A DNA stretch of 61,944 nucleotides, counting the filler, from an uncultured Methanosarcinales archaeon (lineage in GTDB: Archaea; Nanobdellota; Nanobdellia; Woesearchaeales; CAYVYK01): assembly GCA_964455675.1 (NCBI GenBank). It is 2 parts of 2 records of this genome, joined end to end, with 100 filler letters (N's around TTAATTAATTAA, not from the genome) between each part and the next. Parts side by side here need not be neighbours in the genome. Positions count along the whole stretch, not along the records: positions 1 to 31,157 come from CAYVYK010000018.1; 1 more part is not named here. One strand, 5' to 3'. The position numbers and the translations under genes are program-made. Positions 1 through 61,944 of this stretch are shown here, piece after piece; the stretch's first letter is position 1, and each line of letters starts with the position of its first letter. The notes below the pieces were generated by a model. It was not told the origin of the DNA, searched no databases, and saw nothing but the letters and a program-made list of their open reading frames with translations.

Positions 1-1
1 G

Positions 2-3000
2 GTGCTGATGCACTTCAACAATGACACGGACTTTGGAGAAAACTCAAGCGTGGTGCATGACTTCTCAGGAAATGGAAACGATGGCACCACTGCTGCGGGC
101 ATGTGGATGAATTACACCGATCCCGTTACCGAAACATTCAACGGAAGCATGTTCTTCAAATCAAGCAATACGGGAATCAGCATTGCAGACTCAGCAACAA
201 CGGAATTCCTTAACTCCGGAAGCCACACGTGGTCGATCTGGGCAAGGCCCACAGAATATGGAGATGTACTTGGAGGACTGATCTATAAGAGCGATGATAA
301 CGGAGGATATTCGATCTATATCGATGTTGCTGGTACAATCGTCATCGACGCTATAAAAGGCGAATCGTATTACAAAGCACCAGGTTCTATTCCACTCGAC
401 ATATGGACTCATATCGTGATCAACCAGTCAAATGACAATATCACCGTCTACATCAATGGTGAAGAGAGAGGAAATGGCTGGGCCACGTTTGTTAGTGAAG
501 ACAGAGAACCGATCTATATTGGATATGCATATGATTATCTCAGTGTTGCGCAAAGACCTTTCCGTGGAAACCTCGACGAATACGCGTACTATGACAGAAC
601 GCTCACGGAAGCAGAGATCAAGCAACTGTTCTGGAATGGTATCGCGAAGAAAGGATACATCGCACGGCAAAACGTCACCGCATACACGCAAACCGCAACA
701 ACAACGTTTGTGACACAGAACAACTACACGTTCAACGGAAGCCTTGCGAACCACAACGTCGGAACAGAACTCGTCAACGTAAGCGGAAACAAGGTAGACC
801 AGAACTCCAAGACGGTCACGCTCGAACTCATCCCCGACATATGCAGCGGAACGGACCCCCCAGCGAGCGGCAACTGGATCATCAGCTCGGACACGAGCTG
901 TGCGGACAGAACAATCACCGTGAACGGAGACACGATCGTCCTTGCAGGAAAAGACCTCAACCTGACGAACGTCACACTTGTGCAGAACGGACAGTTCAAG
1001 AGCGAACGAGGAAGCACGGTGAAGTTCACGAAACGAAAAGCAGCAATCGTGCTCAATTCGCACACTGGAACGTGCACCGCCCACGTCTGCGCGCCACTTG
1101 GACTTGCGTGCACGAGCGTCGGACTCAATGCTGCAGTAAATGATGGATACTACTGGACCTTTAATAATCCAACCTGCGAACAAGCATCCGGAGCGACATG
1201 CAACAGCCTGTTTATGGCAAGCGGAGGATCCTGCAGCGGCTACTCCGCAGACTGGACGTGGTGCCTGTGCGAGCCATCAGGAACACAGCCAATCCAAACA
1301 CTCTGGATGAACGGAAACCTCACGATCGGAGGAGCGTTCGAGCTTGGAGGGCAGAAACTGCGGGTGAACAGCACGTACAACGGACAGTACGGCATTGTGG
1401 TGAATGGAACAGGAAACATGAGCATCAACACGGGAGCGAATATCACAAGCGGGACTAAGGCTGGCGTGCGGAACATGACATTCATCGTGAAACCCGGAAG
1501 CAACTTCACGATGAAAGACAGCTACCTCTCGCATGTCGGAATGGCGGTAACAGTGAAGTACAACGGACTTGTGATCAACACCAGTCGCGCGATCATCAAG
1601 AACACCACGATCACGGACTGCAGACGAGGCATCCAGCTGGAGAAGATGTCAAACTACAGCCTCATCGATGGAAACACCATATCCAACTTCCCAACCACAG
1701 GCATCAGGATCCTTAACAGCGGATACCACACGATCCAGAACAACAACATCACAAGCACGCAGACAGGAACGAGCGTCAATCCGATCGCGGTCGCATCGGG
1801 AACGTCAAACCTCATGATCAGCAGAAACAGCATAACGAAGAGATCAGCGAGCGGAGTAACAATATTCTCTTTCACTGACGAAACAAACAGGAACATCACC
1901 ATTCAGTACAACAATGTGACCGCAAACTCTACCGGAACAACTGGAGACACGCTCATCAATCTCCGGGGAAGCTTACACACGATCCAGCACAACAAACTCA
2001 GCCTCAAGTCCGCCGGAACTGGAGTGATCACGACCGCGAGCAGTACGTATGACCCAACAATCCAGAACAACAGCATCACGTTCCTACCCGATTATGACTC
2101 ACAAATTGCCGTAAGTGTAGAAGAATCACCAAGAGCCCAGATACTCTATAACAACATTACCATGAGATCCGATGGCGGAATAGCGATCTATTTCTGGGGC
2201 AGTAACACAACCATTCACGGAAACAACATCAGCATGCCAACCCGCGCTGACGGCATAATTTTTGATACCACAAATGGAGTTAATGCAACAATCACAAACA
2301 ACATTATTTCCAACACCGCTGAGGCCATGCTCATTTCCGGAAGCATGGCACTCATCAAAGGAAACATCCTCAGCAACTGCTCAAATAGCCAGTACGGCTG
2401 CATCTATGTTAATTGCCTCGAATCAGGAAACCACACGATCATCCAAAACACGATCCAAAACGGAACACTTGCCATGCTGATCGATGGGAGCGCATGCGAT
2501 GAACGCATCAACATCAGCCACAACAGGATCAGCAAGACAGGAAACGGCACACGGATCCAATACGCACGGCAAGTCACATATTACAACAACACACACACGA
2601 TGGTTGGCGACAACAACAACACCGCATATAATGTGATGGTCGTGCAGTCACGCAATATCACGATCGAACGCAACACCATGAACGACTTCATCCACCATAA
2701 GGAATGGAATTGCGGTCCGTGCCCTGGAAAATATGGCATCCACACAACAAGCGTGCCAAACCTCACGATTAGAAACAACACGATCAAGGAATTCCAAGGA
2801 GTAGGAACATTATTACCGAACGATCCCGGTGCTGTACACGCCATTCACGTCTCCAACACGAGCACTGGACGCATCAGCACGAACTGGATCCACAACATCA
2901 CGACGGGCCAAGGAGAAACTCCGGACAACCACGGCATCTGGATCGAGAACAGCCAGCTCGTCACGATTGACGCAAACCGCATCAATCACACGAACGCAGG

Positions 3001-6000
3001 AGTCTATACTATTACAAGCACCAAGAATATCACGATCCGCAACAACATCCTCAAGAACCACAGCTACGGAGTCTTCGCTTCCCTCAATACTACAGCACTA
3101 CGAAACAATACCCTTATTGGGAACGCAGAAGGCATCCATATATCTGGACGCGGGAATGCGATTGCGAATAACAGCATTCTTAACACGTATGGTACGGGAA
3201 TCTATCTCCTCTACGCAAACAAGACAACTGTTGCAGACAACCTCATCAGCAACTGCTTCACGTACAACTGTGTCTATCTTGAAGGATCATCACGCAACTA
3301 CTTCTATACCACAAATATCACCCCAACGTCCCAGTACGGCGTCGGGTTCTCCAATTCACACAACAATATATTCGCAGGGCTCTCCATCAATGGAAGCGAT
3401 GATGCCAGTATCAACAGCGCCTCCAGCCGCAATAACACGTTCATCAACGCGAGCTACAAAAACGCAACCGTGTCCGCCGGGGCAATCCCGAACTACCTCT
3501 ACCGCGCATGGCATGTGCAGGTTAACGCTAGCAACGGAACAGAAGGCATTGGGGGAGTGAATGTCACATGGTACAACAGGACAGATTCGCAGATCAACGG
3601 ATGGGCGATGACGAGCGGAGGAGAGATCGAGCCGACACGCGACAACTACGACTCTGGACTCGTGCTGCTTTACCACATGAACAACGATTCGACGTACGGA
3701 GAGAGCAATTCACTCGTATATGATTTCTCGGGACAGGGGAATGACGGGGTTCCGGCAGGAAGCGCGCGGGTTGCATACGGACTACAGTCGCACAACAGCT
3801 TCAACGGATCATATGCATTCAATGCCGAGTCTGATGGAATCACTGCCGCAGATGCAAATACCCTCGACTTCCAGGATGATGGCAGCTACACTTGGTCCGC
3901 GTGGATATACCCACAGTACTACGGAACGTTCATCGGGTTCATCTTCCAGAAATGCTCCGCGACAGGAGGATACCAGATCAGACTAGACTCAACGGGGGAC
4001 CTCATGGTCGGTAACTGCACCATGGGAACAAGTGACTCATCAACCAGAGTACCAACGAATACTTGGTCACATATCGTCGTTAATTACACGAATGAATGGA
4101 ACGGTATGTACCTCAATGGTGAATACCTAGGTGAAGGATTCATCGAGATGGGAGACGACACCACAACAGCTGTCACTGTTGGCAGAGGCAATCCCTACAT
4201 GCTAGAGCCAGGTAGCTTTGGAGGATATATCGACGAAGCGGCCATATGGAACAGAAGCCTTTCGGAAAGCGAGATCAAGCAGCTGTATTACGACGGGCTC
4301 GCAAAGCGAGGCCATATTCCGCCACAAAACATCACGCAGTACAAGCAGACCGCCACCGTAATGTTCACTAATTACAACAACTACACATTCAACGGAAGCA
4401 GGAGCGGCTTTAACGCGGACGGCGAGCTACGAAACGTCACGGACAACCTCTTTGACGGGGAGCACACCACCGTTCCATTGATCATGACACCAGACATCTG
4501 CGATGGAGTCGATCCACCAGCAAACGGAAACTGGATCATCAACGCGAACACGTACTGCCAAAACTTCACGCGCGCGATCAACGGACACGTGTATGTGCTG
4601 TCTGGCTACTACCTGAACCTATCGAATGTAACACTCACGGTGAACGGCAACCTCTCGGTTGAGGATGATGGAATCCTCACGACAGGCCACTGCCCAAGCA
4701 TCATGATGAACGGGCACGTCCACGTCGGAGGAAAAGCGTACTGGAACTGCCTCAAGCTCCGTATGAACAACAGCTTTGCAAATGAATTTTACTGGGAAGT
4801 CAACGCAACAGGAAACCTCACGGTGTACAACAGGAGCAATATAACTTCGGGAGACTATAATGGAAAGAAAAACATCACCGGATACGCACAGGCTCTGAGC
4901 AACTTCAGCATGAGGGACAGTTACATGAGCAACGGAGGGAGCATATCATCATATATAATCAACCTGTACGCGAACAACAGCTGGATGAAGAACGTCACGT
5001 TCACATCGTTTTACCAGGGCATTTATATCAACACCGCGGAACGCGTAACCGTTGAGCGGTGCACCCTGTACGACACACCATTCAATTCCATCAGCATGAG
5101 CGGACGATACCACACGGTCAGAAACAACACGATGAAAAGCATCATCAACTCAGCCGATGATACCAGCATCACCTACAACAACATCACACGTAGCACAAGT
5201 GACGGAGCAATCACAACAGCGATTGCACGCAACGTCACGATCAACCATAACACAATAACCAGCAATCTTTTCGCAATCTACCAGTACGGCCTTGGAAAAA
5301 ACGCAACAGTCACCCACAATACCATCACTGCAACCAACGTAACATACCCAGCAGTCTACATAATATCAGGAGCAAACGAAATCATACAACACAACAGCAT
5401 CACATCCAGCGGCGACGCAATCCAGGTCGAGTCAGTAGGAGCATTCGAGATCACAAACAACACACTGGACGTCTCAAACAAAGGATACGGAATCAGAAGC
5501 AGCTCGACCACGAATGCGACCAACAACAGAATCAACGACTGCGGAGGAGGAATCAGAGTAGGAAGCACAGCTCACGCGTATATCTACAACAACACAATCA
5601 ACAACTGCACAAACAGCAGCCTGCACGGAATACGGCTCGACAAGGCAAACTTCGCGGTTGTCAGGCTCAATGTCATCAACGACACTGACGGCATTGGCCT
5701 ACGCATCAACCAAAGCAATCACACGAGCACGCAGAACAACACGATCACGCGCAACATCAAAGGAGCGTACATTGTCGACACGCGAAACACGACGATCAGC
5801 GGAAACACTATCCGACTCAATTCGAACAACGCGCTCATCGGGTATGAACTCAATGTCACACGGGGAAAGAATGTCACGATCTTTAGGAACAATCTTTCCC
5901 AGAGCGACTACAGCGGATACAGCTGTTCAGACGAGAGCTGGTTCTGCGATGAGAAAATAGGAATCTCTGTCGGCTACTCAACAAATGTTAGTATCTCGCA

Positions 6001-8680
6001 CAACACGCTCCACAAGTATAGAGGCATCACAAACACGGAGGGACCTGGAGGGATCACAACAGCGATATCGCTCTCGGCAGTAAACAGGAGCATCATCCAC
6101 CACAACAGCATCATGAATATCACCTCACGGCCAGGAGGCAGCAGCCCATACATCGGTTACGGAATAACACTCACTGCGTCATTCAACAACAGCATCCACT
6201 CAAACAATGTGAGCACGCACCTGTACCCATGCCCCGGATCCGTCTGCTCAGGAGCTGGGATTAGCAGTTCTGGATACTATAATGAATTCCTAGAGAATAA
6301 CCTCACGAGAAACCAGATTGCGCTCACGGTCAGCGACACGAACGCGACCATCAGCGACAACACCTGCCTGCTCAACTTTCGCGGAATCTCAGGAGGAGGA
6401 ACAGGAACCAACATTGATGGCAACAGGATCACAAATAGCGAAATCGGGATCTATATCACAGGAAACAGCAACCTCATCACGAACAACACGATCCAGAACT
6501 CAACATCAACAGCGGGATTCTTCATTTCCGGCAGCAGAAACAGAGTATACGACACACACATCAACTGGAGCTCCTATGGAATCTACCTCACTACAGGCGA
6601 CAATAACACCATCGTCGACAGCCAAGTGAACAACAGCGACAAGGAAAGCGTACGAGCGATGGGCGGATCGATCAACAACACGTTCATCAACGTCACGTAC
6701 AAGAACGACTCCATCCTCACTGGAGGAGCACTCACGCGCGTGTGGAACGTGGACATCAACGCGAGCAACCGCACAATCGGCCTCGGAAGAGTGAATGTTA
6801 CGTGGTACAATGCTACGGACGACCAAATCTTGGGATGGGCACTTACGAGCGAAGGGGAAATTGATCCGGATGAAGGGAACTGGGGCACGGATCTCATGAT
6901 GCTTTTCCACCTGAACAATGATAGCAGATATGGAGAAAGAAACAACAGAGTGTATGACTTCTCGGGGAACGGGAATAATGGAACGCCAGCAGGAGCGGAC
7001 CCTCTGAAGATAAATCCCGTAACTACAACCTTGAACGGGAGCTACCTCTTCGAAAAAGACTCCGATCTGATCGCCATCGGAAACGGTGGGAACAACAAGT
7101 ACACCAGCTCAGACGCACAAACCTGGACCATGTGGATTCGGCCAAAAACACACGGCAGCGATCAAGGAGGACTTCTCGCAAAATGCGAACCATTCAGCGG
7201 AGGATTCTCCATCCGCCTCAGTGATGAAGGAAAAATCACGTATGACAACTGCCTAGAGGAAATGATTTACGGAGCGACGATCGAGCTCCTTACGTGGACA
7301 CATATAGCAGTGAACAAAACGGATGGGGCGGTACGCATCTACGTCAACGGAGAGGTATCTGCCACCGGCTCTCTCACCCAGGATGAGGATTCAAACTCAC
7401 CCGACGTAACCATTGGTACGGCAGTTGACAGCGAAGGCCCGGCATACGTTGTATACGACGGACAGATCGATGAAGTCGCGTGGTGGAATAGAACGCTCAC
7501 GGAAGCGGAGATCAAACAACTGTACCTGAACGGCCGTGCCAACCGAGGGTACACTCTGCGACAGAACATCACGGCGTACAGAAGAGGACCAACATTTGTG
7601 GACTACAATAACTACACATTCAACGGAAGCAGGAGCGGATTCGTCGCGGGGAACGAATACCGCAACATCACGGGCAACATGCTCGACGAGGAGTCAAACA
7701 CCGTGCCACTTGAACTGCGCGCACGAGCGCACGCGCCAGTCAATCCAAAAGCATTCGTGAAAAACAGGACACACCTGGTGATCAATTGGACCCACGGACT
7801 CAATGGATATGACTATGAGGTATTTGAGTACGTCAACTACACGAATGTAAATAACAACATTGGAAAATCAAGCGGAACGGTCGTCGGAACAAGTATCACG
7901 ATCGGAAACATCACGAGCCAGCCGCGAAAGTACTATCGAGTCGCGGCCAAAACATACGAGGCAAAAAATTACAGCACGAAAGTCCTTGGAAAACAAATGT
8001 ACACACTCACAAGAGAAACTGCAGGGACGACGTACAACTGGATATCACTCCCCTTCAACAGCACGAACTTCACGTACGCAAAGAACATCCTCTACCGGAT
8101 GCCGCTGAACATCACCCAGATAGAGTTTTACAACAGCACCGACCAGAACTGGACGTACTGCAACCGGTTCCTCTGCCCGGATTCCTGTGACAATGGGGGA
8201 GCTAGCGGCGCTTGCAACTTCAGGCTACAGCCGGGCCTTGCGCTCCAGGTCACACTGAACGACACAAGCACAGAAGCGTTCAATTACACATTCGCGGGAG
8301 AAGTGAAGGAAGCACTCACGATCACAACGAACCGTGTGGATGGAGACACGGGACGAAACCTCCTTGACGCGCTCAACCCAAGCGCGAGCATCTGCACCGA
8401 CGAGATATGGGGGCCAGGATACTTCGAGAAAGTCCCATTCCCAGACCTGTACACCTTCCAGATGGACGAATTGTACTGCTCCACGGGAGGGGCCATCGAT
8501 GCGGCAAGCACATTCAACGCGGCAACGCAGGAAGCACAGTTCTGCATCGATCTGTGGGGGTTCCTGTTCTGCGAACCTGAAACATTCACCATCGATGCAC
8601 GCGAGGGAGCAGAATTCTCTTACACAACAGACGGAAAGACGTACTGCCAAGCAAAGATCGGAGAAAACCCATGTCCATAA
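2..8680 (+). CDS. Giant surface glycoprotein/adhesin (>2892 aa, 5' truncated): 3 LamG-like domains, 2 long right-handed beta-helix (PbH1/NosD-like) regions, Cys-rich C-terminus
   Basis: LamG signatures (TWSxWIxP...WTHIVxN...YxNG...FxGxIDExAxWNRxLSExEIKQL) at about 2-640, 3655-4300 and 6890-7540. Many 'IxNNTI' beta-helix repeats and dense N-x-S/T sequons. The ORF is open at the window edge. Confidence 0.85.
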   Translation: MLMHFNNDTDFGENSSVVHDFSGNGNDGTTAAGMWMNYTDPVTETFNGSMFFKSSNTGISIADSATTEFLNSGSHTWSIWARPTEYGDVLGGLIYKSDDNGGYSIYIDVAGTIVIDAIKGESYYKAPGSIPLDIWTHIVINQSNDNITVYINGEERGNGWATFVSEDREPIYIGYAYDYLSVAQRPFRGNLDEYAYYDRTLTEAEIKQLFWNGIAKKGYIARQNVTAYTQTATTTFVTQNNYTFNGSLANHNVGTELVNVSGNKVDQNSKTVTLELIPDICSGTDPPASGNWIISSDTSCADRTITVNGDTIVLAGKDLNLTNVTLVQNGQFKSERGSTVKFTKRKAAIVLNSHTGTCTAHVCAPLGLACTSVGLNAAVNDGYYWTFNNPTCEQASGATCNSLFMASGGSCSGYSADWTWCLCEPSGTQPIQTLWMNGNLTIGGAFELGGQKLRVNSTYNGQYGIVVNGTGNMSINTGANITSGTKAGVRNMTFIVKPGSNFTMKDSYLSHVGMAVTVKYNGLVINTSRAIIKNTTITDCRRGIQLEKMSNYSLIDGNTISNFPTTGIRILNSGYHTIQNNNITSTQTGTSVNPIAVASGTSNLMISRNSITKRSASGVTIFSFTDETNRNITIQYNNVTANSTGTTGDTLINLRGSLHTIQHNKLSLKSAGTGVITTASSTYDPTIQNNSITFLPDYDSQIAVSVEESPRAQILYNNITMRSDGGIAIYFWGSNTTIHGNNISMPTRADGIIFDTTNGVNATITNNIISNTAEAMLISGSMALIKGNILSNCSNSQYGCIYVNCLESGNHTIIQNTIQNGTLAMLIDGSACDERINISHNRISKTGNGTRIQYARQVTYYNNTHTMVGDNNNTAYNVMVVQSRNITIERNTMNDFIHHKEWNCGPCPGKYGIHTTSVPNLTIRNNTIKEFQGVGTLLPNDPGAVHAIHVSNTSTGRISTNWIHNITTGQGETPDNHGIWIENSQLVTIDANRINHTNAGVYTITSTKNITIRNNILKNHSYGVFASLNTTALRNNTLIGNAEGIHISGRGNAIANNSILNTYGTGIYLLYANKTTVADNLISNCFTYNCVYLEGSSRNYFYTTNITPTSQYGVGFSNSHNNIFAGLSINGSDDASINSASSRNNTFINASYKNATVSAGAIPNYLYRAWHVQVNASNGTEGIGGVNVTWYNRTDSQINGWAMTSGGEIEPTRDNYDSGLVLLYHMNNDSTYGESNSLVYDFSGQGNDGVPAGSARVAYGLQSHNSFNGSYAFNAESDGITAADANTLDFQDDGSYTWSAWIYPQYYGTFIGFIFQKCSATGGYQIRLDSTGDLMVGNCTMGTSDSSTRVPTNTWSHIVVNYTNEWNGMYLNGEYLGEGFIEMGDDTTTAVTVGRGNPYMLEPGSFGGYIDEAAIWNRSLSESEIKQLYYDGLAKRGHIPPQNITQYKQTATVMFTNYNNYTFNGSRSGFNADGELRNVTDNLFDGEHTTVPLIMTPDICDGVDPPANGNWIINANTYCQNFTRAINGHVYVLSGYYLNLSNVTLTVNGNLSVEDDGILTTGHCPSIMMNGHVHVGGKAYWNCLKLRMNNSFANEFYWEVNATGNLTVYNRSNITSGDYNGKKNITGYAQALSNFSMRDSYMSNGGSISSYIINLYANNSWMKNVTFTSFYQGIYINTAERVTVERCTLYDTPFNSISMSGRYHTVRNNTMKSIINSADDTSITYNNITRSTSDGAITTAIARNVTINHNTITSNLFAIYQYGLGKNATVTHNTITATNVTYPAVYIISGANEIIQHNSITSSGDAIQVESVGAFEITNNTLDVSNKGYGIRSSSTTNATNNRINDCGGGIRVGSTAHAYIYNNTINNCTNSSLHGIRLDKANFAVVRLNVINDTDGIGLRINQSNHTSTQNNTITRNIKGAYIVDTRNTTISGNTIRLNSNNALIGYELNVTRGKNVTIFRNNLSQSDYSGYSCSDESWFCDEKIGISVGYSTNVSISHNTLHKYRGITNTEGPGGITTAISLSAVNRSIIHHNSIMNITSRPGGSSPYIGYGITLTASFNNSIHSNNVSTHLYPCPGSVCSGAGISSSGYYNEFLENNLTRNQIALTVSDTNATISDNTCLLNFRGISGGGTGTNIDGNRITNSEIGIYITGNSNLITNNTIQNSTSTAGFFISGSRNRVYDTHINWSSYGIYLTTGDNNTIVDSQVNNSDKESVRAMGGSINNTFINVTYKNDSILTGGALTRVWNVDINASNRTIGLGRVNVTWYNATDDQILGWALTSEGEIDPDEGNWGTDLMMLFHLNNDSRYGERNNRVYDFSGNGNNGTPAGADPLKINPVTTTLNGSYLFEKDSDLIAIGNGGNNKYTSSDAQTWTMWIRPKTHGSDQGGLLAKCEPFSGGFSIRLSDEGKITYDNCLEEMIYGATIELLTWTHIAVNKTDGAVRIYVNGEVSATGSLTQDEDSNSPDVTIGTAVDSEGPAYVVYDGQIDEVAWWNRTLTEAEIKQLYLNGRANRGYTLRQNITAYRRGPTFVDYNNYTFNGSRSGFVAGNEYRNITGNMLDEESNTVPLELRARAHAPVNPKAFVKNRTHLVINWTHGLNGYDYEVFEYVNYTNVNNNIGKSSGTVVGTSITIGNITSQPRKYYRVAAKTYEAKNYSTKVLGKQMYTLTRETAGTTYNWISLPFNSTNFTYAKNILYRMPLNITQIEFYNSTDQNWTYCNRFLCPDSCDNGGASGACNFRLQPGLALQVTLNDTSTEAFNYTFAGEVKEALTITTNRVDGDTGRNLLDALNPSASICTDEIWGPGYFEKVPFPDLYTFQMDELYCSTGGAIDAASTFNAATQEAQFCIDLWGFLFCEPETFTIDAREGAEFSYTTDGKTYCQAKIGENPCP

Positions 8681-11600
8681 AGCAGATAGATACCATGCTG
8701 GTCATCTTCCTACTCTGCATACTCTTTTCAGTTGGCGCCTTCGCGTCCCACCCCATCTGCGGACTCGTGAACAATGCGGACGACTCCACAAGCCCGCTTG
8801 GCCTCGGCGTTGTCCTATACTATCCCGCAACACCAACAACAACCACAGGATGCACGGTCGTTGATGACGAAGGAAACAACAAGTACTGCTGCGACCTTGA
8901 AGTGCTGAACCCTACATGGAACATCGGGGATGTGGTCCATACAGAAATATACGCAACGGCAGAATTGTACTTCGCAGGCCCGGTCGCTACGACAACAACA
9001 GGAGGAGGATTCGATACCGCGCCAGTCATGCAGCTCAAAACAGGCATCAACCTCTCCGTACCGCAGAACGGAGAACTCTTCATAACAGACAGCATCCCCA
9101 TCAATGTCAGCACGAGCCAGCCGTACAACAACACGCTCTGGTACTACTGCAATTCAACCGGCGTCAATACAACGCTATGCACAAACTGCAAAAACGCAAC
9201 GACACTCATAACAAACCGAGATGACGGAGACCACCTCATCACTGTATACGCAAACGACAGCCTTGGCCACCAGATCACAAGAAGCGCAATCGCAGTCATT
9301 GATGCAGACAACGATCCACTCAGCATCACCGATTACGGACCAGACAATCTTACACCAGAAATCACCGAGATAGAACAGCAGGTGTTTACCATCACGGCTG
9401 CTGATCCCAACAACTACTCCGTCATCACGACCTTTTGGTACAAGAACGGCACACTCATCGATGCCGCGACGAACAGCAGCACGTACACATTCATCGGAAG
9501 ACTCCATGGCGAAGATGCCGCCAGAGTCTACAACATCACTGTCGAGGTCACCGATGGCGAGTTCTTCGACACACAGTCGTGGACCCTCAATGTCACAAAC
9601 TACAACACAGAACCCACGACATCGCTCGTCAAGATCAACAGCACGCTCAACCTGAACAGGACAAACGAGACACTAAGGTGCTACGCGCAAGCATTCGACA
9701 TGGAAGATCCTCTGCTCAGCGTGATCTACGAGTGGTATCGCGACGGAGACCTTGGAGGAGAGGGGGCATACAGCAGTATTACAAACAACAGCCTTACGTA
9801 CATGAGCAGCATCCTACCAGGCAGCACCACGAAAGGAGACAAGTGGATGTGCCGCGTCATCTACTACGACGGAACTGTAAACCAAAGCGCATGGAGCAGC
9901 GCGAATATGACAATTCGGGATACGCCGCCAGTCATCATCCGCACGGTCCCCGCAGCGAGCGACGTGTACGTTGACGAGCCAAACGGACAAACATTCAACA
10001 TCAGCATCAGGGATCGGGATAGCGACGTCATCCAAGTCACATGGAAGAGAGATGCAACAGTCACATCGCAAAAGAATATCACCTCGGCGGGGTATGCAAA
10101 CCAAAACTCCACATTCCAGGGCGGATACAGCACTAGCGGAACATACACGATTATGGCAATAATCTCGGATGGAGAGTACAACGCAACACACTCATGGACA
10201 CTCCATGTATTCAACACGAACAAAGCACCAACGATCAACAAAACAAACATCACCTCAACAGACGCAAAGAACAGAACGAACGGGACGATCACGATGCACT
10301 ACACGTACAACGATCCCGACGGAGATGCACAAACACTTTCTGAGATAATTTGGTACAAGAATGGGGTCATCAACAGCACATGGACAAACGCAAGCAGCAT
10401 CGCGTCGACAAATTTCAGCAAAGCGGACATATTCATCGCACAGATCAGAGGAAGGGATGGCAGCAACTGGAGCAACTGGACAAACACGAGTGCTTTTACG
10501 ATCACGAACGCAGAACCAACAATCACAGGACTACAACCACCACAAAACTCCTATAAAGGCATCGCCTTCAGTTTCAACTTCACTGCGGCAGATATCGATG
10601 GCATCACCGACATCGACCATTGCATCCTTGCCATAAACAACGGAAGCTACGTGAACAGAACCAACTACACAACAGTCACGGGATCACACGGACTTGTCTG
10701 GACAGTACCTGAAAATTACAACGCAACACTCACGTGGAACGTGAGCTGCAAGGATGATGGAAATACTGTTTCTACAACTGACAACAGGATCGTCCACGTT
10801 ACAAACATAGTACCGGTGATCTCCTACCTCTTCCCACTCCCAGACAATAGCACCATCATCAGGGACAGCAACGGCACCCTATCACTTGCCGTGCAAGCAC
10901 AGGGAGAAGGAATCTTCTACATGAATGTCAGCATATGGAATGCAAGCGGAATTGTGTACACGAACAGCACGCATTTCTCCTTCACCGACGTCCACACCTT
11001 CGCACCAAACATCCCGATCAGCACCTGGAAAAGCATGAACTACACGATCACAGCGTATACAGAGAATGGAGGGAACTACAGCGCGCAGCAGGACATCACA
11101 TTCATGATCAACACGATGCCAATCGTGCAGACTGTGACACTAACGCCGACCACTGCATACGCTAATGCAACGCTCATCTGCAACGTTACAAACGCAACAG
11201 ATGTAGAACTCAACTCACTCACTGTCCACTACACTTGGCTAAAAAACCGCAACCCAAGCATCATCGAAGAAAAAGAGTATGGCAGATCAAGCAGCTATGA
11301 CTGCATACTTCGAGAGTGCGCGAAGAGCGACAACATCACATGCAGAGTCACAGCGGACGACGGAACAGAGGAAGGAGCAGCAGCGGAACTCACAAAAATC
11401 ACCGCTAACTACCCACCAAACGTGAACTGGACTGACCTCATCAGCCTCGATCCATCGAACAGAAGCAACGCAAGCCTTTCACTCTATTATACCAGCTATG
11501 ACCTGGATGGGGACGCAGAAGTTGAAGCGCGCATCTTCTGGTACGAAAACGGCACGATCGTTACGGCACTCACGAACGAAACATACGTCACACGAGAGTA

Positions 11601-13437
11601 CCTACGGCACAATGAAACATGGTACGCACGCATCCAGGTCTCGGACGGCACGATATGGGGAGACCTCGCACAAACGAGGAACATCACGATCCTCAACACC
11701 GAACCAAACATTACACGCAATACCCCGGAGATCGTGCACACCATCAGGGAACCTACGAGCGTCAACTTTTCCGCGCGAATCACTGACCATGATAATGACA
11801 CGATCACGATCAACTGGTACCTTGACGGGACACTCGCGGAAAGCACGACAGTCGGGCATGGAAACTTCGGCATCCACAACTGGACGTTCACGGGAGCGTA
11901 CAACCAAAGCGGAAACCACTCGATACGACTGTACGTGAATGACACCCTCGACCACAATGAAATCAATTGGACGCTTGTCATCAATAACACAAACCGTGCA
12001 CCAAGCGCGACACCATATATCATAAGCGACGATGCAAAGAACAGAACGAACGCAACGCTTACGCTCTCCTACGTCTACAGCGATCCTGACAGCGAAACGG
12101 AACACAACAACGTGAGCTATCTCTACAAGAACGGAGTCCTTGAACTCACAAATGCCACAAGCATCAATTCAAGCTATATCAGCAAGGGAGACACTCTTAT
12201 CCACAGCGTCAAAGTAGCTGACGCTCTCGAGTGGGGGAACTTCAGCAATTATACATTCAACATACTGAATGCCGCGCCAGACATCCCAACATACTACCCT
12301 ACAAACCTCATCCTCACGTACGCAGAACTCCAAACTGTGACATTCAACGCAACCACGTTTGACCAAGACGATGACACCATCAACACAACATGGGAGCTCG
12401 ACGACGCAGTGATGCTGAACAACTCACTTGTCTACAACTGGACGATCAACTACAGCATGGCAGGCATTCACACCGTGCGGTTCAATGCAACAGACAACAA
12501 CATCAGCTCCGCAAGCGAGATACCATCAATAACATGGGTAGTCGAGGTCACGAACAATGCGATCTGCGGCGACCAGCACTGCGACACTGGTGAAACGTGC
12601 CTTTTCTGCTCCCAGGACTGCGGAAACTGCCACGGAAGCGCTGGAGGAGACGGCGGAGGAGGAGGCGGAGGAGGCGGAGGAGGCCTTGCACCAATCTTTG
12701 ATGAGGAAGAAGAATCAGTCGCAGTGCCACGAAATATTGGAGAGCCCATCGAACGCGTGCACTTCATCATCGTACAGAAAGGAAAGCCCATCACGTTCAA
12801 AAGCATGCAAAACAACAAAGCAATCATCCTTGATCGGATCATCATCGACCCGGCGTGCGAGCGAAAAGATGTCACACTCAGCGTGCAAAGAATCGAGCGG
12901 CTGCCAGTCACGGAACCCATCATCAATGGCAAACCCATAGGATTTTTTGAAGTCAAAAAGATGAACCTGGAATCCAAATGCATCGATTCTGTGCGCTATG
13001 AATTCCTCGTCCAGCGAGACGTGTACAAGGCCCTTGGCATGAAGCCTGATCAGACAGTGATCTATAGATACGGAGAGGAAGGATACTGGGAATTCCTCCC
13101 CGTCACAGCACGGATAACTGACGACGGAGAACATGTGCTTTTGCAGACACAATCCGCAAGGCTATCATATTTTGCTGTGTACGTGAGCGGAGATATTGAA
13201 GGAACGATGGAATTCCCCGCAGAGATCAAAGTAGCGCCCGCAACAATCACGGAAATCGTCAGCGGCATCGATAAGGATAAATTCCTCAAACTTTCCAAGA
13301 TCATCGCACTGCGCCTTGCAGCGCTAACACTACTTGCATTCATCGCGCTCCAAACAACCAAGATCATACGAAAGCGCGAGAGCACAGCAGAACAACCCCA
13401 GACATCAGAACAGAAACCACCAGGTGAGCAAATATGA
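8671..13437 (+). CDS. Membrane-anchored surface protein with tandem Ig-like domains, Gly linker, PGF-pre-PGF-like domain and C-terminal TM helix
   Basis: Signal peptide (MLVIFLLCILFSVGAFA), repeated 'DxDGD..T..W...G' Ig-like modules, CGDxxCDxGExCxxCxxDC motif, poly-Gly, a domain ending LSYFAV, then a hydrophobic helix and basic tail. Overlaps the upstream gene by 10 bp. Confidence 0.8.
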   Translation: MSIKQIDTMLVIFLLCILFSVGAFASHPICGLVNNADDSTSPLGLGVVLYYPATPTTTTGCTVVDDEGNNKYCCDLEVLNPTWNIGDVVHTEIYATAELYFAGPVATTTTGGGFDTAPVMQLKTGINLSVPQNGELFITDSIPINVSTSQPYNNTLWYYCNSTGVNTTLCTNCKNATTLITNRDDGDHLITVYANDSLGHQITRSAIAVIDADNDPLSITDYGPDNLTPEITEIEQQVFTITAADPNNYSVITTFWYKNGTLIDAATNSSTYTFIGRLHGEDAARVYNITVEVTDGEFFDTQSWTLNVTNYNTEPTTSLVKINSTLNLNRTNETLRCYAQAFDMEDPLLSVIYEWYRDGDLGGEGAYSSITNNSLTYMSSILPGSTTKGDKWMCRVIYYDGTVNQSAWSSANMTIRDTPPVIIRTVPAASDVYVDEPNGQTFNISIRDRDSDVIQVTWKRDATVTSQKNITSAGYANQNSTFQGGYSTSGTYTIMAIISDGEYNATHSWTLHVFNTNKAPTINKTNITSTDAKNRTNGTITMHYTYNDPDGDAQTLSEIIWYKNGVINSTWTNASSIASTNFSKADIFIAQIRGRDGSNWSNWTNTSAFTITNAEPTITGLQPPQNSYKGIAFSFNFTAADIDGITDIDHCILAINNGSYVNRTNYTTVTGSHGLVWTVPENYNATLTWNVSCKDDGNTVSTTDNRIVHVTNIVPVISYLFPLPDNSTIIRDSNGTLSLAVQAQGEGIFYMNVSIWNASGIVYTNSTHFSFTDVHTFAPNIPISTWKSMNYTITAYTENGGNYSAQQDITFMINTMPIVQTVTLTPTTAYANATLICNVTNATDVELNSLTVHYTWLKNRNPSIIEEKEYGRSSSYDCILRECAKSDNITCRVTADDGTEEGAAAELTKITANYPPNVNWTDLISLDPSNRSNASLSLYYTSYDLDGDAEVEARIFWYENGTIVTALTNETYVTREYLRHNETWYARIQVSDGTIWGDLAQTRNITILNTEPNITRNTPEIVHTIREPTSVNFSARITDHDNDTITINWYLDGTLAESTTVGHGNFGIHNWTFTGAYNQSGNHSIRLYVNDTLDHNEINWTLVINNTNRAPSATPYIISDDAKNRTNATLTLSYVYSDPDSETEHNNVSYLYKNGVLELTNATSINSSYISKGDTLIHSVKVADALEWGNFSNYTFNILNAAPDIPTYYPTNLILTYAELQTVTFNATTFDQDDDTINTTWELDDAVMLNNSLVYNWTINYSMAGIHTVRFNATDNNISSASEIPSITWVVEVTNNAICGDQHCDTGETCLFCSQDCGNCHGSAGGDGGGGGGGGGGGLAPIFDEEEESVAVPRNIGEPIERVHFIIVQKGKPITFKSMQNNKAIILDRIIIDPACERKDVTLSVQRIERLPVTEPIINGKPIGFFEVKKMNLESKCIDSVRYEFLVQRDVYKALGMKPDQTVIYRYGEEGYWEFLPVTARITDDGEHVLLQTQSARLSYFAVYVSGDIEGTMEFPAEIKVAPATITEIVSGIDKDKFLKLSKIIALRLAALTLLAFIALQTTKIIRKRESTAEQPQTSEQKPPGEQI

Positions 13438-13919
13438 TAACAGCATACCCATCATATGCAACGCATCGAGGAGCACTCCTCTTCTTCCTCTCCATCGTAG
13501 CACTCCTAGGCCTCGTGATGATCACGATGCCAATCCTTGCAGATCCCGATGATCCAGGCAATTCGACACAGAATGGCACAGAAAATTCTACGGATAATAT
13601 GACTTCCATAATAAATGAATACAGCGAGGAAAAGAATTTAGACATCCTCAGCAATCACAAAAAGCTCGTGCGCGTCAGGGGAGGCAATACTGATAACCTC
13701 ATTGTCTACCCTGGCGGAACAAAGATAACGAACGCCCGAGAATTCCTACTCCTGCATGAAGCCATCTCGGTCATCTGGTACCAGGACCGGACAACGGATG
13801 AAGCACACTTTTACATCAGCGAATTTGGAGGCGCAGGAGAGAATTTTGACCTCATTCCAGGCCAAAGGTACAACATCGTCGTCCGCAAGGACGTGAACAT
13901 CACGTTACCATCACATTAA
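13434..13919 (+). CDS. Small secreted/membrane-anchored hypothetical protein
   Basis: ATGA overlap with the upstream gene and an N-terminal hydrophobic helix. Its C-terminal NFDLIPGQRYNIVV resembles NFRLQPGLALQVTL in the C-terminus of 2..8680. Confidence 0.7.
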   Translation: MITAYPSYATHRGALLFFLSIVALLGLVMITMPILADPDDPGNSTQNGTENSTDNMTSIINEYSEEKNLDILSNHKKLVRVRGGNTDNLIVYPGGTKITNAREFLLLHEAISVIWYQDRTTDEAHFYISEFGGAGENFDLIPGQRYNIVVRKDVNITLPSH

Positions 13920-13964
13920 CCGGTTTAAACAGATGAATCCTACTATGAGAGTACGGGGGAAAAC

Positions 13965-15623
13965 ATGCGAGAAAAGATGATCACGCTCATCGGCATGATA
14001 GTCATCCTGTTCATCCTCTCAACATATGCGGCACACGCAGTGCAGGTAGTCACCGGATACGTCGCTAATCGTGACGACGGCCGCGCACAAGGAAGAACGG
14101 TCGTCATCTGGAAATCTGGAACAGATATCAAGTCGGACAATAAAACAGCAGTCGTCAGCTCATCAAATATCTACGCTATCAACTGCGGATCACCAGGAGG
14201 ATTCATAACACCTTGCGTCAATGGCGACAATATCAGCGCAAGAGTGGTTTTTAACGGCACGTTCTCGAGCAAGACCGAATGGGTCATCATCAACACGGGC
14301 GACGGGAGCCCCGCAACCGACGTCAGAAATCTCTCGCTCGCGATCGCGAGGCCGCCAAAGATCACGTTCCTCTATCCTGTGAACAACACCGTCGGACTCA
14401 TCGGGAACGACACCATCAATACTACCATCCAGAATAACTCTATCTACGAAGTCGACAAGGCGATATACCTCTTCAAGAATTCATCGGGGAACTATTCAGA
14501 GTATGGAACAGCAGGATCAAGCAACCTCTATCCCACAGGGACTAGCCCGCCGGTAAGCGGAAGATACAACTGGACGGATATCTACAACGCAAGTCTGCTA
14601 AACAACGGAACGTACACCCTTTGCGTTCGCACAAACAACAGTCTCCGGCAGTTCAACGTGAGCTGCATCAGGGTATTCATCACAAACCTCTCCGTCGACC
14701 TTGCAGTGTACGACACGGAACTCTCATACACCCCCTCAGCGGTGATCGAATTCCTCAACACAACCATCAACGCGACGGTCAGAAACCTTGGAAAATCTTC
14801 CATCAACGCAACCATACAATTCTGGTGGGCAAGCCACAAGAACAGGAACTACACAAACGGGACACTCATTCGTAGCATTGACCTCATCGTCCAAGGCCGC
14901 ACGAACCAGAGCGTAGTCTTCAACTGGACAGCACAGTACTTTGGCATGAACAGCCTCTATGTCGTTGCGGACCCACCGATCGCAACCTCAGGGAGCATCC
15001 CAGAGAATGATGAAAACAATAACGTTGGATATATCAACATCACATTACCGATCTGGCACACATTCGCTGGAAACGTCAGCGGAAGCCTTGTTCTCTCCGA
15101 CCTCGCAAATTACTCCCTCCTCACGTGGAACGTCACGAACAGCTCGTCACAGAATATCTACTTCACAAGCGCAGGACAAAGCATCAGCTTTGCCGACCTT
15201 CGAGCGCTGGGAAGAAACACGAGCGGCAATTATGAGTATAAACACTTCCTTTCCATCGACACGAACCTCAACGTCTCACATGTGAATGACTCAATCAACC
15301 TATCATATACCGCGAGCGGGCAGCCGAAAGCAACGACAAGCCTCTATGTCTTTGGAACGGAGATCACGAACGTACCCGTCATCAACTCCACAAACTCCAG
15401 CTCGTTTCTCACCGGAATCCTCTGGGATACGAGCGATGATGACGGCGACGGCGGCTACGATACCACGGACAAGGAGGATATCGTGTTTGTCACGACAACG
15501 TCTGAGAATATCCCTGGCATGTATGGCACGTATGACTTCGAAGTACGAGTGCCAGCTCCACTCCGCGATTACACATCATGGGGCGCAGACGACCCGGTCG
15601 CCATTTTCGTCGAACTCCAATAG
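13965..15623 (+). CDS. Secreted protein: Ig-like and CARDB-like domains plus a C-terminal divergent 'GNV...VEL' domain
   Basis: Signal peptide and CARDB motifs (DLAV...INATVRNLG...VVADPP...IPENDENNN). The C-terminal domain runs WHTFAGNVSGSLVLSD...YDFEVRVP...AIFVELQ-stop. Confidence 0.8.
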   Translation: MREKMITLIGMIVILFILSTYAAHAVQVVTGYVANRDDGRAQGRTVVIWKSGTDIKSDNKTAVVSSSNIYAINCGSPGGFITPCVNGDNISARVVFNGTFSSKTEWVIINTGDGSPATDVRNLSLAIARPPKITFLYPVNNTVGLIGNDTINTTIQNNSIYEVDKAIYLFKNSSGNYSEYGTAGSSNLYPTGTSPPVSGRYNWTDIYNASLLNNGTYTLCVRTNNSLRQFNVSCIRVFITNLSVDLAVYDTELSYTPSAVIEFLNTTINATVRNLGKSSINATIQFWWASHKNRNYTNGTLIRSIDLIVQGRTNQSVVFNWTAQYFGMNSLYVVADPPIATSGSIPENDENNNVGYINITLPIWHTFAGNVSGSLVLSDLANYSLLTWNVTNSSSQNIYFTSAGQSISFADLRALGRNTSGNYEYKHFLSIDTNLNVSHVNDSINLSYTASGQPKATTSLYVFGTEITNVPVINSTNSSSFLTGILWDTSDDDGDGGYDTTDKEDIVFVTTTSENIPGMYGTYDFEVRVPAPLRDYTSWGADDPVAIFVELQ

Positions 15624-15799
15624 TCACATATCGAAGCGAGTCTCTCGTATGGCTCATTATTCATGTGACTCTATTCATGTGCCCCCATTTCCCTCTCCGT
15701 TCGCCTCTCAATTTAGAAGGGAGGGCGGTAAGAAGTTACCATTTCACAATACTACTAAAAGTATATATACGGATTTTTTTTAATGAGTCAGTGGCGAAA

Positions 15800-16360
15800 A
15801 TGGGAGAAGCAGAAGTACCAGATGAACTGCCAGCGCTACCAGCAGCAGCGCCGGCACCAACAGCGGCAGCGCCGGTAGCGGCTCCTCCTCCAGCGCCGGT
15901 CGCGGCAGCGCCTCCAGCACTGCCGTCCCCGACAGTTGATCCAAGCCCACCCACAATTGCACCGCCTGAATTACCAAAAAATCTGGAATTACCCAAGTTC
16001 GAGCCGCATCTTCCGGGAACATACCCACCACATATCGACCAGAAATTATTCTTCTCACGACTTATCACTGACTTTCACAAAGAGAGCCCGATCAAGGGAG
16101 GAACAGATATCATAGCAGACCTTCAGAAGAACTGGCAGGATCAGAAACTCCAGAACAAACTCGATGAGATTGATACTGAGCTTGCGCAAAAGTCAAAACC
16201 ACTCCAGGAACTTGAGAAGGAATGGAGAATCCTCCAATTTGAGATCGACGGCAGGCAAGAGCGGCTGAAAATGGTCGAAGATGAGCTCCACAAGGGAGTC
16301 CGTGACATACAACTACTTCTCGAACGGCGGGAGAGCCTCTCGCGACTTCTTGGCCAATAG
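15800..16360 (+). CDS. Hypothetical cytoplasmic protein with Pro/Ala-rich N-terminus and coiled-coil C-terminus
   Basis: Start moved to ATG 15800, downstream of an AT-rich TATA-like stretch. PAAAPAP low-complexity region, then heptad-like LQ/LE/IE repeats. Confidence 0.7.
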   Translation: MGEAEVPDELPALPAAAPAPTAAAPVAAPPPAPVAAAPPALPSPTVDPSPPTIAPPELPKNLELPKFEPHLPGTYPPHIDQKLFFSRLITDFHKESPIKGGTDIIADLQKNWQDQKLQNKLDEIDTELAQKSKPLQELEKEWRILQFEIDGRQERLKMVEDELHKGVRDIQLLLERRESLSRLLGQ

Positions 16361-16490
16361 AATTCTCCGTACGCGTACGATGAACTAAAAAACCAAAGAA
16401 TTTAAATACTAGTATACGTAAGTGTATATTGGTTTGTAAAGTCATGTGCTTTGGTATATTAATATAGGATTATCACAACTGATGGTGCGA

Positions 16491-17357
16491 ATGATGAAGA
16501 CGGTGCGGTACATGTGGGCAATCATGATGGTTATGATCCTTCTCGGCGTCACAGCAGTATCCGCAGTTGACTCGACTTCACCAGAAGGGCCAACTCTCAG
16601 CACGATTAATACAACAAGGCGCAACCTCACAGGTTCACGCATTAGGACCGCGGTCGCGGGCAACGTGACCCAGATCACGCTCTCGGGCGCGTCAATTACG
16701 CAAACATGGCAAGGATACTACGGAAATGTCACCGGTCGCATACGCCTTGACAATGCGGCGAACGAAGCGATGTACAGCTGGACACTCCCGTATCCAAGCG
16801 GTGAAATATTCGCAAGCCAGGTGCAAGTCATCAACTGGACAAGCGACAATCTCCGATGCTGGGAACTTGACAGTACGAATAACTATGACGCAGATATCAC
16901 ACTTTATGAGTATGAGACAGGAAGCGTGGCCCCAAGCTTCCCAGGCCTGGGCCTCGGAGTTACGGACGTCGATGGAGTCGATGAGACATTCACGAACCAC
17001 ACGCCAGGAAGCACGAACGCAACAGGACACACCAGCTTCTATGTTGGAAATAGATACTTCAACGGAAGCATGACAGGCGGACCAGTCGCGTGCCCGCGAA
17101 CATGGCTCTACAACAGCAGCGGAACCGGAGGATTCTGGGGAACACACTATGAAGACACTGCATTCGAAGAAGTCCTCATTTATGGAAATCTCCACGGAAC
17201 TGCTGCATCACTACCTATTTATACATCAATCATCAGGCAGTACGGAGCTGCAGGTTTTGATGGGAAAACATGGAACTTTGAGATGATCGTCGCAGAAAAC
17301 GGACACAATGGTAACACTGCAACTACAAACTACTACTTTTATGTGGAGCTCGAGTAA
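16491..17357 (+). CDS. Secreted 'GNV...YYFYVEL' family protein, copy A (putative structural subunit)
   Basis: GGTG RBS before ATG 16491 and a Sec-type signal peptide ending AVSA. Motifs WQGYYGNVTG, GEIFAS, 2 Cys, GFDG..NFEMIV, YYFYVELE-stop. Confidence 0.85.
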   Translation: MMKTVRYMWAIMMVMILLGVTAVSAVDSTSPEGPTLSTINTTRRNLTGSRIRTAVAGNVTQITLSGASITQTWQGYYGNVTGRIRLDNAANEAMYSWTLPYPSGEIFASQVQVINWTSDNLRCWELDSTNNYDADITLYEYETGSVAPSFPGLGLGVTDVDGVDETFTNHTPGSTNATGHTSFYVGNRYFNGSMTGGPVACPRTWLYNSSGTGGFWGTHYEDTAFEEVLIYGNLHGTAASLPIYTSIIRQYGAAGFDGKTWNFEMIVAENGHNGNTATTNYYFYVELE

Positions 17358-17366
17358 GGTGGAACA

Positions 17367-18221
17367 ATGAAACATACACATATTATACAAAAGATCACCT
17401 CGCTCATCTTGATAGCAATCCTTGTTCTATCTACGATGTTATTTGTGGTGACTGCCGTCGATCCCGAGAAACCGGACAGAATTCAGAACTTATCCAACAG
17501 GACAGCTAACTATCCGATCGGATGGAAACTCAATAAAACACGAGGCTTCATCTACATATCGAAAATCACCCACGCGCAACCAACACTCAAATGGCTTGGC
17601 TACGTTGGAAACGTCACGGGTACAATCGCGCTCAAGGATAGCAGTTCGTACGCGCTCTTTGACTGGAGCACAAGCGTGGTTACAGGAGAAGTATACGCAA
17701 GCAAGGAAGCAAGCGCGCATGCGGGAGACATCTTTGGAGGAGGAATCCCCGACTGGGCAAACGTGATCTGCGCAAACCAGACCATGATCAACGACGAAAT
17801 GGGACTCTTCAACCACAGCATCACGGAAGGCGATCGGTACAACAACACGTTCCGCAAGGAGAACTTCACGCTGAAGACGTTCTATGCTGGAACAACACTC
17901 GTGAACGACACACTCGTCGCCCACCGCGTCAACGACAACTGCAGAGGACTCATCCTGAATGTGAACGGAACCCGAGGAACAGGAACAGCAGCAAGCAAGT
18001 GGCAGGAAGTCGTACTCACCGACAGGACAACAGAGGACGAGAGCAGCGATAGCGGCTATGGAAAAGCAATACAGTACGACATCATCTACGCAGCACTCCT
18101 CGAGAACCAAACCTACGGATACAACCGGCAAAAGGTTGATTTCCAGATGCTGCTACCCCAAAGCGGACGACAAGGAAATGTCAACAATGTCGCGTTCTAC
18201 TTCTACGTAGAACTGATCTAG
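17367..18221 (+). CDS. Secreted 'GNV...YYFYVEL' family protein, copy B
   Basis: GGTGG RBS and signal peptide. Motifs WLGYVGNVTG, GEVYAS, 2 Cys, DFQMLLP, FYFYVELI-stop. Confidence 0.85.
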   Translation: MKHTHIIQKITSLILIAILVLSTMLFVVTAVDPEKPDRIQNLSNRTANYPIGWKLNKTRGFIYISKITHAQPTLKWLGYVGNVTGTIALKDSSSYALFDWSTSVVTGEVYASKEASAHAGDIFGGGIPDWANVICANQTMINDEMGLFNHSITEGDRYNNTFRKENFTLKTFYAGTTLVNDTLVAHRVNDNCRGLILNVNGTRGTGTAASKWQEVVLTDRTTEDESSDSGYGKAIQYDIIYAALLENQTYGYNRQKVDFQMLLPQSGRQGNVNNVAFYFYVELI

Positions 18222-18234
18222 AATTGCTTAGAAT

Positions 18235-18266
18235 TCATTTTCATTTCTTTATCCTTTTTCTTATCC
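18235..18266 (+). terminator. T-rich archaeal-type terminator candidate
   Basis: Pyrimidine/T tracts directly after the stop at 18221. Confidence 0.4.
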
Positions 18267-18450
18267 ACTGCCGCTTGTGAATGCAAGGCAGTGATTATAC
18301 CCCGTATCCAGTTTTACGAAACCACGCTCTAGCAGTACGTGAGAAGTCTCAGAAAGGGTGATCCACTAGATCGGAACATTATACTACTTCTTACCAACGC
18401 ACCATGTAATCCCTGTTAGCACCTTGCGTAAATCATGCGCCAGCACATTA

Positions 18451-18513
18451 TACTTACATTACTATAACTTATTTAATAATGCGTTAATTTTATATATACT
18501 TGTACTTACATTA
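18451..18513 (+). promoter_or_regulatory. Promoter with TATA box flanked by two TACTTACATTA direct repeats
   Basis: TACTTACATTA at 18451-18461 and 18503-18513, TTTTATATATA at 18488-18498, ATG at 18528. The same layout recurs at 21616-21672. Confidence 0.75.
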
Positions 18514-18527
18514 CAATAAGTACCTTC

Positions 18528-19058
18528 ATGGTTCTTAACCCGAACAGTGGAGTTTTGACACGTTTACCTACCTTTAGCCCCAAACATCCAAAAGACCAAG
18601 CTATCAGACGCGTCCTCAAACTCGCGGCACGCGAAGGCATTCAAGCACGAGACCTTGCCAAATACCTTGCAGAACCACCAGCAGAACAGATCCTGCCCCT
18701 CACCATATTCCGGAATCGCCGACTCAGCCCACTTGAAACAACCGTGAAGTATCTGAAAGAGACGGGAATGAAAAACCGCGAGATCAGCACACATCTCTCG
18801 CGCAGCGACCAAACAGTCTGGTACACCTACAGAAACGCGAACCGAAAACACCCCAGCCTCCTCACTGTAGAAGAGGGTCCTGGAATACCCCTTCAAGAAT
18901 TGCAACGAGAGGACCTCAGTTTTCTTGAGACACTTGTTGTATGGCTCCAAAAACAAGGACTTCGCTACCGGGACATCGCAAATATTCTCGGCAGAAATGA
19001 ACGCACAATCTGGACACTTGCCATGCGCGCCAGGCGAAAGACTGGAGGTGCACCATGA
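18528..19058 (+). CDS. Tandem-HTH (sigma70 region 4-like) DNA-binding protein
   Basis: Two internal repeats LSxLETxVxYL..G...xEI...LxRxxxT[VI]W...RAxRK. ATGA overlap with 19055. Confidence 0.8.
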   Translation: MVLNPNSGVLTRLPTFSPKHPKDQAIRRVLKLAAREGIQARDLAKYLAEPPAEQILPLTIFRNRRLSPLETTVKYLKETGMKNREISTHLSRSDQTVWYTYRNANRKHPSLLTVEEGPGIPLQELQREDLSFLETLVVWLQKQGLRYRDIANILGRNERTIWTLAMRARRKTGGAP

Positions 19059-19768
19059 GGAAACACTCAATTATCCTCATACTGATGTTCCTCCTCCTCA
19101 CAGTCATGGCACTCGCAGCAGCACCAGAACCACGCTCGCCCACGAACTTCACGAATGAATCCGTCGAGATAGCAGTGCCAAGCTCAGCGCAGGAGTACAA
19201 TGTGAGCGGAGGAACGATCAGCACAATACAACTTACCGGAATCACGCAAAACCCGCACTGGAAAGCGTTCGTGGGTAATGTCACAGGATCCTACTCATTA
19301 TCAGACTCACAGAACAGAACAATCTATGACTGGACCCTTGCCACAATAACGGGAGAAGTCTACGCAACACGGCGCTCAACGCTCGTCAGTTGGGACGATG
19401 TGCGGTGCGCGAACTCGAGCAGCATCTATGATGAGGAACGGTTGATCAACTTCACGAACAGCAGTGTTGACCGCATCAATTACACATTCAGCACGGGAAC
19501 ACACCCAGCGTTCTACGTTGGAACCGTACCAATAGCGGCAAACACGTGCCCGCGCGTGTACACCTATGTCAACAGCGCGAGCGGCAGCACGAACTTCCCC
19601 GAGGTACTGCTCCACGATGAACAGTACCTCATTTATTCATCACTCGTGAACACCACGCAGCAGGGCTTTGACCAGAGCCACTACCACTTCCAGATGATCG
19701 TGCCAGACTATGGCGATGAAACCATTGACAACCAGATCGTATATTACTTCTATGTAGAACTCGTCTAG
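19055..19768 (+). CDS. Secreted 'GNV...YYFYVEL' family protein, copy C
   Basis: GGAGGTG RBS and signal peptide. Motifs WKAFVGNVTG, GEVYAT, 2 Cys, GFD..HFQMIVP, YYFYVELV-stop. Confidence 0.85.
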   Translation: MRKHSIILILMFLLLTVMALAAAPEPRSPTNFTNESVEIAVPSSAQEYNVSGGTISTIQLTGITQNPHWKAFVGNVTGSYSLSDSQNRTIYDWTLATITGEVYATRRSTLVSWDDVRCANSSSIYDEERLINFTNSSVDRINYTFSTGTHPAFYVGTVPIAANTCPRVYTYVNSASGSTNFPEVLLHDEQYLIYSSLVNTTQQGFDQSHYHFQMIVPDYGDETIDNQIVYYFYVELV

Positions 19769-19834
19769 GAGTGACCTTACGCATACCTTTGCGGAAAAGT
19801 TTAAATAGTATTCTTGGGCGCATGAACGAGTACG

Positions 19835-21529
19835 ATGAAACCGTGGGGGAAGGCAGCAATCGGAGTCCTTGCGCTTCTGGCGCTCATGCTAGCCGCAGCC
19901 CCAACAAACGCAGCCACCATCGTTGCAAATTCAGACCAATGGCAAAATGTCTATTCAGTCATGGTCTACGCAGCGCTCACTGGGCAGACAAGCAAGTTTC
20001 TCGTGAGCGACAGGCACGGCCCGCTTCTTATCAAAGAAATATCCAGAACCGCACCGGTTGAAATCTACAGCGCGGAAGAGGGAGCATACTTCTACGGATA
20101 CGGAGAATTCGCAAAATCTGAGGGGTATGAGGCAACTGAAGTAGTGACCGATGATTTCAATATGGAGCTCGCACGACTTTTACCATCGAATGTCACGAAC
20201 TTCATCATCATTGATGATGCATATGGATACAATGCCATCGCGGTCGGATCATACGCAGTCCTTAACCATAGCTATGTACTCTTCGCGAAGCGAGAGAACT
20301 TGAACGAAGTACGCGCATACCTTGAAGGCAGAAGCGTTGATCATATCCTTATCTATGGAAACATTGACCGAGAAGTATTTGACGCGCTTAAAGAGTATAA
20401 TCCGGATGTGATCAACGAGGGAGGAGACCGTTTTGCCAACAATGTTGAGCTCGTCAAAAGATACAAGGCAAGCATCGACAGCAGGCAGATCATCCTCACG
20501 AATGGAGAATTCATCGAGAACGACCTCGTCAACGGCGCATACCCAGTCCTCTTCATCGGCAACCAAGAAGTTCCGGAACAGGTGAAAGAGTACATCAAGA
20601 ACAGCAACATCGAAGTAGGAGTCCTCATCGGAAACGAACTCGTCAACACTGCGTCCATTATCAGGAGGCAGATCGGCATCAGCACGTTCGTCAAATTCGC
20701 CAGAGGCGCAAGGGATCCCCAAGGACCTGTCGCACAGATCGAAGGGCTTGACATCTTCTACATGCCCATTATCGACCTCAACCTCAAAATCAACAGGGTG
20801 AGATACAACCTCATCACCAAGCAAGTTGAAATCACATTCGAAAACAGAGTAGAGCAAGGAATCTACTTTAAAGGCACGTACACGCTGCGCGGAAGCGAGA
20901 ACAGCCAGACGTTTGGAGACATCACACCAATATTCATCGATGGACTCGACCAGAAAACGATCACGTATGATATCGATCCCGTCGCTGGCCAGCAAGACCT
21001 GACGTTGAAAGCATACGTCATCTATGGAGAATCAAAAAACTCCCTTGAGCGAGTCATCGATGAGACGTTCACCGTCGAACAAATAGAGTACCTTGATGAA
21101 ACACAGATATCCATCACCAAAGTGGTGTATGACAAGTCCAAGAAGAGATTCATGGTATACCTGCAGAATGTTGGGGAAAGGGACGCATACGCGAAAGGAG
21201 AGATCGTTGACTTCCAGACATTTGATGGACTCCAGACATATACTGCCGACAAAGCAGTGTTCATCCCTGCCGGAAAGAAGAAGACGAGCAACATCGCTAT
21301 CAGCGTCGTCGAAGAAGACCTTGCGGCAAACTCAAAGGTCCTCGCGCGAGCGTACTATGGAGAAAACGAAGACGTCCTCGCGAAAGTCGTCGAGGGCGAG
21401 TTTGACCTCATCATCAGAACTGCAAACATCGCCATGTATGTCCTACTCCTCATCATCATCCTACTCCTCATCCTCATCATCCTTGCAGCAAAACGAAGGA
21501 AGAAAAAGAAAGAAGAAGGAAGCAGCTGA
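19835..21529 (+). CDS. Membrane-anchored protein with cell-wall-binding repeat 2 (CWB2)-like N-terminal region and Ig-like C-terminal domains
   Basis: Signal peptide and alpha/beta repeats with GGDRFANN (compare CWB2 G.DR[YF]ET). C-terminal TM helix followed by KRRKKKK. Confidence 0.65.
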   Translation: MKPWGKAAIGVLALLALMLAAAPTNAATIVANSDQWQNVYSVMVYAALTGQTSKFLVSDRHGPLLIKEISRTAPVEIYSAEEGAYFYGYGEFAKSEGYEATEVVTDDFNMELARLLPSNVTNFIIIDDAYGYNAIAVGSYAVLNHSYVLFAKRENLNEVRAYLEGRSVDHILIYGNIDREVFDALKEYNPDVINEGGDRFANNVELVKRYKASIDSRQIILTNGEFIENDLVNGAYPVLFIGNQEVPEQVKEYIKNSNIEVGVLIGNELVNTASIIRRQIGISTFVKFARGARDPQGPVAQIEGLDIFYMPIIDLNLKINRVRYNLITKQVEITFENRVEQGIYFKGTYTLRGSENSQTFGDITPIFIDGLDQKTITYDIDPVAGQQDLTLKAYVIYGESKNSLERVIDETFTVEQIEYLDETQISITKVVYDKSKKRFMVYLQNVGERDAYAKGEIVDFQTFDGLQTYTADKAVFIPAGKKKTSNIAISVVEEDLAANSKVLARAYYGENEDVLAKVVEGEFDLIIRTANIAMYVLLLIIILLLILIILAAKRRKKKKEEGSS

Positions 21530-21615
21530 ATCTCTTTCTCTTGATTGCATTGATTGACTCTAGCTATATCTCTATTCTAAACGCCTCAACAAGGCAGGGG
21601 GCATGATTCTTCTTA

Positions 21616-21672
21616 TACTTACATTATATTCCTATGCTACATATTTATATACTCAGATTGATACTTACATTA
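21616..21672 (+). promoter_or_regulatory. Promoter with TATA box flanked by two TACTTACATTA direct repeats
   Basis: TACTTACATTA at 21616-21626 and 21662-21672, TTTATATA at 21644-21651, ATG at 21680. Confidence 0.75.
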
Positions 21673-21679
21673 TATCTCT

Positions 21680-22156
21680 ATGAATCCGCGGGTCCAGCAG
21701 CAGTTACGAGCGCTCGAAACAGAATTTCTCAAGCTTGAGCAGGCAGGAATAGCACCTCGAAACGTGTTTTTACGCATAGAGCGAATGATGAAAGCGCGGA
21801 GCGTTCCCATATCCATCTTCCACGAAGAACGACTCGCGCCACTCGAAGCGCTCGTAAAATATCTCCGCGAGGAATGCCAACTATCATATGAAGATATCGC
21901 GCACGTTCTTCGCAGAAATCCGGGGCCCATTGGAGTTACGTACCGCACAGCACGACGGAAAATGCCGGGGCGGCTTGCACTTTCAGGCATGAGGATGGAA
22001 CTCGCCATATTTTCGACCGGACTCTCCATCCTCGAAAGCCTCGCAACACATCTTCACGATTCCGGCATGAGCCTGCATGAGGTAGCACAAGTACTTTCGC
22101 GAAACGACCGCACGATCTGGACTGTTGTTTCCCGCGCTCGGAGGAAGCGATCATGA
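21680..22156 (+). CDS. Tandem-HTH (sigma70 region 4-like) DNA-binding protein, paralog of 18528..19058
   Basis: LAPLEALVKYL...YEDIAHVLRRN and LSILESLATHL...LHEVAQVLSRNDRTIWT. ATGA overlap with 22153. Confidence 0.8.
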   Translation: MNPRVQQQLRALETEFLKLEQAGIAPRNVFLRIERMMKARSVPISIFHEERLAPLEALVKYLREECQLSYEDIAHVLRRNPGPIGVTYRTARRKMPGRLALSGMRMELAIFSTGLSILESLATHLHDSGMSLHEVAQVLSRNDRTIWTVVSRARRKRS

Positions 22157-22977
22157 GGAGGCAACCATTCCTCGGACTGTGCATCATGATGGCCATCCTT
22201 ATTATTACTATTATTACGAGCGCCGACGCAGTTACCTACAGCTACAGCGTACCCGACGGGCCAAACATCACCACATCGAACACGAGCAGACGAACGCTGG
22301 ACGCGAGCGCGCAATACCCCGCATACGCCGGAAACGTCACGATGCTCACCATTTCAGGAATCAGTATCAGCCAGACATGGCAAGGATACTACGGAAACGT
22401 CACCGGCATGATCAACCTTGAAAACGGAGCAAACGAAGTGTTCTACTCATGGGATCTCGTGTACCCAACGGGCGAAGTGTACGCATCAGAAGCAGCGTCC
22501 ATCAACTGGACGGCAGAGAACCTTGATTGCTACCAATTTGATATGGGACGAGAGAGCGTCACGTACCTCTCGCTCCCCGAATATGAGGGATGGGTTGAAG
22601 CACAACCGGCCTATGATGGGTTTGAACTTACCGAAACGAGTCCTGATGGAATCGACGAAACGTTCACGAACGCGACAAACGTCGGTCACACGAGCTTTTA
22701 CGCCGGAGTCAAGTTCTTCAACGGAAGCACGAGTGGAGGACACGTCGCATGCCCAAGCACTCGCACGTACAACGCAAGCGGAGTTGCCGGAACTTTCGAG
22801 GAAGCGATTATCTACGCAACAAGCAACCAAAGGCCGGTGTACGCGGCGATCATCCTCCCCTACGGCGGAAAAGGATTTGATGGACGCACGTGGAACTTCC
22901 AAATGCTCGTACCTGAGAAAGGAAGGGGAGGGGATACGAGCACAACGCCATACTACTTCTACATGGAGCTTGAGTAG
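22153..22977 (+). CDS. Secreted 'GNV...YYFYVEL' family protein, copy D (closest to copy A)
   Basis: Signal peptide. Motifs QTWQGYYGNVTG, GEVYAS, GHTSFY.G..FNGS..GG.VACP, GFDGRTWNFQMLVP, YYFYMELE-stop. Confidence 0.85.
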   Translation: MRRQPFLGLCIMMAILIITIITSADAVTYSYSVPDGPNITTSNTSRRTLDASAQYPAYAGNVTMLTISGISISQTWQGYYGNVTGMINLENGANEVFYSWDLVYPTGEVYASEAASINWTAENLDCYQFDMGRESVTYLSLPEYEGWVEAQPAYDGFELTETSPDGIDETFTNATNVGHTSFYAGVKFFNGSTSGGHVACPSTRTYNASGVAGTFEEAIIYATSNQRPVYAAIILPYGGKGFDGRTWNFQMLVPEKGRGGDTSTTPYYFYMELE

Positions 22978-23091
22978 ATAGTCCGCTTCGTGACTTACCA
23001 TTTATTGAATCATTGATTACGCAATAGGATGCCACAATTGGATAGCAATTCCTAGAAGGGAGGATAGGATTCTTAACGCCGGCGTTATCCC

Positions 23092-23514
23092 TTAGCCAAG
23101 ATACTTCGTCAGTTTCTTTTCCGTTGAAGGCCGGCGCAGTTCCTCGTGCCATGAACGCCCAATCTTACCAGCCTCTTCCATAAAGCGATCTGATAGCTTA
23201 TAGGTACGCTTGTACAAATCATAGTAAATCATACCCATGCTCTTCATGGGCGTCAGGATACGATCATAGAACTGGCGCTTATTATAGGAAAGCTTGACGG
23301 TCTTCCCCTTGTATTCCGGCTCATCAATCTCCGTGATTATTTTTCCCTCATGGAGAGCGGTTGCAAAGTTGGACATCTCAGATTTGGTGATTTCACCATT
23401 CTTTTCCTTCATCGCTTGGAAGAGAAGCTTGGCAACAATCTTTTGCTGCTTAGTTGCAAAAATAACCTCAAACACATCCGCAGGCATATTAAATATGTCA
23501 AACAAAATTACCAT
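23092..23514 (-). CDS. Hypothetical protein, possibly winged-helix DNA-binding
   Basis: 140 aa ORF with GGGGGTG RBS and an upstream TATA-like TTTATA. C-terminal LTPMKSMGMIYYDLYKRTYKLS resembles a wHTH recognition helix plus wing. Confidence 0.7.
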   Translation of the reverse strand: MVILFDIFNMPADVFEVIFATKQQKIVAKLLFQAMKEKNGEITKSEMSNFATALHEGKIITEIDEPEYKGKTVKLSYNKRQFYDRILTPMKSMGMIYYDLYKRTYKLSDRFMEEAGKIGRSWHEELRRPSTEKKLTKYLG

Positions 23515-23677
23515 TACTTACACCCCCAATTGTTGCAAACCACAATTGGTATATAAATATTAACAAAGGCAGAGGCACGTATCAATTAGGCAGTATTATA
23601 CTCTCGGTTATACTTAGGTGGGAGGAGCACTATTCTTATGGGATATGATGAATATAGTATCATAAATGGATACCATC

Positions 23678-23852
23678 TGTAATACTTATGTAATACAATA
23701 AGCATATATACCTCGTGTTTCTTGGTGAGCAGCATGTGTAGTTTTTTTCTGTATACGTATAGTGTAATATACTAATGTCATACATCTTACACTTGTCATA
23801 CAATCATGAATTCTTACCAAATAAAAACATTTATATACATCTAGTGTAATAC
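23678..23852 (+). promoter_or_regulatory. Array of TGT(A/C)ATA(C/T) boxes around a TATA box, candidate RHH operator
   Basis: TGTAATAC at 23678, 23689 and 23845, TGTAATAT at 23763, TGTCATAC at 23776 and 23794. TTTATATA at 23830-23837. Confidence 0.55.
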
Positions 23853-23890
23853 ACACAGCTTACACAAAGATTACATTTCCCCGTGATACC

Positions 23891-24040
23891 ATGGACGACC
23901 ACATCCAAGTTCTGAATGTACGCCTTCCAACAGATGTCGTAGCATGGATTGACAAACTCGTGAAACAAGGCGTCTACTCCAACAGGTCTGAAGCACTGAG
24001 GGACTTCATCCGTGATTACGTCCGGAAGCGACAAGCATGA
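23891..24040 (+). CDS. Small ribbon-helix-helix (CopG/Arc/MetJ) regulator, 49 aa, absent from the ORF track
   Basis: Manual translation MDDHIQVLNVRLPTDVVAWIDKLVKQGVYSNRSEALRDFIRDYVRKRQA. Has the RHH beta-strand and NRSEALR motif. ATGA overlap with 24037. Confidence 0.85.
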   Translation: MDDHIQVLNVRLPTDVVAWIDKLVKQGVYSNRSEALRDFIRDYVRKRQA

Positions 24041-24342
24041 ATACACTCGTCAGCATACGCATACCAAAAAAACTGGTTGAGGAACTTCGCGAAGCAGCGG
24101 AAAAAGACCATTACCTTGATATCAGCGAAGCAATCCGGAGCGTCGTACGCAAGAAATGGATGGAATACAAAGACCCACAAGCGTACCAATTAGAACAGCT
24201 TAAAAAAGAGATCAAGGAAAGAGTCGTCAAGAAAGTCGAAGAACACTCAAACGCACAAAAACAGGATGAGCTCATCCAGGAACTCCGCGAACTACGCGAC
24301 AGCATCCTTAAGAGCATTGACAAAGGTGGAGATCATGCGTAA
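24037..24342 (+). CDS. Ribbon-helix-helix regulator with C-terminal coiled coil
   Basis: LVSIRIPKKLVEEL...YLDISEAIRSVVR followed by heptad repeats. Confidence 0.8.
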   Translation: MNTLVSIRIPKKLVEELREAAEKDHYLDISEAIRSVVRKKWMEYKDPQAYQLEQLKKEIKERVVKKVEEHSNAQKQDELIQELRELRDSILKSIDKGGDHA

Positions 24343-27300
24343 ACTCCACATTATTCTCACATTCCTCGTGGTATTCTGCTTGTGCATGACAGTTCTGTAC
24401 GCTGAGGACCCGGATACTCCGGAAGAACCTGAAGCACCACCAGAACCAACACCAGAACCAACACCCGAAACAACACCAGAAGAAACACCAGAACCAACAG
24501 CAGAACCGACACCAGAACCAACACCCGAAACAACACCAGAAGAAACACCAGAACCAACAGCAGAACCGACACCAGAACCAACACCGTGTGTTGACTGCAG
24601 TCCAGCTAACTCTACAGAACCAACCAATACGACAACGAATACGACGGATCCTGATGGAAATCAGACCGAAGAAGCACCAAGCGACAAACCGGCAAGCACA
24701 CCGGAACCTACAACCGATCCAACGGAGAGAACAAACACAACACTCTTCCCACAGATCAACCAAAATCTCGTGCTCCTAAATGAACTTATTGGAGGAGCAG
24801 TGTTTGGCATCTACACGGACAAACATGCGTATCTACCCACGGAAGACGTGTGGGTCACAATCATCGCTCCCGACCACACCCCTGTTGAACTCATGCTCGC
24901 ATACAACGGGTACAAACAGTACATCAAGATACCAGAAACAAATACGTACCCGATGAACTATCTGCTGCCCCTCCCTCGCAATATCGAAGAAGGGTATTAT
25001 ATCCTTGCCGCAGCAATCCTCCACAACAATAATCCGCTCAGAACACAAACACTATTCCAAATTACATATGATACCCTCCCTGAAAAGACTGTTCCCACAA
25101 GCAAGCCAGGCATCCTAATACTCAGCGAGGAAGTAGAAAACACAGAAACATACACCCCGCCGCAGGAACCAGAGTACTTCAGGAAGGAAAACCTGGAAAG
25201 CACAGAAGCGCAGAAACAAACTGCACCAGAAACCCGAACTGAGGTCGAACTACCAAGAGATACCGGCGGAAGGGCAGTTTCAGGACCTATTGAAGTTGGA
25301 AAACCAGTAAAGTGGCGCAAGACTGTCACGGTCGAGCGACTCGGTGCTGAAGGACAGGAGATTGACCTCCTCGTCCATGTACCAACAAGCGCCCGAAATG
25401 TCGTCACGAAAAATCCCACCGCACGAGCATTCAGCGCGTCCATGGAAGAAGAGGAGATACAGATCAAGGATGAATTTGGAACGAGAAGGGAACAGACATA
25501 CACCATTGAATTTGAGACACCAGGCCCCACTATACATGAAGATGAAACGTTCTACCAAGGAGACCAGCTCAAGAAGAGAGTCACAATCAGCAGCCCAAGT
25601 GACATGGAAGGAGATTATGAGTACCGTGATGTCATCAGCAGAACAGTCGTCGATGAATCACCAAGAGAGCATGTCAGGATCATCTGGTACGAAAACGGCG
25701 ATCTTTCAAACGGACGAGACATCACGGACGAGCCAACATTTGATGTCAAGCTCATGGATACAAACGACAACGGACAGATCGACCTTGTCTCATGGATCAC
25801 ACCACACCTGTCCACGCAAGTATTTGATGTCATCATTGGAATGGACAGCGTCACTGGTGATGACGTAGCTCTCGACGTCAACCTACTCTCCCCAGGTAAT
25901 GGAGAGCACATCAATGAGAGCCCGATAGCAATCCACTACAGGGTTGTGCACAACTCGAGTACAACCGTGAGTTGCTCGGTCTTTGTCGACGAGAGCTTAA
26001 TCGACAACGTGCAGAATGCAACAGGCCACCATGACGCAAACACAACGCTTCTCCTAGAAGAAGGGATACATACGTGGCAAGTGGCATGCACTGATAATCT
26101 TGGCCACAATGCAACTAGTCCGACAAACGCATTTGTGATTGACCTTGCATCACCAAGCATCGAGTTGATCACGCGAAACAACACGCTCACGCTCACAGGA
26201 AGCATCACACTCAACTGGTCCGTCCAAGACAACCTCGCACTCGAGACGGACTGCGAGTTCTATCTCGACGGCCTACTCAACAGAAGCTACATGAGCGTTC
26301 ATTATGATACCGTCCAAACCACATCATTTTCGGGAATCGCAAACGGCACGCACTCATGGAATCTAGAATGCACGGACGAAGCAGGAAACATACAGACAAG
26401 CGAGACATACACATTCATCTCCTACACCGAGCAGGAATTCAACGTACTCCTCGACCAGCCAACATATCGCATCGGTGAGAAAGGATATTTCATCATCACA
26501 GGGCCACACGGAGCGGATGTCATTGTACTCATCAGGCATGCGGAGAGCGGAGAATCAAGCATCTGGAACTACTACGATGCATCATTCCCAATCATAACTG
26601 CAATGAATTTCACCACGCGACAAGGCGAATACACACTCCGGGCAGTGCTCAACCATCTTGGCGCAGTCAAAGAGATTAACCAGACAATCACGGTTGAGAA
26701 CAACATGCATGTAAATATCAGGACGACGGCCGATACGGTCGAGAAAGATCAGTCAATCTCATTCACCGCAGAGGATGCTACAGGAGGAATAGGAGAAAAA
26801 ACATACACCTGGGACTTTAAGGACGACACAAATACGGCAACGGGAACGAGCGTCTCCCACACATTCGCCAAGAAAGGCACATTCAACGTGGACCTCACCA
26901 TGCAGGACAAATATGGAAATGCTAAAAAATTCATCAAACAAATCGTCGTCACGAACAAACAAGATGTGTGGGTCCTTGTGACCGACGAACAGGATCACCC
27001 GATCAAAGATGCAGACGTCTACATCGATGACAACAAGCATGTCACAAACTCGAACGGCTACATCAAGGATATTCTCTTCCCAGGAGAGTACACCCTCCTC
27101 ATCCAGCACCCACTCTACCAAAACAGATACGATGAAGTCGAAGTTACAGGGAATGTCACGCTCACGTACAAGCTCAAGATCAAGAATATTGTAAATGCCA
27201 CAAACTTAACAGTCATCAACCTAAGCAGTGCTATCATTCCAGCCCCAACACCCTCCACAAAAAATAACGAACTGCAACCAACCACGATCCAAACTGATGG

Positions 27301-28624
27301 ATTTGACTCAGCACAGCTTGACGAACTCAAGGAAGCGGTAGAAAAGGCAAAAGACAACCTTGCGAGATATTCGGGACTAGCGGATGAGATGGCACTCGCT
27401 CTCAAACTTCCAGAGAAAAATAAAGAGTTTGAGGCGCAGATAGGCCGCATCGAACGCGATCTTGCGAGTATTAACAGGATAACAAATTCAGAAGAGCGAA
27501 GCACGCGCATCACGGACATCATCGGACTCATGAACACCATTCGAAACGAACTCGTCATAGACATCGAGGCCGGCGGAAAGTACCAATTCGCCCAAGAGCT
27601 TGGAGACGATGATATTGCCGGCATCATAAAGTCATACCTTCAGGGCATTTCTCGAAACCTATCCAAACAAGCTCTCAAAGAGTACCAGCAAGAAGTCAAG
27701 GCTAGCAACAGCAAGACAATCATATCGACAAAAGCCATCAGCGGGGAGATCACCAAGATGGAAGGCAAGGAGGAACTCACCGTGATTGAACAGACCATTG
27801 ATTCCCCATACAAGATCACCAAAGAAAAAATCATCACAGCAGCACCGGACGTGCCAATCAGTTTCAAGGACGACGTCACAACAGATGGCAAGGTCCTTGC
27901 TGGAGTTAACATCATTGAACATACGTCGGAGGAGGACACCGTGAGATTCACCATTGCAGACATTCTCTCAGAAGAACAAGCCAAACAAGTATTCACCATC
28001 ATCATGCCTACACCAAAAGCGAGCACATCAAAAGAGGACAATGGAATCTTCGGAGTGACAGGATTTGCGGTATTTTCCAGCATCGCAGGAGTCGATGATC
28101 CTATCCTTGTCATCGAAATCGTGCTCATTATTCTCCTCATCCTTGTGTACCTTACGTTCCAGTTCAACATCGCGAGCAAGATACTTAAGAGCGGACTAGG
28201 CGGGAAGTTGTTCTCAAAACTGCAAGTCTTTGGCAATAAGAACATGAAACGTTTTGCAGAAATCCAGGAAGACTTCGCAGATATGATGGCAAACCAAAAA
28301 ATTGCGGAAGCGAAAAAGCTCGCAGATGAAGCACGAGCCCTCGCCTCAACAATAAAGGGAAAGAATCAGGAAACCGCGCAAGCGATCGTTACCAAGCTCG
28401 ATGAGGACCTCAGAGTGCGCGAAATCAAGGACAAGATCAATGAGGCGCTCATATTCCTCAAGCTTGACCATCGTGACAAAGCAGCAGCCGCATACACCGA
28501 GATTGCGGCAGACTACAAGGCGCTTCCAAAGAACCTCAAAGCACGCATCGGCAAGGAGTGCACGTATCTCTACGAAAAACTGCTCTCAGACAATCCATTC
28601 CCTAAGATTAAAACAGACGAGTAA
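24335..28624 (+). CDS. Large single-pass surface protein (PE/PT linker, Ig-like, PKD and carboxypeptidase-regulatory-like domains, coiled coil, TM, cytoplasmic helical tail)
   Basis: GGTGGAG RBS before ATG 24335 and a signal peptide. PKD motif YTWDF.D...G.SVSHTF...G.F.V.LT. TM segment ILVIEIVLIILLILVYLTF. Confidence 0.8.
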   Translation: MRKLHIILTFLVVFCLCMTVLYAEDPDTPEEPEAPPEPTPEPTPETTPEETPEPTAEPTPEPTPETTPEETPEPTAEPTPEPTPCVDCSPANSTEPTNTTTNTTDPDGNQTEEAPSDKPASTPEPTTDPTERTNTTLFPQINQNLVLLNELIGGAVFGIYTDKHAYLPTEDVWVTIIAPDHTPVELMLAYNGYKQYIKIPETNTYPMNYLLPLPRNIEEGYYILAAAILHNNNPLRTQTLFQITYDTLPEKTVPTSKPGILILSEEVENTETYTPPQEPEYFRKENLESTEAQKQTAPETRTEVELPRDTGGRAVSGPIEVGKPVKWRKTVTVERLGAEGQEIDLLVHVPTSARNVVTKNPTARAFSASMEEEEIQIKDEFGTRREQTYTIEFETPGPTIHEDETFYQGDQLKKRVTISSPSDMEGDYEYRDVISRTVVDESPREHVRIIWYENGDLSNGRDITDEPTFDVKLMDTNDNGQIDLVSWITPHLSTQVFDVIIGMDSVTGDDVALDVNLLSPGNGEHINESPIAIHYRVVHNSSTTVSCSVFVDESLIDNVQNATGHHDANTTLLLEEGIHTWQVACTDNLGHNATSPTNAFVIDLASPSIELITRNNTLTLTGSITLNWSVQDNLALETDCEFYLDGLLNRSYMSVHYDTVQTTSFSGIANGTHSWNLECTDEAGNIQTSETYTFISYTEQEFNVLLDQPTYRIGEKGYFIITGPHGADVIVLIRHAESGESSIWNYYDASFPIITAMNFTTRQGEYTLRAVLNHLGAVKEINQTITVENNMHVNIRTTADTVEKDQSISFTAEDATGGIGEKTYTWDFKDDTNTATGTSVSHTFAKKGTFNVDLTMQDKYGNAKKFIKQIVVTNKQDVWVLVTDEQDHPIKDADVYIDDNKHVTNSNGYIKDILFPGEYTLLIQHPLYQNRYDEVEVTGNVTLTYKLKIKNIVNATNLTVINLSSAIIPAPTPSTKNNELQPTTIQTDGFDSAQLDELKEAVEKAKDNLARYSGLADEMALALKLPEKNKEFEAQIGRIERDLASINRITNSEERSTRITDIIGLMNTIRNELVIDIEAGGKYQFAQELGDDDIAGIIKSYLQGISRNLSKQALKEYQQEVKASNSKTIISTKAISGEITKMEGKEELTVIEQTIDSPYKITKEKIITAAPDVPISFKDDVTTDGKVLAGVNIIEHTSEEDTVRFTIADILSEEQAKQVFTIIMPTPKASTSKEDNGIFGVTGFAVFSSIAGVDDPILVIEIVLIILLILVYLTFQFNIASKILKSGLGGKLFSKLQVFGNKNMKRFAEIQEDFADMMANQKIAEAKKLADEARALASTIKGKNQETAQAIVTKLDEDLRVREIKDKINEALIFLKLDHRDKAAAAYTEIAADYKALPKNLKARIGKECTYLYEKLLSDNPFPKIKTDE
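24450..24585 (+). repeat. 60-bp coding tandem repeat encoding a (TPEPTPETTPEETPEPTAEP)n linker
   Basis: Exact 60-nt periodicity, about 2.3 copies. Confidence 0.9.
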
Positions 28625-28630
28625 CAACCC

Positions 28631-31157
28631 ATGCGACGAAAAACGTGGCTGGACAGCAAGGTACTTTTTGCACTCAGCATTCTCATCCTCGTAGCAAGCA
28701 GCCTCTTTGGACTCTATAGCACCAGGACATACCTAGGAAAAATAGGATACATGCTGAATGGAACAGCAGGATACATCTATGAGATAGCCATCATCGTCGG
28801 AAGGGATGTCGACGCCTGGGCAGGTTTCTACGGAAACGTATTCAGAATGTCCGACGATGAGACGCTCAATTTCAACAAGACAATCTCCGGCGGCGAGATC
28901 AAAAGATACGACTTCACTCCAAACTGCATCGGCGTCACCGGGTATGACATGTATGCAAGCCTCGTCAATTGGGATCAAATCGTGCTTAATCCGAACACAA
29001 CAACAAGCGCGACCATGAATGATATCATTGATTTTATGGGATTTGTTGAGGATATCGAGTCAACAGAAAGCCCACGCGACTTCTATACAACAAATTATAC
29101 CGTAAACTACGGCGGGGTGCCCATCAACGCCCTCGCCGGATACACTTACCAGGCCGGAGTACCTGGCGATGACTTCGTCAATTTCGTACTCAAGGACGAA
29201 GCAGGCCACCTCCTATTTGGGTATGATGTTCGGTACGGCTATGTTGGATTTGACAGCCAAGTCCATAATTTCCAGCTCATGCTCCCCATGCCCGCGGGAC
29301 AGACAAACGTCACATGGTATTTTTTCCCTGATCCGGTTTCTGATAATCTTTCTCTGTGCCCCCTCATCTTTGTCGCACCCATCGTAGGATATGTCACGGA
29401 TAAAACTACAAGTGCTGGAGTCTCAAATGCCACGGTCAACATAACCGGGCTTGATGTTGGATTCAACACGCTCACCGATAGCAGGGGATACTACGAATTC
29501 CCGGAGATGGAATTAGACACACAGTACTTCATGATCACGTCAGCGAATGGATACCACTCAAAATATGAAGTCGTCAGTCATGTTTCCATGACAGTCATCA
29601 ATTACTCCGCAAATGGATCGGCGAACAATGGAACGTACCACAATATCTCACTCCTCCCTGACTTTGTTGGAGTCAATCTGAACGCATCGGTCCAGGGATA
29701 TGTCAGGGATAATAGTACCGGCTTACCTGTCGAAGGAGCTCTCGTCGCAGGAGCGGGGGGATCTGACTACACGGCAGATACTGGACACTATGGATTTGCC
29801 ACCAGATCTGGAGCAGACCAGCTATTCATCGGGTATCGTGATGGATATGAAATAGCCGTCTTCAACCTGACATTCGTGACATATGAGCGCAAGAATCACA
29901 GCTTCAATCTCACGCCCGCGGGAGCGCTCGCTGACATCAATGCAACATATTATGGAATCGTCACTGATGACTCTAGCGGAGAGATCATTCCAAACGCCAC
30001 AATCGTCATAGGAGCGCACGTCACAAACTCCACCGTAAATGGAACCTATAATCTCACCGTCGCAGCTGCGGAGTACAGGTACATCGTTGCGCTCAAGGAC
30101 CTCTATGACCCATACATCGGAGAATTAAAACGCAACTTGACAAACGCCACGAACGGAACGTACATCCAGTGGGGAATCGAGGAAGGAGAGAGCATCGGAT
30201 TCAACATCAGCATGCATAAAACAGCAGTAGAAAATCCCGCCACAGACACCGGATCAGGACCGGGCCTTGGGCCTGGAAGCGGGCCTGGAAGCGGAGAACC
30301 CGCCGAACAGGAGAAAAAAGCAGAGGAGTTACCTGCACAAATCAACGTTTATGTTAGCATCGACCAGATCAAGAAACGCGTCAACCAGGACTCATTCGTT
30401 GAGGAATCCTTAAGCATCTACAATTTTGGCGATCAAGTCCTCCAGGTCGAGCTCAGCGTGGAAGGAGCGGTCGCGCCACTCGTACAAATCGACAAACACA
30501 AGATAAGCCTCCTTCCCAACTCAAGCCAGGATATCAATATCAAGATGTTCGGACTTCTCGAGCCAAACATCTACTACGGCCAGCTGCTCATCAAAGGAGA
30601 CTTTAACGCAGTCATCCCTATCGAACTGACCATCGTCAAGGAAAGCAAGATCCCGGTCCATAGCCTTATAGTCAAGATCGAATCACTCAAGAATAGCATC
30701 TTCCGCGGGAGCGAATTCAGATACAAAGTTGACCTCATCAACCTACTGTCTGACAAGAACTATCAAGTTTACATGAATTTTACACTTACGAACGCTCTCA
30801 CCGGTGAAGTGCTGCCTCTCGGAGGCCAAAATGCCAGTATCCAGACGTTCCGCAGCATCCTTCGTAAAGGAGGAGTGCCAAAGGACATCACGCTTGGAGA
30901 CTATGTCCTAAGCGTTGAAGCGCACTACCTTGGACAGAGCTCTGTCGCAAATGCGCTCCTCACAATTACGGATCCGTTCTACAAGTACAACCTCTTCGGA
31001 ATTATTCCCATCTGGCTTTTATCGCTATTCATGAGCCTTTTCGTCATGGGATTTTTCCTTTTCGTCATCATCAAACGCAACATGGAAAAGAAGAAGCGCT
31101 TCCATGCTAAAATAGACTATGGACAAATGCCGCAGAAAGGAGAACGCAGCATCCTCG
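28631..31157 (+). CDS. Membrane-anchored protein: N-terminal 'GNV' domain, 3 carboxypeptidase-regulatory-like domains, Ig-like domains, TM; 3' truncated by the gap
   Basis: AGYIYEI...WAGFYGNV...GFDSQVHNFQLMLP...TWYFFPDP, then three 'G.V.D..TG..V.[NG]A.V' modules and a TM near 30990-31070. The ORF runs into Ns. Confidence 0.8.
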
Positions 31158-31257
31158 NNNNNNNNNNNNNNNNNNNNNNNNNNNNNNNNNNNNNNNNNNN
31201 NTTAATTAATTAANNNNNNNNNNNNNNNNNNNNNNNNNNNNNNNNNNNNNNNNNNNN
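31158..31257. other. Artificial scaffold/contig linker
   Basis: 100 nt made of N-run, TTAATTAATTAA (31202-31213, stop in all six frames), N-run. Confidence 0.95.
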
Positions 31258-34200
31258 TACAACCCAGAACAAACAGACACCGACGCAGACGGAACAGGAG
31301 ACGCATGCGACACGTGCATAAGCGATCCAGACAATGACGCAGACGGAGACGGCATATGCGGCGACCTTGACAACTGCGCTGAGATATACAACCCAGAACA
31401 AACAGACACCGACGCAGACGGAACAGGAGACGCATGCGACAACTGCCCACTCGACGCTCAAGATGATGAAGATGGAGATGGTATATGCGGCGACCTTGAT
31501 AACTGCCCAAGCGACTACAACCCAGAACAAGAGGATCATGATGCTGATGGCGTCGGAGATGCGTGCGATGCATGCCCTCACGATGCGGAGAATGATATCG
31601 ATGGCGACGGCACGTGCGGTGATACCGATAATTGCCCAAGCGATTACAACCCAGGTCAAGAAGACACAGATGTTGATGGAATAGGAGACGTATGCGACAA
31701 CTGCCCAAGCGACCCAGGAAATGATCTTGATATGGATGGCATATGCAGCGGCATCGACAATTGCCCAGCTATCTATAATCCAGGACAGGAAGATGCTGAC
31801 ACCGATGGAATAGGGGACGCATGCGACACGTGCATTGATGACCCTGACAATGATATTGATGGTGACCAGGTTTGCGGAGACTCCGACAACTGCCCAAGCG
31901 TCTACAACCCAGGACAGGAAAACAGCGATGGGGATGGTACTGGAGATGCGTGCGACAGCTGCCCACTTGATGATGAGGATGACTTTGATAGTGATGGAAC
32001 GTGCGGTAACGAAGACAATTGCAGATACACGTACAACCCCCTCCAAGAAGACAGCGACTCTGACGGAATTGGGGACCACTGCGACAACTGCCCAAGCGAT
32101 CCCTTGAATGATGCAGACGGAGATGGCTACTGCGCTGACTATGACAATTGCCCGCTCGTGTACAACCCTGATCAAACAGACAGCGATTCTGACAGTATCG
32201 GGGATGCATGCGATACGTGCGTGAATGATCCACAGAACGATCCTGATGCGGACGGCATCTGCGGAGACATCGATAACTGCCCGCTTGACTACAATCCAGG
32301 ACAGGAAAACAGCGATGGGGATGGATCAGGAGACGCGTGCGACGAATGCCCATACGACGCTGAAAATGACGCGGACGGAGACGGCGTGTGCGCAGATACT
32401 GACAACTGCCCAGATGCATTCAATCCAGACCAAACAGATGAAGATGCGGATACGATCGGGGATGCATGTGACGCATGCCCACTTGACGCAGAAAACGATA
32501 TCGACGCAGACAGCCTATGCGCTGACGCTGACAACTGCCCAACAGCATACAATCCATTACAAGAAGATGAAGATAGCGATGGCATTGGAGACATCTGCGA
32601 TGCATGCATGAACGATCCAGAAAATGATATCGATGGAGACGGTGCATGCGCGGATGGCGACAACTGCCCAACCACGTACAATCCAGATCAAGCCGATAGC
32701 GACGGCGATTTCACAGGAGACGCGTGCGACACCTGCCCACTCGACGCAGAAAATGACGCTGACGGAGACAGCGTGTGCGCAGATACTGACAACTGCGCAG
32801 ATACTTACAATCCCGACCAAATGGATGCAGACGGAGACGGAACGGGAGACGCATGCGATACCTGCCCACTTGACGCAGAAAACGATATCGACGCAGACAG
32901 CCTATGCGCTGACGCTGACAACTGCCCAACAGCATACAATCCAGATCAGAACGATACCGACGGAGACGGAACGGGAGATGCATGCGACACGTGCATGGAT
33001 GATCCTGACAACGATATCGACGGGGACGGAGTCTGCGGAGAAGTAGACAACTGCCCAAGCGACTACAACCCAGAACAAACAGACAGCGACAGCGATGGGC
33101 TTGGAGACGCGTGCGACGAGTGTATTTACGATCCAGACAATGATATTGATGGGGATGGAAGCTGCGGGAATGAGGACAACTGCCCAACGGAATACAATCC
33201 AGATCAAGCCGATGCCGATCACGACGGCACCGGCGACATCTGCGACTCCTGCATGAATGATCCAGAAAATGATGCGGACGGCGATGGCATTTGCGGAGAT
33301 ACTGACAACTGCCCGCTCGCGCCCAACCCAGATCAGGCAGATGAGGATATGGATGAGGTAGGCGATGCATGCGATGCGTGCACTGACGATCCATTAAATG
33401 ATATTGATGGTGACGGTGTGTGCGGAGATATCGACAACTGCCCAGCAACTTACAATCCTGACCAACTAGACACTGATGGAGACGGAACGGGAGATGCATG
33501 CGACACTTGCGGAGACGATCCAGAGAATGATATTGACGCAGACGGCGTGTGCGGCGACCTCGACAACTGCCCAAGCGACTACAACCCAGAACAAACAGAC
33601 AGCGACAGCGATGGAGCGGGTGATAGCTGTGACATCTGCCCCCTTGACGCACAGGATGATGCTGATACTGACGGAATATGCGGAGACGTCGACAATTGCC
33701 CAGATGATTCCAATCCAGATCAAACAGACAGTGATGATGATGGAACGGGAGATGCATGCGACGCATGCACTGACGATCCAGAGAATGATATTGACGCAGA
33801 CAGCGTGTGCGGCGACCTTGACAACTGCCCAACAGCATACAATCCAGACCAGAACGATACCGACGGAGACGGAACGGGAGATGCATGCGACACTTGCGGA
33901 GACGATCCAGAGAATGATATTGACGCAGACGGCGTGTGCGGCGACCTCGACAACTGCCCAAGCGACTACAACCCAGAACAAACAGACAGCGACAGTGACG
34001 GAATGGGAAATGCGTGTGACGCATGTCCTCATGACGCAGAAAATGACGCGGACGCCGATGGATTCTGTGCGGACACTGACAACTGCCCCGACGTATGCAA
34101 CCCAACCCAAGAAGATGCAGACGAAGACGGCATCGGCGATGCATGCGACACGTGCCCACTTGACTCGGAAAACGACGGTGATTCTGATGGATACTGCGGA

Positions 34201-34280
34201 GACACCGACAACTGTCCAAGCATGAGCAATCCAGGACAGGAAGACTGCAACGAGGATGGAATCGGCGATGCGTGCGACGC
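31258..34280 (+). repeat. 129-bp-period coding tandem repeat array (TSP3-like)
   Basis: 43-codon unit with some near-identical DNA copies, e.g. about 33481-33608 vs about 33868-33995. Confidence 0.9.
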
Positions 34281-35655
34281 GATAAATCCCGATGCTGCCG
34301 AAGACTGCAATGGCGTAGACGACAACTGCAATGGCGAAACTGACGAAGGAATATCACAGGAATGCGGAACGGGAGTCTGCGCTGGAACACGAACATGCAT
34401 CGATGGCGAATTCAGCGCGTGCTCAAGCAACGGCAATGACGCAGGAGTCTGCGCATCATGCAATACCGACGGAGACGCCGCATATGATGAGGCCCAAGAC
34501 AACGACTGCAGCCTCTACAGCATTGCACCAATCGAACAATGCACGTACGATCCTGATGGAATAGATACAACACTTGACAGCTACAGCGGATTTACCTCAG
34601 CATGCATTGCGATCAACGAATGCAGCCAGGCAGGGGAATGGCAGAACGAAATCACCCACGCATGCGACAGCGCGTGTGGGGCAAGCTGCGAGATCGACAG
34701 CGATTGCGACGATGGAAATGCCCTCACAGATGACACGTGCACGGCCGACTGCGGCTGCAGCTATGAACCTGTGAACGACTGCGTCACGGACTCAGACTGC
34801 GACGACGGACTCTACTGCAACGGCGCAGAGATATGCGACACTAGCGGCTACTGCCAGAGCGGGCAGATTATCGACTGCAGCATGTATGATATCCATGTGA
34901 ACGAATGCGCGTACAATCCCGACGGCAACAACGCAACACTTGACAGCTATCACTACACATCAATCTGCGATGAAGACCAGAATGCATGCGTCGCGATAAC
35001 GGCATGGGAAGGATACATCTCACACTCCTGCAGCATGAACATCTGCGGCGCAGAATGCGAAAGCGATGCTGACTGCAACGACGCAAATCCTGGAACTGCC
35101 GATACTTGCCTCTCGAGCTGCGCGTGCGAACACGTGCTCGAATGCACAGAGGACGCGGATTGCGACGTCAAAGACGGATGGTATGACACCGGCAAGACCC
35201 AGTATGTCAAGGTCGACCGGTACGAAGAAGCAGAGGAGAAAGAACAGGAATACCGGGACTACCACTGCACAGAATTCGGATGCCAGTACGAGGTTACTGG
35301 AACACACTGGACAAGAAGCGGACAAACGCGACAAGTCGACAATCCAGAACTCTACATCGGTAATATCAACATGGATGAACGGGTAAAAGCAGGAACGCCT
35401 CTTGACATCAGCTTCAACCTCGTCAACTCCGGAAATGTCGAACTTAGAGGAGTAACGATCACCGCGGTCATCGCAGAACTTACGCTCCGCGACCGTGTCG
35501 GACCGTTCAGGCTCTCGGATGGAGACGTCACGAGCAAACAGCTCAGGATTGACATTCCGCGCGGAACACCACGAGGAGAATATTATGTCCGGTTCAGCAT
35601 CATGACTGACGATGGCATTACCCGCGTGAAGTACCGGCCCGTAATCGTAGAATAA
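31258..35655 (+). CDS. Thrombospondin type 3 repeat (Ca-binding) Cys/Asp-rich extracellular protein, 5' truncated, with C-terminal CARDB/Ig-like domain
   Basis: The frame is open from the gap edge, in frame with 31732. At least 23 copies of the 43-aa unit DNCPxxYNPxQxDxDxDGxGDACDxCxxDxxNDxDxDGxCGDx, then an ExCNGxDDNCNGxTDEG motif and Cys-rich repeats. Confidence 0.9.
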   Translation, partial: YNPEQTDTDADGTGDACDTCISDPDNDADGDGICGDLDNCAEIYNPEQTDTDADGTGDACDNCPLDAQDDEDGDGICGDLDNCPSDYNPEQEDHDADGVGDACDACPHDAENDIDGDGTCGDTDNCPSDYNPGQEDTDVDGIGDVCDNCPSDPGNDLDMDGICSGIDNCPAIYNPGQEDADTDGIGDACDTCIDDPDNDIDGDQVCGDSDNCPSVYNPGQENSDGDGTGDACDSCPLDDEDDFDSDGTCGNEDNCRYTYNPLQEDSDSDGIGDHCDNCPSDPLNDADGDGYCADYDNCPLVYNPDQTDSDSDSIGDACDTCVNDPQNDPDADGICGDIDNCPLDYNPGQENSDGDGSGDACDECPYDAENDADGDGVCADTDNCPDAFNPDQTDEDADTIGDACDACPLDAENDIDADSLCADADNCPTAYNPLQEDEDSDGIGDICDACMNDPENDIDGDGACADGDNCPTTYNPDQADSDGDFTGDACDTCPLDAENDADGDSVCADTDNCADTYNPDQMDADGDGTGDACDTCPLDAENDIDADSLCADADNCPTAYNPDQNDTDGDGTGDACDTCMDDPDNDIDGDGVCGEVDNCPSDYNPEQTDSDSDGLGDACDECIYDPDNDIDGDGSCGNEDNCPTEYNPDQADADHDGTGDICDSCMNDPENDADGDGICGDTDNCPLAPNPDQADEDMDEVGDACDACTDDPLNDIDGDGVCGDIDNCPATYNPDQLDTDGDGTGDACDTCGDDPENDIDADGVCGDLDNCPSDYNPEQTDSDSDGAGDSCDICPLDAQDDADTDGICGDVDNCPDDSNPDQTDSDDDGTGDACDACTDDPENDIDADSVCGDLDNCPTAYNPDQNDTDGDGTGDACDTCGDDPENDIDADGVCGDLDNCPSDYNPEQTDSDSDGMGNACDACPHDAENDADADGFCADTDNCPDVCNPTQEDADEDGIGDACDTCPLDSENDGDSDGYCGDTDNCPSMSNPGQEDCNEDGIGDACDAINPDAAEDCNGVDDNCNGETDEGISQECGTGVCAGTRTCIDGEFSACSSNGNDAGVCASCNTDGDAAYDEAQDNDCSLYSIAPIEQCTYDPDGIDTTLDSYSGFTSACIAINECSQAGEWQNEITHACDSACGASCEIDSDCDDGNALTDDTCTADCGCSYEPVNDCVTDSDCDDGLYCNGAEICDTSGYCQSGQIIDCSMYDIHVNECAYNPDGNNATLDSYHYTSICDEDQNACVAITAWEGYISHSCSMNICGAECESDADCNDANPGTADTCLSSCACEHVLECTEDADCDVKDGWYDTGKTQYVKVDRYEEAEEKEQEYRDYHCTEFGCQYEVTGTHWTRSGQTRQVDNPELYIGNINMDERVKAGTPLDISFNLVNSGNVELRGVTITAVIAELTLRDRVGPFRLSDGDVTSKQLRIDIPRGTPRGEYYVRFSIMTDDGITRVKYRPVIVE

Positions 35656-35760
35656 CTAACACTTTTTTTCCCTTGTTCGATCATTTGAGAATAATCCATT
35701 CTTTCCTAATCATCCGCCCTTTATGGATGTCTTTGTTCTAATGCCATCCACGATATTTAC

Positions 35761-36930
35761 CTAGCCAAGCAACTTGTGGTTATGACGGATGAGATGGCGT
35801 ATCACGAGCGGGAACGTTACGGTCGTCAGAATAGCCATAATGACAAGCCCCGTGTAAATTTCCGGCGTGATGAGACCTGCCCTCCTCGCAACCTCTGCAA
35901 TGACGAGCTCAACAGCACCGCGTGAATTCATCGCCCAACCGATCACGTGAGTCTGGCTGAAGGACAAATCCGTGAAGGGCGTTGCCACAAGAGCACCAAT
36001 CAATTTACTTGCAGTCGCCGCGAACGTGATGAGGATAATGAGCCACCAATGCTCTATGAGTGCGGCAAGATCCAGGTTCAAACCGATATAGATAAAGAAG
36101 AACGGAACCGCAATACTGAACGTGACAATCTTCAGCTCATGAACAGTCTCATAATGCTCGGACCGCTTGCGTTCCACAAGATGGATGAGAATACCTGCAA
36201 TAAACGCACCAATGACGGGACCCAAGTCCAGCTGATTTGAAAGAACCGCGACGAAGAGCGCGAAAATCAAGATGGCAGAAAACGTGGAAATCCTCGAACG
36301 CTCCTGATGAACAAAGCGGATGAGCAATGGAAGGAACCGATACGAGAGATAAACGATCGCGATGAATAACAGGATCTTTGCGGGAATCCACACGAGCGCA
36401 GCAACGTCACCAGCAGCGAGAAGGATTACAGCAGAGAGGAACAGGATCTCAAAGATGTCGTCCAGAATACCCGCACCAATGATAATCACGCCAAGCTTTG
36501 TATTGAGGGCACGCAAATCCATAAGCACCTTGAGCTTCGTACCTTCCGCCGTAAGACTGAGCGCCGCCCCAACCACAAACCCCACAAGGGATGAATATCC
36601 AAGAAGCTTCATGAGAATGAATCCGAACACAAACGGGAAAAAAACACTGAATGCCGCGATGATAAGCACATCACGCTCAACTTTTACAAACTTCGCGAGA
36701 TTGAGCTGAAGCCCCGTCAGCAAGAGCAGGAAGATGACACCAAGATCAGAGAGAAAAGAAACGGTAGAAAGAGCCTTATCCGTGAAGACCACATGAATCG
36801 CTGGAATCGTCAAGACAATACCTGCAAGAATTTGGGCGATCTCAGTCGGATAGTGAAGCTTACGAAAGAGTTCCGAGAGGACAAAGGCCGTGAAGAGGCA
36901 CAGGACGACAATACTTAAGGTGTCCAGCAT
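35761..36930 (-). CDS. Cation:proton antiporter (CPA2 / Na+/H+ exchanger family)
   Basis: About 12 TM helices, LGVIFLLLLTGL, GAGILDD, GAFIAG, SRGAVELVIA. Confidence 0.9.
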   Translation of the reverse strand: MLDTLSIVVLCLFTAFVLSELFRKLHYPTEIAQILAGIVLTIPAIHVVFTDKALSTVSFLSDLGVIFLLLLTGLQLNLAKFVKVERDVLIIAAFSVFFPFVFGFILMKLLGYSSLVGFVVGAALSLTAEGTKLKVLMDLRALNTKLGVIIIGAGILDDIFEILFLSAVILLAAGDVAALVWIPAKILLFIAIVYLSYRFLPLLIRFVHQERSRISTFSAILIFALFVAVLSNQLDLGPVIGAFIAGILIHLVERKRSEHYETVHELKIVTFSIAVPFFFIYIGLNLDLAALIEHWWLIILITFAATASKLIGALVATPFTDLSFSQTHVIGWAMNSRGAVELVIAEVARRAGLITPEIYTGLVIMAILTTVTFPLVIRHLIRHNHKLLG

Positions 36931-37097
36931 ACAGACGGTTCCAGGATTTCGTGGTTTAAATACTTAATGCATGGCATCCAGGGCCTTCCTTATCATTCCT
37001 GCTGCTTTGCGAGTGTCCATGACACTCCCAACCATGAACATTGAGCGAGCGTGACGGTGCGCAAACCATTTATAATGAGCCACTCTTACCTTCCGGC

Positions 37098-38831
37098 ATG
37101 GAAGAATTCATCGCAGAGTTTGTGAAGGAAGTCCTGGCTGGCGAGAAAAACATCCATTCACTCAAGATGAGACTCTGCAAGAAGCACAGAATAGCGCGCG
37201 TTCCTAGCAACATCGAGATCTATGTGCAACTCCCGGAACTCCCTGATGTTAATGCTCACCGAGTACAGCAAGTGTTACTGACAAAACCCGTGCGATCACT
37301 CTCAGGAGTCGCTGTCATCGCCGTCATGGACAAACCAGGTCCTTGCCCGCATGGGAGGTGCCTCTACTGCCCTGGGGGAATTGGCAGCCCATATGGGGAC
37401 ACCCCGCAAAGCTACACCGGAAAAGAGCCATCAGCACTCCGAGCGCTGCGTCACGAGTATAACAGTTACAGAATCGTCTTCAACAGGCTTGAACAGTACA
37501 TCGTCGGCGGACACGTACCCGAAAAGGTCGATGTGATCATTCAAGGGGGAACTTTCCCCGCAACGAGCTACGAGCACCAGGATGAAGTCGTTAGCGGGAT
37601 ATTTCAATCACTCAACGATTTCTCGAGGGAGTTCTTTCCGCACGGAGAATTCTCCTGGGAACGGTTCAGGACATTCTTTGAGCTGCCAGGACACAGAGAA
37701 GACAAAGCGAGGGAAGCGCGTATCAACGAGCGAGTGATACACCTGCAGGCGGCGCATACGAACACGCTCAAACATCTTCAAGCCGAGAATGAACGGGCAA
37801 AAATACGATGCATCGGCCTTACGATCGAAACAAAACCAGACTGGGGAACATGGAGCCATGGAAACGAAATGCTCGAGCTAGGCGCAACACGCGTGGAACT
37901 AGGCATCCAAACCGTGTATGACGAGGTCCTCGAGAGGGTGCATCGAGGACATGACATAGAGACATCAGTGCATTCCATCCGCGAACTCAAGGACCTAGGG
38001 TTCAAGCTCAACTTCCATATGATGCCCGGGCTTCCCGGCGTCACAAAAGAAGAGGACATCGCGGCGCTCCGGACAATATTCACGGATCCCAACTACATGC
38101 CTGACATGCTCAAGATCTATCCAACGATGGTGATGCCCGGGACGGGCCTTTGGACTGCATGGAAAAAGGGAGAGTATACACCGCTATCAACCGAGAAGGC
38201 CGCAGAAATCATCGCGGAAGCGAAGCGTGACGTGCCAGAATGGTGCAGGATCATGAGAGTACAACGCGACATCCCAACAAAATACACGGGAGCAGGCGTT
38301 GACAAGACAAACCTACGACAGTATGTCGAACAGAAGTGCAAGGAAAAAGGTATAGAGTGCAGGTGCATCAGGTGCCGCGAGATCAAGGATGAAGTCGCCG
38401 AAACGTGGAACATCAGGGTGAGCGAATACACTGCGTCACATGGACGAGAGTTCTTTATTCAGGCAGAGCACAATGACAGACTCCTAGGATTTGTGCGCAT
38501 GAGATTCCCCTCGCAAATCCTTCGGCCGGAAATCACGAAACACTCCGCATTGATACGAGAGCTTCACGTGTACGGCCGAACACTCGCGCTCGGGGAGCGG
38601 CACACGGACAGCATCCAGCACCGAGGCATCGGAAAAGAACTCATGCGGCGCGCAGAAGAGATCGCAAAACGCCATGGAAAAGACAAGATGCTCGTCATCT
38701 CAGGAGTTGGAGTGCGGGAGTACTTCAGGAAGATAGGGTATGAGCTCGAAGAAGTCTACATGGTCAAAAAACTTACTCATTCAACATCAAGAACGGATGA
38801 TTCTCCAAGTACAGTATCCGTACGATCATAG
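37098..38831 (+). CDS. elp3: Elp3 tRNA uridine(34) acetyltransferase (radical SAM + GNAT)
   Basis: TKPVRSLSGVAVIAVM, CPHGRCLYCPGG, QSYTGKEP, GGTF, ETKPDW, RVQRDIP, IRELHVYG, QHRGIG, ISGVGVREY. Confidence 0.95.
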   Translation: MEEFIAEFVKEVLAGEKNIHSLKMRLCKKHRIARVPSNIEIYVQLPELPDVNAHRVQQVLLTKPVRSLSGVAVIAVMDKPGPCPHGRCLYCPGGIGSPYGDTPQSYTGKEPSALRALRHEYNSYRIVFNRLEQYIVGGHVPEKVDVIIQGGTFPATSYEHQDEVVSGIFQSLNDFSREFFPHGEFSWERFRTFFELPGHREDKAREARINERVIHLQAAHTNTLKHLQAENERAKIRCIGLTIETKPDWGTWSHGNEMLELGATRVELGIQTVYDEVLERVHRGHDIETSVHSIRELKDLGFKLNFHMMPGLPGVTKEEDIAALRTIFTDPNYMPDMLKIYPTMVMPGTGLWTAWKKGEYTPLSTEKAAEIIAEAKRDVPEWCRIMRVQRDIPTKYTGAGVDKTNLRQYVEQKCKEKGIECRCIRCREIKDEVAETWNIRVSEYTASHGREFFIQAEHNDRLLGFVRMRFPSQILRPEITKHSALIRELHVYGRTLALGERHTDSIQHRGIGKELMRRAEEIAKRHGKDKMLVISGVGVREYFRKIGYELEEVYMVKKLTHSTSRTDDSPSTVSVRS

Positions 38832-39136
38832 CAACGGAATTCCACGATATAATGCGCTACTTGCTTATCGATAACCTTTGAAGGAGCAACACCAGGGTTC
38901 AACAGATCCCAGACGTGCATATCTGCAGGAGAATAAGCACGACCCTGCTCGTGATGCACTGCCTGCAAATACTCCACAGCAGACGCGACCATACGCAAAA
39001 ATGCGTCCTCTGCTCGTGGAGCACGTAAGGTTATGGGAAGCTCAAGACATTCTGCTGTTACCTGCTCCTCGAGCGGAAGATTATACGGCACACGATAGGC
39101 AACGATGCGAATACTGTCCTTAAAAGTTTTTTGCAT
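38777..39136 (-). CDS. Hypothetical protein with a weak HicB-like N-terminal fold
   Basis: VTAECLELPITLRAPRAEDAFLRMVASAVEYL resembles HicB 'A.C.EL....G.T.EEA......AI..YL'. Overlaps the elp3 3' end. Confidence 0.45.
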   Translation of the reverse strand: MQKTFKDSIRIVAYRVPYNLPLEEQVTAECLELPITLRAPRAEDAFLRMVASAVEYLQAVHHEQGRAYSPADMHVWDLLNPGVAPSKVIDKQVAHYIVEFRCYDRTDTVLGESSVLDVE

Positions 39137-39171
39137 ACGAAAGAAAGATAGAACAGAGTATAAAATGATTA

Positions 39172-39447
39172 TTAAAAAATAAAAGGGATATCCTTCCCAA
39201 ACCACATATTCATCTGACGATACTGTGCAAACGCGACCTTCAAGTAATGGGAGGCAGGATCGTAGGACCTCTCAGTAATACCAAGAAGTTCTAGTTCCGC
39301 CAAGACACCATCACGCATGAGAAGCAGGTCTCCCCGTGAGGCATCAAGCCCATGCTTGCAAGCCAAGAAGCGAACGCCCGCGGCAACAGCATACTCTAAA
39401 CGCGGATTTGCGAGAATCCACGAGTAATCAAGCACATCATTTCCCAT
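39172..39447 (-). CDS. Hypothetical protein (91 aa)
   Basis: ATG preceded by GAGGGT, with a TTTTATAT box about 21-28 nt upstream. Confidence 0.5.
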   Translation of the reverse strand: MGNDVLDYSWILANPRLEYAVAAGVRFLACKHGLDASRGDLLLMRDGVLAELELLGITERSYDPASHYLKVAFAQYRQMNMWFGKDIPFIF

Positions 39448-39539
39448 ACCCTCGAGAGCGCACTACCATATAAAAGGATTCCGGAAAACCAAGCATCACG
39501 AAAACCAGGCATCACAATGGAAGTGATGAAAGGTTATCC

Positions 39540-40289
39540 TTATCGCTCTCTTCTCCGCAGCTCGTGCATATAGAGCATGCCCTGCTGTATGCCATTCACG
39601 GAGCTGTGACTCCAACCCATTTTTGCAGCATACCCATATTTCTTACTTAATCCCTCGGGATCAGAGAATTGACCCCCAAGACGGAACGAAGGGATGAGCA
39701 CAACGCCGTCATCAGCAAGGTAGCTACGGGATTCATCAAGAAACCTTTCCAGCATACTCGGAGGCATGATCATGCTCGCGGAAATGGAGTCACCTTTAGG
39801 TGGAGTGCCATGAAAAAACGGAATCATCCAGGTTATCAAGTCACCTTTCTCGTGAATGTTCTCAAACAAGTCCCCTTGAACAACAGAAACCTTGTGCTCA
39901 AGCCCGTACCTTTGGACATTTTCTCGAGAGTTCTCGACAGCTGCAGGAGAGATATCGGACATGATGACGTTCCTTGCGCCATACCTGGCCATCACCACAC
40001 CCATCAGTCCAGTACCTGATCCGAGCTCGATAACGGTTTTTCCATGGAAAAGATCAGTGTGATAAAAAAGATACCTCGCATGATACCTACCGGAGGCGAG
40101 GAAAGGATTCCAGACACCTTTATTCACACGAAATCCCTCGAGCATATCACCTTCGCCGCTCACATCATAATCTGCCACAGTATCCTCGTGCTGATGCCTC
40201 TTCCACTGTGTCTCCACGATTGCCCTCTGCTTCGGACTCATCAGTTTTAGGCTCTCTTCCTGCAATCCTTCGTTAAGCATACGAATCAC
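39540..40289 (-). CDS. Class I SAM-dependent methyltransferase (HemK/PrmC-like)
   Basis: VIELGSGTG motif I, SDISPAAVENSREN, QGDLFE. AGGTGA RBS-like site overlaps the GTG, so the start may be ATG 40280. Confidence 0.85.
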   Translation of the reverse strand: MIRMLNEGLQEESLKLMSPKQRAIVETQWKRHQHEDTVADYDVSGEGDMLEGFRVNKGVWNPFLASGRYHARYLFYHTDLFHGKTVIELGSGTGLMGVVMARYGARNVIMSDISPAAVENSRENVQRYGLEHKVSVVQGDLFENIHEKGDLITWMIPFFHGTPPKGDSISASMIMPPSMLERFLDESRSYLADDGVVLIPSFRLGGQFSDPEGLSKKYGYAAKMGWSHSSVNGIQQGMLYMHELRRRER

Positions 40290-40296
40290 CTTTTTA

Positions 40297-40323
40297 GATA
40301 ATCAGATTTTGGATAATCAGATT
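40297..40323. promoter_or_regulatory. 12-bp direct repeat GATAATCAGATT x2 in the divergent methyltransferase/TrmB intergenic region
   Basis: Exact copies at 40297-40308 and 40312-40323. Confidence 0.4.
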
Positions 40324-40428
40324 GATACTACTAATCCATAGTTCTGATGAACAATATAATTTTTAGTACCCCCTAAGGGGGCTCCATATGACAAGATTAT
40401 TATAGGATGCCTGACACACTACCCCTGC

Positions 40429-41175
40429 ATGGATAGGCAAGTACTGCACAACATCGGACTCACGAAGGGAGAGGTCAAGGTGTACCTCGCACTCCTCAAG
40501 ATTGGAGAAGCAAAAAAGAGCCAAATCGCCAAGGAAGCAGAGGTGTCATCATCAAAAGTGTACGAAATATGCGACCGACTGCACACGAAGGGGCTTGTTG
40601 GCCATATCTATCGAGGGAAAGTACGCCATTTCAACGCGATGGAACCCCAAAGGATACTGGAGTTCTTCAATGAAAAAACGGTCCAAATGGAGAACCACAG
40701 AATCGCCCTTCAAAAAATGATTCCGGTCCTTATGCACACGGCAAAGAAAGAAGAGACAAAAGCCGTACTCTTTGAGGGATTCAAGGCAATAAAGAATGTC
40801 TATAAGAACATCCTTGATGAATTACGACCCGGCGAAGGGTACTATGTGATCGGGGTAAATTACGGGAAAAACCTGCCGGGAGTGAGGGAATTCTTTGAGA
40901 ACTACCATAGGCAACGCGCAAAAAGGAAGATCCACGTGAAAATGCTCGTGAATCATGATGCACGCGAAACGCTCGTGAAGACGATCAGGCAACACTCTGA
41001 AATCAGATATTTACCACAGTACCTCATCAGCACCATGATCATCCTATTCTATCACAACAAAGCATTCATCTTCTTCATCAGCAAAGAATCCATCGGACTC
41101 CTCATTGAGAACAAAGAGATAACCAAAGGATTCAAAACATACTTTGACGCGTTCTGGACTATCGCATCGCGATGA
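40429..41175 (+). CDS. TrmB-family transcriptional regulator
   Basis: IGLTKGEVKVYLALLKIG...SKVYEICDRLHTKGLV wHTH, and a C-terminal effector domain ending FDAFW. Confidence 0.9.
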   Translation: MDRQVLHNIGLTKGEVKVYLALLKIGEAKKSQIAKEAEVSSSKVYEICDRLHTKGLVGHIYRGKVRHFNAMEPQRILEFFNEKTVQMENHRIALQKMIPVLMHTAKKEETKAVLFEGFKAIKNVYKNILDELRPGEGYYVIGVNYGKNLPGVREFFENYHRQRAKRKIHVKMLVNHDARETLVKTIRQHSEIRYLPQYLISTMIILFYHNKAFIFFISKESIGLLIENKEITKGFKTYFDAFWTIASR

Positions 41176-41267
41176 TGCAGATGTTACGCGCAGCCATGCG
41201 CAATGGACGAGATCTCCAAGGAGTCATATCCAAAGGACTGAATACCAAGGCCATATCTTTTTAAACC

Positions 41268-42221
41268 ATGAACGACTGTACTAGAAGAATGCAGGAGAAG
41301 GAACCCGAATACAAGGAAGCGTTCATCAAACGGTATTCACAGCTGACAGAATTTGCTTCGTTTAAGGCAATCAGCGAGACGTTTCTCCGGAGATGCATCA
41401 GGGTAAACACGATCAAAATCAGCGTTCCTGAGCTGAAAAAACGGCTTGAGGGAGCGTGGGAACTCACGCCAGTCCCATGGTGCAAGGAAGGGTTCTGGAT
41501 AAAAAACACGAAAGACGGACGCAGAGACATTGGCAACCTCATCGAACACACACTCGGATACATCTACGTCCAGGAAGCGGCAAGCATGATCCCGCCAGTA
41601 GTGCTGGACGTCAAACCAGGGGACGTCGTACTCGACATGTGCGCGGCCCCCGGAAGCAAGGCAGGACAGATCGCGCAAATGTTGGAAGGAAAAGGAATAT
41701 TATTTGCGAATGACTTCAAAGGAGACCGCATTGCAGCACTCGGAATCAATCTTCAAAGGATTGGTGCGACGAATGTGGTGTTCACACACATGCGCGGGCG
41801 CGGTTTTCAGGAACAGATATTTGAGAAAGTGCTCGTGGACGCCCCATGCTCAGGGACAGGAACGATACGAAAAAGCTACGCGATCCTTCGCATGTGGAAT
41901 CCGGGCATGGTTAAGAGGTTATCATACGCACAGAGGAAGCTCATCCTGACAGGATTTGACGTGCTAAAACCCGGCGGAACGCTCGTGTACAGCACGTGCA
42001 CAATGGAACCAGAGGAGAACGAGGGCGTCGTCGATTACCTGCTCAAAGAGCGGAAAGATGCACGCGTTTCGAAGATCAAACTACCTATCAAGCGAAGCCC
42101 GTGCGTGCTTGAATTTGAAGGAACAACGTTTGATTCGTCCATCGCGGAAACCTTGCGCATCTGGCCGCAGGACAATGATACTGAAGGATTCTTCGTCGCA
42201 AAAATCAGCAAAAGAAAATGA
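41268..42221 (+). CDS. RsmB/NOP2/NSUN family RNA m5C methyltransferase
   Basis: RVNTIK, YVQEAASMIP, LDMCAAPGSK, VDAPCSGTG, LVYSTCT, ENEGVV, GFFVAK. Confidence 0.95.
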   Translation: MNDCTRRMQEKEPEYKEAFIKRYSQLTEFASFKAISETFLRRCIRVNTIKISVPELKKRLEGAWELTPVPWCKEGFWIKNTKDGRRDIGNLIEHTLGYIYVQEAASMIPPVVLDVKPGDVVLDMCAAPGSKAGQIAQMLEGKGILFANDFKGDRIAALGINLQRIGATNVVFTHMRGRGFQEQIFEKVLVDAPCSGTGTIRKSYAILRMWNPGMVKRLSYAQRKLILTGFDVLKPGGTLVYSTCTMEPEENEGVVDYLLKERKDARVSKIKLPIKRSPCVLEFEGTTFDSSIAETLRIWPQDNDTEGFFVAKISKRK

Positions 42222-42875
42222 TTATTTCCGCAGAGTGCAGGGTTGTTCAACACGGATGAGCATGCCTTGGCAAAGATACGGATCCAGACCGGACACTCCG
42301 CCCGTCTGAACGGTTGTATCGTATTGCACCCACGCAGCTCCATCCCAGTAATAAATTTCTGCAAACGTGCAATCACCAGCGAGGGTTTGCCAGTTCATCG
42401 TTTTTATTCCGGACTTTACATCCACCACGAACATATTGGGATTTACCCCGACGAAGTTCCAGCCAACCTTGAGTGGAATAGTCCCCAAGTTTGCCCGCTG
42501 AAACTGGTATGTCAGCGAATGGCTCTTAACACCCGGCTTAATCAGAACCCACTGAGCATAGAGAACCAAATCCGCACCATAATACGAATCAGATGCAATA
42601 TCTGACAGATCTGCAAGCTCATTCACCGGATAGACTTGAACATATGATGAGATGTCCGGAACGAACATATACACTGCCTCAATATCCTTCGCGGTTATCT
42701 CGCTTGTTTTTGTAATCCGCGAGGGATGGAAACCCTGCAGCATATTCAGACCAGGCTTAACCGTAACCGTGAGGGTATTTAGCCCAGAGAGTTCAGTCTT
42801 GAAAATATTATCATCTGCAAAGGAAGCAGAGCATACCGCAACGAACAGCACCAGAAGGACCATAATCTTGCGCAT
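42222..42875 (-). CDS. Secreted hypothetical protein with two 'L..G[WL]N' repeat modules
   Basis: Signal peptide, VKPGLNML and LKVGWNFVGV...YYWDGAAW...GMLIRV. Confidence 0.7.
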   Translation of the reverse strand: MRKIMVLLVLFVAVCSASFADDNIFKTELSGLNTLTVTVKPGLNMLQGFHPSRITKTSEITAKDIEAVYMFVPDISSYVQVYPVNELADLSDIASDSYYGADLVLYAQWVLIKPGVKSHSLTYQFQRANLGTIPLKVGWNFVGVNPNMFVVDVKSGIKTMNWQTLAGDCTFAEIYYWDGAAWVQYDTTVQTGGVSGLDPYLCQGMLIRVEQPCTLRK

Positions 42876-42973
42876 ACTCCATCCTTAGAAAACCCAGTAT
42901 AAATAGCTTACGATATGGAGCACTGGACAGGCGTGCGACGAGGGTATAAGAATACCCGGGGCTAACGTATCGC

Positions 42974-43459
42974 ATGTTTTCCCAAATCATGCGCAACGCG
43001 GATCCCCTGCTACAGCTGCAGCGTAGCGAGTTCCGGAGAAGCTTCCACCTTACCCCCGTGGAACGCAGAATACTCGAACAACACGGCTATGATGCCATGA
43101 GGCAATTCGCGTCTGATATCATCCAAAAAAGGCTAACCGCGCCATTTAACGATGGAAGGCAAACGCCAAAAACAGGACACCCGGTGTTCATCGCACAGCA
43201 CGCGACCGCCACATGCTGCAGAAAATGCCTCCAGAAGTGGCACCAAATCCCCCAGCACCGCGAACTTACCGAAGAAGAACAAATCTATATCACTCTGCTC
43301 CTCCTCCGGTGGATCAAAAAAGATGTGCAAGTACCCCTTGCACGCATTCAGCAGGAGCAGTATGCTCTCAGGAAAAAATACTTACGGCGGTCCCCACTCT
43401 TTCGGTCTTCATTCTTCGGGAAGGAAGACATTCGCATCCCGGTCAGCACCCACGGATAG
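42974..43459 (+). CDS. DUF4186 family protein
   Basis: SEFRRSFHL, NDGRQTP..GHPVFIAQHATATCCRKCLQKWHQIP. Confidence 0.85.
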   Translation: MFSQIMRNADPLLQLQRSEFRRSFHLTPVERRILEQHGYDAMRQFASDIIQKRLTAPFNDGRQTPKTGHPVFIAQHATATCCRKCLQKWHQIPQHRELTEEEQIYITLLLLRWIKKDVQVPLARIQQEQYALRKKYLRRSPLFRSSFFGKEDIRIPVSTHG

Positions 43460-44932
43460 CATGACTGGCCGTACATCCACCTGATCCCTAACATATTGCA
43501 GTATCCTTGTCATCTCCGGAGGAAGTGAAGTGTAGTCACGAATACCGGCAGTTCTGCACTTCCAGCCAGGGAAGCTGACATAGCATGGCTTGCAGTGCTT
43601 CAACACCTCAGCATCAGGAATGGCAGTCATGAACATGTTACCGCTCTCGAGCCGAGCACCGATATCCCGACTGCCAACAAGACGGCCAGGAAGATTATAC
43701 GGAGGACCTTTGTAATCATAGACAGTACAGACCTTGATCTCATCACATTCATCAAGCACGTCAAGCTTTGTCAAGGCAACGTGCGGACCATTGATCTGCA
43801 CAGCATACCGCAGAAGAGGAAGATCAAGCCAACCCGTGCGACGCAGTCTTCCCGTCGTCGCGCCATACTCCTTTCCAGCCCTTCGAATGGCAATACCCTG
43901 CTCAAATTCATCCTTGCTATTTACCGAAGCGTCTCCATACGTTGCCTCCTCATCAGCAAGCTTACGCGTGCTGCACCAGGCATCGGACTTCTTCCCTCCT
44001 AGCTCCGTCGGAAAAGGACCCTCGCCAACGCGCGTCATGTAGAAACCTTTCATGACACCAATCACGAAGTCAACATCACGCTTCTCGAGGCCGACACCAG
44101 CCGCAAGACCATAAATCGAGGGATCCGAAGACGTCACGAACGGCTTACTGCCGTACTTCACACTCAGCAGGAGACCCTGCGCACCCTCAAGCAATATCTT
44201 TCTCTTGCCATGCGCATCACGAACGAGACGCTCCACGTCATCGATGAACGGAGCAAAACGCTCACCAAGCTCAACATATGCATCAACGATCGCATCAGTA
44301 TTGAACAACATATTCGCGTCGAAAAAGCGTCCCTTCTGCAACCGAGACCCGTGCAACACCTTTGCAGCAAACTCACGATCCCTACCATCAATGTGATTGA
44401 TCGGATGACTCATGTTGCGAGCGAGCTTTGAGCGCAAGATGTCAGGATTAAGCATATCATTGATCGTCAGGCCGATGCGTAGGGGCAGATCGGTATACGC
44501 AGGACCAATACCCCTACCAGTCGTACCAATTGCGCCAGTCATCCTATGCTCGGTGAGAACGTCCTGCACGATGTGCTGAGGGAGAACTAGCGCGGCATTA
44601 TACGCGATGCGTAGATTGTTGTAGGTATGACCAGCACGATCAAGATTGTTCATCTCCTCTGCGAGCTGGAAAGGATCAACAACCACACCAGGACCTATGC
44701 AGTTATAATTACCCTTCCCATCATGACGGATACCGGACGGCATGAGATGCTGAATTAATTCCTCATCACCGACACGAACAGTATGGCCGGCGTTCGCGCC
44801 GCCATTCCCACGAACAATGATATCAGCCCAATCCGCAAGCAGATCAACAAGCTTGCCCTTCCCGGTGTCACCCCATTGGTTACAGACAACAGCAATGGTC
44901 TTCCTACCTGCGATCAATTGTTCAATACCCAT
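43409..44932 (-). CDS. purA: Adenylosuccinate synthetase
   Basis: QWGDTGKGK, GGANAGHT, IGTTGRGIGPAY, LLEGAQG, TRVGEGPFPTE, EYGATTGRLRRTGWLD, LTKLDVL. Confidence 0.95.
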   Translation of the reverse strand: MGIEQLIAGRKTIAVVCNQWGDTGKGKLVDLLADWADIIVRGNGGANAGHTVRVGDEELIQHLMPSGIRHDGKGNYNCIGPGVVVDPFQLAEEMNNLDRAGHTYNNLRIAYNAALVLPQHIVQDVLTEHRMTGAIGTTGRGIGPAYTDLPLRIGLTINDMLNPDILRSKLARNMSHPINHIDGRDREFAAKVLHGSRLQKGRFFDANMLFNTDAIVDAYVELGERFAPFIDDVERLVRDAHGKRKILLEGAQGLLLSVKYGSKPFVTSSDPSIYGLAAGVGLEKRDVDFVIGVMKGFYMTRVGEGPFPTELGGKKSDAWCSTRKLADEEATYGDASVNSKDEFEQGIAIRRAGKEYGATTGRLRRTGWLDLPLLRYAVQINGPHVALTKLDVLDECDEIKVCTVYDYKGPPYNLPGRLVGSRDIGARLESGNMFMTAIPDAEVLKHCKPCYVSFPGWKCRTAGIRDYTSLPPEMTRILQYVRDQVDVRPVMLSVGADRDANVFLPEE

Positions 44933-44936
44933 CTCA

Positions 44937-46427
44937 CTACCTCCCCGCATAATTTGGCGCGGCAACCATAACCGCAAGATCGTGTGGATGCGACTCCTTC
45001 AATCCCTCAGCGGACTGACGAATAAATCTTGCCTTCACGTGCAGATCCGGAATGCTTTGCGCACCGACATACGCCATACCCGACCGGATACCGCCGATGT
45101 ACTGCGCAAGAACGTCCGCAACCGGACCACGGCACTCAACCGCACCCTCGACGCCCTCAGCGACAGGCTTTGCCACCGCCTGCTGACCATAACGCTGGCG
45201 ACAAGCAGCGCTCTCTTTCATCGCCGAAGGAGAACCCATCCCACGATACCGCTTCAGGCGCCTCCCGCGCTCATCCATAATTATCTCGCCTGGGGCCTCA
45301 TCCGTAGAAGCAACAATGCTACCAACCATCACCGTCGAAGCACCCGCAGCCAGCGCTTTTACCATATCACCAGAATAACTAATGCCACCATCAGCACAGA
45401 TGGGAATGCCACCAGCTCCAACCGAGCACTCATAAATCGCAGTAAGCTGCGGACAGCCAATCCCCGCAACAACCCTCGTCGTACAAATTGAACCAGCGCC
45501 CTGGCCAATGCGCAAACCATCAGCACCGGAGCGCACAAGACACTCCGCAGCTTCCCTCATGCTGATATTCCCGGCGACGACATCAACCCCAAAGTGATCC
45601 TTAATCCACTTCAGAGTATTGTAAACAGGCTCTGAATCACCGTGCGCAGTGTCGATGACAATGACGTCCACATTCTCATGCATCAACAATTCAAGACGAG
45701 ACTGTGCATCCGCAAGGACTCCAACAGCCGCGCCCACACGCAGCTGGCCATTCTCGTCAACATTGTAGGCAGCGCAATTCCCCGAGAGAACGCGATGGAC
45801 ATCATTAAACAAATATAACCCGACGAGCTTTCCATTATCGACGAGCGGCAACGAGTTGACCTGCCTCGCCTGCATCAAAGCGTGCGCTTCGTTAAGGGTC
45901 GTTCCACGCTTGCCCACAACGGGATCTTTCTCCATCACGTCAGCAATCAATGCGCTATGATCAGGGCAGAAACTGAACTTCCTCGCAGTCATCAGACCAC
46001 GGAACGCACCATCGCGGGAAAGTACCGGAAAAGTATGAAACGCATACGCCCTTTCATCCCTTCTCGCCAAGACCTGCGTTACAGTCTCATCATCAAACAC
46101 CGTAATCGGATTCACGACGAGAGCGTTGAGATTGTGCTTGACCTTAGCCACCTCACGAGCCTGTTCATCCGGCGTCAGATTCCGATGGATGATACCAAGG
46201 CCGCCAAGCTTTGCCATCGCAATTGCCATCGGCGCCATCGTTGCCGTATCCATAGGCGATGAAATAATCGGCGCGTTCACCGGAACATTCTTCGAGAAAT
46301 ACGATCTCACATTAACGTCAGGCGGCAGCACATTCGTCCTTCCCGGCAGGACGAGCACATCATCAAACGTTACGCCCTGATATTGCGATGCCATGAACTC
46401 AAAGAACCCACTACAGGCACGGTCCAT
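44937..46427 (-). CDS. guaB: IMP dehydrogenase (CBS-domain containing)
   Basis: TFDDVLVLP, SSPMDT, GGLGIIHRN, IDTAHG, GSICTTR catalytic Cys, ADGGI, YRGMGS, flap RY dyad, EGVEG. Confidence 0.93.
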   Translation of the reverse strand: MDRACSGFFEFMASQYQGVTFDDVLVLPGRTNVLPPDVNVRSYFSKNVPVNAPIISSPMDTATMAPMAIAMAKLGGLGIIHRNLTPDEQAREVAKVKHNLNALVVNPITVFDDETVTQVLARRDERAYAFHTFPVLSRDGAFRGLMTARKFSFCPDHSALIADVMEKDPVVGKRGTTLNEAHALMQARQVNSLPLVDNGKLVGLYLFNDVHRVLSGNCAAYNVDENGQLRVGAAVGVLADAQSRLELLMHENVDVIVIDTAHGDSEPVYNTLKWIKDHFGVDVVAGNISMREAAECLVRSGADGLRIGQGAGSICTTRVVAGIGCPQLTAIYECSVGAGGIPICADGGISYSGDMVKALAAGASTVMVGSIVASTDEAPGEIIMDERGRRLKRYRGMGSPSAMKESAACRQRYGQQAVAKPVAEGVEGAVECRGPVADVLAQYIGGIRSGMAYVGAQSIPDLHVKARFIRQSAEGLKESHPHDLAVMVAAPNYAGR

Positions 46428-46518
46428 CTTTGATCCCCCATGGTTTTAGAACAACCATAGCATGCAAACAAAAGCGGAATTAATATAGATTTGTATTCTA
46501 GGGAAGGGACGAAAACGA

Positions 46519-48081
46519 CTACTGATCTCCCCATTTCTCAATACCTAGCTGACCCTTACGCTTGCGCTTTGAGATGGGCTCAACCTCTGGCTGGTCAAGC
46601 TGCTCCTTGACCTTAACGGCGATTCCTTTACCCAGAATTTTCCCGAGCGCATCAATATCAACCGCCTTGATGTCGCGAATGGACTTGAGATTGTGCTTAA
46701 AGAGTAATCGCGCACGGACACGACCAATCTCGCGAAGCTTAAGCAGGGGAAGAAGTTCCTCCTTGACACCATACCTGATACGGAAGCGCACACGGCTGAT
46801 ATCCTTCGAGCGAAACTGCAAGATCCTTGCGAGCTCTTCACAAGCGTACAATAACCAATCAGCGAGATCAAGCTTGGCACGAATCTCGCCAGGACGGACC
46901 TGATACTTCTCGAGAATATCAGGCTCTGTCATCTCATCACACCAGTCATTGATGAAGAGGGCGGTCTTTACACTCGCGAGAAAATCATCGTACTCAGGCT
47001 CGTAAATACTCGGCTCAAGATCGAGCAAGTCACCGTCAAAACGCGCAAGCTGCTCCTGAATGGTATCAAACTCCTTGACTTTCACACGAAGAAGAGGACG
47101 CATCTCAATCGTGTGAGAAACCACCTGCATCCACGCAAAATCAGGAATCAATTCTTTTCCGTCAGCACGGCGCATACACGTGATCAGATAATTTGCAGTC
47201 AATGGATCAAGATAGAGCTCAGCAACACGCTTTCCGAGAGCCGTTGGGCGATACGACTGCGCATCGAGGGCATCAGCACTTTGAAAATCAGATTTTGACG
47301 AAGACATGATGAATTCCCACTCCTCAAGGCGAAGAAGCGTGCGCTCGATCGTCTGCTCAAGGCGCCAGATGTCCTCATACTGAAACGCCCAGAACGTCCG
47401 CCCAAAAAAATCCATGATCTGCTCCTTCGTACGCACAAGCTGGCTAGCGATGAGACTCAGCAGGTATGTACGAAGGACTGGCTCAACGGCAAGCTTTGAT
47501 AGGATCTCCTCGGGCTCGCCATTAATGTAGCGGTCCTCGATCTCATCCTTGACTGCGTCCGAATCGGCGATACAGAGCGCCTCACCAACAACATCATACT
47601 TTGGACGGCCGGCCCTCCCAGCCATCTGCTGGTATTCAAGCACGGGAATAAAGTCCATGCCGTGAGCACCATAGCGTTTGAGATCACGAATAATTGCACG
47701 AAACGCCGGAAGATCAACCCCTGCCGCAAGCGTTGGCGTACAGGATATGATACGGATCCTACGCTCACGGAACGCATCCTCGATGAGATGGCGCTGATCC
47801 GCAGTAAGGCCGGAATGGTGGAAGGCAATACCTTTTTTCACACAAAAGGCAAGGCGCTCGCACTGCTTTGTCGGCGAGGAAAGAGAATGAAGCACCTGCT
47901 CAGCCAGTGAATCCCACTCAAGGTTTGATTCCTTGATTTTCTTCGCAACCTCCTCAGCAGTCTTCTCAGCACCGGGCCTCGTGTTTACAAAAATCAACGC
48001 CTGCTTACGCTTCGCGATCGTGTCGAGGACTATATTGATCACCGGATCTTTCGCGAGGGATGGAAGTGACTCCTCAGCCAT
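46519..48081 (-). CDS. hel308: Hel308/Ski2-like helicase, C-terminal part only (RecA2, wHTH, ratchet, HhH); RecA1 ATPase domain absent
   Basis: QALIFVNTR (motif IV), GIAFHHSGL, TPTLAAGVDLPA (V), QMAGRAGRPKYD (VI), RIRYGVKEELLPL, IGRVRAR. No Walker A or DExH. TATA-like TTTTATAC lies 23-30 nt upstream of ATG 48081. Confidence 0.85.
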   Translation of the reverse strand: MAEESLPSLAKDPVINIVLDTIAKRKQALIFVNTRPGAEKTAEEVAKKIKESNLEWDSLAEQVLHSLSSPTKQCERLAFCVKKGIAFHHSGLTADQRHLIEDAFRERRIRIISCTPTLAAGVDLPAFRAIIRDLKRYGAHGMDFIPVLEYQQMAGRAGRPKYDVVGEALCIADSDAVKDEIEDRYINGEPEEILSKLAVEPVLRTYLLSLIASQLVRTKEQIMDFFGRTFWAFQYEDIWRLEQTIERTLLRLEEWEFIMSSSKSDFQSADALDAQSYRPTALGKRVAELYLDPLTANYLITCMRRADGKELIPDFAWMQVVSHTIEMRPLLRVKVKEFDTIQEQLARFDGDLLDLEPSIYEPEYDDFLASVKTALFINDWCDEMTEPDILEKYQVRPGEIRAKLDLADWLLYACEELARILQFRSKDISRVRFRIRYGVKEELLPLLKLREIGRVRARLLFKHNLKSIRDIKAVDIDALGKILGKGIAVKVKEQLDQPEVEPISKRKRKGQLGIEKWGDQ

Positions 48082-48265
48082 GCTCTTTAGGGATGAAGCG
48101 GCCGTATAAAAATGATATGCTGAAATGTGGCCTGTGAACAGACTCAGGGTACACCGATGACTCCCTCGCGCAGAGGTGATGCGCTCAACAAGAACCATCA
48201 ATCCTCTCAACACACCATTCTACGCTTGGCAAACTTTTATATAAGGTACGCGAGCACTGCTGTTC

Positions 48266-49126
48266 ATGCCGAAAGAGGCAGTTCTCAATGTCAAGATGCG
48301 ACCAAGCATCATCAAGATCCTGAAGAACGAAGGATACCAACTTGTAGATATGCATTTTCATACGACGTATTCTGATGGTACATCATCCGTCCAAAATGCG
48401 CTGCGTAAAGCGTATCGGCTTGGAATTGGCCTGGCCATCACCGACCATAACGAGATCAGAGCAGCACAGATCGCGTGCAAGCAGCAAAGCGTGATGGTCA
48501 TACCAGGCATGGAAATCACGTGCAAAGAAGGCATGCATGCACTCGTTTACTTCCACACAATCGACGACGGAGTCAAGTTTTTCGAGAAGAATGTCAAACC
48601 ATTCCACGGAAAGCACAAAAGCTCATTCACGACAATACCATTCTCCCAGCTGATTGTGGAAGCACGGAAATCAAACTGCCTACTCGTCGCGGCACACCCA
48701 TACGGCATTGGACTTACCGGCATGATGCGCAAGAAGCATGAAGGAATCGTCACGCCAGATCTCATCAAACAGTTTGATGCACTCGAGGGCCTTTGCGGAA
48801 GCAGCATCCGCTCATGGAATACCAGAAGCCAGCGCCTTGCACAGCTCATGGGAAGACCCATGACCGGAGGAAGCGACGGCCACACCTTGCGAGAAATGGC
48901 ACACGTCCTCACGTACGCAAAAGCATTCACGACGAGCGACTTTCTGAACGCAATCAAGCATGGAAATGCTACTGTGATCGGAAGGGAAACAAACCTTATG
49001 TACAACGTCGGAGCTCAGGCCGTAAAGATCAAGAATGTCCCTAGCGTCGGCGTTTATGTGAAACGCAATATCCAAGGGATCATGCAGAAACTCAATGGCA
49101 GTAACCAAGAACCTCTGGAAGACTGA
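48266..49126 (+). CDS. PHP-domain metal-dependent phosphoesterase
   Basis: DMHFHTTYSDG, AITDHN, PGMEI, AAHPY, GGSDGH. Confidence 0.9.
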   Translation: MPKEAVLNVKMRPSIIKILKNEGYQLVDMHFHTTYSDGTSSVQNALRKAYRLGIGLAITDHNEIRAAQIACKQQSVMVIPGMEITCKEGMHALVYFHTIDDGVKFFEKNVKPFHGKHKSSFTTIPFSQLIVEARKSNCLLVAAHPYGIGLTGMMRKKHEGIVTPDLIKQFDALEGLCGSSIRSWNTRSQRLAQLMGRPMTGGSDGHTLREMAHVLTYAKAFTTSDFLNAIKHGNATVIGRETNLMYNVGAQAVKIKNVPSVGVYVKRNIQGIMQKLNGSNQEPLED

Positions 49127-49163
49127 TAGCTTTATAAAACAACAGAGGTTTTCCAGAGGATGA

Positions 49164-49237
49164 GCCCTCGTAGTCTAACCTGGATAGGACAGGGGATTGC
49201 GGATCCTCTAGTCCGGGTTCAAATCCCGGCGAGGGCG
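49164..49237 (+). tRNA. tRNA-Arg (GCG)
   Basis: Acceptor GCCCTCG/CGAGGGC, D arm GTCT..GGAC, anticodon stem GGGGA/TCCTC with loop TT-GCG-GA, T arm CCGGG-TTCAAAT-CCCGG. CCA not encoded. TTTATAAA upstream. Confidence 0.95.
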
Positions 49238-49270
49238 GTTTCTTCACCATGCAACAAGGAATGTGCCACT

Positions 49271-49359
49271 ATTACTCCGCCGGGATTTGAACATGCACAG
49301 CCATGCATTCGCATCGCTAGCAACTCCTCACTCCGTTCGGAGTAATCCCGGCGAGGGCG
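49271..49359. repeat. tRNA-derived inverted and direct repeats downstream of tRNA-Arg
   Basis: 49278-49292 is the reverse complement of tRNA 49217-49231. 49344-49359 is a direct copy of the tRNA 3' 16 nt. Hairpin ACTCCG-TT-CGGAGT at 49330-49343. Confidence 0.85.
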
Positions 49360-49380
49360 CTTTTCAGCGCTGTAGACAGA

Positions 49381-50163
49381 CTATTCTTTCAACACATCAT
49401 CCAAAAGATCGTCAACTTCGCTTTCTTTGTATCCTGATGAAAGAAGCTCATTCCTAATTTTCGGAAGCGGCTTTCCGCTCCTCAGCTGACGGACTACCCA
49501 TGATTGCAGGGGCGGGCGATGGACACGGTTCAGAACGATGACAAGAATGAGGAGCGCGATGAGTGCACCAGCAATGACAATAAAATAGAGGGGAGCTGAC
49601 CTTGAAGAAGCACTCACCGTTCGCGGCGAGGGAAGAGTCGTCGGGGTCGGCATGACGAGGGGAATCGCGGTCGGGGAAGGGGTCACAACGATAAGAGGAG
49701 TGGGCGACGCAAGAGGGCAATCAATTCCGCAGGAATCAGATGATTCACCGTTATTACATAGACCATTTCCGCAGAACGGAACATAGAGCGCAAGACTATA
49801 CGTTTGATCCACAATCGAATCCTTCATTATACGGACTTCCACTGCATTGTTAAAATATGGGAAATTCAGAATGGAAACACCGCCAGGCAAGTTCAACGGA
49901 GTCTCGTACAGAACGGAACCTTGGGACGAAATAATCTCTAGAGCATACGGAGCCGACTGATTCTCAAGATGCGCGACAAACTCACCAGCGCCAACCGTCG
50001 CGCTATCAATCGTCAAAAACCCAGCAGTATTAATGATCGACAGCTGCACAAAGCGATCAGGATCAATAGATGCATCAGGAGTAGGGGGATCATCAAACTC
50101 ATCAAAAGACACTGCTTGGACAGCGGAAACACATACAATGAAGAGGATCACATACAGTCTCAT
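49381..50163 (-). CDS. Single-pass membrane protein with Cys motif and Pro/Thr linker
   Basis: GAGGAGG RBS, ATGA overlap, signal peptide, CGNGLCNNGESSDSCGIDC, PT-rich linker, TM, short helical cytoplasmic tail. Confidence 0.75.
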   Translation of the reverse strand: MRLYVILFIVCVSAVQAVSFDEFDDPPTPDASIDPDRFVQLSIINTAGFLTIDSATVGAGEFVAHLENQSAPYALEIISSQGSVLYETPLNLPGGVSILNFPYFNNAVEVRIMKDSIVDQTYSLALYVPFCGNGLCNNGESSDSCGIDCPLASPTPLIVVTPSPTAIPLVMPTPTTLPSPRTVSASSRSAPLYFIVIAGALIALLILVIVLNRVHRPPLQSWVVRQLRSGKPLPKIRNELLSSGYKESEVDDLLDDVLKE

Positions 50164-51974
50164 GTGCAATATCCCTCCTCATTACAGCCACGGTCAAGCG
50201 GGCATGCAGGAAAGTCCTCGCCACATCGGACACTATCACAATGAGCCATAACAGATTCATCAGCAGGAACCCACGTTCCACGCCCGTAACAACAGAACGG
50301 ATCAAGATCAAGGGAAGCCTCGCACGCACTAGCCCTCGCGGGATCAAAAGGATTCCCAAACGTCGGAGCTGCCGTCGCGGGAACGGACTCCATATTCGCA
50401 TACCACACATCTCTTGGAGTACCCGGAGGACAGTTCTCCTCATTGAAACCCTGACCGGGACCCACATCAATCGTCACGGAATTCACGTTATAATTGTCAT
50501 CCACATCCATCACGCTGCCAGCGAGGATGTGCACCTCGTTTGAACGCAAGCACGGAAGGCTCACAAAATTCGTGATGCCCTGATCGACTTCTGCATTCAA
50601 CGAATCCAGGGGCTGATGATTCAGCATGAAACCAACGGAAATCCTTCCAGGACGGTTATCCTGCACGGTGTAGGGGATACGATAGTCCTCGGGAAGCGGC
50701 TCATCACGCGCCGGAAGGAAGGAAAACTGCGCAGGAGTATTTTCTTCGATAACTTCGCGAAGTAGCGTCTGCTCCGTCACAATATGCTGACAGAATACCC
50801 CGGGATCCTCAAAAAGCTCATTCGCCGACACTCCCTCCAACGTATCAAAAGTAAAACTTGGATTGACCCTAATAACCGTCGGAGAAGAACCATATTCGAA
50901 GCACTCGGGCTCCTCGGGATCAAGGAGGAGAATGAAATCGTCAGAGCGTATCATGCTGCACTCAGACTGCGTCTTTGCGCGAATTGCGGAGAGCGTACCT
51001 GCAAGCGGGGGATCGATACGATGGAACGTTGCGCCACGAGCAAGCTCGCGCTGCTGGACTACCGAGTAAAGCGCATCAGCCGCATGCGTCACCGCGCCCT
51101 GAAATGTAACAGGCGAATCCGCACGGAAATTCTTGTTCACGATCGCAATATCAAGAGACTTCTCAAAATCATTTCCCGCATAATTGCCCATGGGGACACA
51201 ATCAGTACCTCCCACGACGGCAAAAAAGTTCTCGTAGCGCTTCACTTCCGGCTCCTTACCCTCACGATTAATGCTGAGCTCAACCGTCAGGTAATTCACG
51301 CCCGATGGTGCGTTCTTACTGTCCCACACATTACCAAAGAGACCATCATTTGGTCCGCCATCATTGTATTCACCAGTGTCAAAGAGAACAACAGAACCAA
51401 GAACCGTATCACGCTCATCAAGAAGTTTTGCCACAACCGTCGTCACGAGTTCAGGATCCTCCATGATCCTCGTCGTCAGAGAAAAGACAGTATTAGCACG
51501 CGCAGAGGGAGGACGAACCTGAAGCATCGCATTAGGAAGATCAGCTTGACGGCACTCAAACTGGCTCTTGATCGCGCCAAAGCCGGCATAACACGTATAG
51601 GGAACCTCTGGATGAGGGGCAACACAGTCCCAAAGCTCGTTGCACATGTTACGAATGAACGTGAAGTCATTACGCACACAATTTCCCTTCAGATAGTTCG
51701 TGTAACAATAAAAGTCCTCGTCCATACAGCAGCCCACATTACACGCATCCAAAGCACTGCAATCCTTCCCAACCGCGAACTCACCAGGAAACGGACAGTC
51801 AACACTCTTCGATTCCTGACAAAACCTCATGCAGCAACCCTCACTATCAGCATCGAGCGGTTTACTCTGCACGACAAAACCGGTTGGAGAAGCTGATGGT
51901 TTAATGAATGCATGAATAGAGAAAAGCGAGATTACAAGCACCACTACGACCACTGTAGTCCTCAAGGCACGCAT
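50160..51974 (-). CDS. Cys-rich secreted protein with a choice-of-anchor-X-like motif
   Basis: N-terminal hydrophobic helix plus PTGFVV, GCC...C repeats, LFDTGEYNDGGPNDGLFG. Confidence 0.7.
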   Translation of the reverse strand: MRALRTTVVVVVLVISLFSIHAFIKPSASPTGFVVQSKPLDADSEGCCMRFCQESKSVDCPFPGEFAVGKDCSALDACNVGCCMDEDFYCYTNYLKGNCVRNDFTFIRNMCNELWDCVAPHPEVPYTCYAGFGAIKSQFECRQADLPNAMLQVRPPSARANTVFSLTTRIMEDPELVTTVVAKLLDERDTVLGSVVLFDTGEYNDGGPNDGLFGNVWDSKNAPSGVNYLTVELSINREGKEPEVKRYENFFAVVGGTDCVPMGNYAGNDFEKSLDIAIVNKNFRADSPVTFQGAVTHAADALYSVVQQRELARGATFHRIDPPLAGTLSAIRAKTQSECSMIRSDDFILLLDPEEPECFEYGSSPTVIRVNPSFTFDTLEGVSANELFEDPGVFCQHIVTEQTLLREVIEENTPAQFSFLPARDEPLPEDYRIPYTVQDNRPGRISVGFMLNHQPLDSLNAEVDQGITNFVSLPCLRSNEVHILAGSVMDVDDNYNVNSVTIDVGPGQGFNEENCPPGTPRDVWYANMESVPATAAPTFGNPFDPARASACEASLDLDPFCCYGRGTWVPADESVMAHCDSVRCGEDFPACPLDRGCNEEGYCT

Positions 51975-52007
51975 GTTGATCCACCTGCTATTTGAAGTTA
52001 ATAAATC

Positions 52008-53519
52008 CTACCGATACTCCGTCTTACACTCAACCTCGCAGCTCTTCCTCTTTGGGTCATTGCAACTATGCATCGTCACGCACAATTCAACGGGAACTCC
52101 TGCAGATACCTCCTTATCGCCTCTATTTGGGCGACACTGACCGGAAGCCATCCTCTCCTGCTTTTCAATCGTAATCGTCTGATCACAGAGAGGGATAAAC
52201 GTGATACAGCTTTGACCTTCGGATTTCTTCTTCGTCGTCTTCGCCATGTGCGACGCCTGAAACGCACAGTCAGCAACCACGAGGCTTCCAAGCGAAGAGA
52301 TATCCGCCTGGATATATCCATCAATCTTGTTTGTGGATGAAGGAATAGGCTCCCAATTCATTCCATCATAAAAGAGCACCCCAATTTCTCCCGTGGGATT
52401 AGGAAAGAGGTGGGGATTGGTTTGGGACGTGTCCCAATTGAACGTCCAGGTCCTTGGAAGAGTCAGGAGTGCAGCGGGGCTGAGGGTGTACATGGGATAT
52501 TGCAGCTCGGTATACGCAAAATTCTCACGCTTCTGCACCTCTCCATTCTCGACTTCTGTAGGAACCATTGTCCTTGTGACATATCGCGGATACGCTTGAG
52601 TTATATTGATCACGCCAGGACTTTCGAGGAAAGGATCCTCAATCGCATGCAACGCAGACCGCTTATCCAAAGAATAGAGATCAAACGCGTTACCGGTCCG
52701 TCCTGGAACACCCTCATCAACAAGACGAGGGAGCGTTCTCCCGTAAAACCTTGCCGCAAACAGGATCGCAAAGTCCCTGCGGCCTTCAACAATATTCTCG
52801 GGGTCAGTAATGTTGAACAACAGAACTTTCGTGATCGAGTCTTCGATCGGATCAGGAAGAATCGTGTAGGACGCATTCATCCCAAAATGAGTCACGTTCC
52901 GCAACGCATCCTCATACATGAAATCAGGATCAAAGATACGCGTGTTCACCTGCGTCGCCAGCTCAAACATCCGACGGAACCGGAGAGGATGACGCGCCTC
53001 AAAAGTTTCAAAGGACCGCTCAGCACCACTTTTACGAAATGTCATCGGATAATACAGCTTGACAGAAACCGATTCCGCATCAAACGACACATTCGTGCGC
53101 GGAATTCCAAGCGTGATGTTCACGATCTCCTCATTCAGCGCCTCAGCAGTCACACAATTCGCCATATTCTGATGGATATAATCCACCAATCGCAAACGTA
53201 CCTCTTCCATCGTCGGCTGTACATTTGTCTCGTCAAGATACCAATAGGTGTACCTATTCCTGTAATTGGCCTTCGGAGGCGTCATGATCCAGCCGCCATG
53301 CCTCCCAAGGGCAAGCAAGCCATCAAACGAAACTTTTTCCAAACAGGATTCAACGCCCTTACCGACGCGAAGCATCTTTGAATCAAACGCGTCCGCACGA
53401 ATCATCTGGGCGTTCGAATCCTTGACACGGTTCAACTTATTAATATAGAGACCAAGGAAGACAAATGTCAGCATGACTCCAGCGATCAAGATCGCGATGG
53501 CGAGCTGACCCTTCCTCAT
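52008..53519 (-). CDS. Large type IV pilin-like protein (class III signal peptide)
   Basis: MRKG/QLAIAILIAGVML, paralogous to 53516..55711, ATGA-coupled. Confidence 0.7.
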   Translation of the reverse strand: MRKGQLAIAILIAGVMLTFVFLGLYINKLNRVKDSNAQMIRADAFDSKMLRVGKGVESCLEKVSFDGLLALGRHGGWIMTPPKANYRNRYTYWYLDETNVQPTMEEVRLRLVDYIHQNMANCVTAEALNEEIVNITLGIPRTNVSFDAESVSVKLYYPMTFRKSGAERSFETFEARHPLRFRRMFELATQVNTRIFDPDFMYEDALRNVTHFGMNASYTILPDPIEDSITKVLLFNITDPENIVEGRRDFAILFAARFYGRTLPRLVDEGVPGRTGNAFDLYSLDKRSALHAIEDPFLESPGVINITQAYPRYVTRTMVPTEVENGEVQKRENFAYTELQYPMYTLSPAALLTLPRTWTFNWDTSQTNPHLFPNPTGEIGVLFYDGMNWEPIPSSTNKIDGYIQADISSLGSLVVADCAFQASHMAKTTKKKSEGQSCITFIPLCDQTITIEKQERMASGQCRPNRGDKEVSAGVPVELCVTMHSCNDPKRKSCEVECKTEYR

Positions 53520-55711
53520 GTATAGCTCACCTCGCAGGAGAGCGTACACGTGCAGCCACAGAAGCAGTCACAATCACTGATGATCGAGCAGATCTGATAC
53601 GTCTGGCCGCCCTTCACTTGGGTGCCGGATTTCATCGAGCATTTGCCCTTCGCCTTATCGTTTTTCTCAGTGACTGTTATCGTACCGTCACACGCAGGCT
53701 TGAAATTGATGCAACCCTCTTCTTCCTTAGGCGGCTGTTCGTCCTTCTCCTTTTCCTTGTCTTTAGATGCGTTGACCGCCTGATCAACACGGCTGGTTTG
53801 ATTGCCCTGCATTGTGTAATTCGCAGGAGTTGCAGGACTCACGAGACCCGTGTTCGTCACGGAATACTCCTGTTCCTGAACGGTTGATGTTGAGAAAAGC
53901 GGCTGGGATGGGGGGGATGTCGTGTCAGTGACATGACCTGTCACAGCGGAGATTCCGGTTTTGGGAAGGTGTGGGAGCTGCATTGGCAAATTCTCGTTCG
54001 TAATCTTATCGACTGAAACAGCCGCAGTCGCGATGACAGCACCTGCACCCGCGGCACCAGTAGCGACCGCAAGAGGACCGCCGAGAGCTGTAGCCGTTCC
54101 CGTAAATGCGGATACTGTGCCCATCGTGCTTCCGAAACCTACAGCTGACAGACTAGTGGAACCAAATAGGCCCACCGAGCCGGTCGACGCTGTCGCCCCC
54201 GAAAGAGCACCACCAGTGGTTACTGTTGTTGAACCCGCTGGACCAGCAGGTCCAATAATTGAACCGGTGAGCAGAACAGGGTTCACAAGAATAATAACCA
54301 CGATAAGCACAATAACCACGATGAGAATAATGCAGGAGATCGGGGACTTGGTCATAGAGTTCTCGGCGGTGACTGTCTGTTTCTGCTGGCTATCACAATC
54401 AATCATCGTGTAATTGCTAAAGCCGTCAATCTGGGTCATGACAAAGCCAAGCTCCCCGCTCGCGTCACACTTCACAGGCTCCCAGTTCATACCGTTCCAC
54501 TTCAGCACTGCTGGCTTCCCTTTGGGGGCATGTTCTGGATCCCAGAAGTACGTCCACGTCGTTGGCTCGGAAAACATCATGCCGTTTGGTTGGTAACCAT
54601 AGACGGGATAATCAAGGTTATAGGTGATCGAACCAATCATCGTGAGTTTATCCTTCTCCTTCTTCATCGGGACGCCCATACGCGTCGCATTCTTGAAATG
54701 CATCTGCTGCACACGGATCTTGTTATCCGTCCTGGAATCATTCGAGGTGTCATCCTCCAATTTAGGCCCACGCAAGTAGATGTCCTCGGGAATAGGGACG
54801 AGCGCATCTTTGTCCGTCGAGAACACAAAAATGGGCTTTGTGGTCTTGGAGGTGTTCTCAAGATCAATCGTCCTTGGCAAGTCCGACGGATGGAACCTTG
54901 CAGCAAACCGGAACTCAAAGTCCCTTCGCCCCTCAGCGACGGATTTTGGATCACGAATGTGGAAGATAAGCTCGCGCATCGCAGAATCATTCCTCGAAGC
55001 ATTCCTTGGCGTCAGAGGAGTGGCAGAAATATTCAAGTCAAAGGGGAAGACAGCAGCAAGCGGATTACGTTTGTCAAATGTCGTGTCAAAGACGCGGTTA
55101 TTGATCTGGGTCGCCATCTCATAGATTCTGCGGAAACGCAAGTCAAACTCAAGCTGATATTGATGATTCGAGCGCTCGAAATTATCCTTACGAATGGTGA
55201 AAGGATACGAGAGGTTCATAACAACCTTTTCCGCTCCAAAATGCACAAAGGGAACCGAGCCGAAGCGCTCGACAGAGAATTTTTCCGGAAGGGAATTCCA
55301 GTCCACGCATGCATCCATGTTCGCAACGATATAATTGTTCAACTCAGCCTCCATGTCTTCAATATTTGGCTGGATATTGACCTCGTCCATCGCCCAGTAC
55401 CCAATTCCAAGCTCATTCCTTATGGATTCTGGCGGAGCGGTATAGCCACCATATTTCCCCATACGCTCAAGGCCATCCCAAGCGAGACGATAGAAGCAGG
55501 ACTCGGCCATCGTGTCAACCTTCGTAAATTGCTGATTCAGTTCGCGAAGCATGAGTTGCTGCTGGTTCGCCTCACCAAGACTCCTGCTCCTCGCGATATA
55601 TGCTGTGATGACAATCCCAATGATAAGCAAGGAGATCATGATGATGATCAAACTCAGCTGGGATTTTTTCCCCGGCATCCCCACACGGAAAATGTCGTAG
55701 GGATCCCTCAT
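53516..55711 (-). CDS. Large type IV pilin-like protein (class III signal peptide) with an internal hydrophobic Gly/Ala-rich insertion
   Basis: KKS/QLSLIIIMISLLIIGIV. Shares C...A.DGL..G..GG, YW..DE.N.QP, LRFRR.[YF]E.ATQ.N.R.FD and a C-terminal Cys-rich domain with the downstream gene. Alternative start at 55678. Confidence 0.7.
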   Translation of the reverse strand: MRDPYDIFRVGMPGKKSQLSLIIIMISLLIIGIVITAYIARSRSLGEANQQQLMLRELNQQFTKVDTMAESCFYRLAWDGLERMGKYGGYTAPPESIRNELGIGYWAMDEVNIQPNIEDMEAELNNYIVANMDACVDWNSLPEKFSVERFGSVPFVHFGAEKVVMNLSYPFTIRKDNFERSNHQYQLEFDLRFRRIYEMATQINNRVFDTTFDKRNPLAAVFPFDLNISATPLTPRNASRNDSAMRELIFHIRDPKSVAEGRRDFEFRFAARFHPSDLPRTIDLENTSKTTKPIFVFSTDKDALVPIPEDIYLRGPKLEDDTSNDSRTDNKIRVQQMHFKNATRMGVPMKKEKDKLTMIGSITYNLDYPVYGYQPNGMMFSEPTTWTYFWDPEHAPKGKPAVLKWNGMNWEPVKCDASGELGFVMTQIDGFSNYTMIDCDSQQKQTVTAENSMTKSPISCIILIVVIVLIVVIILVNPVLLTGSIIGPAGPAGSTTVTTGGALSGATASTGSVGLFGSTSLSAVGFGSTMGTVSAFTGTATALGGPLAVATGAAGAGAVIATAAVSVDKITNENLPMQLPHLPKTGISAVTGHVTDTTSPPSQPLFSTSTVQEQEYSVTNTGLVSPATPANYTMQGNQTSRVDQAVNASKDKEKEKDEQPPKEEEGCINFKPACDGTITVTEKNDKAKGKCSMKSGTQVKGGQTYQICSIISDCDCFCGCTCTLSCEVSYT

Positions 55712-55956
55712 GCTCTCAACCTCATGATCGGCGAATCCTTATTGAGCACATAGAGCTTGAAGCGCGAAATGCGCACTTCCTTGAGGATATTATCTTTGAC
55801 AAGCCTTCGAGTAATGCGGAGGGTTGTCGCTGGACTCACGTCAGATTTCGCCGCGATCTCCAGGAGGTAGAACTCATGCGATGGATTGTCAAGGAAAACC
55901 CTTAGTATCTTCGCGAGCTTTTTTTCCGCGATGAGGCTTAGAATGTCATCCATCAC
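55708..55956 (-). CDS. Small winged-HTH regulator
   Basis: KILRVFLDNPSHEFYLLEIAAKSDVSPATTLRITRRLVKDNILKE...FKLY. Confidence 0.85.
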   Translation of the reverse strand: MMDDILSLIAEKKLAKILRVFLDNPSHEFYLLEIAAKSDVSPATTLRITRRLVKDNILKEVRISRFKLYVLNKDSPIMRLRA

Positions 55957-55975
55957 AACTTTCCTGGCGTTTTCT

Positions 55976-56019
55976 GTATTTAAGAATTTCTATTATGAAA
56001 TAGTGTTTCATTAATGAAA
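55976..56019 (-). promoter_or_regulatory. TATA box plus overlapping ATGAAA/TTTCAT palindromes, candidate operator
   Basis: ATGAAA-TAGTG-TTTCAT at 55995-56011 and TTTCAT-TA-ATGAAA at 56006-56019. TTAAATA on the minus strand about 21-27 nt upstream of ATG 55956. Confidence 0.5.
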
Positions 56020-56095
56020 TCTTATATTATGGGGCTTGGGGAGTGGTAAATCCTTACCCGATAGCTTTAAAACGATCGTTGTATTCTCAGAGGAT

Positions 56096-56557
56096 ATGGT
56101 ATTTTACCTCAGATTCACGGATGGAAAGCCAGCGGACAGGGAAACTGTGCGCGAAGCGCTAAGAAAAGCGCTGCAGCCAACGTATGAACTCCTTCCCGCA
56201 GAATATGAAACACGGGAAGACCAACGGCGACCAGACGCACTCGTCCTTGGAAGGGTGAAACTCACAGTTGTGTACGACATCATGTACCGGGCAGAGAAGC
56301 GAACTAGGGAAGAAACACCGGTCGCAAGGATGATGAATGTTGACGCAATCCATGGGTCCGTGCGATTCACACAGCCCGACGACACAGGAATAGGCGTTGT
56401 ACCAGTGCATGAAATGTATTTCCACCCAACCGGAACCAACCTTCACTTCATGCTTTGCACGGGGCGCGAGCTTAAGAAACACCTACCGGGCCTTGAGTCC
56501 CTCACAGTTGGCTACATGCCTGAGCCGGATCATGAATTCTTCCTCATACAACCGTGA
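56096..56557 (+). CDS. Hypothetical protein
   Basis: GAGGA before ATG 56096, TTTAAAA upstream, and 4 bp from the next gene. Confidence 0.6.
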   Translation: MVFYLRFTDGKPADRETVREALRKALQPTYELLPAEYETREDQRRPDALVLGRVKLTVVYDIMYRAEKRTREETPVARMMNVDAIHGSVRFTQPDDTGIGVVPVHEMYFHPTGTNLHFMLCTGRELKKHLPGLESLTVGYMPEPDHEFFLIQP

Positions 56558-56561
56558 AACC

Positions 56562-57233
56562 ATGCTCATCGTCCACGAAAACATGCCACGAGAAGCGGAG
56601 TACGTTGCACAATTACTCCAAGAAGTGTACGGATTTGCGAGCGCACTTAGAAACCAAGATCTCGAAGGAATCTTTGTGCCCGCGGCACTTTTCCCCGGAC
56701 ACATGGGATCATCAGTACAGCTCAAGGACGAACTGCTGACCGTGCCAGATCAAAAGGTCATGGTTCTCACTCCACGGGATATCTATGCAGGCATCGGCAG
56801 CCAAGATGACGACTGGATCTTTGGGTACTGCTCAGGAGACCTCACACTTGCAGCGACTGCACGAATGAAAAGAAAAGACAACCAACCGAGCGCAACCGTG
56901 GAAGTTCCAACGGAACTCTATCTCAAACGAGTTGGAGCTCTCGCCGTCCACGAAGTTGGGCACGACGTCGATAAAGCACCTCATTTCAGACTCGCAACGT
57001 GGGTCAATGATAGAACAGGACATGAGCTTAGACTTGGACCTCACTGCACGGACAATAGATGCGTGATGTATGAGATTGTGGATATCCGAGCACCACCGGA
57101 GGGACACATGCGTTTAGGGGATAAGAAATGCTATGACGCCGGGCTTGATGATGTCATCGAACGGATGCATATCGGATGGTTCTGCCCGCAGTGCAAAGAC
57201 CATATCCATGTGCCCGAAGAATACAAGATCTGA
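56562..57233 (+). CDS. Archaemetzincin-like zinc metalloprotease
   Basis: LTPRDIY...WIFG, HEVGH, HCTDNRCVM (Met-turn), FCPQC. Confidence 0.8.
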   Translation: MLIVHENMPREAEYVAQLLQEVYGFASALRNQDLEGIFVPAALFPGHMGSSVQLKDELLTVPDQKVMVLTPRDIYAGIGSQDDDWIFGYCSGDLTLAATARMKRKDNQPSATVEVPTELYLKRVGALAVHEVGHDVDKAPHFRLATWVNDRTGHELRLGPHCTDNRCVMYEIVDIRAPPEGHMRLGDKKCYDAGLDDVIERMHIGWFCPQCKDHIHVPEEYKI

Positions 57234-57240
57234 CAACGCA

Positions 57241-59007
57241 TTATCGCTTCTTGCCTTTTTGCTTTCCGAAGAGATCCTCAACAAAACCTAGGGTAGAAAT
57301 CTCATCAGCAGTACGGTCAGAACGCAAACGCACGACCCTGGGAAATCTGAGCGCGTATCCTGAAGAATAGGTAGGGGACTTCTGTATCTCTTCATAGTTC
57401 ACTTCAACCACGATTTCAGGCTTGACGGTGACGTCACGGCCTTTCTGTTGTGAGATGAGCGGCCTCAGAAGCTCGGTGAGTTGGTTAAAGCTCAGACCTT
57501 CCTCGTCTTTCTCCTTGATGCCTGTGCCAACACGGCCAATCTCGACAAGCACCCCATCATGTTCATCCCAGCACGCAAGCGTGAAGCTACTCAGCCAGTT
57601 CGCACGCTTACCCTCACCCCACTCCGCGGCAACGATGACAAGATCAAGCGTCTCCATCACAGGCTTGAGCTTGACCATGAAACCAACACGCGCGCCGGGC
57701 TTATACGGAGCATCAAGAGCCTTCAGCATGACACCTTCATTCCCCGCCTTGAGAGACTCATGATAAAAGGATTCCACGTCCTTTAGCGAATGAGCAATGA
57801 TTCTCCTCGCAAGCACAATCTTCTGCGGCTTTTCCTTAACCATCCTCTCTAGGAGCGCACGACGGTCCTTGAAGGGAAGCGCAAGAAGGCTTTTGCCGTC
57901 ATGGAACACGATATCAAACACATTCAGTTCCACCGGAAACTTCTTCGCCATCTCCGCGATATCATACTCACGACGGATGCGCTGAGAAATACTCTGGAAG
58001 GGAAGGTAACGCTTCGTCTTTGGATCAAAACCTACAGCCTCGCAGTCAATAATGAAACTCTTCCCCACAATGTGCTCCCTTACGACCCCAACGACCTCGG
58101 CAAACTGCTTTGTCACTTCCTCAAGGCGGCGCGTGAACAATCGGATTTTCCCATCCATAACATGAATCTGCATACGAAAACCATCATACTTGTACTCCAC
58201 GTCAGATGGAACACCAACCCGGAGAAGAGCATCATTTGCCGTCTCTTCCTTCTGGGCAAGCATGACCTTGATCGGAACACCAACGGTGAGCTCGGCTTTT
58301 TCCAAACCTTTGCGTCCATGATCACGGGCTAGCGCTGCAACATGCGCAAAGTCATTACACACATCATACGCAGACTGAACAGCCTCCTGCAATGCAGTAT
58401 ACTCTTCACGATTCAACGCTTCAAAGTCCTCCGCAGATTCATCATACTTGAGACCAGCATCCTTTGAGAAGAACGCCCAGACGATCGCGTCACGGAGCGT
58501 CCCATCAGCGACACCAACACGAAGCTCCTCGAGGATGGTGCGCGTAATGAACCTCGCTTCCTCAGGGGTTGATGAAGAAAGAAGCTCAGCAATCAGCTTC
58601 ACCTTCTGGTCAACAGTGCCAGGACCCTCAAGCCTTGCGAGCTTTTGAATGTTCTCAACAACTTTCTTTACCGTGAGCGACTCGGAGAACAGGGTTGCTT
58701 GAGCCTTCTTACCCGTAAGCTTTTTTGCCACATCACCAAGATCACCAATCTTTCTCCACTCATCCTCAATCTTAGCAATCGGTTTTGCGGTCACAAGGTT
58801 CAAAGCTTTCAGCATAAGCTGAGTGGATACACCAATCTTACTCTGATCATAGGGAGGAAAGACGCGGCCACGGAGGAGCGCCATCACGTACGGAAGATCA
58901 TCGGAGGGCACTTTCGCAATGAATTTTGACAGATGATATGTCTTTCCCAAACGCTTCGGATTCTTCTCAAGTTCCATGTATAAGGATATGAGCTTCTCGT
59001 ATTGCAT
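57241..59007 (-). CDS. lig: ATP-dependent DNA ligase (archaeal type)
   Basis: GDLG, EYKYDGFRMQIH (motif I), FTRRLE, FDIV, EGVMLK, YKPGAR, KLK, LDLVIV, ALRFPR. Confidence 0.96.
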   Translation of the reverse strand: MQYEKLISLYMELEKNPKRLGKTYHLSKFIAKVPSDDLPYVMALLRGRVFPPYDQSKIGVSTQLMLKALNLVTAKPIAKIEDEWRKIGDLGDVAKKLTGKKAQATLFSESLTVKKVVENIQKLARLEGPGTVDQKVKLIAELLSSSTPEEARFITRTILEELRVGVADGTLRDAIVWAFFSKDAGLKYDESAEDFEALNREEYTALQEAVQSAYDVCNDFAHVAALARDHGRKGLEKAELTVGVPIKVMLAQKEETANDALLRVGVPSDVEYKYDGFRMQIHVMDGKIRLFTRRLEEVTKQFAEVVGVVREHIVGKSFIIDCEAVGFDPKTKRYLPFQSISQRIRREYDIAEMAKKFPVELNVFDIVFHDGKSLLALPFKDRRALLERMVKEKPQKIVLARRIIAHSLKDVESFYHESLKAGNEGVMLKALDAPYKPGARVGFMVKLKPVMETLDLVIVAAEWGEGKRANWLSSFTLACWDEHDGVLVEIGRVGTGIKEKDEEGLSFNQLTELLRPLISQQKGRDVTVKPEIVVEVNYEEIQKSPTYSSGYALRFPRVVRLRSDRTADEISTLGFVEDLFGKQKGKKR

Positions 59008-59300
59008 ACGGACACGAAATGACCCCTGAAATATAAAAATGATGGCATTCAATCGATTACCCTTGTGTGATATTAATCTGCTCACCTGACAAATTATTCC
59101 ATTGCATGGGGCAGTCAATCCTAGCAGGTGTTGGGAGTACATGCATCGCTGTGTTTCACCCTAAGAATTTTGACGAGTCTTCGGCACCGGGCATTAATGA
59201 TCCAACAGTACTACATATGCTAGGTTACCCTCAGTTCAGATAGACGAGAAAGAGGAGGTATTTCGATAGGTGACAAATTATATATAGATGCGATGCGGAC

Positions 59301-59933
59301 ATGAAGCACATGGATGCGATGGAATGCCTGCACACCAGGCGCGCGATACGCAAATATCTCGAAGTTCCTGTGGAGCAAGACAAGATTGGAGAGATCGTGC
59401 GCGCTGGAGCGATGGCACCAAGCAGCGGGAACCTCCAAAACTGGAAGTTCATTCTCGTCCTTGACGCCGACAAGAGAAAACTCATCGCGGAAACATGCCT
59501 TGAACAATGGTGGATGATGAAAGCGCCCGTGCACATCGTCGTCATTTCAGACCCAGAAAAAGTCAGACGATTCTACGGCCTGCGCGGAGAGCGCTTGTAC
59601 TCGATCCAGAACTGCGCGGCAGCAATGCAGAACATGCTTCTTGCCGCGCATGCACTGGGCCTAGGCGCAAACTGGGTGAGCGCATTTGACGAGGACAAGC
59701 TCCAATCGCTTGTCGGGCTACCCGCGCCATGGCGTGTGCAGGGAGTAATAACCGTTGGTTACACGGACGAAAAGCCCATCGTACCCCAGCGATACCCGCT
59801 CGAGACAACCGTGTACCTCGAAACATTCGAGAACCGCATCCGCGACATGAGCGCGGTTCTTGGAGAAACAAGCCAATACGTCCAAAAAGTACTCAAGAAA
59901 GGCGGCGAACTCCTCCGAAAAATAAGGATCTGA
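59301..59933 (+). CDS. Nitroreductase family protein
   Basis: TRRAIRKY, APSSGNLQNWKF, AAAMQNMLLAAHALGLG. Confidence 0.93.
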   Translation: MKHMDAMECLHTRRAIRKYLEVPVEQDKIGEIVRAGAMAPSSGNLQNWKFILVLDADKRKLIAETCLEQWWMMKAPVHIVVISDPEKVRRFYGLRGERLYSIQNCAAAMQNMLLAAHALGLGANWVSAFDEDKLQSLVGLPAPWRVQGVITVGYTDEKPIVPQRYPLETTVYLETFENRIRDMSAVLGETSQYVQKVLKKGGELLRKIRI

Positions 59934-60384
59934 TTCTGACGCAGCTGTTAATGTAGCTATTCGTTTCCTATATCTATGGATGCATGATTTTGAAGACCGA
60001 GGGAATTCCGACGGACAACTAGTCGCCCTTTTGGTGATATTTCTTGTTATCATTCTAAGGTAGTAGAAATCGAGAATTGACTGCCTAACGGCTGGAAGAC
60101 CCGAAATATTTATTGTATTTAATATAGATTTCAATCTACCAATATGTATATAAATAAGATGATTAATAAATTTTAGAATAAAAATCGAGTTTTTGGCGAA
60201 ACTCGGTAGGCGTTTGGATCAACTGATTTTGGCGAATTAGTTGAACCGTTATCGAACAACTAGTGAACATCACTCGTTGGCGCAAGTGAAGTTGGCGTGT
60301 TCTAGGGAAAATACAAGGGGTACTTCCATATAAAGATTTCGGTAGGTAAACCTATAGTTCAAAGCACAGTTTGGGGGGACACCA

Positions 60385-61485
60385 ATGGAGCTCACAGATA
60401 ACGGCAAAACGGTGATTGGTCAAGCAACTATCAAAGTCATGGGTCTAGGAGGAGCAGGAAACAACATGGTTAACTGGCTCTTCAAGAAAGGAGTCAAGGG
60501 CGCGGATGTCATTGCGTGCAATACCGATCAACAGCATCTCAATATCACTGAAGCAGATCACAAGTTTCTGATGGGCAGAGAACTCACAAAGGGACTCGGC
60601 TGCGGCGGATTCCCCCAAAAAGGAGCAGAAGCAGCGCAGGAAAGCCTTAGCGAAATCAAAGCATGCCTCAAGGGAGCAGACATGGTGTTTGTCTGCGCAG
60701 GTCTTGGGGGAGGAACGGGCACGGGATCAGCGCCAGTTGCGGCAAAAGTCGCGAAAGAAACAAACGCGATCGTCATCGGATGCGTCACCATGCCATTCAA
60801 GATCGAACGCGCAAGGATCGACCGCGCTGAAATCGGCCTGCAGATGCTACGCAAAGCATGCGACACGATCATCGTCATCGACAATAACAGGCTCGTACAG
60901 ATCGCAGGAAACCTGCCGCTCGCGCAAGCATTTGCGGTCGCGAACGAACTCATCGCGATCATGATCAAAGGAATCGTGGAAACAATCGCAACACCAAGCC
61001 TTGTCAACCTCGACTTTGCAGACGTAAACGCAATCATGAGCAACGGAGGAGTTGCTGTCATCGGAGTTGGAGAGTCCGACACCGCAAACAGGATTGAAGA
61101 AGCAGTGAAGCAAGCACTTGAAAACCCACTCCTTGACGTAGACTACCACGGCGCAACAGGAGCACTTATCCATGTTACTGGTGGAGAAGATATGACACTC
61201 GACCAGCTCAACCGTGTGGGAGAGCTTGTAACGGAAGGCCTTGATGAGGACGCGAACGTCATCTGGGGAGCACGCATTGATCCCACCATGAAGAACAAAG
61301 TCATGGTGATGAGCATCGTGACGGGAGTCACGAGCCCATGGATCGTTGGCAAGAGCAACCCGGTTGCCGAAGCAAAGGCCGCACCCATTGATGTGCAAAG
61401 CGCATTCGATGTGGTAGAAATCAACATGAACGAATCACCACAAGCAGAAGAGGAGGACATGCTCAAAATCGAAATTGTTCACTAA
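60385..61485 (+). CDS. ftsZ: Cell division protein FtsZ (probably FtsZ2 type)
   Basis: GGAGNN, NTDQQHL, GLGCGG, AGLGGGTGTG, IDNNRL, PSLVNLDFADV. Confidence 0.96.
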   Translation: MELTDNGKTVIGQATIKVMGLGGAGNNMVNWLFKKGVKGADVIACNTDQQHLNITEADHKFLMGRELTKGLGCGGFPQKGAEAAQESLSEIKACLKGADMVFVCAGLGGGTGTGSAPVAAKVAKETNAIVIGCVTMPFKIERARIDRAEIGLQMLRKACDTIIVIDNNRLVQIAGNLPLAQAFAVANELIAIMIKGIVETIATPSLVNLDFADVNAIMSNGGVAVIGVGESDTANRIEEAVKQALENPLLDVDYHGATGALIHVTGGEDMTLDQLNRVGELVTEGLDEDANVIWGARIDPTMKNKVMVMSIVTGVTSPWIVGKSNPVAEAKAAPIDVQSAFDVVEINMNESPQAEEEDMLKIEIVH

Positions 61486-61576
61486 ACTCATGGTCACGCA
61501 AGTGGCACACCCTCTGGGTGTTTGTTTCTTGCCTTCATTTTACCACCCCCAACAAGACCAACGAAGTGAAGGCGAT

Positions 61577-61610
61577 TACCCCCTGCTTTAAGGGGGTATT
61601 TTTTCTTTTT
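61577..61610 (+). terminator. Hairpin plus T-tract terminator after ftsZ
   Basis: TACCCCCT-GCTTTA-AGGGGGTA followed by TTTTTTCTTTTT. Confidence 0.65.
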
Positions 61611-61726
61611 ACCGACATGCAGATGTGGTTATCTTGATGAGAAAACCGACCACCCCCTCATTTCCAGTGCAGCACGTGGATTTCACAAAAGTTCTTGCTG
61701 CGATAATTATTCATTTCAAAATAAGA

Positions 61727-61904
61727 ATTCTGGTGGGCGGTTCCGTGATTTGCTCGTTCCATGCTACAGATAGCCCCACCAAGCCCCGGGACGTGAAATG
61801 AGCATGAGCCATTACAGGTTTCTAACAGGATATCAATAGAGTCATGATTATGATTCTGGTGGGCGGTTCCGTGATTTGCTCCCGCCATGCTACGGATAGC
61901 CCCA
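61727..61904. repeat. Two 52-bp direct repeats, 126-bp period
   Basis: ATTCTGGTGGGCGGTTCCGTGATTTGCTC-nnn-CCATGCTAC-n-GATAGCCCCA at 61727-61778 and 61853-61904, with 4 mismatches. Confidence 0.85.
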
Positions 61905-61944
61905 AACTCACTGTCGTTCGTAGGTTCGCTGACGCGAACCACCA

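Follow-up and report, generated by a model that had tools for sequence, protein, structure and literature searches.

What does a domain do that recurs in six co-oriented surface-type genes of one archaeal locus and resembles no named family? The window, meaning the whole 61,944-nucleotide stretch of DNA analysed here, comprises two contigs, and an N/stop spacer at 31158-31258 follows the contig end at 31157. An earlier note had described the six copies as one undescribed 'GNV...YYFYVEL' domain and proposed that they build a surface filament or lattice. The follow-up analysis retains the domain and revises the architecture. The best reading, which we put at about even odds, is that the domain is a self-associating docking or assembly module for surface adhesins.

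A single domain in six proteins

All six ORFs were recovered on the + strand from six-frame translation of the whole window. A family HMM built from 60 members was run against all 779 ORFs of 40 aa or more in the six frames. It selected these six exactly, with no seventh ORF at E<=10, so the proposal of one domain in six copies holds. Four copies are strong, namely 16491 (E 1.5e-95), 22153 (E 3.9e-89), 19055 (E 6.8e-71), and 17367 (E 2.6e-60). The C-terminal copy of 13965 (E 2.9e-7, residues ~362-468 aligned) and the N-terminal copy of 28631 (E 2e-4, residues 44-234) are weak, and each was confirmed by another comparison. Profile-profile alignment of the 13965-type C-terminal domain (hhalign, 34 orthologous domains) with the family gave 98.2% (E 5.4e-14, 173 columns), and a phmmer search with aa 1-260 of 28631 matched members of the alpha and beta clades described below (best E 2.1e-8). 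The strict motif order once claimed survives as a loose ordered pattern but fails in part as literal regular expressions, because some spacings differ: 4 to 6 of 9 patterns occur in order in each small protein, whereas the divergent copies show 0 and 2.

The absence of a recognised family was also borne out. Alpha and beta proteins match nothing in Pfam, NCBIfam, or PHROG, the family profile finds no PDB sequence at E<=10, and the AlphaFold model of 19055 has no Foldseek match at E<=0.001 in the PDB (entries to April 2026) or BFVD. With 1287 clusters at an identity threshold of 50%, the family itself is sizeable. All 79 genome loci examined are archaeal records, mostly Woesearchaeota-type; their NCBI phylum labels are Woesearchaeota (41), unassigned (15), Methanobacteriota (11), Nanobdellota (10), and Iainarchaeota (2). 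The named relatives are Woesearchaeota and Nanoarchaeota, in agreement with a DPANN-type organism. As an extracellular module of Woesearchaeota-type archaea, the domain still lacks a name.

Free pairs and fused forms

A tree of 206 full-length members separates 90 alpha from 116 beta proteins with a split support of 100; the loci were picked by similarity to a beta protein, so copy counts are biased. For 67 of the 90 alphas, a beta gene lies within 400 nt 3' on the same strand. Judging from tree and gene order, alpha and beta are two ancient paralog clades, usually encoded as an adjacent pair. The earlier terms major and minor subunits fit less well than a picture of two clades, conserved to the same degree and encoded 1:1. 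In the window, an alpha gene at 16491..17357 (+; 288 aa, or 291 aa from an alternative ATG; ending ...YYFYVELE) is followed after 10 nt by a beta gene at 17367..18221 (+; 284 aa). A further beta gene, whose product was modelled by AlphaFold, lies at 19055..19768 (+; 237 aa), and a further alpha gene at 22153..22977 (+; 274 aa; ending ...YYFYMELE) encodes a protein 52% identical to 16491. Most other loci carry a gamma protein 3' of alpha-beta (68 ORF matches) that is absent from the window, and the cassette is thus not uniform.

As free proteins, alpha and beta measure about 240-290 aa, have Sec-type N-termini, and are rich in sequons. The four in the window look secreted, as the earlier note had stated, with N-termini judged by inspection only (charged start, hydrophobic stretch, small-x-small). 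Each contains 8-11 N-x-S/T sequons, against 2.7-4.1 in shuffled sequences.

The domain also occurs within larger proteins. The gene at 13965..15623 (+) encodes a secreted protein of 552 aa with a Sec-type N-terminus, a CARDB domain (aa 245-354, Pfam E 1.7e-5), and a C-terminal form termed delta (about aa 351-552, nt ~15015-15620; delta HMM E 5.8e-79). In the hhalign alignment, delta corresponds to the core domain alone, which runs from W-x-G-Y-x-G-N-V through to the C-terminus; the N-terminal extension of alpha and beta is missing. The last 213 aa of 13965 match 50 ORFs in the sampled loci, 28 of which exceed 1000 aa and reach up to 2993. The best 41 of these, two short fragments excepted, align to within 15 residues of the C-terminus and share an ending of the type ...F/Y-Y-x-E-[ILV]-x; apart from one small fragment, the 9 lowest-scoring ORFs are regular beta-type members. 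The best 150 of the 1287 cluster representatives include 21 that exceed 340 aa, and the domain lies no more than 4 residues from the end in every one of the 21. In simple loci, the giant delta gene stands directly 5' of alpha-beta. Giant delta proteins have a single N-terminal hydrophobic segment, and if this were an uncleaved anchor, delta would mark the far end of the protein rather than its docking end.

The opposite arrangement is found at 28631..31157 (+), where a stalk protein begins with the family domain (aa 44-234, nt ~28760-29332) and continues into CarboxypepD_reg-like domains (Pfam) and a membrane helix (aa 787-805). Because the contig ends at 31157, this protein is cut at its C-terminus, and DNA past 31258 need not be adjacent. 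The same architecture recurs in three sampled loci (L009, L030, and L049). As read from these sequences, the module has four forms: alpha, beta, delta as a last domain, and stalk as a first domain. The earlier idea of subunits with fused and anchored partners is strengthened, since the domain ends giant proteins and heads membrane-anchored stalks in many genomes. A role in surface assembly is suggested by this capping of giant adhesin-like proteins and anchored stalks.

Cohesin-dockerin, SLH, and CWB2 systems likewise place a conserved module at the extreme terminus of large, varied extracellular proteins, and attachment to a cell-bound partner is non-covalent there, as proposed here for delta. 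Those modules, however, bind a different domain or a wall polymer, whereas the proposed partner of delta is the same domain in alpha and beta. Pfam and NCBIfam scans gave no homology between them and the family.

Surrounding genes and the lattice alternative

The cluster that recurs around the family genes also encodes small helix-turn-helix proteins and one protein anchored in the membrane. Two double helix-turn-helix proteins of one cluster (c1) lie between family genes, in keeping with the interleaved regulators reported before. That at 18528..19058 (+; Pfam Sigma70_r4_2 E 9.7e-9, and HTH_23) overlaps the start of 19055 by 4 nt, and that at 21680..22156 (+; Sigma70_r4_2 E 8.4e-7) overlaps the start of 22153 to the same extent. 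The 32 members of cluster c1 come from 31 of 80 sources and all abut a same-strand family gene, and an ArsR-type cluster (c3; HTH_5, E 1e-8) occurs in 25 of the 80. Such proteins may switch alternative alpha/beta sets on or off.

The membrane-anchored protein at 19835..21529 (+; 564 aa; cluster c4, present in 20 of 80 sources) has a signal peptide, a C-terminal membrane helix (hydrophobic segment aa 523-541), and a lysine-rich tail. Its AlphaFold model (pLDDT 83) contains three beta-alpha repeats (aa 28-280) and beta-sandwich domains (aa 317-528). In one representative (P0140), the N-terminal region of this type (54% identity) is fused to an alpha-type family domain.

Other neighbours lack the domain. 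A proline-rich and coiled-coil protein without signal peptide (15800..16360, +; ORF listed from 15578, likely start near 15800) has homologues at the same place in loci L005 and L007 only and no family match. No family match was found either for a conserved 140-aa protein (23095..23514, -), whose homologues, 55-70% identical, lie near family clusters in 7 loci. The 1452-aa surface protein at 24266..28624 (+) combines a signal peptide, a Pro/Thr/Glu-rich linker, Big_13, PKD, and CarboxypepD_reg-like domains (Pfam), a membrane helix (aa 1272-1290), and a coiled-coil tail; full-length homologues lie 3' of family genes in L007, L018, and L020. Upstream, 2..13919 (+) encodes a 2892-aa LamG/beta-helix protein (5'-open), a PKD protein (1588 aa; C-terminal membrane helix), and one further protein (161 aa). 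None of these three matches the family or delta HMMs, and the region is an adhesin-like context.

Two co-encoded components next to membrane-anchored stalk proteins also recall an S-layer-like two-dimensional lattice, in which alpha and beta would tile the surface, 19835 and 28631 would serve as stalks, and delta giants would be decorations. We regard this as very unlikely. High sequon density fits such a lattice, as does the conserved core-genome position of the pair in simple loci, near clusters c5-c7 (read as ribosomal-protein-like). Subunits of about 25 kDa are nevertheless small for archaeal S-layers, a separate regulator accompanies each of several alternative pairs, and no Pfam or NCBIfam S-layer model matches alpha or beta. 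The Sulfolobales SlaA/SlaB system likewise assembles at the surface from two components and includes a membrane-anchored stalk protein, but it is not homologous, and the family has far smaller subunits and multiple paralog sets; the sole match of the SlaB model is the neighbour 24266, which scores 25 bits where the cut-off is 700. In addition, separately annotated 'S-layer protein genes' are listed among the top expressed Woesearchaeota genes in a metatranscriptome report (PMC11606122), which suggests that another protein forms the S-layer.

Predicted structures and possible assembly at the cell surface

The AlphaFold monomer of 19055 is confident (pLDDT 85.9, pTM 0.80). The model looks complete, with both the N-terminal extension and the C-terminal strand in place, and nothing in it calls for a partner. 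The extension has a pLDDT of 77-83 in blocks over residues 21-70 and contains no beta-strand. An alpha-beta complex prediction scored 0.57 against 0.06 for the best of 3 controls, with runs agreeing in at least 49% of contacts and a partner pLDDT of at least 66. The oligomer check proposed earlier, run as this dimer, thus returned a verdict of 'weak support', with no interface reported. Of 157 solved complexes, 116 passed the mark, as did 2 of 215 mismatched pairs; scores of 0.60 or less among those passing comprise only 18 of the 157 solved complexes and both passing mismatches.

These models bear on the earlier proposal of polymerisation by beta-strand donation. Alpha and beta would then join head to tail into a long filament by a strand from the N-terminal extension or the C-terminal YYFYVEL, with a delta-tipped adhesin at the far end, a 28631-type stalk at the base, and no requirement for an ATPase or chaperone. 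The architectural polarity is compatible with this, since the adhesin has only a C-terminal core and the anchored protein an N-terminal copy, and the conserved extension of the free subunits alternates hydrophobics (A-x-A-G-N-V-T-x-L-x-I). The complex score points weakly the same way. The 36 scanned ORFs of the window contain no type IV pilus ATPase, prepilin peptidase, TadC, SipW, or sortase domain, as previously observed. The complete-looking monomer, an extension that is no free, low-confidence donor arm, and the lack of a fold match to solved pilin, thread, bundling-pilus, or cannula subunits (PDB to April 2026) nonetheless speak against strand donation, and we consider such a filament unlikely.

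Comparison with known filaments gives a similarly mixed picture. In chaperone-usher pili (type 1/P, FimH), the C-terminal assembly domain of the adhesin also lacks the N-terminal extension of the free subunits, and several paralogous subunits are co-encoded with an adhesin. The family, however, shares no sequence or fold similarity with them, no chaperone or usher is encoded in the window, the organism is an archaeon without an outer membrane, and the monomer model is not visibly incomplete. Archaeal filaments described as ATPase-independent include Sulfolobus threads, Pyrobaculum bundling pili (TasA-like), Pyrodictium cannulae, and haloarchaeal Tat-dependent bundling pili; strand donation and Sec or Tat secretion are known among such filaments. 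Their secreted, glycosylated, beta-rich subunits, as described, assemble by themselves extracellularly and need no type IV machinery. They differ in that the family matches none of them (PDB sequences at E<=10, Foldseek at E<=0.001, the filaments being presumed present in the PDB copy) and has an obligate alpha/beta pair with fused giant and stalk forms. The Pam pili of an ultra-small CPR episymbiont consist of PamA and PamB, two formerly unannotated, divergent pilin paralogs, and thus recall the alpha/beta pair (PMC13278184). They are reported there as outside known pilus classes, exclusive to CPR, and proposed for host contact, with Ig-like folds, donor-strand exchange by cryo-EM, and putative chaperones in the operon. 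By that description they are bacterial and their strand exchange was seen, whereas alpha and beta are known from genes and models.

A domain that does not self-assemble at all would instead bind a foreign target, such as a host glycan or envelope, or act as an enzyme; the secreted alpha and beta proteins would then work as effectors or lectins, and the fused forms would include this binding domain as well. Episymbionts need host-binding proteins, and the family has a beta-rich fold with conserved acidic and aromatic residues and one cysteine pair that is also conserved. Non-significant Foldseek neighbours of 19055 (E 0.25-0.9) include jelly-roll lectins and capsid proteins. Even so, this reading appears quite unlikely: the extreme C-terminal position, the 1:1 pairing, and the N-terminal copy of the stalk fit docking better, no enzyme family or fold matches, and the alpha-beta score, weak support by its verdict, is far above its controls.

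Under the docking reading, alpha and beta would associate, and the delta domain would dock secreted adhesins onto these units. The N-terminal copy of the stalk protein, possibly together with the 19835-type protein, would tie the assembly to the membrane. The alpha/beta units may either repeat into a long fibre or make a short connector. It is about an even chance that the domain binds other copies of itself and thereby joins surface proteins into one cell-surface attachment structure. For these archaea, gene architecture suggests that the domain probably holds such a structure together.

A recurrent domain in one surface-gene cluster

A family HMM (A2) built from four window proteins and 56 database relatives was compared with the window's 779 six-frame ORFs and gave six matches, with none further at E ≤ 10. 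This bears out the earlier note's claim of one domain in six copies. Four small proteins, named like all ORFs here by start coordinate (16491, 17367, 19055, and 22153), gave strong matches (E 1.5e-95 to 2.6e-60). Two larger proteins hold weak copies, C-terminal in 13965 (E 2.9e-7) and N-terminal in 28631 (E 2e-4). Identity to 16491 among the other five copies is 52, 27, 31, 22, and 22%. Both weak copies are independently confirmed. For 13965, C-terminal domains taken from 34 orthologs matched the family profile with 98.2% probability (E 5.4e-14, 173 columns), and phmmer matched residues 1-260 of 28631 to many of the small free paralogs, termed alpha and beta (best E 2.1e-8). The conserved motif list proposed earlier stands as an ordered loose pattern but fails as a set of literal patterns, since each small protein shows four to six of the nine in order.

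By inspection, alpha and beta N-termini are of the Sec type, with a charged start, a hydrophobic stretch, a small-x-small site, and then a conserved P-x-G motif. The small proteins also carry 8-11 N-x-S/T sequons each, compared with 2.7-4.1 in shuffled sequences. Given these N-termini and the sequon excess, the small family proteins look extracellular.

The two contigs of the window are separated at 31158-31258 by runs of N that flank the stop spacer 'ttaattaattaa'. The gene cluster fills the second half of contig 1 (1-31157) and stops where that contig ends, at 31157; genes past 31258 may lie away from the cluster in the genome. All cluster genes lie on the + strand, save one. The series starts with 13965, a secreted protein of 552 aa, followed by a proline-rich coiled-coil protein at about 15800-16360 and the adjacent small secreted proteins 16491 and 17367. 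A helix-turn-helix protein (18528) comes next, its stop overlapping the start of 19055, the third small family protein. After a membrane-anchored protein of 564 aa (19835), a second helix-turn-helix protein (21680) overlaps the start of 22153, the fourth small family protein. The exception in strand is a small conserved gene at 23095-23514 (-), with a 140-aa product. Downstream lie a 1452-aa surface protein (24266) and the stalk protein 28631, which is cut by the contig end.

Each of the two helix-turn-helix genes overlaps the start of the next family gene by 4 nt (19055-19058 and 22153-22156). These overlaps suggest co-transcription, and perhaps translational coupling, of a presumed regulator with a structural gene. 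The 23095-23514 (-) protein has 55-70% identity across seven loci, always near family clusters and without a family match itself, and is far more conserved than the neighboring genes. Upstream of the cluster, a 2892-aa LamG/beta-helix protein and a 1588-aa PKD protein were considered as domain-ended proteins. These two giants, at 2-13437, were rejected, as neither the family HMM nor that of the C-terminal form (delta) matched them.

Contig 2 carries archaeal housekeeping genes, including an ELP3-like radical SAM protein, adenylosuccinate synthetase, IMP dehydrogenase, ATP-dependent DNA ligase, and FtsZ, together with one tRNA-Arg. Another calcium-binding-repeat surface protein is found at 31732-35655 (1307 aa; 15 thrombospondin type 3 repeats, E 4.4e-70). 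Four consecutive ORFs at 49381-55711 (-), of 261, 603, 512, and 730 aa, have no Pfam match at E ≤ 0.001 and negligible NCBIfam matches. The archaeal helicase gene at 46519-48213 (-) encodes Helicase_C and archaeal helicase domain 4. As an N-terminal DEAD/ResIII match is absent, this gene may be truncated, split, or mis-started.

Family distribution and gene order

The family is large and unnamed. A word-indexed search gave 495 proteins at E ≤ 1e-3 out of 1741 candidates. When 1.84 billion cluster representatives were searched exhaustively with the profile, 1287, 907, and 454 matched at E ≤ 1e-3, 1e-10, and 1e-30, respectively, with the family clusters defined at 50% identity. All of the 120 proteins listed by the word-indexed search are called 'hypothetical protein' at source, and where an organism is named, it belongs to Woesearchaeota or Nanoarchaeota. 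A relative is encoded in 434 of 555 pattern-matched stretches of species-representative genomes, from which 79 loci were kept. Every one of these is archaeal, with NCBI phylum labels of Woesearchaeota (41), no phylum (15), Methanobacteriota (11), Nanobdellota (10), and Iainarchaeota (2). The 11 loci labeled Methanobacteriota come from records titled 'uncultured Methanosarcinales' and contain the same cassette (for example, L005, L010, L012, L018, and L020), including two of its characteristic neighbor clusters, c1 and c4. The taxonomic label of such records, with a Woesearchaeota-type cassette, looks doubtful.

Across the 79 loci and contig 1, the HMM detected one to seven family copies per source. 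Two copies are most frequent (36 sources), followed by one (14), three and four (nine each), six (seven), five (four), and seven (one). A FastTree analysis covered the 206 members that match at least 200 profile positions, with 12 of 218 dropped because they were fragmentary or weak fused copies. Two clades were separated with support 100. The alpha clade has 90 members, including 16491 and 22153, and usually ends in ...YYFYVELE. The beta clade, with 17367 and 19055, has 116 members and is over-sampled because loci were chosen by likeness to a beta protein. In 67 of the 90 cases, an alpha gene is followed by a same-strand beta gene within 400 nt.

Neighboring genes recur with the pair. The double helix-turn-helix cluster c1, represented by 18528 and 21680, occurs in 31 of 80 sources (32 members), and every member abuts a family gene that shares its strand. 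An ArsR-type regulator (c3; HTH_5, E 1e-8) occurs in 25 of 80 sources and the 19835-type protein (c4) in 20 of 80. One recurrent order runs alpha beta, then c1 beta, then c3 alpha (beta), then c4. The window's own series, alpha beta c1 beta c4 c1 alpha, most closely resembles the layouts of L007, L005, L018, and L020.

The simplest loci run from a giant protein through alpha and beta to gamma. Gamma is a secreted, cysteine- and sequon-rich protein of about 305-335 aa (for example, L001:10709-11707 and L026:10692-11657) that follows alpha-beta in most loci (68 ORF matches). It has no Pfam or PDB match, and no gamma protein was found among window ORFs at E ≤ 10. Gamma was also considered as a seventh form of the domain and rejected, as hhalign gave 19.9% over six columns.

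The domain on large and anchored proteins

Outside the small proteins, the domain occupies a fixed position at one end of much larger chains. With the last 213 residues of 13965 as the delta query, 50 ORF matches were obtained in the loci. Of these, 28 exceed 1000 aa, up to a maximum of 2993, and many delta-ended giant ORFs run off the locus edge. In the best 41 matches, the alignment comes to within 15 residues of the C-terminus and the protein ends in F/Y-Y-x-E-[ILV]-x, except in two short fragments. The weakest nine are ordinary beta-type members and one small fragment. Delta aligns only to the family core, from the W-x-G-Y-x-G-N-V motif to the end, and lacks the N-terminal extension conserved in alpha and beta. 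The delta-ended giants adjoin alpha-beta-gamma on the upstream side. Likewise, 21 of the best 150 cluster representatives are longer than 340 aa, and in all 21 the domain lies at most four residues from the protein end. The reverse arrangement is found in the stalk form (window 28631, L009, L030, and L049), where the domain comes first, CarboxypepD_reg-like domains follow, and a membrane helix closes the C-terminus.

A further fusion links the domain to the 19835-type protein. In one representative (P0140), a 19835-type N-terminal half (54% identity) is joined to an alpha-type domain. This fusion may be cut, because it is a single record and the match stops 20 positions before the profile C-terminus. 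The 19835 protein itself may be CWB2-like. CWB2 proteins carry three tandem CW_binding_2 (PF04122) repeats of beta-alpha type, to which 19835 has no match at E ≤ 0.1. Its profile, built from 17 orthologs, retrieved no CWB2 chain from PDB, the best match being azurin (E 0.68). In the ESM Atlas, the three best named clusters are CWB2 at 0.79-0.80, which was rated a lead only. The AlphaFold model (pLDDT 83, pTM 0.73) has three beta-alpha repeats (aa 28-280), which a low-confidence linker connects to beta-sandwich domains (aa 317-528), and a long C-terminal helix (aa 532-562). The 50 Foldseek matches listed are tandem beta-sandwich proteins, namely transglutaminases and RbmA, with no CWB2 protein among them, and the Ig-like half dominated this search.

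Some long relatives combine the domain with a possible processing region. The S59 family (PF04096) matches 10 of the 21 at E ≤ 1e-3, one of them above the curated cut-off (31.0 vs 28.4 bits), and H-F-S-x-Y precedes the family domain in nine. In these nine (P0172, P0190, P0203, P0214, P0219, P0229, P0257, P0262, and P0263), the N-terminus is membrane-anchored, a Nup98-like S59 region carries that motif, and a domain of ~100 aa precedes the C-terminal family domain. This architecture suggests that the family-domain fragment is released by autoproteolysis or tethered non-covalently. No S59 autopeptidase form was found in real genes of the window and loci, and the H-F-S motif is absent from window ORFs. 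A T-G-[FY] motif follows the N-terminal hydrophobic helix in P0146, P0161, P0190, P0203, P0206, P0214, P0229, P0242, and P0257, as well as in L009:622-4143, L030:2871-6266, and L049:3217-6582. In these large surface proteins, the motif could signal a processing or anchoring step specific to the lineage.

Proposed assembly and relation to known surface systems

The earlier view that no named family matches is upheld for the small proteins in every library searched. For these four, Pfam and NCBIfam gave nothing at E ≤ 0.1, and PHROGs, where 13965 was included in the search, gave nothing at E ≤ 0.01. Pfam and NCBIfam matches of 13965 and 28631 are confined to their non-family domains, and the family profile found no PDB chain at E ≤ 10. 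The AlphaFold model of 19055, from a 60-row alignment, reached a mean pLDDT of 85.9 and a pTM of 0.80. It consists of a signal helix, a structured non-regular stretch to residue 68, and then 11 strands with two short helices. The N-terminal extension (pLDDT 77-83) has no beta structure. Foldseek searches of PDB and BFVD returned nothing at E ≤ 0.001, with best E-values of 0.25 (TM about 0.15) and 0.017, respectively. Jelly-roll proteins are among the top non-significant rows, and the ESM Atlas gave only unnamed Woesearchaeota clusters. Literature word searches found no description of the family; such searches would overlook papers in which the proteins appear under accession numbers or in supplements alone. 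The family and its predicted fold are new to the libraries searched. The kind, a secreted surface-assembly module, is already known.

On the features compared, the alpha/beta system falls outside the type IV, chaperone-usher, and TasA-like pilin families. Type IV pilins and archaellins have a class III signal peptide, a short charged leader cleaved before a retained hydrophobic helix, whereas alpha and beta, by inspection, have Sec-type N-termini. Pfam matches of 36 window ORFs include no type IV assembly ATPase, platform protein, or prepilin peptidase, in agreement with the earlier reading that the visible locus has no pilus ATPase or TadC. The only ATPase cluster in the loci is of the DUF87/HerA type (nine loci, median 5.3 kb away). 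Chaperone-usher pilins pair an Ig-fold or fimbrial family with a chaperone and an usher; the small family proteins match none in Pfam (E ≤ 0.1) or by Foldseek (E ≤ 0.001). CooC_C falls below its cut-off (23.6 vs 29 bits) in the stalk part of 28631, outside the family domain. For TasA and the archaeal bundling pilin (peptidase M73-like), there is no Pfam, NCBIfam, PDB sequence, or fold match, and no SipW-type signal peptidase is present among the scanned window ORFs. By analogy, the system would work most like adhesin-tipped pili or surface-protein docking modules.

Prediction of the complex of mature 16491 (alpha) and mature 17367 (beta), with their own alignments of 89 and 114 rows, scored 0.57, compared with 0.06 for the best of three controls. 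Runs showed at least 49% contact agreement and a partner pLDDT of at least 66, and the verdict was 'weak support', with no interface reported. Of 157 solved complexes, 116 reach the mark used, as do two of 215 mismatched pairs; at scores of 0.60 or under, only 18 of the 157 do so, along with both passing mismatches. On this modeling, association of alpha with beta is plausible. A domain that binds other partners or acts as an enzyme, and does not assemble, seems distinctly unlikely. The domain occurs free as alpha/beta pairs, at the far C-terminus of adhesin-like giants, first in membrane stalks, and joined in one record to what may be a wall-binding region. Given these four settings, the simplest explanation is a self-associating docking or assembly module that joins surface proteins into one surface structure, to which we give a probability of roughly one half.

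The polarity of the fused forms would suit a fibre in which, as in chaperone-usher pili, the adhesin is distal and the stalk proximal. It would equally suit a short connector complex. A true strand-exchange filament of alpha and beta appears unlikely. A conceptual parallel comes from the other group of ultra-small episymbionts: the Pam pili of CPR bacteria are reported to consist of two new pilin paralogs, with donor-strand exchange shown by cryo-EM (PMC13278184). Donor-strand-exchange subunits lack a strand, which the neighboring subunit supplies; the confident 11-stranded model of 19055 shows no apparent sign of an incomplete fold. An S-layer-like lattice of these secreted paralogs seems very unlikely. 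Neither Pfam nor NCBIfam has an S-layer model that matches alpha or beta, and a Woesearchaeota metatranscriptome study places separately annotated S-layer genes among the top transcripts (PMC11606122), which argues mildly against a lattice.

Beyond the docking module, a more ambitious and rather improbable proposal is that Woesearchaeota and relatives possess a new class of archaeal surface fibre, built with neither type IV machinery nor a chaperone. Its shaft would consist of repeating alpha/beta heterodimers, with a fold absent from solved structures. The stalk protein would anchor it in the membrane through the same domain, and giant adhesins ending in that domain would form the tip. Alternative alpha/beta sets, each with its own small helix-turn-helix regulator, could be switched to produce variable attachment organelles suited to episymbiotic life.

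The analysis defines a large unnamed family (1287 clusters) with a confident predicted fold that has no solved counterpart. Its genomic grammar is clear: alpha is paired with beta, giant adhesin-like proteins end in a copy, and membrane stalks begin with one. To our knowledge, how uncultivated Woesearchaeota-type DPANN archaea attach to hosts or surfaces is largely unknown. According to a groundwater study, DPANN genomes are missing the components of type IV pili (bioRxiv 10.1101/2020.05.14.094862). The family domain gives annotators a handle on the adhesins of these organisms, and mature alpha and beta are concrete, small, and expressible targets for self-assembly work. If the fibre proposal were true, it would add a further class of archaeal filament outside type IV.
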